Assembly (NCBI GenBank): GCA_002269645.1
Contig: NIVC01004953.1
Span: 1-30,313, forward strand
Source: Macrostomum lignano
Taxonomy: Eukaryota
Direction: 5' to 3'
Length of the DNA stretch: 30,313 nucleotides
Part shown: piece after piece, positions 1-30,313 of the stretch
How the letters are laid out: each line of letters begins with the position of its first letter
Position numbering within the stretch: the first letter of the stretch is position 1
Notes under the pieces: generated by a model
The model's database searches: none
What the model saw: only the letters and a program-made list of their open reading frames with translations
Told to the model about the DNA's origin: nothing
Made by a program: the position numbers and the translations under genes

Positions 1-249
1 CGGATTTTGAACCCGGGAACTCCAATCCCTAGAACTATTTTTGAAAGTATTCTAAAATCTGAAGTCATACTTAAAAAAAAATTTTTAATAGTTAGGAATT
101 TAGGATAGAGTTAAACATAAAATAGAGTACATTCATGTAAAATTAGTATTTGAAGCAAACATTAATATTTTTGGTTAGGGTGCTGCGCAGAATGTCAGGC
201 AAACTCATGGCCTCTGCCTCTCCTTGTGTCCTTGGAAGTTGGATCCTTA

Positions 250-1950
250 GAAACTTCTATCTCTACCTTCTCTTCTGTTTTCTTTCTTCTCTCTGGTCTG
301 TGGTCTCTTCTCTCTCTCCTCTATCCCCTCTTCTCGCGTCTATTCCCTCTTATTCTTTTCTCTCCTCTCCTCTCCTCTCTTGTCTCTGCTCTACTCTATC
401 TTCTCTCTGCTCTCTACTCTATCTTCTCTCTGCTCTCTACTCTATCTTCTCTCTGCTCTCTACTATCTTCTCTCTGCTCTCTACTCTATCTTCTCTCTGC
501 TCTCTACTCTATCTTCTCTCTGCTCTCTACTCTATCTTCTCTCTGCTCTCTACTATTTCTCTCTGCTCTCTACTCTATCTTCTCTCTGCTCTCTACTATC
601 TTCTCTCTGCTCTCTACTCTATCTTCCCTCTGCTCTCCACTCTATCTTCTCTCTGCTCTCTACTCTATCTTCCCTCTGCTCTCTACTCCATCTTCTCTCT
701 GCTCTCTACTCTATCTTCCCTCTGCTCTCTACTCTATCTTCCCTCTGCTCTCTATTCTATCTTCTCTCTGCTCTCTACTCTATCTTCCCTCTGCTCTCCA
801 CTCTATCTTCTCTCTGCTCTCTACTCTATCTTCCCTCTGCTCTCTACTCCATCTTCTCTCTGCTCTCTACTCTATCTTCCCTCTGCTCTCTACTCTCCTC
901 TCTCCTCTCCTCTCCTCCCTCTCCCTCTTCTCACTCCTTACTCTACCCTCTCCGAACACTTCTCTCTCCTTTCTCCTCTCCTCCCTCCTCTGTACTCTGT
1001 ACTCTCTCGTCTTTCTCCTCTCCTCTCTTCTATCGTCTCTTCCCCCACCTCTCCTCTCTCGTCTTTGCTCTCTTATCTATCTCTCCTTTCTCTTCTTTTA
1101 TCTTTTCTCTCTTCTCTCTTCTCATTTCTCTCTGCATGCTCTCTACCTCTATCTCTCCCTCTCTCCTCTCCCCTCTCTCATCTCTCTCTCATCCTTTCCC
1201 CTCTTTCCCCTGTCCTCTCGATTCTCTCCCTTCCCCTCCTCTCTCCTCACTCACTTCTCTCTCTCCCTTTGTCTCACCTTTCATCTCTCATCTCTTATTT
1301 CTTATCTATCCTCTTTTCTCTCTACTCTACCATCTCTCGTGTGTTCACTCTCGTCTTTGCTCTCTCAGTCTCATCTTCCCTCTCTCATCTGTCATCCTTA
1401 CTCTCGTATACTCGTATGTTCTCACCTCTCTCCTCTGTACTCTTCTCTTTCCCCTCATCTGACTCCTATCTCCGCTCTCCTCTCTCCTCTCAGATATCGT
1501 GTTCACTTTCATCCCCTCTCTTTTCTGTCATCTGTACTCTCCAATCTTCAGTGTACTCTTCTCTTTACCCTCTTCTGATTCCTCTCTTTCCTTACTCCTC
1601 TTCTCTTCTCTCTTCTATACTCTCTCCCCTCTATTCTCTTCTCTCGCCTTTCTGCACTCTGCTCTCTCCTCCTTCATCTCTCATCTCTACTCTCTTCTCA
1701 CTCTTCTCTGCTCTCCTCTGTCATCGATCCTGTCTCATCTCTCCCATCTTCTCTCTCCCTCTTCTCACTTCTACTCTTTCCTCTCCCTTCTCTCTCCCCT
1801 CCTCTCGCTTCTTACTCCAATATTATCTGCTCACTCCTTATCCTTACCCCATCGTCTCTCTTCTTGTCTTCTATCTTTTCTCTTATCCTCCTCTCGCTTC
1901 TCCTCTCTTCTTATAGTCTATTCCTTCTCCTTTTCACTCTTATCTCATCA
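250..1950. repeat. Polypyrimidine (CT-rich) low-complexity tract
   Basis: About 1.7 kb almost entirely C/T on the + strand. The Leu/Ser-rich ORFs in three frames are a by-product of this composition. Confidence 0.95.
383..896. repeat. 23-bp minisatellite (CTCTCTGCTCTCTACTCTATCTT)n
   Basis: About 22 tandem units read directly, with 20-bp and point variants (ctccc, ctcca). Confidence 0.9.
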
Positions 1951-2574
1951 GCCATGAGCTTGGTTCTTTATCTGGCATTTGAGGTTAAAGTCTGCCAATC
2001 CCCGCTTCGAAAGCGTTTGTGGGGCGTAGTACTCTCATGGTTGTTATGCTTTAATCACATCATATTTCTGGCCAATTAGCAGCCCTGAGAGGAATTTGTG
2101 TATCTCCCTCCAGCCCAGCTCCACCACCACAGTCTGCAGCAGTCTAGCAACCAAGGAAATACGTATTTCTTAGGAGCCATTTAAATTTTAAAGTACCTTA
2201 TGCGAATCTTAATGTTAAAATTTTCATGGTGTAACTAATTTAGTAGGATTGCATTGTAATCACTACTAATCAGTTATTAATTTTTCGCTATTTTTACAAA
2301 CCATCCCACATCGCCTTGATTTGCCATCCACTGTTAAACTGCTGCAGACTTGTCTATACAGAGGACACTGGTTTGAATCTCTCGCTAAACTGTCATGGCT
2401 AAACGTAGCCTCTCCACGCGCGGGTTGCGGCAGAAGGCTATTGAAAAGTTATTCCAAAACACTGTACATTCGCTATGTACATTGAGCCCTATCGCCTGAC
2501 CCTTCGTCTGGACTGGGGGAATGAGTGAGTGAGCGGCATAAACAACAGAAAAAGCAGACAAAATTCACATGCTT

Positions 2575-3150
2575 TTAGTTTCTGTCCTGATTAAGATACG
2601 GAGTTGAGACTTTACATTCAGACAGAGAATGAGTTAATAAAGTATTGTGTCAAATTTGAAGCCAATCGCCTCACGTTGAGCAAAGTTATGGCAGCCGAAA
2701 GTTAGTCATTTTAAAACCTATTTACACCCTTTGCCCGGATCGGGAGAGGCAGGCGGGCGGAGGTTGGGGTGGCTGCCTCGCTGAAAAAAAACAGCCTAAC
2801 TTTAAAAGTGCACAGCGCCGTTTAGGATTAACTTTGAGACTTAAAATTTTACATGATTGTGTCAAAATAGTTGAAGATTGATTGTGTCAAATTTGAAGAA
2901 CATCGGTAGAAGTGGCGCGGCGCTATGAAGGATTTAGTGGAAAAATCGCGCATTTTGAGCAGTTTTTTGCAATTTTAGGTATGAAGACTCAAATTTAGGA
3001 AATTTAAAGATAGCCTAAGACATTCTCCGTAGTGAGTTTAGGGTGGGTGCAAAATTTGGTGTCATTTGGTCGGGTGGTTTGGGAGTCTATAGCGAACAAA
3101 ATTGTCCACAGACAGACAGACAGACACACACAGACAGACAGAGTTTTGAT
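2575..3150. mobile_element. Possible non-autonomous repeat remnant (Helentron/HINE-like) ending in an (ACAG)n microsatellite
   Basis: (ACAG)n/(AC)n run at about 3108-3141, preceded by repeated attgtgtcaaa motifs (2645, 2856, 2881). The family assignment rests on general resemblance only. Confidence 0.3.
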
Positions 3151-3289
3151 TTTAAAATGTAGACGAGTGGAACTCCTCCTCTGGAGAAGAAAGGGGAAGA
3201 ACTCCCATCACCGGAATTCTGAAGGGGAAGAACTCCTATCAGCTGAAATTCCATGAATTGAATCCCATCTTCCAAATCCTCTACAATCT

Positions 3290-4355
3290 ATCAACTCCCA
3301 TCTCTCATCTCTTGCGCCCTGCGCTCTGATTTTTATTTTTACTCTCTTCTTTCTCCTCACTAATTACTCCTCTCTACACTTTCATCTCTCTCATCTCTGA
3401 TCTTTCATCTCTCTTCTCCCTACTCTCTCCCTTCTCTCGCTTCTCTCTCTCCTCTATTCCTACTATTCTCGCTTATCTCTTCTGTCTCTTTTCTCATCTC
3501 TACTCCCTTATTTATCTCTTCTCCCTCGTCTTTCGTCTGTACCCTCTCCTGTCTACTCTCCTATCTTCTCTCTTATCTCTCCCCTTTTCTCTCCTCTCTC
3601 ATATCTCATCTCTACTCACTTATCTATCGTCTCCGCTCTACTTTCTCTCTTCCCTTTTCTCTCTTCTCTCTGCTCTCATTTCTCGTATCTCTTATACGCT
3701 CTCACCCTCTCCTTTCTTATCTACCATCTTTCTTCCCTCCTTTCTACTGCATCACCTGTCTCCTCTCCTCTCTTTTCTCTCCTCTCCATTCTCTCTTCTC
3801 TCCTCTCATCTCCCCTCATCTCTTCTCTAATCTCGAATCTCTCCTCCCTCATATCTCTTCTCTACTCACTTATCTATTCTCTCTCCTCTGCTCCCCTTTT
3901 ACACTTTCCTATATGCTCTCACTCTCACCCTCTCCTTTCTTATCTCCTGTTTTTTACACTCCTTTCTACCACCTGTCTCCTCTTGTTTCTCTCCTCTCTG
4001 CACTCTCATCTTTACCCTCTTCTTTCTCCTCACTACTTTCTTCTCTTAAATCTCTGATCTCTGATCTTTCATCTCTCTCCTCTCACCTCTCTCCTCTCTT
4101 TCCTCTCTTCTATTGCCTCTGTACGCTCTTATCCCTCTTTTCTTCTCTCTCCTGTCTCCTCTCTGCTATCTCATATCTCCTCTCTCATATCCTCTCCCTT
4201 CATCTCCTCTCTCCTCTTCTCTTCTCTCTCCTTCGTTCCCGCCTTACTCCCCTCTTCTCTCCCATCTGTCATGTCTAATCTCTCCACTCATTTCTACTCT
4301 GTTTTCTATCATCTCATCTCTCTTCTCTTTTCATTCTTCTCTTTACTCTCTTCTC
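3290..4355. repeat. Second polypyrimidine (CT-rich) low-complexity tract
   Basis: About 1.05 kb of C/T-dominated sequence on the + strand, same polarity as the first tract. Confidence 0.95.
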
Positions 4356-4379
4356 TGACTGATTGAAGATGCCAAATCC

Positions 4380-4860
4380 ATCAAGATCCTCTCCGCGAAG
4401 CAGAAATCCTCTCCGTGAAACTGGACTCCTTCGAAATCCTCTCCGTGAAACTTAAATTCATCAAAATCGTCTCCATAAAGCAGAAATCAATCATAAATTA
4501 TCTCCGCGAAACAGAAATCCTCTCCGTGAAGCTGAACATCATCGAAATCCTCTCCGTGAAACTGAACATCATCGAAATCCTTTCCACGAAACTGAACACC
4601 ATCGAAATCCTCTCCACGAAACAGAAATCCTCTCCGTGAAGCTGAACATCATCGAAATCCTCTCCGTGAAACTGAACATCATCGAAATCCTTTCCACGAA
4701 ACTGAACACCATCGAAATCCTCTCCACGAAACAGAAATCCTCTCCGTGAAGCTGAACATCATCGAAATCCTCTCCGTGAAGCTGAACATCATCGAAATCC
4801 TCTCCGTGAAACTGAACACCATCGAAATCCTCTCCACGAAACAGAAATCCTCTTCGTCAA
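4380..4860. repeat. 30/20-bp minisatellite with 110-bp higher-order repeat
   Basis: Core atcgaaatcctctccgtgaaactgaacatc. Blocks 4511-4620 and 4621-4730 are identical 110-mers, and 4731-4840 is a near-identical third. Confidence 0.9.
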
Positions 4861-4942
4861 ATTTTAAACATTGAAATCGTCTCCGCTAAACTGGACTCAA
4901 TCGAATTTTTTCCGTCAAACAACTCAACTCTCCGGATTCATT

Positions 4943-4978
4943 GGTTAGGGTTAGGGTTAGGGTTAGGGTTAGGGTTAG
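4943..4978 (+). repeat. Interstitial telomeric repeat (GGTTAG)6 / (TTAGGG)n
   Basis: Six perfect GGTTAG units read directly. Confidence 0.95.
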
Positions 4979-5899
4979 AACTACGCACAGCTTCGTGTTA
5001 AAAGACAACTGATAAAAATATTGAAATAATTGAATCAATTCATTGCGCAACCGATTTCACAGTCAGTCAGTATCAGTCTCAGTTAAAGTTAACAAAAACA
5101 TTGCGCAATTGCGCAATCTAAACCAACCCTCCAATACACAGCAGCAGTGAGAAGTTGAACCCTCCCCCAACTTTATCTATTACGTCTCGCAAAACTGAGT
5201 ACAATTTTTTGCAGAAAGTTAAAAAAGTATGGAAATAGTTTTTTAAATGCGGTGCTTTTTCTTTTCATATATAAAGCAAACAACTTTTATCCCCGAACTC
5301 AGCGTTGCAAGATCTTTCCAGCAATATAAGTGTCTCCTCTCAAAGTTTAAAACTCGAGGAACAGTTAGCGTTTGAAATTTACCGATTTCCCGACTGCTTG
5401 CTAGAGATAGAGAAGCTCGCAAGTTTATTCATTGAATTTCACTGCCAAACTAATACACAGGGCTGCCTATGGAAAAAAGGCGCCAACAATAAAACCAAAT
5501 GAATCTCGACACAGTCTATCTGTTTACACTGTACAACTGCTATGTACACTCAACCCAAGCCCAACCCCCGTTCTGGGGGAAGCATTAACTTGACCTCAAC
5601 CCCCCAACATGCGGGGGGTTTTATTTGCATTGAACGCACGCAGAACACGCGCACCCACCACCCCTCAATACACAGCGACCCGCGGGCGGAGGTTGGGGTG
5701 GCTTTTTTTACAAACTGGCTGCAGCCCCAGTCAGAGTGGCCAAAGAAGGTTATTGGTGGCTGAAAAAGCAGTTTTCTGCTTTTTTAGGGATGTTAAAATG
5801 TGAAAATTAAAATAGCCTAAAGCCTGCTCCGGAAAATTTGCAGTTTTCCCATATAAGTTTCGACGCTGACTTGCCAGAATTGTAGGAGTTCACTTACAA

Positions 5900-5940
5900 C
5901 ATACAGACAGACAAGACAGACAGACAGACAGACAAACATC
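5900..5940. repeat. (ACAG)n microsatellite, possibly part of a repeat related to the one at about 3110
   Basis: catacagacagacaagacagacagacagacagacaaac. Confidence 0.8.
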
Positions 5941-6722
5941 GCGTCAGTTTTAGTATTAGGGCAGGGGAGGGGAGGAGAGATATATAGAAATATGCCATAT
6001 GCACATACTTGTAGTTGTTTCCGTCATATTTTATTCCATTCGTGTTTGGATTCTCCCTCTCGAGCTGAATAAAAATGCCCGGTTCCGCTTTCAAGTTTCA
6101 GTAGCTCAAACGGGCCTTTATTCCACCTGTTGAAAAAAATCGTCTTTGCAAATAACTTTTTCTGGTGGCAGTAAACACACGCTCTCTAAAACTTTCTGCC
6201 CAAAAAGCTTGTGATTTCGTTAAATTAACAATAGTCCTGCCTGTTCGCTGAAGGCTCTGTCCACAGTTAGTTTTATCGAGTGCTTACCAAGCCTTTGCTA
6301 AGAATTCATTAACTGTTACCATAACAACTCACCATTTGCAATCATGAAAAGTGCCTCTTAGTTTACTGCATGATTGAGTAGCTATCCTCTTGATGAACCT
6401 ATCGTTTTATGAAGGATTGGGGTGCAAGCCTACTGCGGCAGCAATTGCTGTGAGTAGAGAACCAAAGCTGTTTTTTATATGTTTGCATAATCTGATTCTA
6501 GTTGTCTCTAGTGGCACAGAGTGGCATACAATTAGCATAGCTCGTAGAACAGAACACTGCTGAAAGTCGCTCGATTAAATGAGAAGACTAGAAGCACCCA
6601 TGCACTTTTGATGTGAATTAATTCATTTAATTAGAAGATAGAAGCATAGAGAATTTATTATTATTAAAGAATCTTTTTTCAGAAAGTTTCATAAGCCGAC
6701 TCAGTATAATCTCTTGCGGTCT

Positions 6723-8012
6723 TTAGGTGTACGGTTGGATGACGAAAACTCCAATAAGAGCTGCAGTGGCGGCCACTCCCATAGCAACCATGAGTCGTTC
6801 GACAGCGTGCGTAGCAACCACCCAATCGGATCGAACAACTGGAGTGTCCTCTTCATCAGTACTGTTCTTTTTTTCGATGCTAGTCCCATTCTTGATCTCG
6901 ACCTTGTTGATTTTGGCAGCACCGCCAACGCAGAACACTCGAGCCAAGAAGCCAATCAAAACGGCACGCATGCAGGCCGACATCCGATTGCCCTCCGGAG
7001 CGAAGTGCAGACGCATAATTAGCGACGTTAGTAGCAGAGATATCGTCGACAAGGTCATAGCGGCCGTGATGAACGAAGCGATCGCTGGTGTTGTCTGCGA
7101 CTTGGGCACGATGCTGTCCAGCAGAAGAAGGAACACAGTGTAGCTGAGCATGATTGTGATGCCGAATCCTAGCTTCTCGCCAGACTCCAGGGGCACAAAG
7201 TATACCAGCACTTGTAGCAAAGTCAGCAGTAGCAGTGGTGTGATGATGTTCATAAAGTAGTAGGCGGAGACTCTCTCGATCTCCAGACGGATCACATAAG
7301 TTGGTAGAAGCACATCCGGTGCACCTTGAACGAGTTTGTACGGCTTCCGTTCGGACGACGTCGACGCATTCACCAACTTCCATTCGCTGTTCATCCGATA
7401 AAGTCCGTCTATTTGGAATGGCGTCAAATTGTTCTTGACAGGAATCAGCATTTGGTTGTCATGGCCCTGGTCGTTGAAGAAGAACTCGAGCTCGCAGACG
7501 TGCTTGTCTATGGGGAATTTGCTCACGTCGAACTCACACGAGAATTCGAACTCTCGACGCCATCCCGCGATGACTCTGGTAAGGTTGGACTGGATCGACC
7601 TTAGATACACTGGCATCTGCGGAGTGAGCATCTGGTTGTCTCCGATGCCATTATAGATGAGGATGACAGGAAACCAGACATTCGAATTGTCCCAGTTAAT
7701 CACGGTTAGGTTCCCAAACTTGGCCGGATCCCAGACCAGACGCTCCTCGGTCCAGCCGGCCATTACGAAAGCCCCAATCTTGACGCTTTGCTTGGCACTG
7801 TCTACTGATACCAGCTGGGTCAATGATGTGTCCATAGTGATGTAAGTAGGCTTGTAGGCGTTAATTGTGGGTCGCAGCAGCGGACTATAGTTGGTGATAT
7901 TGTTCTTCAAGTACTGCAGCAGCTCGTGTTGCAGATCTCTATCTTGAGCTGAGCCGCCACAAGTGGCAGCTAAAATCGCTGTGGCGACTAGTAGAATTTC
8001 GCGTACGGACAT
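6723..8012 (-). CDS. Cys-loop ligand-gated ion channel subunit, nAChR-like non-alpha (array copy 1, intact, 429 aa)
   Basis: Uninterrupted ORF with ATG at 8012 (MSVREILLVATAILAATCGG signal peptide). Cys-loop CEFDVSKFPIDKHVC (C-x13-C), four hydrophobic helices, M2 GEKLGFGITIMLSYTVFLLLL, no vicinal CC. Confidence 0.93.
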   Translation of the reverse strand: MSVREILLVATAILAATCGGSAQDRDLQHELLQYLKNNITNYSPLLRPTINAYKPTYITMDTSLTQLVSVDSAKQSVKIGAFVMAGWTEERLVWDPAKFGNLTVINWDNSNVWFPVILIYNGIGDNQMLTPQMPVYLRSIQSNLTRVIAGWRREFEFSCEFDVSKFPIDKHVCELEFFFNDQGHDNQMLIPVKNNLTPFQIDGLYRMNSEWKLVNASTSSERKPYKLVQGAPDVLLPTYVIRLEIERVSAYYFMNIITPLLLLTLLQVLVYFVPLESGEKLGFGITIMLSYTVFLLLLDSIVPKSQTTPAIASFITAAMTLSTISLLLTSLIMRLHFAPEGNRMSACMRAVLIGFLARVFCVGGAAKINKVEIKNGTSIEKKNSTDEEDTPVVRSDWVVATHAVERLMVAMGVAATAALIGVFVIQPYT

Positions 8013-8157
8013 TGTGTCGATGTGTCGATACGGTGTAAGAGGCAAATGTTGGTTACTGCTTTCTACTCTATATCATCATAGAAAGCAGAGTTGAAGAAAA
8101 GATCCTATAGGATAGCTGTTTAGTCAATAACGCGTCTGGTCTACCAGTGCTGAATCA

Positions 8158-8171
8158 ATCGCCATGGCAAC
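8158..8171. promoter_or_regulatory. X-box (RFX)-like motif about 150 bp upstream of copy 1 ATG
   Basis: ATCGCCATGGCAAC versus consensus GTHNYYATRRNAAC: one mismatch, perfect 3' half. Confidence 0.3.
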
Positions 8172-9147
8172 GAGTGGAACTGCTGTAATTGAATTAATTT
8201 CATTTGTGGAGGTACTCTTGTGTGCAATATAACTGGTGACGTTGCTTCCGTGTTTGACTAAATATCCCTTACCCCCTGAGCGCACGAATCCTCCGTGTGT
8301 TAGTAAACGAGAAAGCTGGTAAAATATACATTATCAACTACTGCATGGTAGTAGTAAAGAGAAACTCTTCAAAATGTTTGAAAGGGGCTGTCAACTTAAG
8401 CACTGTAAGTATATAGAAGTAAGTAAGCTCGAATTAGATTTCTAAAAAAACTGACAAACCGACTGGCTGAAATAAATAACGAAAAATCCTATCAATGCAA
8501 GTTCGTTTCTGGAACTCTCTTAGAGAATATCTCCGACTTGTCCGTCTATGTATATATTTTATCCGGAGCCTCACTTCGGCCTCCATTCCAGAGCGTTTAG
8601 TTGGTATCCCTTTTATTAGAATATTTCGCTTTACAATGCAGATGCGAAATCGAAAATATACTCTCAACCTTTTAACGGGAATTCCAACGGGTATGTAAAA
8701 AGACCAACATCTTCCAACATTTTCCAACATCAAAATGTACAAAAAATAGATAAACTACTACTTCATATTAGTGGCGTAGATAATATATTGAGTATATTAT
8801 ACGTAAGCAGATAGCAGCGTGTGTGTATTCCGTCCTATAATAAGCATAAAGGACGCCATAAATAAATAATTATTTTAGTTGACAGCGCCCAAGCCGGAAA
8901 AATTATTTCTTTTTAGTAGCGGTTCCTGCAGCCAGCAACGCATCTGAGTCTTGTCCTGAGTCCCGGGTTCGATTCCGTGCGGGTAAGTACCGTTAATAAA
9001 ATCAACATTAATAATTTATGTATGTCATGACAATTTTAAAGCAAGAATATCAAGATGAGTTGCAAAACCAGTTAATAATTTTGCAACACTAATAAAAACA
9101 ACCATAAAATTAGTTCTCACAGTTGTTAACAGCATTGTGTTGTTTAG

Positions 9148-10428
9148 TTAGTTAATTAACAGTGGCCTCAGCAGGAATGCCCCAATAATAGCGGCGGTAG
9201 CAACAACGCCCATTAGCGACATGAGCCTCTCGATTGCTCGACCTGCTACTTCCCAGTCCGATTCTGACGCTTCTTTTTCACTTGGCCTCCGGGCATTTTC
9301 GTTCTCTGTATAGCCTTCGACAGCAATTTGATTGGTCTTCTGTGATGCCCTAGTGGCGCCGCTGACGCAGAGCAGGCGGCCCAGGTATCGAACAAAGACC
9401 GTCCGAGCGCATTCCGGCATGCGGCTGCCCTCCGGCCTGAAGTGGAACAGCATGGTCAGCGAGGTCAGCAGCAGCGACACGGTAGACAGCACCATGGCGG
9501 CCGTGATGAACAGGGCGATGGCGGGCATCTTGTGCGACTTCGGCAGGATTCCGTCCAGAAGCAGCAAGAACACAGTGTAGCTGAGCATGATTGTGATGCC
9601 GAATCCCAGCTTCTCACCGGACTCCAGGGGCACAAAGTACACCAGCACTTGGAGCAGGGCGAGCAGCAACAGAGGAATTATAATGTTAATTACATAATAG
9701 GTTGATATCCTTTTAATTTTTAATACGACTCTGTAAATGGGTAGTTTAAGAGTGGATTCCATTTCTTCATAAATGTCATATGTTTGGGTCAATATGCTGA
9801 CTGTAGCAGTTTCGAGATTCCATTCTTTACTATGCTGGTAAATGCCTAGAAGCTTGTACTTGATACGCGGAACCGCTGGATGCGTCAAGTTTTGATAGTA
9901 TGCGTCAGTGGCGAATAATTTTATTTCGCAAGTGTGTCGATCAAATGGAAACTCGGCCATGTTGTACGCGCAAAAAAAATCGAACTCACGTCGCCAAGTG
10001 GCTATCACCTCAGACAAATTGGGAGTTTTCGACTTTAATCCAACAAACACCTTCGGCACCAATGTCTGATCATTGCCGTTGCCATTGTAGACTATGATGA
10101 TCGGGTGCCAAATCTGTTCAGCTTCCCATCGGGTGTACACGGTATTGCCGAAGTCTTCTGGGTTCCACACGAGTCGCTCTTCCTCCCAACTGGCTTCAAC
10201 GTATGCTGACACCTTCATGCTTTGCTTAGCTGTGTCCACGGAGACAATGTGGCTCAGCAAGAAGTTCAGCGATATGTTCAACATCTTGGTTTTGTCGATT
10301 CGTGGAAAATGCAACGGATTGTGATCGGTATTGTTTTTTAGATATTTTAGCAGCTTGGCGTCAAAGTCGACAGTCGTTGGCGTAACAGCTATTAGAAGAC
10401 ATAAAAGGATCGCTGTTCTAGCGAGCAT
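9148..10428 (-). CDS. Cys-loop ligand-gated ion channel subunit, nAChR-like non-alpha (array copy 2, intact, 426 aa)
   Basis: Uninterrupted ORF with likely ATG at 10428 (MLARTAILLCLLIAVTP signal peptide). Cys-loop CAYNMAEFPFDRHTC, same M2, four TM helices. Confidence 0.93.
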   Translation of the reverse strand: MLARTAILLCLLIAVTPTTVDFDAKLLKYLKNNTDHNPLHFPRIDKTKMLNISLNFLLSHIVSVDTAKQSMKVSAYVEASWEEERLVWNPEDFGNTVYTRWEAEQIWHPIIIVYNGNGNDQTLVPKVFVGLKSKTPNLSEVIATWRREFDFFCAYNMAEFPFDRHTCEIKLFATDAYYQNLTHPAVPRIKYKLLGIYQHSKEWNLETATVSILTQTYDIYEEMESTLKLPIYRVVLKIKRISTYYVINIIIPLLLLALLQVLVYFVPLESGEKLGFGITIMLSYTVFLLLLDGILPKSHKMPAIALFITAAMVLSTVSLLLTSLTMLFHFRPEGSRMPECARTVFVRYLGRLLCVSGATRASQKTNQIAVEGYTENENARRPSEKEASESDWEVAGRAIERLMSLMGVVATAAIIGAFLLRPLLIN

Positions 10429-11199
10429 TTTGCCACGAGACAGGGCTTTGCTTTGAATTGATCGGTTAATTGTAAGTTGCTCGGTTTTCCACTGCAGCCA
10501 TATATATACAGCACCAGAGATCTCGCAACTCATCACCCTGGCGTGCTAGTGTAAATTCTAGATTGATTCTTATTTGAATTTCATTTAGGTAATTCAATAG
10601 ATCAAATATCGTAAAGTTAGCTGCTTATATTGGTCTGATATTCCAATTAGCAGATCCCTGACCTCGTTTGACGTCGTTATTTGCATAGAAACTTTTCATC
10701 GCTGCATTTTCTGGTCTGGGTGCGGTCTGCAGTAGCGAACTATCTTTAGCACGGATACGCGCGGCGCACCTTTATATAGCATTCTCGGATATGTATTCCA
10801 TGTATGCTAGCATGTTGCAAAAGGATGCTAATGAAATTTACGTGAATATTATGTGTATAGCTACTATCTGTTTAATTAATAAATTGGATAAATCCTACAA
10901 GCATTCTTCGCTCCCTTTCAAAGCCATGTCGTTTTGAAGTTGAATTTTAGTCTATACAGCAGGTGACAAAATCAAACTAACCTGTCCGTTGGGTCTTATA
11001 AATCAAGAGCAGCCCGGCACGCAGGCCGTGCCTCAAAGCTAAATCTGCGGCGCGGGTGTCGGCCAGCAGGCAGTCTACAGAGCGCCGAGTTCGCGTCTGT
11101 CCTCGCCCGAGTAACAGTCCAATTTGGCAACAGACCATCTCGGCGACAACCATTTCGACGAAATTAACAAGAAGTTCAATTTTAAACGAATCGTAATGA

Positions 11200-11334
11200 T
11201 CTCTGTCTCTCTCTCTCTCTCTGTGTATTCTTTGCGAGTATAAAATTATGTGATAAACAAATTCCGACTACCTTAATCGAATAAGCTAGTTGGCGAGAAT
11301 TTTCATTTTAAACAAATCGCAATGATCTCTCTCT

Positions 11335-11366
<32 letters not shown>
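11200..11366. repeat. Two (CT)n microsatellites, each preceded by a similar 24-bp motif
   Basis: ttttaaacgaatcgtaatgatctc (about 11180) and ttttaaacaaatcgcaatgatctc (about 11306), each running into (CT)n. Confidence 0.75.
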
Positions 11367-11368
<2 letters not shown>

Positions 11369-13305
11369 CTCTCTGGGTCTGCTTCCCAAAGGGTTCCATC
11401 CCTGTGGGTCATCCCGCTGCAAATGCTGCACCCACTCACCGCATGTTCTCTCCAACTACTCCAAGCTACACAACTCGGGGAGTGTGAATTTGCCTGCCAG
11501 CTGCAGTTGCAACAGACGCAACAAGTCGCTTTGAAGAACCAGGCCGGAGCTGCAATAGAAGGCCGCGTTGATAACTCGCATATCGCAGATCCTTAAGGCT
11601 GCGTGCAGCAGGTCCTATAGTGTTTTAGCATAGTTTTTATGTTGCCTACTGATCTCTCAAAGACACAGACAACGCAAGATGTACAGCATTCCATACACTG
11701 ACTCCATTGAAACATCCGACGTCACAGACCATATGCTTTGCTCTACTTCTCGCAGACAATTAGGGGTGTGTCCAAAATCGAGTTCCGTTGTGACAGCGAT
11801 GCTGATCCATCTTATCCGTAGATTGTGAATAACGTGCAAGACGCGTTTGGCGCAAGGAATGACCAACTTCCTTTGAATATTTTGGCCCAGCCTTTCATTC
11901 ATAAAATCCACCGTTAAATTTACGAACCGACCACTCTGAAAGTTCTACCAAAATTAACTTTGCCAACCTTGTGACTTACTAAATAGAAATAACGATAGGA
12001 AACTTCATTTAAAATAATTATAGCAAGTAAAAAATTCTGCGGTTTATACTTTTTTAAATTAATACATAACTTGAAATATTTAGGACTATATCTGTATGCG
12101 AATATGAGAGCTAGTGCAGAGTTTTCACAAGAGTACAGAAATGCTTTGCTGTCTCAAGGGATTTGTAAGCACCTCACTGAAAAGTCCTACACAGTCTACA
12201 TAGTTTAAGCTCTTACGGCTGTAGTGGACTTCTTTCTTCTGTAACGAGTGCAGCTGCCTTTGTCAACTGAGGGTTTGTAATACCGTCCATAAATTCCAGA
12301 TATCGACTCTGTTGAGCTAGCTAATTGCCTACCGAGCTGGAGAGTCCAGAAGCGAGAGCACTTCAACCGCTACGCAACTGAGCTTTAACAAACAAATCGA
12401 TTGCAGCCGGAGCCATTGAATCGATTATAGGGATCCAACACTCTATCGAAAGCAGTCTCCATTGTTTGTCTAAAGCATATTTACCTGCCAATATGCAAAT
12501 CGATATATACAGCATTTATAACCTAGAGGATGCTGCCACTGTGTAGATAGGCTCAATGCTATATTTGCAATGAAAACTTGAATTGTGAAAAGAATTAATC
12601 GCTTCAAATATATCGTAAATCTTTTCAGCACTTTTTAGATAGACGGTATGTAAATACCGACTGGTCCCAATACATGTGCAGGGCCAAAAGAATATCATGA
12701 TTGAGGGGAACCTTTAATTCAATAGAAATATTTTCTACTGGTCTGGGCGTATCTTATACGCTTCAATCAGCTGAGTATTAAATTTTTTATTCAGGACAAG
12801 AACAACTATATTTTAGTGCATTTAAATAATAGATTATAGAAAGGACAGTGCTCAACTAGTCTTTAAGACGTTTTATAGTTGTCCCAAACTATAAACTATA
12901 AAATAACATTTCTATTTTACGAGACTTTTTACTCAAAGTACATGAGGGCACAGAGTGTGTAATCGAAGTGTGCTTCAGCGAGTGTGTCTCACGGTGACAA
13001 AGCCAGAGGCCATTTTACACAATGTGCGAGAGTGTGCCTGCGTACGTTTTCATTAGTGTCAGTGCAGATGGGTCAGTGGAATAGGCATATGACTGCTTTG
13101 CCTCCTCGATCGCTGGCTGCCTAATTTGCGGCACTTTCCAGTCTAATCCCTTCAAACTTTGACTTAATAAGGAAGAGCTTTTAAAGCTCGTTCGCGATAC
13201 CACGAAAGGAGACGAAATTGCGATAGCACGAATTGTGAAAAGATTTTGTACCTTTTTACCGTACGGCAGTTCCTTGATCTAATGCTTTATTTTATGTCCA
13301 TTATT

Positions 13306-14557
13306 CTATAGTAAAAACAAGCCGATGATGGCAGCAGTAGCAACCACTCCGAACAGCAAGATGAGCCTTTCGATTGCGCGTGCCGCTACCACCCAGTCTG
13401 AATCGAATTCCCTGGCTTCTCCGGCAACCTCCAAGGCACTTCTATCGGCTATGCCGAAACCCTCCAACGGTTTCTGGCCGACCCGTGGTGACGTTGCAGT
13501 ACTGACGCGGAGCAGTCGGCCCAGGCATCGAACAAAGACCGCCCGAGCGCATTCTGGCATGCGGCTGCCCTCCGGCCTGTAGTGGAACAGCATGACCAGC
13601 GATGTCAGCAGCAGCGACACGGTGGACAGCACCATGGCGGCCGTGATGAACAGGGCAATGGCGGGCAGCTTTTGCGACTTCGGCAGGATTCCGTCCAGAA
13701 GCAGCAAGAACACAGTGTAGCTGAGCATGATTGTGATGCCGAATCCCAGCTTCTCACCGGACTCCAGGGGTACAAAGTACACCAACACCTGGAGCAAAGT
13801 CAACAGCAGCAAAGGCGTGATGATGTTGATGAAATAGTACGTTGACACTCGCTTTAATTGCAATCTCAGTATGAACGCTGGGAATGCAGTCTCATGTGCA
13901 TCCAATACGTGGTAAAGTTTCTTTTCAAAGTGTGTGGTGGCATTGGTCAGAATCCATTCGTTGCTCGGATTGTAGATTCCCTGCACACGTAGAGGGGCCG
14001 TGCTCGGAACAGGAATGATTGAATCGAGATAGCCTTGATTATGGTAAATAAATAACAGCTCGCAAACATGCTGATCGTATGGAAAGTCAACCATGCTAAA
14101 CTCGCAATAAAACTCGAACTCCCGGCGCCAGTATGCTGTGACTATGGTCAGCGTTGGCCTTAACGATAACAATGCAACAGGGATCTGAGGCACGAGAACT
14201 TGGTCCTCGCCGTTGCCATTGTATATCATGATTGTCGGATACCAGATATGCGCTGGGTCCCAGCGAGTGAGCTGGGTGCACCAAAGTCGGCAGGATTCCA
14301 CACGAGTCGCTCCTCCTCCCAGCTGGCTTGAAAGTAGGCAGATATCCTCAAGTTTGCTTGGCGGTGTCCACTGAGACCAGATGGCTGACCATGATGTCCG
14401 TAGCTACTTTAATAGTTTTGGTCTTATTAATTCGCGGCAGTATGAAAGGACTGTAGTTTTTTATGGTTTGCTTAAGATGTTGCATCAGCAGGACATCGAA
14501 ATCGGTTGCTGCTGAATATCTGAAGAGAGAAGCGATTAGGATTACTTGAAAAAACAT
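13306..14557 (-). pseudogene. Cys-loop receptor array copy 3, two 1-bp frameshifts (pseudogene or sequencing error)
   Basis: ORFs 14348-14557 (signal peptide, ...VSVDTAKQT) and 13306-14301 join into a full subunit if one base is restored at about 14351 (ACT[T]TG) and one at about 14279 (GGTG[G]C). Cys-loop CEFSMVDFPYDQHVC. The C-terminus ends slightly early (GLFLL*). Confidence 0.85.
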
Positions 14558-17394
14558 CCTTGTTGCAGTCCTAGAAAGTGTTTTGACTGAGGTCTATTGG
14601 TTAAACGAGAATCTTTCCTATCAATGTATCAACGAAAAAGTATTTCTGTGCTTGCTTTGCTTAGGTATACTCACCAAGGTTGGTTCAAATATTTTATAGT
14701 CAAGATCCAATCGATACGATGACGAATAATTTTGAGTACCAAAAACACGCTGTACTGATAGTAGTATGTTCCGCAGCTGCGTGGCATGGCATAGCATAGC
14801 GCAAACATTGTTATTGCATTTGACTGGAGGCAGACCTAATGTTCATCTTCAGGGACTTCTTAAACTAGTTTAAGTAGTCCCTGGTTCATCTTTTGATATT
14901 TTGCCTTTCGTATACATGTTACAAGATCCTAATATGCTTAGAAAATTAGGATTCTACATGTATGTTAAATTGATGTTCTTAGTACATTTCCTGTGCCCTA
15001 AGAGTTATAAAAATGGCCTAGCTCGACTTATTAGTTTTATGAATATCTTTTTTACCATTCTCAGCTTCTGACTATGTAACAAAAATTTTAACAGGATGAG
15101 TTGAGCGGTGCTATTTTTATAATTTTTCGGAATGGAACATGTCAGTAGGATATGTAATTAACATTTATCCTAAATTCTCAGTTCACAGCCTCAAATCTTA
15201 GGTTTTAGACGAAATTTCCAGGATATCGTCATATCTACAGTACAAATATGTGGCTATTAGCTACATCAATTCTGTTCAGTCTTGTATTATCTTTCAGGGG
15301 TATCTGATGTTAAGTCTGTCTGGCTCCATCTGTATTTTTTAGTTTATATTTTAAAACCATATTCCACTTCATGTAATTCAACTGACAGACACATAGAAAG
15401 TAATCAAACGTTTGCTCTTAATTACCCGTAAGCGTGCCCCTTTAGGGGGTGACGTTTACGGTGGTCAATAGCTGGTCGGGCACCGGTCTCTCCCTTGCTC
15501 TGAACACTTTTTGCGTCATGTATTCTTTATTTCCGTCGCCCCGCTCCCTCTTCGTCCCTCTGCCATGCGCGCACCCACCTCCCCCGATATGGTTTTAAGG
15601 TCTTCTAGCGTTGTGTCGGCTCGTCTTGTCTGTTTGCGCAGAGTCAAGTTTTATCCTCTGTGGTGTCTTTTATCCTTATTCATAATGGCGATCGCTTTTT
15701 CCTTAATCGTTGCTGATAGCTTATTTTACTCTTTTCGTCGAAATATTATGTCCCAAGTCTATAGGGTTTTATGGGGCTTGCGTGCCTCGCTCCCCCACGT
15801 TGGTGTTTGCGTCAGGCTGCTTTCGTGCTCCGAACGTGGAATTAACATCGGCGATAAGGAAACGTCAGTGTTGATGAGGTGGTAAGACTGCATGTACGAG
15901 CACAAGAACTGCCACCGATTCTTAGAAAAGAGGCTATAGGGGACATAGCGACATGGTATACACATGTATTGATGACTGACCGATGTAACTGTACCCCTAC
16001 GTTAGAGTACATAGAAATGAAGACCTCTCATACCAGAAAAGCATGAGTTTAATATGTGGTTACTACCGGAAATTTTTATTGGGTGAATCCCTAGCTCTTT
16101 AGTAAGACTCTCTAGGACTCAATGCGATTCAGACAAAATCTGCCACGGAGCTAAATGCACTGCTGCAAAATCACATGGACCCAAGCCTACCTACCTGCAT
16201 TCAAACTTCGCAACTTGTAGCTCGATTTGTATTTTTTCGATTTTTTGTACCTATTCATGTTTGATCAGGAAAAATTTGATGTAATTATAACTCCCTGTCT
16301 AATATTTACATGTTACATATGTAATTTGCATCTGTAATTCCTGCCTCTCTGCCTCAAAAAAGCTTTTTAAGGGATAATTTTTAACAGTACGTGTTTAAAT
16401 GGAAGCTTGAATTCTGATTTGATTTTGAATTGTGGCCGATTTCTGTTGCCAAGTTCGGAAGTTCTGAGGACTTCGGTATTCGATGTAGGCAGAGCCGTCT
16501 GACTCGCCCCGCGACCCCCGGGATCGGTTCAGTACGCGGCCACATGCATATCGGGCCTGTGCACGAAAGTTGGCCCAGGGGGTTGTCCTGCGATTCTCGC
16601 CCACATGCGGGCCAAACCCCAAGGCGCAGAGGGTGTACATCCCCTGACGATTAGAAAGTCAAAAAGGCCCTGTGTGAGCGTGTGCACGAATGCGTGCCTG
16701 CTTACAGTATTAGCGCGCTTGTGTGTGCTCAGGACTCGGCGGAATGGCCAGAATTGCCTCAGAATTGCAGAAGAGCAGTATAGTGGATGAAGCCACAACC
16801 CTTTGTAATTATTATTAATAATAATCTTGTTATAGGGAGAGCACTTAATCTTTCCTCTCCTAGCTACCATCAATTAACTAGCTAGGAAGAACTTAATTAA
16901 TTATACACGGTTTCTGCTCTCGCTGAAATACAGACTGTTTACTCTGCAACTGAAGCAGATTTAGCGCCCAGCATGGCAACTGGACGAACGGGCCGCATTG
17001 CTCGCTATTCAAATATTTGCCCAAACGTTAATTGCATTAGCAAAACGCCTAGCCTATTTCCATTGCCTGCATTTCGCGCTTGACTAGTGCGTATCCAATG
17101 GCAACGGTGACTAGTTACTTTCGTTTATTCAAGCCCTTCCGCGATTGGCATTAGCCTATGCATGAAAAAATTGATCACGCATGTTTCACTACAGATCTAT
17201 CTAGTCACTGCCCAAGAAGGCCCGGGGATCAATGCCTGTTTCCTAAATTCAGAGCTAAAAAATTCCGAAAATTCAATTCAGAAGATTATTCAGAAAATAA
17301 AACAAAACCATTGCAAAGAGTATCAATGAATATGGTAGTCAATAGAATGCCAATGCCTTTCATAAGCATTCAAATCTCAGTTATTCAAGTTTCA

Positions 17395-18714
17395 TTAAGA
17401 GAACTGAAGATACGGCCCCATCAGAAAGACTACAATTATGATGGCGGTAGCAACCACTCCTAACAGCGACAAGAATCTCTCGATAGCGCGGGTGGCCACC
17501 ACCCAGTCTGAATCGACCGATTTCTCTTCCGCCGTAGGCGGTTTCCGCACGCAGTTGCCATCGCCCTCAGCTTCAGCCGGACTCTGCTGGCCCACCTGTG
17601 GCGCCGCTGACGCAGAGCAGGCGGCCCAGGCATCGAACAAAGGCCGCCCGAGCGCATTCCGGCATGCGGCTGCCCTCCGGCCTGTAGTGGAACAGCATGG
17701 TCAGCGATGTCAGCAGCAGCGACACGGTGGACAGCACCATGGCGGCCGTGATGAACAGGGCAATGGCGGGCATCTTCTGCGACTTCGGCAGATTCCGTCC
17801 AGAGCAGCAAGAACACAGTGTAGCTGAGCATGATTGTGATGCCGAATCCCAGCTTCTCACCGGACTCCAGGGGTACAAAGTACACCAACACCTGGAGCAA
17901 AGTCAACAGCAGCAAAGGCGTGATGATGTTGATGAAATAGTACGTTGACACTCGCTACAAGTGCAATCGCAGAACAAAGTTCGAAGTTCGGTCTCGTTAT
18001 GTCCTTCGATTATAAAATATTTTTTGGTTTCCAAATCTGCTGTTGCAATTTTCAATATCCACTCGTTGCTAGGCTTGTAAATTCCTGTCACCCGCATGGG
18101 CATTGCGCTGCGAACAGGCCGCATTGCATCAGGATTGGCCTGAGTTGCAAGGAAGAACAGCAGCTCGCAAGTGTGCTGGTCGTACGGAAAGTCGGACATG
18201 TTGAATTGGCAAAAAAATTCGAACTCCCGGCGCCAGGATGAAGCAACCGTCGTCACGCTTGAATTTTTAGAAGCAGTGTAAGTAGGAATCCGAGGAATCA
18301 GAATCTGTTCATCGCCGTTGTTGTATGTCATGATGATTTAGGTGTACCAGGAATTCTGTTCATCGCCGTTACCGTTGTATGTCATGATGATTGGGTACCA
18401 AATTTTCGCTGGGTCCCAGCTAGTAGAACTGACGCCACCAAAGTCGGCAGGATTCCACACGAGTCGCTCCTCCTCCCAGCTGGCTTAAACGTAGGCAGCG
18501 ATTTTGATGTTCTGCTTGGCAGTGTCCACTGAGACAAATGGGCTGACCATGATGTGAAACGACACGTTGACTTTCTTTGTCTTGTTTAATATTGGCAGAA
18601 TCATTGGCTGTAGTTTGCAATTTTGTTGTTTAGGTGCTGCATTAGCAGGACATCGAAATCAGTAGCTAGTGTCGAGGCTAAAAGCGAAACCAGCAGTATG
18701 AATGAGAATAGCAT
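17395..18714 (-). pseudogene. Cys-loop receptor array copy 4, multiply disrupted
   Basis: Start MLFSFILLVSLLASTLATDFDVLL at 18714. Lesions: 1-bp losses at about 18606, 17983, 17803 and 17791; in-frame stops at 18485-18487 (TAA) and 17955-17957 (TAG); an imperfect duplication of about 51 bp at 18304-18392 carrying a TAA. Cys-loop CQFNMSDFPYDQHTC. Confidence 0.88.
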
Positions 18715-18968
18715 TTTATGTCTCATTTTCCAGTGCATTGCTGATCGCATTGACAACTGGTACGTCTGATAAAATAGTTTTAATGCCGTTTCACCCCGAC
18801 CAACTACAGGTTGGGCTCAAAGATCGCCTGAAAATCCGTTTGCTACTGAAATTCGATTGGACAGATAGCTTTCATCAATATGAAAGCATAAAGCAGCGCC
18901 AGTGTTATCACATTTCTAGCGAGATATTTGATAAATATTGGCTTGAAAAAAATAGACTTGCTTTTTTT

Positions 18969-20884
18969 CAAGCCAATTGAGCTAGGAGCAAGAAATTTAA
19001 TCCTTAGTGGGAAGATCAAGCTATTGAAGACAATTGCTTTTCATTGTCTAGCAATTTGACGATCATTATTCACATTTTTAATGCAGAACAATCCATTACT
19101 ACAAGCAATGCATTTTCTTTAGGATCGTCAAATAGAAAAACAATGCAAAGAATCAGCGGTCGCAGCACGTGGCAACGATTTGTCTATGGCTCGCGCCTAC
19201 CGGCGCTCGCCAGACAATCGTTGTCACGCACTGGGACCGCTGATTATTTATCCATTGTCTATGGCCCGAAAGGGGGTCCATGGAACAACCAATTTGAGAA
19301 TTTGGGCGCGCTATTAATCCTTTCCACAGTTGCGCAAGCCTTAGACCATAGAAAATAACAGATTTCATTAGACAAACATAGACATGGCAGACGAAGAATT
19401 TAGCGAGCAGAGCAGTGACGAAAGTTTTGCTACAGCCCAAGATGGAGTAGATGAGCAGAATCCTGCAGGGCGAGAACCCTATCGCAAGATAAGCAACGAA
19501 AAGTACGACCTGATTATCGCTGCCATCGATAGAGGTGATAGTGCTGAGCACATTTCGCGATAGCTGGACGTAAAGAGAAAAACAGTTTATTCTATCAGGC
19601 GTCGCTATGAAACCACGGGACGCCGGGACCGCACACGACGGGGTGGAGATCGAGCATCGAAACTGGAAGAGAAACACATCCAACTACTTCTTTCATCACT
19701 GGATATCATCCTCTAATGACGTTGAAAGAGTTGCGACGCAAGTTGACTGACACCTATCCAGGCCGAAGTGAGTACTACAGCTGTAAGCCAGACCTTGGAC
19801 AAACAGCTGATTACATTGAAGTGCCTTGGTCGAGACGCCGATGTGCCAGTGGTCAGGAATAGTCCTGAATATCGGGCACGCCGACGAGAATTTTCTCACT
19901 GGTTCACTGGTGTTCCACTTGAACATCACCTCATCTATGTTGATGAGACCGGTTTCAACATTTGAACTCGCCGGTCCCAAGGACGCAGCAGACGTGGCCA
20001 GCGAGTCCGACGTGTTTTGCACACGCAACGTGGGGTTCAGGTCAATTTCCTGCAGGCAGTGGCACCAAATTTCGGCTTGGTACACCACAAGATTGTCGGT
20101 CACACACTGACTTCAAACGTGTTTCAAGCATTTGTCGAAAGAGCTGCTCCATGCTGTCAACAATCGAGATGATGTAGACAATGCCGAGAACTTCTTAGTA
20201 ACCATTGATGGCGCTCGCTTCCATAGCGGCTGAGGATCCCCAGCAGTTTGAGCTGAACTGGCAGGTTGTAGTACTGCCTCCATATTCTCCATTCTGAACC
20301 CGACCGAGTGTGCGCATTCCTGTTTGAAGGCGGCCATCAAGCGGCAGCTTGCACAGCCACAGGTGCAAATCGAATTGGACAATCCACCGCCAGAGACAAC
20401 ACTGCTCGAGTGGTGCGTACTCGTTCTTCATCGGATTGCGGAGGAGACAACGGCTGAGATCACAGAGGCCAAATGCGGTGGCTGGTTTCGGCAGATGCTT
20501 CGCTTCATCCCGCACTGCTTAAACGAGGAAGAAATTCTCTGAACATTGATCGGGTTTGGTTTCAATCTGTCCAACACTGTTTTGAGAGACACGATTGTTC
20601 TCGGCTTATACTGTATGCCATGGTTTTTCCTTTGCCTGTTTGATTGGTTTCTCTGAAATCAAAGTGTTAATGTCAATCGTTTCTTGATATGCCATCTATT
20701 TGCAGACGTTATTTCAGTAAAGTTATTCGTGAAGGATATACGAGCACTGTGAAAAGGATTAATTCTCAAATTGGTTGCTCCATAGTCCCCATTTTTTGGG
20801 CCATAGACAATGAAAAGCAAGTGTTCAATAGCTTGATTCTCCCAATAAGGATTAAACTGCTTGCTCCTAGGCTCAATTGGCTTG
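18969..20884 (+). mobile_element. Decayed IS630/Tc1/mariner DNA transposon with imperfect inverted repeats
   Basis: Inverted repeats: 18969-19050 plus 19253-19328 match the reverse complement of about 20750-20884 (caagccaattgagc..., cattgtctatggccc..., caaccaatttgagaat). A transposase remnant lies inside. Outer ends may extend a few tens of bp further. Confidence 0.85.
19384..20542 (+). pseudogene. DDE (IS630/Tc1-like) transposase pseudogene
   Basis: ATG at 19384. HTH-like segment (AEHISR*LDVKRKTVYSIRRRY...RGG), IYVDETGFNI (first D), IDGARFH (second D), LPPYSP-LNPTE (E). Several stops and frameshifts. Confidence 0.88.
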
Positions 20885-21900
20885 GAAACTTCTATACTAA
20901 ATTTGATTTATCATTTGGCCGTCAGGCTTTTTACAATATTGCAGCTCCCCTCAAAATGCATGTTTAATCCTCTAAAGAGAGCATAGACATAACGATTTTC
21001 CAGGATAATACGAGCGTATTGAATCCCGGAAATCCCGGAATGGAAGTAATGTAAATCGTTATATCTATGTTTTATATGGAGCTTTAGTTCTATGTCTATA
21101 GTTATAAGCTTGTAATTGGACTGAAGTGGTGCTGTTCCCCAGGGTTTTTTGGTTCTGTAGGGTAAAATACAGACTCAGTTTTTTTTTCTTCATCTAAATT
21201 AGATATTTCTTCAAGATTTAACACACATTAACACAACACACACCATTACCCTCGTATATCCTTTACATAAAGCAATAGGAGTGGAGCTAGTATAATACTT
21301 CCCATTTACAATATTTTGTAATCTAGCGAGCAAGGACTCGAATGTCTTTGTCCCTGGACAACTAAGGTAAAATAATTGACGAATTATGTGTACCCCACTG
21401 TCCCCCTAAGAAGTTAAAACAAAAACAAAATGCGCTGTCAGAGTTCTTAGATGGCAGCGTCACAAGGTCACAATTAGAAGCGTCACATAAATCTGATATA
21501 TTCGTAAAATATCGAATGTATTATTTCAAAGATTTAGCTAGGACAGAAAATTTTATGAAGATAGCGTTGAGAAAAAATTTATATTTAAGCGAAAGGATAA
21601 TGTCCAATAGAGTTTATTTAGATAGAGCATAATTGTGTGCAGCTGAGATTATAAACATTTCTTGGGCGTGAATACGAACAAAGATCACAGCGAGGGTACA
21701 AGTTGAAGACCAGTAAACTCCAATTATCGACTGATTTTCACCTCCTCAAATGTGTGAAAAAATTAAAACAATAATTTTCAAAAATAAGGCTCACTCTGAG
21801 TTATCAGTGGGTTAAATTTCGAGCAAGATTATTTAAACAAACAGTCTTAAATTCACTGCGCGTTGATAGCTCGTAGATTCCTCTTACGCTCGTAAACAGC

Positions 21901-23205
21901 TTAGTCTTGATTTTGAATCATGGGTTTCAAAACAAACACTCCGATGATTGCAGCTGTGGCGAAAACTCCCAGAGCCACCATCAGCCTCTCAATCGCGTAG
22001 GAAGCCACAATCCATTCCGACTTCGCCACGGGAGCTGAGTCGGCCATCTTGCGCACACTGGACTCACTTGCCGTTGCGTAAGCAGTCGGAGTCTCACTGT
22101 CCTGCGCACTGGACGAGCCGTTCACGCAGAACACGCGTCCAAGGAATCGGACAAAGAAGCCTCGGGCACATGCGGGCATCTTGGTGCCCTCCGGAGCGTA
22201 GTGAAATCGCATGATTAGCGAAGTTAACAGCAGTGACACCGTTGACAGGATCATGGCAGACGTGATGAACGATGCAATAGCTGGTGTTGACTGCGACTTC
22301 GGCAGGATGCCGTCCAGAAGCAGCAGAAACACGGTATAACTGAGCATGATTGTGATGCCGAATCCCAGTTTCTCGCCGGATTCGAGTGGTACAAAGTACA
22401 CCAGCACTTGAAGCAGAGTCAACAGCAACAGCGGAGTGATTACGCTTATCAAATAGTACGTTGAAACTCTTTTAAACTGCACCCTGATGATATAAGATGG
22501 GAGAATTTGCTTCGCAGCTACTCCGCGAATCAAATTGTAAGCCCTATATTCAGCTTTTGAGGATGCATTCACCAATGTCCACTCGCTGCTCTCTGTGTAT
22601 AGCGCCTTTATATCGAATGGGTGATTGGTCTTCGCTATTGGAATTACCATCGAATTTCCGTGCCCCTGGTCGCTGAAGAAGAACTCCAACTCGCAGTCGT
22701 GCTGATCCCAAGGGAATTTTGACACGTCAAATTGGCAGGCGAATTCGAACTCGCGACGCCACATTGCAGTAACTTGCGTACTGTTCACTGTTGTCGACAA
22801 AAGATCTACCGGCATCTGCGGCGCGAGAACCTGTCCGTCTCCAATGCCATTATACACCATGATAACAGGAAACCAGACCTCTGACGCGTCCCGGTTAATC
22901 ACTTTCACGCCGCCAAACTTTTTCGGATCCCAAACCAGTCGCTCCTCCTCCCACACAGCCTGAATGAATGCTGATATTTTTATGCTCTGCTTTGCCGTGT
23001 CTACAGACACAATCTGAGACAGAAGCGAGTCCATCACGATTTGGATCACCTTGTCCTGGTTAATTCTTGGTAACAGATTCGGGCTGAAATAGCTGATGTT
23101 GTTCTTTAAATACGTGTCAAGTTCACCCTCGAAGTCCTGCTGTCCCTGGACACCAGCCGCTGTCAGCAATAGTGTGATGACAGTCACAAATAGAGCCGGC
23201 GTCAT
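21901..23205 (-). CDS. Cys-loop ligand-gated ion channel subunit, nAChR-like non-alpha (array copy 5, intact, 434 aa)
   Basis: Uninterrupted ORF with signal peptide MTPALFVTVITLLLTAAGVQG, Cys-loop CQFDVSKFPWDQHDC, same M2, four TM helices. Confidence 0.94.
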   Translation of the reverse strand: MTPALFVTVITLLLTAAGVQGQQDFEGELDTYLKNNISYFSPNLLPRINQDKVIQIVMDSLLSQIVSVDTAKQSIKISAFIQAVWEEERLVWDPKKFGGVKVINRDASEVWFPVIMVYNGIGDGQVLAPQMPVDLLSTTVNSTQVTAMWRREFEFACQFDVSKFPWDQHDCELEFFFSDQGHGNSMVIPIAKTNHPFDIKALYTESSEWTLVNASSKAEYRAYNLIRGVAAKQILPSYIIRVQFKRVSTYYLISVITPLLLLTLLQVLVYFVPLESGEKLGFGITIMLSYTVFLLLLDGILPKSQSTPAIASFITSAMILSTVSLLLTSLIMRFHYAPEGTKMPACARGFFVRFLGRVFCVNGSSSAQDSETPTAYATASESSVRKMADSAPVAKSEWIVASYAIERLMVALGVFATAAIIGVFVLKPMIQNQD

Positions 23206-23838
23206 GTTTATCAGCTAGCTATGCTTTGGTATGCCTCGGTTCTCAAGAGAAATTCAATCAAACTTTGGTTATAAATATGGAGTTTGTCCAAACAATGGAT
23301 TTGTTTCATGATTGGCTTGCTGTGTGGCTTCTGACGCGAGCCACACGCATACAGTATGCATATTTGAGTGGTGCTCCTAACACAACGCTTACCTGAGTGG
23401 TGAAAACTGTGCAAGTTGATTGATTGATCAGATTAGGAGAAGCAAGCAAACGGGCGCACGCAGTATATAGTAGAGCTGCTTTAATTATTAATTCTGCTAA
23501 AAATAAAATGAAAGTCATGATTGAAAGCTTTCCATATAACGTCCAAACCAATTTTAGTGGCACTTTTACTCGTAGTGCCTTTAATTTCTATTGTTAATTG
23601 CTTTGCTATCGCAACAATGAGTGGGTACGAATGAAAGTTGGACGGACGAGCCAAGCCAAATAAGCGCATATTAACAACGAATACCGGATATTCGGTGCCT
23701 GGTTTTACTGTGTACTGGAGTGTTAGTGCCTGCGGTTAAATTTACTCATTGAATTTACTGATGCTATTTGTTTGATGAGTGGAATTAATGTGGATTGTGA
23801 AATGCTTGGGGTTTTTCGGGGTGGCCTGGAAGGTCTTT

Positions 23839-23858
23839 GAATCCCACCGCTGCCACCA
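23839..23858 (-). other. Primer-binding site complementary to the tRNA-Leu 3' end
   Basis: The + strand GAATCCCACCGCTGCCACCA equals, as I recall it, the 3' end of metazoan tRNA-Leu(AAG/TAG) including CCA. On the - strand, TGGTGGCAGCGGTGGGATTC begins 1 nt after the LTR-terminal CA. Confidence 0.8.
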
Positions 23859-23859
23859 G

Positions 23860-24830
23860 TGAAATAGATTGGGGTTTCTTCCCGATTTAGGCGCTTAAGA
23901 TTACCTTAAGACTCGAGCCTCTTCAGTGGGAAGTTCTCTCAACTCTCAGTAGCGTAGGTAGTGCTGCCACCAGTTCCTTCAGGTCTCGGCCTTCGATGAG
24001 GTGAGCTTCCCGTCGGAACGAAATAAACAAGTCAACGAACTCAGCACAGCGTGCAGATTTGCAGATTAATGAACAAGGCGTCCTGATCAGCAGATCCCCG
24101 CCGGGCTCAGGGGTGGCTGGAAGGCAGTGTTAGCCTCCCTTAGGCTTGGGCTTTAGTGGGGTCTCAGTCAGACCAGTACAAACGGATTCAGTACGCAAAG
24201 GGCACTTAGTTAGACACTGACGCACACGGGATCTTAGTGAATTCTCCGCAGATAAGAAGCCAAATCCTTGACGGAAACAAGGGGAGAGGGGTCCTATTTA
24301 TAGCCGGGAAACACCCACGCACAAGACCTCGTGACTTGTTCTATTTTTAGAACTGACGTCACTTGAGATCTCGAGGCAGGGTCTCAGTGCGCGCAAGACC
24401 TCGTGACTCGTTCTATTTTAGAACTGACGTCACTTGAGGTCTCCGGCCAGAGTACACGCGGCTGTGACTCAGTTGCTATTTTTAGCAACATGAGTCACTC
24501 CTCTCCTTAGAGAAGGGAGGGGTCCGAAAGCACGTGATTCTCCCGGTAAACAGGGCCAACGAGTGCAGTAAACATGTTTACTGCACTTTAGGACTCGAAG
24601 AACGCAGAGTCTGTCATGTGACTTGCTCACATGACAGAGGAAAACGGGACGGGAACGAAACAGAGACAGCCCACAGCAGAGAAGCTGAGGGCTGAGAACA
24701 GAGACGCAGAAGGGCAGAACAGGCCAAGGGCAGCAACAGACGGGCCAAGGGGGGTGGGAAGCTGACCAGCGGCAGACAGCAACCCAGGGCGAGGGCGAGG
24801 GAGACTGCTGACAAAGTGGGACGCCTAACA
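23860..24830 (-). mobile_element. 5' LTR (about 970 bp) of a truncated LTR retrotransposon
   Basis: The - strand begins TGTTAGG at 24830 and ends ...ATTTCA at 23860, directly before the PBS. TATA box CTATAAATAG at 24303-24294, motif-rich U3, and an abrupt switch to AT-rich host DNA after 24830. No gag/pol is seen downstream. Confidence 0.75.
24294..24540 (-). promoter_or_regulatory. LTR promoter/enhancer: TATA box, two CRE sites, two AP-1 sites, E-box
   Basis: TGACGTCA at 24354-24361 and 24425-24432, TGACTCA 24465-24471, TGAGTCA 24491-24497, CACGTG 24531-24536, TATA on the - strand at about 24302-24296. Confidence 0.55.
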
Positions 24831-25505
24831 TCAACTAGCGGATCACTACAATTAGCAATTATACAATAACTGCATAATAAATTAAATAGTTTGCAATTTT
24901 TTGTAATACTGCTTTTAATATTTTGTCGAAGTTTCTACAAAACAAGTTTCTATGAATCTTCACTCGCTCCCACTTCTAGTTTGAAAAGTAGACTTTTACG
25001 AGTGGTTCTGAAATAATAATAAACCTTCGCTCCATCAAAAATATATTTAACTAAATAAACTAATTATATTAATTATACATATATAATTAATAATAATACA
25101 CTTCTCTGAAACTCTCCTTTCTCACTTGCTCTGGCACCGAAATGTCTGGCAACGAAGTTTCTGGCTACATAACAACCAAACTTTTCTTAGTTCACTCACT
25201 AAAGTTTCTCGTTTCATAAAAGTTCGAAACTACTCTAAGTAGCTAAAAACGGATGGAAAAGTTTTGCTAACGACGCATTTTTTGGTGAAGTTATTGTTAA
25301 ATTTAAGATTATCCAGCGACAAGAAGTACATGTGGACAGAAAATGTATAGCTGGTAGTAGTAGTGTTTGATTAGACGAAAATATTTATTTATTTAAACAT
25401 TTAAAATATTGATGCGTGATGCGCATTTTCTCGCGCTTATTCCTCCAAAAATAAAGGAAGATGTTAGCCTCAGTGAAACTGTTAGCTGCCAATTGTGAAG
25501 CCAAG

Positions 25506-26809
25506 TCAGCATTTGTACGGCGAATCCCAGTAGGGCCTGATGATGAGGCCGCCCAGGAGGGCGGCTGTGGCTGCAACACCCAGCGCTACCATCAGCCACT
25601 CGACAGACTTTGTTGCCACCGTCAAATCCGATTGAATCCGGCCGGCGTTTCCATCCACTTTTCTAACGTTGGTCCGGCTATTGTCGCTATTTTCCGTCCA
25701 AACCGTCGCGTCGCTACCTTTCACGCACAGCAGACGGCCTAGAAATGGACGAGAACGACTTTAAGGCAGGTTGGCATTCCATCATCTCCAGGCGTGAAGT
25801 GAAGTCGCATGGTCAAAGAAGTCAGTAGGAGAGATCCTGTGGACAGAATCATCGCAGACGTGATGAAATATGCAACAAATGGCAGCTTTTGTGACCGATA
25901 GAATGCCGTCCAGGAGCAGTAGGAACACAGTGTAGCTGAGCATGATTGTGATGCCGAATCCCAGCTTCTCACCGGACTCCAGTGGCACAAAGTACACCAG
26001 CACTTGAAGAACAGACAACAGAATGAGCGGTGCAATGATGTTAACGAAGTAATAATTTGATACTCGACAGATCTGAAGCCTTAATTCGTACGTTGGAAGC
26101 AGCGCCTTTCTCGAACCTCGAATCAGTGCGTACTCCTTGAACTCTGCAGACGTGGAGAAGTTCAGAAGTGTCCATTCGCTGCTATTTTGGTATAGAACTA
26201 GCGGGTTATACGGAACCAGCTTGTTGACCTCAGGTTCTACCCCAGAATTGTGCCGTTCAGGATCGATGAAGCAGAATGATATAGAGCAGTCGTGCATGTC
26301 CACGGGAAACTGGCTTAGCTTACGTCAAACTTGCAAGTGAATTCGAACACGCGACGCCATGGAGCCGTGACTTGGGTTAAGTTGGGTGATTGCGACGTTA
26401 GGAAAACTGGCGTTTTTGATTGCGGCACCTGATCCTGTCCTACACCGTACATCAAAATCAAAGGGCTCCAGATTTCATCAACTTTCCAATTAATAACGGT
26501 AACATCACCGAATTTGCTCGAATTCCAAACCAGCCGCTCCTCTTCCCATTTTGCCTGAAGCAATGCGCTCACTCGTATCGTCTGCTTCACCGTGTCAACC
26601 GCAGTTATGTGGGTCAGCAGAGGGTCCATCCTGACAGCAATTTTAGCATTCGGCTCTATCCTGGGCGGGAGCAGGGGACTGTAGTTGGTTATGTTGTTCT
26701 TCAAGTACTGTATCACGTTAGCCTGGTGGTCCGCCCAGACAAAGCTGTTGCAGAAGAAACAGACAGCAAGAACAGTGAGAACAGCTGACAAATTTCGTAG
26801 TGGAGCCAT
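25506..26809 (-). pseudogene. Cys-loop receptor array copy 6, frameshifted
   Basis: ATG at 26809 (MAPLRNLSAVLTVLAVCFFC). A 5-bp tandem duplication TAAGC at 26313-26322 breaks the Cys-loop (CKFDVS[*]QFPVDMHDC). Further lesions are a 2-bp loss at about 25895 and a 1-bp loss at about 25742. Natural stop at 25506. Confidence 0.88.
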
Positions 26810-27312
26810 GGCGCTAAGCTTTCTCTGCACGGATCAAAACAGTTCAGAGCTCCGCACACGCTTATCTACAGTTATATCCAAAATGAAATTATATCTTCGC
26901 TTATTTCCAGTGTTTGCGATCGATAGACTGCATATACAATTGCTAATGAAATGTTTGCCCATCAGCAGTCTCCATCAACTGCATCTGAGCCTTCCGACTC
27001 ACAGTTAGAAAGCGCGATTGTCGTGTCAGTCTGTTTAAACTGCAATTTATTTCTCCGACATTATCCTGCGCAAACAGTTGGCCATTAGCGTTGCCAAGCT
27101 GACAATTATCAGGTTCGCGACTTGGTTAAGTCAAACAGACGAACATGCAGGCGAGAACTCAGAATAAATTAAATAATTGATAACAGCTACGTGGGTAGAA
27201 TTGCTTTACTACAGTTTCACGTACATGTAACACTTCATTGCATTTAAGTAACTTCAACTGCGAGTAAACATGTTCAAAATTTTATGTCAATCGACTGTAA
27301 CAAAAGCTAGTA

Positions 27313-27945
27313 CTGGCGCCCCTGGTTCTGGCGCCCCTGGTGCTGGCGCCCTGGTGCTGGCGCCCCTGGTGCTGGCGCCCCTGGTGCTGGCGCCCCTGGT
27401 GCTGGCGCCCTGGTGCTGGCGCCCCTGGTGCTGGCGCCCCTGGTGCTGGCGCCCCTGGTGCTGGCGCCCCTGGTGCTGGCGCCCCTGGTGCTGGCGCCCC
27501 TGGTGCTGGCGCCCCTGGTGCTGGCGCCCCTGGTGCTGGCGCCCCTGGTGCTGGCGCCCCTGGTGCTGGCGCCCCTGGTGCTGGCGCCCCTGGTGCTGGC
27601 GCCCCTGGTGCTGGCGCCCCTGGTGCTGGCGCCCCTGGTGCTGGCGCCCCTGGTGCTGGCGCCCCTAGTGCTAAAGCCCCTGGTGCTAAAGCCCCTGGTG
27701 CTAAAGCCCTGTTGCTAAAGCCCCTGGTGCTAAAGCCCCTGGTGCTAAAGCCCCTGGTGCTAAAGCCCCTGGTGCTAAAGCCCCTGGTGCTGGCGCCCCT
27801 GGTGCTAAAGCCCCTGGTGCTAAAGCCCCTGGTGCTGGCGCCCGTGTGCTAAAGCCCCTGGTGCTAAAGCCCCTGGTGCTAAAGCCCCTGGTGCTAAAGC
27901 CCGTGGTGCTAAAGCCGCTGGTGCTAAAGCCCTGGGGCTGGCGCA
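27313..27945. repeat. 15-bp GC-rich minisatellite (GGCGCCCCTGGTGCT / AAAGCCCCTGGTGCT)n
   Basis: About 42 tandem units with occasional 14-bp units. The GGC variant dominates the left part and the AAA variant the right part. Confidence 0.95.
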
Positions 27946-28572
27946 AAATACAATATTATATCAATTATGTATCTTTGAGACTTAAATCGCAAAATGAAAT
28001 TTTTATTTAAAAAACATGAACGGTGTATCTTTTACCGAAAACAGGCCTGCCATTTTTCCAGGAAATATGGTTTTTGGCGCAATTTAGCGGTTCTTGCTTT
28101 GTACAACAGCCGTGGGATTTTATTGCTCATTAGATGAAGAAGTGATGGCGGCTGTCAACCGATCAAACGTTTCGCCTCTGACTCTTCTTCTCATTCCACC
28201 CCTCCCTATTAGGCTTACTTTTCTCTAGGTAGCTACCCATGCTGCCAATGACTTAAATTGTCTTTGAGGCAATTTTTACACAGTTGCACAGTATTGAGAA
28301 CACAAACACCCTTCTGGCAGCCCAGAGTATTCCCGCGGTAGCTTCTATTCAAGAACTGATGCTTTAGTTAAATTGGAATCGACTCTTTCGCATTAGAAAA
28401 AATACGCTTTTGCAGCTGTCATTTTTCAACATCCTGCTGTTAAAATAGAAAAAACCGATGCGTTCCGTCCTTAAGACTTAGCCAGGTTCTTAACTATAAA
28501 ACCCGACGCTTATTAGAGAACCAACGCGCAACATCTTAACTGAGAATTACAAATTTCACACTGAAGACACCA

Positions 28573-28659
28573 ATGCTGAGACTCCTTATTAGAATAATCA
28601 TCACCTGCTGCAGCTCTGCAGGGGCAGCAGTCTGGGCCGCAGATGCTAAGTGCAGATTG
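28573..28659 (+). CDS. Candidate exon 1 (signal-peptide-like) of a spliced secreted protein
   Basis: ATG at 28573 encodes MLRLLIRIIITCCSSAGAAVWAADAKCRL, followed by donor TTG|GTAAGA in phase 0. Confidence 0.4.
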
Positions 28660-28784
28660 GTAAGAGCCGTGGACAACTATTTTAGTTGGCCATGCTTTTA
28701 TTTCGTCATATGTAGATAAGAAACGATTTTTGCTCCGCTGGTTGCGAAACAATGTCCCCAAAAATTCGTTCCCTGCATCGGCAG

Positions 28785-29130
28785 GTGCCCCCAGCTCGAC
28801 CAGCTCAGCCGGTCTCCGATGGCCTCGGCCGCTACTTCCCCGTCTCCTGGGTCGTTCTCGGCAGCTGCGACACTGATCAGGGCCTGATGTCGCTCAGCTT
28901 CTCGAGCCGAGCCAGGCGGACCCACAGCTCAGGGTGCCCACCTGAACGGCGATAAATGGGTCCGGATCTACTTTCCTCTGAACTTCACGGTCACTGGCTT
29001 CCTGGTGTTTGGCAACAGCACCAGAGTGGAGAACCCGGGCCGGGTGACCCGTTTCTACGCTGGCCACTCGCCCAGGAAATCGCTGTTGACCTCCTCGCCC
29101 GTGTACTCTGCTGACACCTTCAATAACAAG
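28785..29130 (+). CDS. Candidate exon 2, discoidin / F5/8 type C-like domain (one apparent frameshift)
   Basis: Acceptor GGCAG| at 28784, in frame with exon 1; GC-rich codons. After a 1-nt shift near 28933 it reads ...NGDKWVRIYFPLNFTVTGFLVFGN...RVTRFYAGHS, resembling F5/8-C QWLQVDL...VTGV.TQG...WVTSY...YS. Donor AAG|GTGACT at 29130. Confidence 0.4.
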
Positions 29131-30313
29131 GTGACTCAGGCAGATTGCTCAAACCCAAAAGCTATTCTAAGCGTCGGGACATGCAACTCACCTGTTACTA
29201 CAGGACCCTTAAACGATTAATGAGCTGAAAATGGGACCTCTTAAGTTAGGGCCTAGACTACAGGAATTAAAATTCACAGAGAGTTTTCTTGCTCGTCTTT
29301 TATCGGTATCAAAAAACAGTCTGAGGTTGGTATGCAATCTTAGTCTAACATCAATGCTCTGAATTTTGACCATTGTTGTTTGTAAGTGCCTTAGCACTTT
29401 CATGGTGTCCGCTAACACTATTGCTACTATAGTTTAGTTGATGGTGTTAGCGGTGATATAGGCGTTTTTAAGATGCCTCGGCGGTTCTAAAATATTTCGA
29501 GGTTCTAGCATGTCTCGAGATGTCTCAGCGGTTCTAGAATGTCTGAAGCGGATATCCCCTCACGAGCACATTAAAATCGACTCTGTAAAGCCTATTAGCA
29601 GATTAAGCGAGTAGAATGCTTTCAGGCTTTTGTAAAATTCTCCTGGGATGATTTCACTCGAAATCCAACTCCGAGAAAGCCACCTCGAAAGTCATTCTGC
29701 TAACTAACTAGAATAGCAACCGACCGATTTCACGTTAGCGTTAGCTTGTTTAATGCGTCAATCATTATCGATCATTCAGAATACTTAAGTAACTCTTTAT
29801 AGAATAATTTTTTTAAATGAAACCATAAACGCAAGCTTGCAAATAAAGAACTGCCGTTTGAGATGACAGCCTGGATGACAACAGCATTGAAGAGCACTTC
29901 TGGAGCAATTCGACTTAATACAACAATTACAAAGATGTTTTTCAATGAATTGGAGTAGTGGGGAAAAGCATGTGCTTCAGTGAAGTCATATGAGTGATGG
30001 ATGGCTGGATTATCAAATTGATGGATAGTTTTACCAATGCAATTAGTAGCGTTTTAACAAGCTTCCCAAACAAATAAAGTCTTGTTTACCAGTTGCTAAG
30101 GAAAATATTTTACGCTCTCCTAATCCGGACAGAGACTGCAGAATATGGGCTAAAGGGGAAGCCTGCCCCATCCCTTCTAATGAAGGTTAAAGTGGTCAAA
30201 GACCCCAAGCAAAATAAAACCCCTCATGTAACGCTTAAAATCTCACCTGAGTTGCGATTAATTTATCTACGAGTTATATTTACTGACTAGGAACTTGGAC
30301 TTTGACCCTTAGT

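Follow-up and report, generated by a model that had tools for sequence, protein, structure and literature searches.

A tandem array of intronless, divergent nicotinic-like receptor subunit genes in a Macrostomum flatworm

We analysed a 30,313-nucleotide stretch of Macrostomum DNA (the window) and found in it an array of six copies of a Cys-loop receptor gene. The array probably represents a clade of subunits of pentameric ligand-gated cation channels that is particular to the Macrostomum lineage and has an alpha7/alpha9/alpha10-like nicotinic receptor as its ancestor, and the intact subunits would be gated by a ligand other than acetylcholine. Tandem arrays of intronless, divergent nicotinic-like genes, a pattern known from molluscs, are now seen in a Macrostomum flatworm.

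The six copies were located by tblastn with the intact copies as queries. All lie on the minus strand between 6723 and 26809, and no seventh copy was detected elsewhere in the window. The stop of g1 (6723) and the start of g6 (26809) coincide with the array ends given in the original prediction. That prediction of six co-oriented paralogs 2.4-4.5 kb apart, three intact and three broken, was borne out: successive starts are separated by 2416, 4129, 4157, 4491, and 3604 bp, g1, g2, and g5 are intact, and g3, g4, and g6 are broken. The gene copies are as follows:

6723..8012, minus strand: g1, nAChR-like subunit gene, intact and intronless, 429 aa, with its ATG at 8012 (from the ORF)
9148..10428, minus strand: g2, nAChR-like subunit gene, intact and intronless, 426 aa, with its ATG at 10428 (from the ORF and Pfam)
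13306..14557, minus strand: g3, near-complete copy with two frameshifts (from a three-frame read, the DNA and tblastn frame changes)
17395..18714, minus strand: g4, dead pseudogene (from comparison with the intact M. lignano ortholog)
21901..23205, minus strand: g5, intact and intronless, 434 aa, the ortholog of BOX15_Mlig033226g1 (PAA92206.1)
25506..26809, minus strand: g6, copy disrupted by three frameshifts, plus an in-frame 3-bp deletion (with the M. lignano ortholog as reference)

Each of g1, g2, and g5 is a single ORF that runs unbroken from an N-terminal hydrophobic leader through M4, and these genes thus lack coding introns, as had been claimed, against an average of 4.9 introns in M. 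lignano genes (PMC5730564). This judgement concerns the coding region only. Unlike the array genes, the GIPC-like gene adjoining them is split. The mechanical ORF of g1 begins at a TTG at 8045, ahead of the ATG at 8012.

Both Pfam domains of the superfamily, Neur_chan_LBD (PF02931) and Neur_chan_memb (PF02932), were detected in each full copy well above gathering scores (for g1, 1.5e-27 for the ligand-binding domain and 9.9e-20 for the transmembrane region). The predicted C-x13-C loop was present in all copies, with FP[WIFYV]D in nine of nine family sequences. An AlphaFold model showed a beta-sandwich followed by the expected four membrane helices (H249-269, H278-298, H309-335, and H397-431); the M3-M4 loop is short (~55 residues). 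A putative signal peptide was recognised by visual inspection alone; in the model, residues 3-21 form a helix. As the confidence of the g5 model was moderate (pLDDT 72), pocket chemistry was taken from the alignment and not from the structure. In Foldseek, the g5 model matched alpha4beta2 and alpha7 best (TM 0.64-0.78, probability 1.00 to nicotinic chains). Among solved structures, the best sequence match of g5 was human alpha7 (1.2e-40); the top matches were all nicotinic, with 5-HT3A trailing at 1e-24. By sequence and structure, the family belongs to the nAChR branch and not to the 5-HT3, GABA, Gly, or GluCl branches.

The family is distant from everything outside the genus. Among 1.84 billion representative proteins, none from outside Macrostomum was more than about 30% identical (identity by BLASTP), and in an exhaustive HMMER search all matches above 250 bits came from Macrostomum. 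The next HMMER matches were nAChR-like proteins of a generic kind, with sources ranging from cnidarians to vertebrates. The named top representatives were alpha7-, alpha10-, and alpha3-like, and no flatworm protein from outside Macrostomum was present among the top matches whose source was looked up. In a neighbor-joining tree, which held no cephalopod chemotactile receptor (CR) sequence, the family formed one monophyletic clade on a long stem (10-fold the median branch length). Within it, g2 grouped with g3, g4, and P0002, the last standing for at least one further family type located elsewhere in the genome; g1 and g5 share 60% amino acid identity. The nearest relatives are alpha7/alpha9/alpha10-like nicotinic subunits, and the family does not fall among the orthologs of any conserved subunit. 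The array is thus lineage-specific, as proposed, but calling the family new was an overstatement, since the same architecture has been published for bivalves (PMC6896357) and cephalopods (PMC13174522, PMC11526382) and S1 Table of a flatworm survey (PMC6881066) already includes the g5 ortholog, BOX15_Mlig033226g1, as an nAChR-like channel. A full-text literature search with the gene identifier gave no match. In the M. lignano annotation built from RNA-seq, the g5 ortholog has a gene model; the intact M. lignano orthologs of g4 and g6 have no gene model in this transcript-based annotation, so some copies may be silent.

We compared the ligand-binding residues of nine family sequences with those of the 97 nearest nAChR-like proteins. 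Loop-B Trp149 makes the cation-pi contact with acetylcholine, and the vicinal Cys190-Cys191 pair is a feature of alpha-type subunits only. Trp149 was found in none of the nine family sequences, which have N, T, S, I, A, or H instead, versus 86 of 97 relatives. Asp89, the WxPD aspartate (0 of 9 versus 87 of 97), and the loop-C Cys190-Cys191 pair (0 of 9 versus 60 of 97) were likewise missing. Tyr195 is replaced by L, F, or I and loop-D Trp55 by F, Y, L, or I, with positions 89, 190, 191, and 195 being aliphatic; Tyr93 and Tyr188 are retained. The subunits had been described as atypical, and indeed Trp149, Asp89, the Cys-Cys pair, and Tyr195 are replaced in all copies, with residues that are small or aliphatic taking their places. 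Judged from the alignment, a loss of acetylcholine binding in the family appears well supported. The missing Trp149 speaks against binding of acetylcholine to the principal face and would be compatible with a complementary or structural role in acetylcholine-gated heteromers. The pore is of the cation type: E-1' and L9' are kept in all nine family sequences, and the cationic motif S-G-E-K precedes M2 in all copies. The 20' ring is G or S, as opposed to the acidic E or D of canonical subunits.

Conservation differs sharply between the pore and the extracellular domain. The pore-lining M2 segment is identical at the protein level across all copies, and dN between paralogs is 0-0.05 in the M1-M3 core, while the extracellular domains share 40-60% identity. 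The DNA identity of g2 to g3 and g4 is 91-100% in M1-M3 versus 45-75% in the extracellular domain, and the same-codon fraction for pairs of g2, g3, and g4 is 0.80-0.88 versus 0.45-0.59 (Fisher test, about 2e-6). Strong purifying selection keeps M2 invariant, and gene conversion contributes to this in g2, g3, and g4. Synonymous sites of the extracellular domain are saturated, indicating that the duplications are old and not a recent burst. The dN/dS against orthologs was 0.29 for g5 (p-value = 1e-4 versus neutrality), 0.35 for g6, and 0.43 for g4 (binomial p-values from 1e-4 to 1e-3). For g5, the only clean ortholog pair, it fell to 0.17 in the extracellular domain, and no positive selection was seen in either the overall or the extracellular value. 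The intact copies are under purifying selection.

The broken copies are damaged to different degrees. Compared with its intact M. lignano ortholog, g4 carries seven frameshifting indels (-1 at 18603, 18271, 17985, 17803, and 17792; +1 at 18291; -8 at 17600), a 51-bp internal tandem duplication at ~18370, and two stop codons (CTA>TAA at 18487 and AAG>TAG at 17957); it is certainly dead. The lesions of g3 are two frameshifts, near 14350 (after VDTAKQ) and near 14280 (after NPADFG), with no further lesion in this copy, and those of g6 are indels of +5 at 26322, -2 at 25895, and -1 at 25746, plus the in-frame -3 at 26448. It is conceivable, but quite improbable, that g3 and g6 are truly intact and their frameshifts are assembly errors, in which case the array would hold five intact genes and one pseudogene. 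Both copies have small indels only and are free of substitution-type stop codons, and the two g3 shifts, 70 bp apart, jointly restore the frame. Against this, the 3.9 kb of g1, g2, and g5 contain no indel at all, and the probability that five random assembly-error frameshifts would all fall in g3 and g6 is ~0.01. Moreover, the shifts in g3 and g6 are not simple homopolymer slips, as the sizes of those in g6 (+5, -2, and -1 bp) make plain, and the sequence between the two g3 shifts has an immediate stop codon in the frame of the g3 start codon.

We assessed the turnover of the array by comparison with the syntenic M. lignano locus (L001), which is 85-90% identical to the window at the DNA level, with a synonymous-site difference of ~8%. 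L001 carries intact orthologs of g4, g5, and g6 (the last an intact ORF at 7884-9188), retains only the C-terminal third of g3 as a relic (16333-16674), and has no counterparts of g1 and g2. The g5 ortholog is 95% identical at the amino acid level and 96.6% at the nucleotide level. Of the six genes, g5 alone is intact in the window as well as in L001, which shows the birth-and-death turnover that had been proposed; deletions and frameshifts alter copy number quickly. Two segments of the window differ from L001:

3128..11999, no strand: 8.9-kb segment with g1, g2 and two satellite blocks, without counterpart in L001
18965..20888, no strand: ~1.9-kb insertion between g4 and g5 with 86-bp inverted repeats, absent from M. 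lignano

The flanks of the first segment align with adjoining parts of L001 (window 12000-12560 with L001 17536-16925; window 3002-3127 with L001 17537-17667). With dS saturated in their extracellular domains, g1 and g2 are old paralogs, so their loss in the L001 lineage is likelier than a gain in the window. The inverted repeats of the insertion (18965-19050 and 20888-20804) are 88% identical, the site measures 764 bp in L001 versus 2478 bp in the window, and the ORFs of the insertion gave no Pfam matches. It is a probable non-autonomous transposon.

The history that we favor would begin with a single retrocopy that lost all coding introns. We infer retroposition from intron absence alone; neither a poly(A) relic nor a target-site duplication was visible. 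Ancient tandem duplication would then have produced at least six genes here and at least one type (P0002) elsewhere in the genome. The intact subunits would form cation channels, probably by joining one another; these channels would combine one common pore with variable ligand-binding domains and would be gated by something other than acetylcholine. That the whole array consists of decaying, functionless retrocopies is a disfavored reading and extremely unlikely: three of the six copies in the window are broken and M. lignano has one relic and two deletions, but the synonymously saturated paralogs still have open frames of ~1.3 kb and an invariant pore, ortholog dN/dS is significantly below 1, and the g5 ortholog is transcribed, having a model in the RNA-seq-built annotation. 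The family could instead supply accessory subunits, structural or complementary-face, that tune acetylcholine-gated receptors built on canonical alpha subunits but do not themselves bind agonist at the principal face. Nicotinic heteromers normally include non-alpha subunits that lack the Cys-Cys pair, and the retained Tyr93, Tyr188, Cys loop, and canonical cation pore, as well as a pore module as strongly conserved as expected for matching partner subunits, would suit this role. We nevertheless regard it as unlikely, because loop-D Trp55, the key residue of the complementary face, is replaced too, no copy retains Asp89, a residue that is near-universal even in non-alpha subunits (87 of 97), M2 is identical within the family yet unlike that of canonical subunits (for example, G or S at 20'), and core synaptic subunits are not usually lost so quickly between close relatives.

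The chemosensory role put forward originally is a conjecture. According to it, the array would be a repertoire for environmental chemicals expressed in peripheral sensory neurons, a flatworm analogue of the cephalopod CRs, and we consider this doubtful. Expression in peripheral sensory cells and activation by environmental molecules of poor solubility are defining traits of CRs. Intronless tandem genes that have lost the acetylcholine-binding residues are what CRs and many chemoreceptor families look like (PMC11526382), and the aliphatic pocket positions recall the hydrophobic CR pocket (PMC13174522). Variable ligand-binding domains combined with an unchanging pore, and quick pseudogenization between close relatives, would also fit, as would the two intact M. 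lignano copies without transcript-based models, if expression were confined to very few cells. However, the only clean ortholog pair gives no signal of positive selection (extracellular-domain dN/dS again 0.17), the family found is small (six genes and at least one other type), and no CR occurs among the 60 best sequence matches to solved structures or the 50 best structure matches. Bivalve nAChR expansions share the same hallmarks, and the links reported for them are to development, stress, and immunity and not to chemosensation (PMC6896357). The wider proposition, that free-living flatworms independently made a retrocopied nicotinic receptor into a small, fast-turnover family of ionotropic chemoreceptors with a conserved pore and interchangeable ligand-binding domains, is similarly doubtful. 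If true, it would be the third independent recruitment of a neurotransmitter-gated channel for chemosensation, after protostome ionotropic receptors (IRs) and cephalopod CRs, and it is directly testable in Macrostomum lignano thanks to transgenesis.

Returning to the favored reading, a clade of cation-channel subunits gated by a ligand other than acetylcholine, several known systems invite comparison. Like vertebrate alpha7 and invertebrate alpha7/alpha9/alpha10-like subunits, its best sequence and structure matches, the family has the nicotinic fold, the Cys loop, E-1' and L9'; unlike them, with which it shares 24-30% identity, it lacks Trp149, Asp89, the Cys-Cys pair, Tyr195, the acidic 20' ring, and introns, and its M3-M4 loop is short. 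Cephalopod CRs are described as intronless, tandemly clustered, and nAChR-derived (van Giesen 2020; Allard 2023; PMC11526382, PMC13174522). They resemble the Macrostomum genes as a lineage-specific expansion of intronless tandem genes for nAChR-derived cation-channel subunits with replaced acetylcholine-coordinating residues, the CR pocket being more hydrophobic (PMC13174522), but they belong to another phylum and have an independent origin, and the Macrostomum array is much smaller. Membership in the CR or CR-like clade was rejected given the family's own long stem and at most about 30% identity outside Macrostomum; no cephalopod protein was among the named top sequence matches. Schistosome ACCs, described as anion-selective acetylcholine-gated chloride channels (bioRxiv 10.1101/2022.09.12.507717), are also platyhelminth nAChR-like subunits with non-classical properties. 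Identity with them was rejected on S-G-E-K before M2 in all copies, which is not of the Pro-Ala-Arg type. Alpo4 of the annelid Alvinella pompejana, an orphan nAChR-like protein gated by neither acetylcholine nor serotonin (PMC10338036), matches g5 at E = 1.2e-25 (PDB 8BX5 and others). It is likewise a lophotrochozoan nAChR-like subunit on an isolated branch without the loop-C Cys-Cys pair, but it retains the aromatic cage with loop-B Trp159 and loop-D Trp65, two residues that the Macrostomum family lacks. The bivalve nAChR expansions have been attributed to retroposition followed by stepwise tandem duplication by Jiao et al. (2019), who stated that intronless nAChR genes occur in molluscs only and sampled no flatworm (PMC6896357). 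Bivalve arrays comprise 2-12 highly divergent genes with pseudogenes or fragments and differential loss between species, much like the Macrostomum array (PMC6896357); their expansions reach about a hundred genes, compared with a handful here. The Macrostomum array differs further in keeping its pore module identical among paralogs, partly by gene conversion. The Macrostomum and molluscan nAChR expansions represent the same process in genes that are not orthologous.

Six-frame ORF listing, together with tblastn searches using the intact copies, located exactly six homologous genes in the window, all on the minus strand, and none elsewhere in it (coordinates from start to stop):

8012-6723, minus strand, g1, intact
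10428-9148, minus strand, g2, intact
14557-13306, minus strand, g3, two frameshifts
18714-17395, minus strand, g4, dead pseudogene
23205-21901, minus strand, g5, intact
26809-25506, minus strand, g6, three frameshifts

The whole array occupies 20 kb, with 2.4-4.5 kb between start codons, and the limits originally predicted for it are the stop of g1 and the start of g6. Each full copy carried the Pfam domains Neur_chan_LBD and Neur_chan_memb. Two frameshifts, separated by 70 bp, break the g3 reading frame, and g6 carries indels of +5, -2 and -1 bp plus one in-frame 3-bp deletion. Relative to the intact Macrostomum lignano ortholog, g4 shows seven indels that shift the frame, an internal duplication of 51 bp and two substitutions to stop codons. 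The duplication, at approximately 18320-18370, repeats the coding stretch IIMTYNGNGDEQ in tandem. The tandem array of the original prediction was borne out in every particular by the ORFs, tblastn, Pfam and the lesions. The signal peptide was called by eye and from the N-terminal helix of the structure model only.

The encoded proteins were compared with solved structures, among which human alpha7 was the best match (1.2e-40), followed by other nicotinic subunits and, lower, by the orphan annelid receptor Alpo4 (1e-25) and 5-HT3A (1e-24). An AlphaFold model (pLDDT 72) showed the expected beta-sandwich and four membrane helices, and its best structural matches were alpha4beta2 and alpha7 chains. 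Exhaustive profile searching across 1.84 billion representative proteins returned 11,187 relatives, with family-level scores only in Macrostomum entries. Ranked next were fused gene models together with ordinary subunits of the alpha7-, alpha10- and alpha3-like types, from cnidarians, amphioxus, echinoderms, bivalves, nematodes and vertebrates, at most ~30% identical to the family, in agreement with the predicted restriction to one lineage. In a 109-sequence neighbour-joining tree the family was monophyletic on a stem 10 times the median internal branch length, and none of its members is the ortholog of a conserved subunit. Searching JGI metagenome contigs for peptide patterns of the family turned up no relative.

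Nine family sequences were compared with the 97 nearest nAChR-like proteins at the classical acetylcholine-binding site and in the M2 pore.

Residues in the nine family sequences and in the 97 relatives
Loop-B Trp149: N, T, S, I, A or H in 9/9 of the family; Trp in 86/97 relatives
Asp89 (WxPD motif): V, I, L, T or E in the family; Asp in 87/97 relatives
Loop-C Cys-Cys: absent from the family; present in 60/97 relatives
Tyr195: L, F or I in the family; Tyr in 60/97 relatives
Loop-D Trp55: F, Y, L or I in the family; Trp in 76/97 relatives
Tyr93, Tyr188, Cys loop, Trp60, Trp86, Pro88: kept in the family, except for Phe at 188 in one sequence and Arg at 60 in one; mostly present in relatives
Glu-1' and Leu9': invariant in the family; 94/97 and 93/97 relatives
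20' acidic ring: Gly or Ser in the family; Glu or Asp in 76/97 relatives

From these residues we infer a cation channel whose orthosteric pocket would no longer accommodate a quaternary ammonium in the classical manner. The replacement of Trp149, Asp89, the Cys-Cys pair and Tyr195 in all nine sequences supports, at the level of sequence, the loss of acetylcholine binding that had been proposed.

A locus syntenic with the window (L001) was found on scaffold NIVC01000059.1 of the M. lignano assembly Mlig_3_7. Intergenic DNA was 85-90% identical between the two, and coding DNA 95-97%; duplicated blocks in Mlig_3_7 were counted at >=95% identity (PMC5730564). The window may represent a close relative or sister species of M. 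lignano, or alternatively an old homeologous copy in the M. lignano genome itself. A word-indexed protein search yielded only three close family relatives, all UniParc entries; cluster look-ups assigned these, like one further fragment, to M. lignano. The g5 ortholog PAA92206.1 (BOX15_Mlig033226g1) is 95% identical to g5; exact-protein look-ups returned a locus for this protein only, and no contig for g5 or the M. lignano family proteins P0001, P0002 and P0003. The orthologs of g6, g5 and g4 are intact ORFs in L001, where the following lack a gene model or flank the array:

L001 7884-9188, g6 ortholog, intact 434-aa ORF without gene model
L001 12825-14105, g4 ortholog, intact 426-aa ORF without gene model
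L001 19062-21305, GIPC1-like PDZ gene with introns, flanking the M. lignano array

The window counterpart of the GIPC1-like gene would lie beyond the left window end, past the CT-rich satellite. Among the array genes of L001, the transcript-based Mlig_3_7 annotation models only the g5 ortholog; the missing models could hint, weakly, at expression of the g4 and g6 orthologs in very few cells, or at none. No expression data on the g5 ortholog were found in a full-text search for Mlig033226 or in the supplements of the M. lignano genome paper.

Of g3, L001 retains a C-terminal relic only, left by a ~1.9 kb deletion. Window positions 3128-11999, which carry g1 and g2, have no counterpart there, as the two borders of this segment adjoin in L001. 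Since the paralogs g1 and g2 are old, their extracellular-domain dS being saturated, loss in the L001 lineage is likelier than gain in the window. Three of the six ancestral genes are intact in the window and three in L001, and g5 is the only one common to both. As synonymous divergence between the loci is 0.076-0.089, this is direct evidence for rapid turnover: five of six genes have been lost in one or the other within ~8% synonymous divergence, and the birth-and-death dynamics foreseen for the array were supported.

Further members add to this history. P0002 is intact (419 aa) and only 55% identical to the nearest window gene, g2, so at least one further type of the family is encoded away from this locus. 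P0003, from an older assembly, is a 255-aa g4-type protein whose frame is lost after WILKNAS, at a different position from every lesion of window g4. A frameshift common to the two was rejected, the window g4 shift being at codon 241; P0003 could stem from a second broken M. lignano copy or from an error of the older long-read assembly. Among the 1.84 billion representative proteins, the same exhaustive search found no annotated g1-, g2- or g6-type protein. The neighbour-joining tree grouped g6, g5 and g1 in one subclade and g4, g3, g2 and P0002 in another. These are not contiguous in the window, where all of the second subclade's genes lie between g1 and its closest relatives; a rearrangement or block duplication therefore belongs to the history of the array.

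Selection was estimated from the orthologs. For g5 the dN/dS ratio was 0.29, with 0.17 in the extracellular domain and M1-M3 unchanged; it was 0.35 for g6 and 0.43 for g4, all three significantly below neutrality. Among paralogs, synonymous sites of the extracellular domain were saturated, and the protein was 93-100% identical over 41 codons that reach from the end of M1 through M2 into the beginning of M3. DNA identity over this pore segment was 85-91% in most pairs, with many synonymous differences, and conservation in these pairs is therefore due to purifying selection. Among g2, g3 and g4, DNA identity reached 91-100% over ~90 codons versus 45-75% elsewhere, and use of the same codon rose from 0.45-0.59 elsewhere to 0.80-0.88 in this stretch (Fisher ~2e-6), which is a signature of gene conversion. 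The picture is of a pore module frozen, in part by gene conversion, to which freely diverging ligand-binding domains are attached.

Each of g1, g2 and g5 is one ORF from the hydrophobic leader through M4 and hence lacks coding introns, which upholds the predicted intronlessness against an average of 4.9 introns per M. lignano gene (PMC5730564). Given this average and the split GIPC-like neighbour in L001, the absence of introns is a property of the family and not of the genome. By the standard inference, a retrocopy would have come first and tandem duplication afterwards.

The window flanks consist of CT-rich satellites and other tandem repeats, which fits a genome with 15% simple and tandem repeats (PMC5730564). 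Repeats and insertions were as follows:

269-1806 and 3386-4228, CT-rich satellites, 7-bp units (TCTCTTC-like), 23-bp higher-order unit
4378-4891, tandem repeat, 30-bp unit GAAATCCTCTCCGTGAAACTGAACATCATC, 110-bp higher-order period, 90% matches
18965-20888, segment of ~1.9 kb with 86-bp inverted repeats (88% identical) at its ends, not present in the M. lignano locus
23667-25169, 1.5-kb stretch between g5 and g6 without counterpart in the M. lignano locus
27313-27944, 15-bp tandem repeat CTGGCGCCCCTGGTG, 42 copies, 93% matches, just upstream of g6

Strand asymmetry is extreme in the CT-rich satellites (GC skew -0.6 to -0.76), which yield spurious plus-strand Ser/Leu-rich ORFs of up to 588 aa; the 15-bp repeat gives repetitive ORFs on either strand and in several frames, and the right-flank ORFs resemble noise. 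The segment at 18965-20888 is probably a non-autonomous DNA transposon. Alignments flanking 23667-25169 abut at L001 9533/9548. A Pfam scan returned no match for the ORF at 24469-24834 within that stretch or for other intergenic ORFs, including those in the inverted-repeat-bounded insertion, and Rfam and tRNA scans found no RNA gene or tRNA in the window. A prokaryotic or viral origin was rejected, given eukaryotic satellites in the flanks and a flatworm chromosome as the closest DNA.

We favor, with some reserve, the reading that the family proteins assemble into cation channels gated by something other than acetylcholine. That the array encodes chemosensory receptors, as originally proposed, is possible by analogy only and rather unlikely. 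Slightly less probable still is a role of the proteins as accessory subunits of cholinergic heteromers. A wholly functionless array is contradicted by selection on the genes and by transcription of the g5 ortholog. As M. lignano is amenable to transgenesis and knock-down, the role of orphan invertebrate nAChR-like channels, such as those we take to be gated by another ligand, is testable there. If that ligand were environmental, an ionotropic chemoreceptor family would have arisen here independently; otherwise the array would be one more orphan clade in an expansion-prone superfamily.

Systems of this kind are already known, and neither the chemosensory label nor that of a new family was supported. 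In bivalves, Jiao et al. described intronless nAChR genes in tandem arrays of 2-12, ascribed to retroposition and tandem duplication with lineage-specific loss, in a sampling without flatworms (PMC6896357). The chemotactile receptors of cephalopods derive from nAChRs, lack introns and have remodelled pockets (PMC11526382, PMC13174522), and Alpo4 is an nAChR-like orphan receptor from a lophotrochozoan (PMC10338036). The g5 ortholog itself appears, without comment, as an M. lignano nAChR-like channel in a survey table (PMC6881066). What has been undescribed so far is the clade, its phylum and its fine structure. The Macrostomum array shares the molluscan pattern of a nicotinic-receptor retrocopy, tandem multiplication and loss of acetylcholine-binding residues, and carries it to Platyhelminthes in a compact, well-delimited form.

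Follow-up and report, generated by a model that had tools for sequence, protein, structure and literature searches.

A tandem array of divergent nAChR-like genes without the canonical ACh site in a Macrostomum genome

Which ligand could open a nicotinic-type channel whose ACh-binding residues have been replaced, and what kind of evolution makes those residues differ between neighbouring genes? Both questions are raised by a window of 30,313 nucleotides (the whole stretch of DNA analysed here), which carries a tandem array of six minus-strand, intronless Cys-loop (nAChR-like) genes, numbered copies 1 to 6 (Table 1). In our judgement the locus is probably a lineage-specific birth-and-death array of divergent orphan cationic nAChR-like subunits, in which the variation of the pocket mostly reflects relaxed constraint.

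Results

Gene copies and their integrity

Copies 1, 2 and 5 are intact, and copies 3, 4 and 6 are pseudogenes in this genome, with two, at least nine and three disabling lesions, respectively. Beyond its two deletions copy 3 has an open frame of 331 codons, and its counterpart in the M. lignano locus is a 3' remnant only; its frameshifts, being single-base, could in principle be assembly errors. Copy 4 additionally contains two compensated +1/-1 pairs. The syntenic M. lignano locus holds orthologues of copies 4, 5 and 6, all of them intact, and that of copy 5 (PAA92206.1) is 95% identical to it with no indels over 1305 nt. Since copy 5 lies in the same assembly, assembly error is an unlikely source of the lesions. 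Short introns and assembly errors were also considered as the cause of the frame breaks in copies 4 and 6 and rejected, since these breaks consist of 1-8-nt indels, 5-nt and 51-nt duplications and two nonsense codons with respect to the intact M. lignano ORFs. Neither the pseudogene state of the three copies nor the intact orthologues had been noticed in a preliminary description of the window.

With half of the copies disabled, and with another version of copy 4 (P0003) frameshifted as well, the whole array might be functionless and decaying, its pocket residues reflecting neutral drift in dead retrocopies. This is very improbable, as copies 1, 2 and 5 keep 1.3-kb ORFs despite the saturated synonymous sites between them, the M. 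lignano versions of copies 4 and 6 are intact, and copy 5 shows an omega of 0.29 with zero amino-acid changes in M1-M3 against its M. lignano orthologue. Judged from this comparison of sequences, the intact copy 5 is under purifying selection.

An Rfam scan of the window returned no RNA families and the intergenic ORFs gave no Pfam matches. In an exact-sequence search of the contig collection copies 1 and 5, P0001 and P0002 were unmatched and P0164 alone gave a locus; a scan of metagenome contigs with the family profile detected zero relatives, and a homologue search with copy 3 recovered the orthologues already known and none further.

Table 1. Positions of the gene copies, their lesions and the binding-site and pore segments in the window
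Feature	Position	Strand	Basis or remark
Copy 1, intact intronless nAChR-like pLGIC gene, 429 aa from the ATG giving MSVREILL	6723..8012	-	Single ORF; Pfam PF02931 and PF02932; colinear with alpha7 and alpha3
Copy 1 loop C PYKLVQGAPDVLLP, no CC, alpha7 + 4 residues	7302..7343	-	
Copy 1 loop B Trp-position codon, Asn	7473..7475	-	Profile alignments
Copy 2, intact intronless nAChR-like pLGIC gene, 426 aa from the ATG giving MLARTAILL	9148..10428	-	ORF; Pfam PF02931 and PF02932
Copy 2 loop C TYDIYEEMESTLKLP, alpha7 + 5 residues	9739..9783	-	
Copy 2 loop B Trp-position codon, Thr	9907..9909	-	Column extraction
Copy 3, pseudogene	13306..14557	-	Two uncompensated 1-nt deletions in the N-terminal ectodomain, at about 14352 and about 14279
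Copy 3 loop C LYHVLDAHETAFP, alpha7 + 3 residues	13879..13917	-	
Copy 3 loop B Trp-position codon, His	14041..14043	-	Column extraction
Copy 4, heavily decayed pseudogene	17395..18714	-	Lesions mapped against the intact M. lignano orthologue ORF
Copy 4 in-register stops	TAA 18487-18485; TAG 17957-17955	-	
Copy 4 51-nt insertion/duplication	18370-18320	-	Stop inside
Copy 4 1-nt deletions	18603, 17985, 17803, 17792	-	
Copy 4 8-nt deletion	17600	-	
Copy 4 loop C KYFIIEGHNETEL	17984..18022	-	Frameshift immediately after
Copy 4 loop B Trp-position codon, Ala	18146..18148	-	Ala likewise in the M. lignano orthologue
Copy 5, intact gene, 434 aa	21901..23205	-	ORF; Pfam PF02931 and PF02932; M. lignano PAA92206.1
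Copy 5 end of M1 to M2 pore helix VLVYFVPLESGEKLGFGITIMLSYTVFLLLLDGI	22306..22407	-	Protein identical and DNA nearly identical in all six copies; -1' Glu, 9' Leu
Copy 5 loop C AYNLIRGVAAKQILP, alpha7 + 5 residues	22498..22542	-	
Copy 5 loop B Trp-position codon, Ser	22672..22674	-	Alignment to alpha7 and column extraction
Copy 6, pseudogene	25506..26809	-	Lesions mapped against the intact M. lignano orthologue
Copy 6 deletions	2-nt 25895; 1-nt 25746; in-frame 3-nt 26448	-	
Copy 6 loop C EYALIRGSRKALLP, alpha7 + 4 residues	26094..26135	-	
Copy 6 loop B Trp-position codon, Ile	26265..26267	-	Ile likewise in the M. lignano orthologue
Copy 6 5-nt tandem duplication (TAAGC)	26322-26318	-	Within the Cys-loop

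Fold and pore

The domains PF02931 and PF02932 score above the Pfam gathering thresholds in copies 1, 2, 3 and 5, and the closest solved relatives are the alpha7 and alpha3 nAChRs (E = 1e-40 to 1e-53); the identity of the family to any protein from outside Macrostomum is 20-27%. The AlphaFold2 model of copy 5 (pLDDT 86.8) has the strand and helix order expected for a pLGIC, with the ectodomain beta-sandwich and the four-helix membrane domain of the Cys-loop/pLGIC superfamily, and a Foldseek search with this model gave nAChRs as all of the top matches (TM 0.72-0.87). The Cys-loop is formed by two Cys 13 residues apart and includes a [FY]PxD motif (e.g. CQFDVSKFPWDQHDC in copy 5). Neither Cys varies among the copies, the loop of copy 6 being split by its 5-nt duplication.

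The M2 helix ESGEKLGFGITIMLSYTVFLLLL is identical in the six copies and aligns to that of alpha7, with the features of the cation branch (nAChR/5-HT3), namely a -1' Glu (GEK), a 9' Leu gate and no PAR motif. The -1' Glu and 9' Leu residues are tied to ion selectivity by an established mutagenesis literature, GEK versus PAR being the accepted rule for cations and anions; an anion-selective flatworm ACh-gated chloride channel was ruled out on this ground. The pre-M1 Arg and the M2-M3 Pro are kept in the array together with the fold, the Cys-loop and these two pore residues. Furthermore, the identity between copies at third codon positions amounts to 63-100% in the pore region vs 25-45% elsewhere, evidence that gene conversion has homogenised the pore region. 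An invariant WRREFEF motif was considered as a family-specific loop E insertion and rejected, the segment having the modal length for nAChR-like domains and alpha7 being the short one.

Residues of the ACh site

The residues of the ACh site were assigned in three ways that agree: copy 5 was aligned to human alpha7 with HMMER, the family profile was aligned to alpha3 and alpha7, and the columns were extracted separately with hmmsearch. The position of the loop B Trp (TrpB; W149 in alpha7, seven residues past the second Cys of the Cys-loop) is occupied by N, T, H, A, S and I in copies 1 to 6, and counting seven residues from that Cys without any alignment yields the same series. The columns of C190/C191 contain L/V, I/Y, V/L, I/I, L/I and L/I, and consequently no vicinal Cys pair (CC). 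The second Tyr of loop C (TyrC2, Y195) is replaced by L, L, F, L, L and L, and the loop D Trp (TrpD, W55) by F, Y, Y, Y, F and L, with Ile in the M. lignano orthologue of copy 5. The loop B series, the missing CC pair and the changes of TyrC2 to L/F and of TrpD to F/Y/L had been read by hand in the preliminary description and are reproduced by the profile alignments. The loop C peptides that it quoted are also found verbatim, differ from copy to copy and exceed the loop of alpha7 by 3-5 residues; TyrC1, the first Tyr of loop C, lies 11-13 residues from the conserved Pro vs 8 in alpha7 and most relatives.

On the aligned residues, the canonical cation-pi site for ACh (TrpB, CC pair, TyrC2 and TrpD) is gone in every copy. 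The statement that the aromatic box is dismantled nevertheless goes too far, as two of its five positions are untouched across the six copies: TyrA (Y93) and TyrC1 (Y188) are Tyr in all of them and also in P0001 and P0002, with Phe for TyrC1 in the M. lignano orthologue of copy 4, and the loop D position remains aromatic in five of the six. The residues do differ between paralogues, as was described; however, P0002, a seventh paralogue from M. lignano, is equally devoid of TrpB, CC, TyrC2 and TrpD. Because the loop B Trp is absent from each of the seven paralogue lineages known, which had been overlooked, a single ancestral loss is simpler than six separate ones, and three of the six copies that bear the different residues are pseudogenes. 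The loss of TrpB or CC has precedent, since either is commonly missing in related nAChR-like domains (59-72% of them retain the loop B W, and 79 of 218 retain CC).

Absence of the CC pair classically marks an nAChR subunit as non-alpha. The copies could then be accessory subunits that bind no agonist on their principal face and co-assemble with canonical alpha subunits encoded elsewhere, like the vertebrate beta, gamma, delta and epsilon subunits, the whole receptor still being gated by ACh. The strict conservation of the pore and coupling elements and the aromatic residue at loop D in most copies agree with such a role, and the need for a partner subunit was raised by the authors of the study on Alpo4 as one explanation for its orphan status (PMC10338036). 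We find this alternative unlikely, because most of the relatives without CC retain both the loop B and the loop D Trp, whereas here the Trp of the complementary face has been replaced too, even by the Leu of copy 6 and the Ile mentioned above, and because it is not obvious why many interchangeable structural subunits would be arrayed in tandem.

Variability and selection

The preliminary description considered the variation to be focused on pocket residues. This is true of the binding loops, whose entropy is 1.51 vs 1.08 for the rest of the ectodomain (p = 2.5e-4), an excess that comes mainly from loops C and F, with a weaker contribution from loop B. Only 5 of the 192 ectodomain columns have six different residues in the six copies, all of them in loops B, C or F; one is the TrpB column, which is among the most conserved in relatives and among the most variable in the array. 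It is not true of the five box positions taken as a set (1.02 vs an average of 1.24), given that TyrA and TyrC1 are invariant. Loops are moreover variable in pLGICs generally (3.09 vs 2.57 for the core in the 218 other domains), and once this background is regressed out the excess in the array is marginal (p about 0.04).

The ectodomain synonymous sites are saturated between paralogues (pS 0.70-0.88), and dN/dS among the copies was therefore dropped as a test of selection; the codeml site test suggested in the preliminary description would for this reason tell nothing about the six copies. The comparison was made on three orthologue pairs with M. lignano (dS 0.08-0.12), in which pN/pS is 0.49 in the loops and 0.14 in the non-loop ectodomain. 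Positive selection in the loops gave no signal in these pairs: loop pN is 0.041 vs 0.030 for the rest of the ectodomain (Fisher p = 0.24). As the loops contain only 23 non-synonymous substitutions, positive selection of moderate strength on a few sites is still compatible with the data.

These results bear directly on the proposal, made in the preliminary description, of a diversifying ligand specificity. On such a view the paralogues would be chemoreceptor-like channels whose pockets were driven apart by positive selection for different ligands, as in the cephalopod chemotactile receptors (CRs), with a shared pore that stayed constant. The clustering of the most variable columns in loops B, C and F and the residual loop excess would also be expected from adaptive diversification, which is further favoured by the retained gating motifs, by an ectodomain at synonymous saturation next to a homogenised pore, and by the diversifying selection reported for pocket sites of octopus CRs (PMC11526382). 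Relaxed constraint explains the data as well. The loop pN/pS is not significantly above that of the rest of the ectodomain, the loop B segments of copies 1 and 5 are almost identical except for the residue at the Trp position, copy 3 is decayed in both genomes, and variable loops are a common property of the superfamily. The pocket gives no evidence of adaptive evolution, half of the copies are dead in this genome, and we regard adaptive diversification as rather doubtful.

Discussion

We propose that the canonical ACh site was lost once, ahead of the expansion of the array, and that the positions of loops B, C and F, freed from the constraint of that site, would then have diverged, so that the differences between the pockets of the copies would be mostly a matter of relaxed constraint. 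The array probably turns over by birth and death, and gene conversion holds the M1-M2 pore segment identical across the copies. The intact copies would form putative cation channels unable to bind ACh through the classical cation-pi box, and may be orphan receptors opened by another agonist, which might be an amine or a hydrophobic compound held by the retained TyrA and TyrC1.

With respect to human alpha7 and alpha3, the family shares the fold, the 13-residue Cys-loop with FPxD, TyrA, TyrC1, GEK with the -1' Glu, 6' Thr, 9' Leu, 13' Val and the M2-M3 Pro, and differs in its identity of about 24%, the missing TrpB, CC, TyrC2 and TrpD, the longer loop C and a short M3-M4 loop of about 60 residues. 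A parallel in genomic organisation is offered by the nAChR expansions of molluscs and other lophotrochozoans (Jiao et al. 2019, PMC6896357). Their coding regions have no introns, the genes stand head to tail in arrays that reach about a dozen members, their sequences are highly diverse, and some of the intron-poor copies are probably pseudogenes. The Macrostomum genes are likewise intronless, tandem, diverse and in part pseudogenised, and flatworms are also spiralians; unlike those arrays, they have very low identity to any protein from another genus. In that study the ecdysozoans, vertebrates, sea squirt and leech checked had no nAChR genes of the intronless type, and none was reported for a flatworm; a text search of the paper found no analysis of binding-site residues.

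The annelid subunit Alpo4 of Alvinella pompejana (PDB 8BX5 and related entries), a detectable homologue (E = 1.2e-25), is a lophotrochozoan nAChR-like protein that also lacks the vicinal Cys pair, does not respond to ACh and is an orphan receptor (PMC10338036). Alpo4, however, keeps a full aromatic cage (F103, W159, Y199, Y205 and W65), while TrpB, TyrC2 and TrpD are gone in the Macrostomum family; the pore of Alpo4 is narrowed by a methionine ring, whereas M2 is ordinary and alpha7-like in the Macrostomum proteins.

Cephalopod CRs are nAChR-derived non-selective cation channels of an expanded repertoire that do not bind ACh, with variable pocket positions that are reported to be under strong diversifying selection in octopus, hydrophobic agonists and sensory expression (PMC11526382). 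The Macrostomum loops differ from them in showing no detected positive selection, from low counts in three orthologue pairs. There is no evidence of orthology either. Among the matches to solved structures, a cephalopod CR is found neither in the 60 best by sequence nor in the 50 best by structure, and the best are vertebrate alpha7, alpha4, alpha3 and muscle subunits. A bolder and improbable reading is that the Macrostomum array represents nicotinic-type channels recruited independently in a flatworm to sense chemicals or the environment, in convergence with the CRs, with one proven pore module kept identical by gene conversion, ligand-binding domains kept apart and tuned to different non-cholinergic ligands, and rapid turnover of copies between close genomes.

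Since divergent orphan subunits are already known in invertebrates, the probable birth-and-death array described here is an uncharacterised lineage-specific expansion of a described kind. If its intact copies are functional non-cholinergic channels, a flatworm example would join the nicotinic-type receptors with other ligands (cephalopod CRs and orphan annelid and mollusc subunits), and would do so in M. lignano, a genetically tractable model of regeneration. The saturated ectodomain beside a gene-converted pore represents a neat case of module-specific concerted evolution.

Organisation and identity of the array

In this eukaryotic DNA the six genes are copies of a single gene, arranged head to tail on the minus strand at a spacing of 2.4-4.5 kb within a 20-kb block. 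Copies 1, 2 and 5 each consist of one ORF of 426-434 codons that opens with a signal peptide and closes with M4, and their coding regions are therefore intronless. All three match the Pfam families Neur_chan_LBD and Neur_chan_memb, and the closest solved relatives are the human alpha7 and alpha3 nicotinic receptors (E = 1e-40 with a single sequence, 1e-53 with the family profile). AlphaFold2 predicts the structure of copy 5 with confidence (pLDDT 86.8, pTM 0.77); when this model was searched against the PDB with Foldseek, each of the 50 best hits was a chain of a nicotinic receptor (TM 0.72-0.87). The block is flanked by CT-rich microsatellites and minisatellites, which give rise to long spurious ORFs.

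Coordinates of features in the window and in the syntenic M. lignano locus L001 (NIVC01000059.1)
Feature	Sequence	Positions	Remark
Copy 1	window	6723-8012	minus strand; single uninterrupted ORF
Copy 2	window	9148-10428	minus strand; single uninterrupted ORF
Copy 5	window	21901-23205	minus strand; single uninterrupted ORF
M2 stretch, copy 1	window	about 7110-7210	
M2 stretch, copy 2	window	9547-9648	
M2 stretch, copy 3	window	13687-13788	
M2 stretch, copy 4	window	17802-17880	
M2 pore-helix stretch, copy 5	window	22306-22407	
M2 stretch, copy 6	window	25902-26003	
Longer tract, copies 2, 3, 4	window	about 9380-9711, 13520-13851, 17600-17954	M1 into start of cytoplasmic loop
Second tract, copies 3, 4	window	~14200-14380, ~18360-18540	N-terminal ectodomain
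51-nt insertion, copy 4	window	18320-18370	in-frame TAA
WRREFEFA, copy 5	window	22738-22761	
CT-rich microsatellite/low-complexity block	window	269-4228	long; strong GC and AT skew
30/110-nt minisatellite	window	4378-4891	
15-nt minisatellite	window	27313-27944	~42 copies
Conserved intergenic block	window; L001	15544-17323; 14588-16362	78-85% identity
Conserved intergenic block	window; L001	28237-29162; 6200-7198	78-85% identity
Copy 6 orthologue	L001	7884-9188	intact ORF
Copy 5 orthologue	L001	10001-11305	intact ORF
Copy 4 orthologue	L001	12825-14105	intact ORF
Copy 3 counterpart	L001	16333-16674	113-codon 3' remnant only
GIPC1-like gene	L001	19062-21305	in place of copies 2 and 1

Altered acetylcholine site and retained pore

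We examined the positions which, in alpha7 numbering and from established knowledge of nicotinic receptors, we take to form the classical ACh box: Y93 (loop A), W149 (loop B), Y188 and Y195 (loop C) and W55 (loop D). Their columns were obtained from three independent alignments (phmmer of copy 5 against alpha7, the family profile against alpha3 and alpha7, and hmmsearch column extraction). None of these places a Trp at the loop B position, which is N, T, H, A, S and I in copies 1-6 as the preliminary description had read it; this column lies seven residues after the second Cys of the Cys-loop without a gap and is thus independent of the choice of alignment. The other residue claims were likewise borne out: Y195 is replaced by L, L, F, L, L and L, W55 by F, Y, Y, Y, F and L, and the vicinal Cys pair C190/C191 by hydrophobic pairs, with no Cys in any copy, while Y188 is Tyr throughout. 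Loop C exceeds both its alpha7 counterpart and the modal length among relatives by 3-5 residues, and all the loop C peptides reported earlier are found in the window. To call the box dismantled is right for the loop B Trp, the second loop C Tyr and the loop D Trp, but two of its five residues are intact, since Y93 is also Tyr in all six copies, and loop D is mostly still aromatic. Judged residue by residue against an ACh-binding alpha subunit, the array fails on four of six counts. Directly before the first Cys of the Cys-loop, WRREFEF is invariant in every family member, and it was found in none of the ~160 relatives searched; it may belong to the floor of the pocket or to a subunit interface.

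The M1-M2 segment (LLQVLVYFVPLESGEKLGFGITIMLSYTVFLLL) is the same in all six copies and, as in alpha7-type cation channels, has Glu at -1', Thr at 6', Leu at 9' and Val at 13'. Also kept are the FPxD of the Cys-loop, the Arg before M1 and the Pro between M2 and M3. From sequence, the intact copies are predicted to encode cation-channel subunits with a working pore and gating apparatus, whose orthosteric site would be unable to bind ACh in the classical way; their probable role is that of orphan receptors activated by a different agonist. That they act as accessory subunits binding no agonist seems improbable to us.

Such losses were compared with those of the 150 nearest representative proteins (218 domains) out of a library of 1.8 billion. 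Profile alignment finds the loop B Trp in 59% of these domains; a motif count that needs no alignment puts the figure at 72%, with a non-aromatic residue in 17%. The CC pair occurs in only 79 of the 218, and 89 keep two or fewer box aromatics. Nicotinic-like subunits without the ACh-binding residues are therefore common in invertebrate expansions. As the Trp is absent from all seven known Macrostomum lineages, a single ancestral loss followed by divergence would be the most economical account, over six separate dismantlings.

Pseudogenes and the syntenic locus

Three of the six copies are pseudogenes. Two 1-nt deletions, neither of them compensated, break the reading frame of copy 3 within the N-terminal ectodomain. 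In copy 6 the Cys-loop is hit by a 5-nt tandem duplication, with a 2-nt deletion, a 1-nt deletion and an in-frame codon loss besides. Copy 4 carries two in-register stops, a stop-bearing 51-nt duplication, five deletions that are not compensated and two +1/-1 pairs that are; a further version of this copy in the database (P0003) also has a frameshift, downstream of loop F. In part, the 51-nt insertion repeats the neighbouring sequence that codes for loop A (IIMTYNGNGDEQ). These lesions are not general assembly noise, because copy 5 shows no indels against M. lignano over 1305 nt. The earlier statement on altered pockets in six paralogs thus stands for the residues and misses that three of the copies are pseudogenes. 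Wholesale decay of the array, in which copies 1, 2 and 5 remain open, is very improbable.

Close homologues of the array genes are very few. One cluster member, PAA92206.1, is from Macrostomum lignano, a free-living flatworm; the locus that encodes it (L001; GCA_002269645.1, NIVC01000059.1) shares synteny with the window, at a coding identity of 95-97% and dS of 0.08-0.12. P0001 and P0164, the versions of copy 5 known from M. lignano, differ by only a few residues, and the window copy is 94-95% identical to them; to judge from these identities, the window may be a diverged duplicate region in M. lignano. Outside Macrostomum, identity falls to 20-27%. Copies 1 and 2 are absent from the syntenic position in L001, and only a remnant of copy 3 is kept there; array content therefore differs between loci ~4% apart in coding DNA. 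The genes form a family that evolves by birth and death. Copies 4 and 6 have the same pocket residues as their intact orthologues, except for Phe in place of Y188 in M. lignano copy 4, and these residues are hence older than the decay of the two copies. The two conserved intergenic blocks, in which no Pfam-recognisable ORF was found, may be regulatory sequence or repeat-derived.

Variability and selection in the binding loops

Variation had also been described as focused on the pocket. Over the six copies and a seventh paralogue (P0002), entropy is higher in loops A-F than in the other ectodomain (1.51 vs 1.08, p = 2.5e-4), an excess due to loops C and F and more weakly to B, to which A and D add nothing. 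Only five of 192 ectodomain columns (alpha7 149, 154, 161, 187 and 189) hold six different residues in the six copies, all within loops B, C or F and including the Trp position. The claim holds for these loops, but not for the five box positions, which taken together are not above average. In the 218 other domains the loops are likewise more variable than the core; per-site variability correlates with this background (rho 0.55), and the excess after regression is marginal (p ~0.04).

Synonymous sites of the ectodomain are saturated between paralogues (pS 0.70-0.88), so that the site-model test proposed earlier is unworkable on the six copies. We compared instead copies 4, 5 and 6 with their M. 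lignano orthologues, for which omega is 0.39, 0.29 and 0.36, respectively. Pooled over the three pairs, with low counts, loops A-F give a pN of 0.041 and pN/pS of 0.49, and the other ectodomain 0.030 and 0.22 (pN difference, Fisher p = 0.24). At these low counts the loops evolve somewhat faster than the other ectodomain yet remain below the neutral level, and positive selection on them was not detected in the three pairs. The observation first made on this DNA is confirmed and its interpretation partly supported, in that the site has changed and the loops vary; an adaptive diversification of pockets or ligand specificity is not demonstrated. It would have a precedent in the cephalopod chemotactile receptors, nAChR-derived proteins which no longer bind ACh and for which diversifying selection on pocket sites is reported (PMC11526382), and we consider it possible but rather unlikely. 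We favour a history in which the ACh site was lost in an ancestor and loops B, C and F were then less constrained; this relaxation would account for most of the differences between paralogues, in an array setting of fast gain and loss of copies.

Intronless tandem nAChR arrays are known from molluscs (PMC6896357), and Alpo4 is an orphan lophotrochozoan nAChR-like receptor which, like the Macrostomum array, is without the CC pair, but which keeps the aromatic cage (PMC10338036). The array is a flatworm addition to this kind of receptor.

Probable homogenisation of the channel module

Third-codon-position identity in M2 is 63-97% in every pair of copies, and 25-45% elsewhere. Copies 2, 3 and 4 share a longer tract at 85-100%, and copies 3 and 4 a second one at 72-79%. 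Such near-identical M2 DNA against a saturated ectodomain suggests either gene conversion or constraint on synonymous sites, which would be limited to the channel module. Between copies 5 and 6 and their L001 orthologues, pS is 0.02-0.04 in the membrane and C-terminal half vs ~0.16 in the non-loop ectodomain, consistent with continuing homogenisation or synonymous constraint there.

Follow-up and report, generated by a model that had tools for sequence, protein, structure and literature searches.

Interlocus (also called ectopic or non-allelic) gene conversion is well known from tandem paralogs such as globins, opsins, the MHC, CYP21 and tandem gene families of C. elegans, and its forms include short microconversion tracts and GC-biased conversion. 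Among ion channels, non-allelic gene conversion is reported for the voltage-gated sodium channels of newts, where it carried adaptive substitutions for toxin resistance from one paralog or duplicated exon to another (Gendreau et al. 2021, PMC8476164). The window analyzed here, a stretch of 30,313 nucleotides from the flatworm Macrostomum lignano, contains an array of Cys-loop receptor genes whose old, strongly diverged copies share nearly identical DNA around the pore helix M2. Literature searches revealed no account of such conversion around the M2 of Cys-loop receptors or elsewhere in this gene family.

Genes and pseudogenes of the receptor array

The array consists of six intronless gene copies (c1 to c6) that are similar to the alpha7 nicotinic acetylcholine receptor (nAChR), lie on the minus strand and are arranged head-to-tail (Table 1); the remaining open reading frames of the window were without a Pfam match. 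Only c1, c2 and c5 have intact open reading frames, whereas c3, c4 and c6 contain frameshifts and/or in-frame stops, so that the "six proteins" of the preliminary description are reduced to three. In the extracellular domain of c3, frame changes in the tblastn alignment indicate two 1-nt deletions (after 14353 and after 14271), which split the signal peptide from a C-terminal open reading frame of 331 codons; c3 is thus probably a pseudogene, unless its deletions reflect assembly errors. The copies c4 and c6 are clear pseudogenes. The former has two in-frame stops, TAA at codon 84 and TAG at codon 247, an internal duplication of 51 nt (18321-18371) and 1-nt deletions after 18608, 17979, 17804 and 17792; those after 17804 and 17792 fall at the end of M2. 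In the latter, a 5-nt insertion with a TAA lies at 26318-26322, 2 nt are deleted after 25896 and 1 nt after 25747, and otherwise invariant positions are altered at many sites. Introns were rejected as an explanation for the frame changes, as the alignment of the copies shows no inserted sequence at these sites. Similarity between the copies is restricted to the coding bodies and does not extend to the intergenic DNA. Because the intergenic DNA is unalignable and the synonymous sites are saturated, the duplications are ancient.

Table 1. Positions of the gene copies, M2 segments and shared tracts in the window
Feature	Position	Strand	Description	Basis
c1	6723..8012	-	intact intronless Cys-loop receptor gene, 429 aa from ATG	ORF; Pfam Neur_chan_LBD + Neur_chan_memb
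c1 M2 peptide	7116-7181	-
c2	9148..10428	-	intact paralog, 426 aa from ATG	ORF; Pfam
c2 M2 peptide	9553-9618	-
c3	13306..14557	-	probable pseudogene	tblastn frame changes
c4	17395..18714	-	pseudogene	tblastn frame changes, alignment
c5	21901..23205	-	intact paralog, 434 aa	ORF; Pfam
c5 M2 peptide	22312-22377	-	same peptide, different synonymous codons
c6	25530..26809	-	pseudogene	tblastn frame changes, alignment
39-nt exact core	c1 7131-7169; c2 9568-9606; c3 13708-13746; c4 17811-17849; c6 25923-25961	-	codons 283-295
60-mer	c2 9568-9627; c3 13708-13767; c4 17811-17870; c6 25923-25982	-
c2/c3/c4 long tract, c2 side	9360..9644	-	codons ~270-365
c3-c4 tract, c3 side	13500..13853	-	M1 to M3, codons 247-365
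c3-c4 and c2-c4 tracts, c4 side	17605..17956	-
c6 putative conversion tract	25906..26006	-	about 101 nt, contains exact 60-mer

Both Pfam domains of c1, c2 and c5 scored above the gathering score (PF02931 with 90.7-96.9 bits and PF02932 with 72.2-81.6 bits). A Cys-x13-Cys loop with an FPxD core, read from the translations, is kept in all six copies (C-EFDVSKFPIDKHV-C in c1), and M2 (SGEKLGFGITIMLSYTVFLLLLD), which aligns to the M2 of alpha7, has the features of the cation-selective nAChR/5-HT3 branch, i.e., the -1' Glu (GEK), the 9' Leu and the outer acidic ring. In a search of solved structures, the top 50+ PDB matches were all nAChR subunits, with the alpha7 nAChR as the best (E=1e-40). The two domains, the Cys loop and the GEK ring with its -1' Glu and 9' Leu are shared with the cationic alpha7 nAChR and 5-HT3A receptors, but the copies differ from these in being intronless, in having a short M3-M4 loop and in forming a lineage-specific array, and their identity to any named animal receptor is only about 25%. 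In the HMMER alignment of c5 with alpha7, the loop-B Trp of the agonist-site aromatic box (GSWSYGG) is found opposite a Ser and the vicinal Cys-Cys of loop C, expected of alpha subunits, is missing; these residues thus do not mark c5 as an acetylcholine-gated nAChR and point to no particular ligand.

The c5 protein is 98% identical to a protein fragment of Macrostomum lignano, word-index protein searches retrieved only three close proteins, and a full HMMER scan of representatives added one extra M. lignano fragment, the rest being distant animal nAChR-like proteins. A metagenome scan with an alignment query yielded no relative, and exact-protein look-ups for c1, c5, P0001, P0002 and P0003 yielded nothing on record.

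Silent-site identity around M2

The extracellular domains of the copies are widely diverged, as had been claimed, with pN values of 0.22-0.43, nucleotide p-distances of 0.30-0.52 and saturated synonymous sites. With the NG86 method, pS values of 0.7-0.9 were obtained for the extracellular domain, M1, the intracellular loop and M4, but values of 0.00-0.35 for codons 271-300 among c1, c2, c3, c4 and c6, and 0.03-0.08 for codons 301-345 among c2, c3 and c4. The sliding-window dS analysis that had been proposed as a check gave the same picture, with values of 0-0.3 only around M2 (and through M3 in c2, c3 and c4) on a saturated background. Codons for the same amino acid are identical in 72-100% of cases within this block for pairs without c5, compared to 32-55% elsewhere in most pairs and 67% in c3-c4. 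In the block of 30 codons, the intact copy c5 has the same peptide despite 10-15 synonymous differences from the other copies, and the pair c1-c5 lacks a dS dip; therefore, the silent sites are not under a general constraint here. At the level of DNA, the membrane core M1-M2-M3 is about 77-86% identical between copies, in contrast to 50-70% for the extracellular domain, and pairs without conversion retain an identity of 77-82% in their transmembrane regions.

The exact 39-mer previously noted in c1, c2, c3, c4 and c6 was recovered at five positions, with none expected by chance, as was the exact run of 60 nt common to c2, c3, c4 and c6. A stretch of 26 nt is identical in all six copies, and the longest identical run falls in M2 for all 15 pairs. 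The M2 peptide had been described as identical in all six proteins, and this is true for c5, yet c5 shows no significant homogenization with any single copy. It is not true for c4, in which a 1-nt deletion within the last codons changes the in-frame peptide to ...FLLLWTES. In P0002, a paralog outside the array, the peptide has one substitution.

Homogenization also goes beyond M2. In c2, c3 and c4 it reaches from the M1-M2 loop across M3 as far as codon ~365, and the c3-c4 pair has M1 included as well. The tracts are nested and pair-specific, with 5' ends that vary from pair to pair, and all of them overlap M2. The c3-c4 tract of about 352 nt has only 8 substitutions (2.3%) and an exact run of 153 nt. 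The tract shared by c2 with c3 and c4, about 290 nt spanning the M1-M2 loop, M2, M3 and the start of the intracellular loop, differs by 3-5% (9-16 differences), compared to 41-43% outside; the repeat D1 (9362-9661 versus 13502-13801) has 93% identity. The c6 tract, about 100 nt in common with c2, c3 and c4, has 4 differences from c2, compared to a divergence of 49% outside, and the tracts of c1 are about 40-86 nt long, the best being that with c6 at 7129-7214 (86 nt, 5 differences). Every tract has two breakpoints, with a divergence of 2-6% inside and 33-49% in the flanks on both sides. An origin by unequal crossing-over or as chimeric genes was rejected on account of these diverged flanks on both sides; unequal crossing-over would leave a single junction.

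Permutation tests of silent-codon runs, corrected for scanning (GENECONV-type), gave p<=5e-5 within c2, c3 and c4 and p<=1e-4 for c6 versus these three. For c1 versus c2, c3, c4 and c6, where the evidence is the tract of 39-41 nt, p was 0.002-0.01, which would weaken after correction for 15 pairs, and the pairs with c5 were within chance (p=0.14-0.75). Joint tests gave p=2e-5 for c1, c2 and c6 and p=9e-4 for all six copies. Of the columns where the other five copies agree, c6 has none of 72 changed within the M2 block, compared to 77 of 393 (19.6%) outside (p=6e-7). In a 3SEQ-like triplet test of all sites, in which the saturated flanks make the informative sites noisy, c6 was marginal (p=0.04) and c1 was not significant (p=0.23). 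The distances are discordant between the extracellular and transmembrane parts: c1 is nearest to c5 in the extracellular domain (0.36), while core distances are 0.09 for c1-c2 versus 0.16 for c1-c5, and 0.04 for c6-c2 versus 0.09 for c6-c1. The neighbor-joining trees, like the triplet tests, had little power owing to saturation and the short core; the bootstrap of the 100-nt core was poorly resolved and gave no robust conflict with the tree of the extracellular domain.

In c2, c3 and c4 only, the GC content at third codon positions (GC3) is 0.81-0.86 in the tract and 0.52-0.60 elsewhere (p=4e-10 to 3e-5), the values for c2 being 0.86 and 0.52 in the rest of the gene. The shift is absent from c1, c5 and c6 at the same codons. 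At third positions of the tract, c2 has G/C opposite A/T in the other copy 25-34 times, and the reverse occurs 5-8 times.

Explanations for the shared tracts

These observations are best explained by interlocus gene conversion that is seeded in the DNA kept most similar by purifying selection, with a probability of about 0.82. The suggestion that divergent paralogs have undergone gene conversion has held up, based on the local dS dips, the scan-corrected permutation tests, the double breakpoints and the GC3 excess of c2, c3 and c4, and the silent identity is far beyond chance and codon bias. Purifying selection on the M1-M2-M3 core would have left some DNA similarity between the old copies, which may have enabled homologous repair to take a neighboring copy as template. 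The outcome would be repeated, non-reciprocal conversion with tracts of about 40-350 nt, all overlapping the most conserved stretch, i.e., the M1-M2 loop and M2. Each conversion would restore perfect identity and make the next one easier, which would explain the silent-site identity of the core in five copies. The core of c5 may have drifted at silent sites until this copy dropped out of the exchange; c5 is essentially unconverted and serves as a control. Repeated exchange among c2, c3 and c4 might have raised the GC3 of their tract by GC-biased conversion. The repair mechanism, the self-reinforcing dependence on homology and the direction of transfer are what we infer from these patterns.

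Alternatively, the silent sites of M2 could be kept without any exchange by selection on the nucleotide sequence itself, e.g., for an mRNA structure, a small-RNA target, or a signal for translation pausing or membrane insertion. The 26-nt core and the joint test of all six copies would fit, as would a mild excess of identical codons between c5 and c2, c3 and c4 in the block (0.62-0.66 versus 0.37-0.44), but the silent differences of the intact c5, the lack of a dS reduction in c1-c5, pair-specific tract ends reaching up to 350 nt and a GC3 shift confined to three copies make it very unlikely, all the more so as the cleanest copies of the core reside in c4 and c6, pseudogenes on which such selection does not act. 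RNA structure as a cause was rejected, as the sense RNA showed no sign of structure (z=+0.47) and matched no Rfam family. Flatworm genomes of this type are rich in repeats and have been assembled from noisy long reads, and thus reads of one paralog might have "corrected" the others during polishing, or repeats might have partly collapsed; the single-base indels of c3 could be such errors. Such an artefact is highly improbable as the source of the tracts, however, because they are shorter than the reads (39-352 nt) and have copy-specific flanks of 30-50% divergence on both sides, so that reads would be placed uniquely. Moreover, copy-specific differences remain inside them (8 in c3-c4, 9-16 in c2-c3/c4), and a GC3 shift over about 95 codons is not a product of polishing. 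The simplest view, that amino acid constraint, codon preference and chance suffice, can draw on the invariance of the M2 peptide, the similarity that unconverted pairs retain in the transmembrane region and the c5 runs within chance. It is effectively refuted for c2, c3, c4 and c6 by the codon identities inside and outside the block and by permutation p values down to 2e-5, and in other invariant motifs such as WRREFEF and EEERLVW the silent sites change freely; as a general account, it has next to no probability. Codon bias as a cause was rejected in view of the weak codon usage and the sharing of non-preferred codons (TCC, GGT, ACA, CTC and ACT) in the core, where the two Gly are encoded by different codons, as are the two Thr.

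The possibility that selection favors conversion, because co-assembling subunits would thereby retain identical pore helices as their ligand-binding domains diversify, had been put forward as "constant pore, variable sensor". The core of the conversion coincides with the pore helix and the extracellular domains are highly diverged, as this would predict. Nevertheless, the proposal found no support and has to be regarded as most unlikely: purifying selection by itself preserves the M2 peptide, with other codons, in c5 and, but for one substitution, in P0002; of the five converted copies, c4, c6 and probably c3 are pseudogenes, which cannot assemble into channels; the tracts also cover M1 and M3 and differ by pair; and with dS saturated, no case can be made for positive selection in the extracellular domain. 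A broader variant, in which selection maintains an interchangeable M1-M3 core as a shared pore module, pseudogenes act as sequence reservoirs and new ligand-binding domains join existing heteropentamers, would represent a strategy of modular evolution not described for Cys-loop receptors, but it is a distant prospect. Conversion rather looks like a by-product of local DNA similarity that is preserved by protein-level constraint.

Comparison with known systems

Gene conversion is a known and ordinary process, seen here in a new gene family; it involves no new mechanism and has no bearing on how the channels work. The array offers a clean, quantifiable case in which conversion would persist on a homology island of 40-350 nt between otherwise saturated paralogs and in which dead copies still take part in the exchange. 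For annotators and phylogeneticists, the transmembrane region of these flatworm receptor genes would have a history different from that of the extracellular domain, and array pseudogenes can hand on their lesions, such as the 1-nt deletions of c4 at the end of M2, to live genes.

The locus resembles known cases of interlocus conversion in having same-orientation paralogs a few kb apart, short tracts with two breakpoints, silent sites homogenized on a diverged background, enriched GC3 in the most exchanged tract, the involvement of pseudogenes, and the confinement of exchange to the most conserved segment. It differs from typical cases in that the flanks are unusually divergent, with saturated silent sites and nucleotide differences of 30-50%, and therefore the island on which conversion would survive is limited to about 100-350 nt. 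With the newt sodium channels (PMC8476164) it has in common short tracts between ion-channel paralogs that affect pore-region sequence. The channel superfamily is a different one, however, and because the M2 peptide was already invariant, only synonymous variants were moved in the flatworm array and no adaptive change is visible, in contrast to the toxin resistance of the newts.

Structure and relationships of the receptor gene array

The minus strand of the window carries six homologous intronless copies of an alpha7-like Cys-loop receptor gene (c1 to c6; Table), which are arranged head-to-tail with a spacing of 2.4-4.5 kb. The gene bodies alone are similar between the repeat units, and the intergenic DNA is not repeated. 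Three copies, c1, c2 and c5, have intact open reading frames of 426-434 codons, with the Pfam domains Neur_chan_LBD and Neur_chan_memb, the Cys-x13-Cys loop and four hydrophobic segments. The stops, frameshifts and deletions in the remaining copies indicate that c4 and c6 are pseudogenes, and that c3 is probably a pseudogene as well.

Table. Receptor gene copies, homogenized tracts (in columns of the six-copy alignment) and other repeats in the window
Feature	Position	Strand	Length	Description
c1	6723-8012	minus		intact ORF
c2	9148-10428	minus		intact ORF
c3	13306-14557	minus		two 1-nt deletions cut the signal peptide off from the remainder
c4	17395-18714	minus		at least two in-frame stops; several 1-nt deletions; 51-nt in-frame internal duplication at 18321-18371, repeating ...YNGNGDEQ... 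of the extracellular domain
c5	21901-23205	minus		intact ORF
c6	about 25530-26809	minus		stop made by a 5-nt insertion; further frameshifts
c3-c4 tract	columns 740-1093		352 nt	divergence 2.3% inside, 33% outside
c2-c4 tract	columns 809-1100		290 nt	divergence 3.1% inside, 41% outside
c2-c3 tract	columns 797-1093		297 nt	divergence 5.4% inside, 43% outside
c2-c6 tract	columns 802-902		101 nt	divergence 4% inside, 49% outside
c1-c6 tract	columns 802-887		86 nt	divergence 5.8% inside, 42% outside
CT-rich DNA	269-4228			low-complexity/microsatellite, periods 7, 9 and 23; extreme strand asymmetry (GC skew -0.6 to -0.76); long spurious Leu/Ser-rich plus-strand ORFs
Tandem repeat	4378-4891			period 110 nt, subunits roughly 30 nt, 4.4 copies, 90% matches
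Paired units	24318-24453			two adjoining units of roughly 72 nt between c5 and c6, ~1.1 kb upstream of the c5 start codon; palindrome TGACGTCA in each
Tandem repeat	27313-27944			15-nt unit CTGGCGCCCCTGGTG, repeated about 42 times with 93% matches; the surrounding kb is locally GC-rich (0.585)

The best solved-structure matches of the intact copies are nicotinic receptor subunits (alpha7, E=1e-40), and the peptide SGEKLGFGITIMLSYTVFLLLLD aligns with the M2 pore helix of alpha7. Neither the loop-B Trp nor the loop-C Cys-Cys typical of acetylcholine-binding subunits is conserved in the alignment to alpha7. Close relatives amount to just a handful among 5.8 billion clustered proteins: P0001 (94% identical to c5), P0003 (83% identical to c4) and P0002, a paralog of c2 encoded outside the window (55%); a fragment from Macrostomum lignano (UniRef A0A1I8GG98, 98% identical to c5) came from a full HMMER scan. 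With these four proteins, the public databases are nearly devoid of the family encoded at 6723-26809, and the next-best matches are animal nAChR/5-HT3 proteins with ~25% identity. These matches make M. lignano or a close relative the most likely source of the window. Because of the scarcity of relatives, the low identity of the next matches and the lack of conservation of the loop-B Trp and the loop-C Cys pair, the family appears to form a lineage-specific orphan branch within the cationic Cys-loop receptors.

Homogenization of silent sites around M2

The codon alignment was based on the three intact genes, with the pseudogenes added to it, and the Nei-Gojobori synonymous difference (pS) was computed by region and pair and in 20-codon sliding windows. 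For almost all pairs, pS is saturated (0.7-0.9) in the extracellular domain, M1, the intracellular loop and M4; it is 0.00-0.35 among c1, c2, c3, c4 and c6 at codons 271-300, and 0.03-0.08 among c2, c3 and c4 at codons 301-345. The sliding windows give local dips, and no dip at M2 for c1 and c5, which are sisters in the extracellular domain. Among codons for the same amino acid, 72-100% are identical inside the block in pairs without c5, versus 32-55% outside it in most pairs (67% for c3-c4). Codon usage is weak, and the core contains non-preferred codons and differing codons for repeated residues. Two further dips lie in the extracellular domain: one shared by c3 (14270-14354) and c4 (18436-18511), at codons ~75-104 (pS 0.17-0.18; 76 nt with 89% identity), may represent a further conversion tract of greater age, and a similar one is found for c1 and c5 at codons 95-124 (pS 0.36).

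The exact repeats listed in the preliminary description were recovered in full, namely the 39-mer identical in c1, c2, c3, c4 and c6, for which the chance expectation is none, and the run of 60 identical nt in c2, c3, c4 and c6. All six copies have 26 nt in common, the exact shared run extends to 98 nt for c2-c3 and 153 nt for c3-c4, and the longest identical run falls in M2 for 15 of 15 pairs. The statement that the M2 peptide is identical in six proteins has to be qualified, as only three of the copies are intact genes and a single nucleotide is deleted within the last M2 codons of c4. Two 1-nt deletions of c4 (17792-17804, at the 3' end of M2) lie within the tract common to c4, c3 and the intact c2; conversion from this pseudogene could in principle pass a frameshift on to a live gene.

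Permutation of the codon order, which accounts for the scanning and takes as statistic the greatest length over which silent codons stay identical, yielded significant clustering for c1 versus c2, c3, c4 and c6 (p=0.002-0.01), for c6 versus c2, c3 and c4 (p<=1e-4) and for c2, c3 and c4 among themselves (p<=5e-5), and no significant run for c5 with any other copy. Joint tests gave p=2e-5 for c1, c2 and c6 and p=9e-4 for all six. In triplet tests using all sites, c1 was not significant (p=0.23) and c6 was marginal. Neighbor-joining trees of the 100-nt core had no robustly discordant topology; the distances were discordant.

A two-breakpoint likelihood scan of each pair delimited nested tracts with 5' ends that vary by pair, all of which overlap the M1-M2 loop and M2 (Table). 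Pairs with c5 show only a broad divergence of 18-23%, the expectation for a constrained membrane domain. Simple unequal crossing-over is ruled out by the diverged sequence that flanks the tracts on both sides.

Third-position GC (GC3) in the c2/c3/c4 tract is 0.81-0.86, versus 0.52-0.60 elsewhere in these three genes (p=4e-10 to 3e-5), and drops to 0.30-0.37 directly upstream of the tract in c2; c1, c5 and c6 have no shift at the same codons. The c2/c3/c4 pattern is consistent with repeated GC-biased conversion. The decayed pseudogene c6 departs from the other five copies at 19.6% of the columns on which those five agree, but at 0 of 72 such columns in the M2 block (p=6e-7); the M2 of c6 must therefore have been renewed once decay was under way.

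Probable gene conversion and alternative explanations

The local pS dips, the permutation p-values and the two-breakpoint tracts support the proposal of gene conversion around M2 between divergent paralogs, and recurrent interlocus conversion is the best reading of the array. In this reading, conversion would be seeded where paralog DNA stays most alike through protein-level constraint and would reinforce itself there, and c5 would have drifted beyond its reach. Selection at the nucleotide level could also hold silent sites constant, but this is unlikely: intact c5 is free to vary at them, the cleanest M2 copies sit in pseudogenes, tract ends vary with the pair, and the sense RNA has neither a structure signal (z=+0.47) nor a match in Rfam. 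An assembly or polishing artefact is likewise unlikely, since reads are longer than the tracts, which lie within uniquely divergent flanks.

Recurrent conversion does not need the adaptive interpretation of a constant pore combined with a variable sensor, and the data do not support it, because purifying selection alone has kept the M2 peptide of c5 constant, P0002 nearly retains the M2 peptide (one I-to-V change), three of the five homogenized copies are pseudogenes, and the tracts track homology (M1-M3) and not the pore helix.

Comparison with known systems

The array represents ordinary ectopic gene conversion, with tracts of microconversion length and the signature of GC-biased gene conversion. 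The literature search found no report of conversion at M2 of Cys-loop receptors, and the nearest ion-channel precedent found are the sodium-channel paralogs of newts, in which conversion spread adaptive substitutions (PMC8476164). In contrast, conversion in the M2 array moves synonymous variants only.
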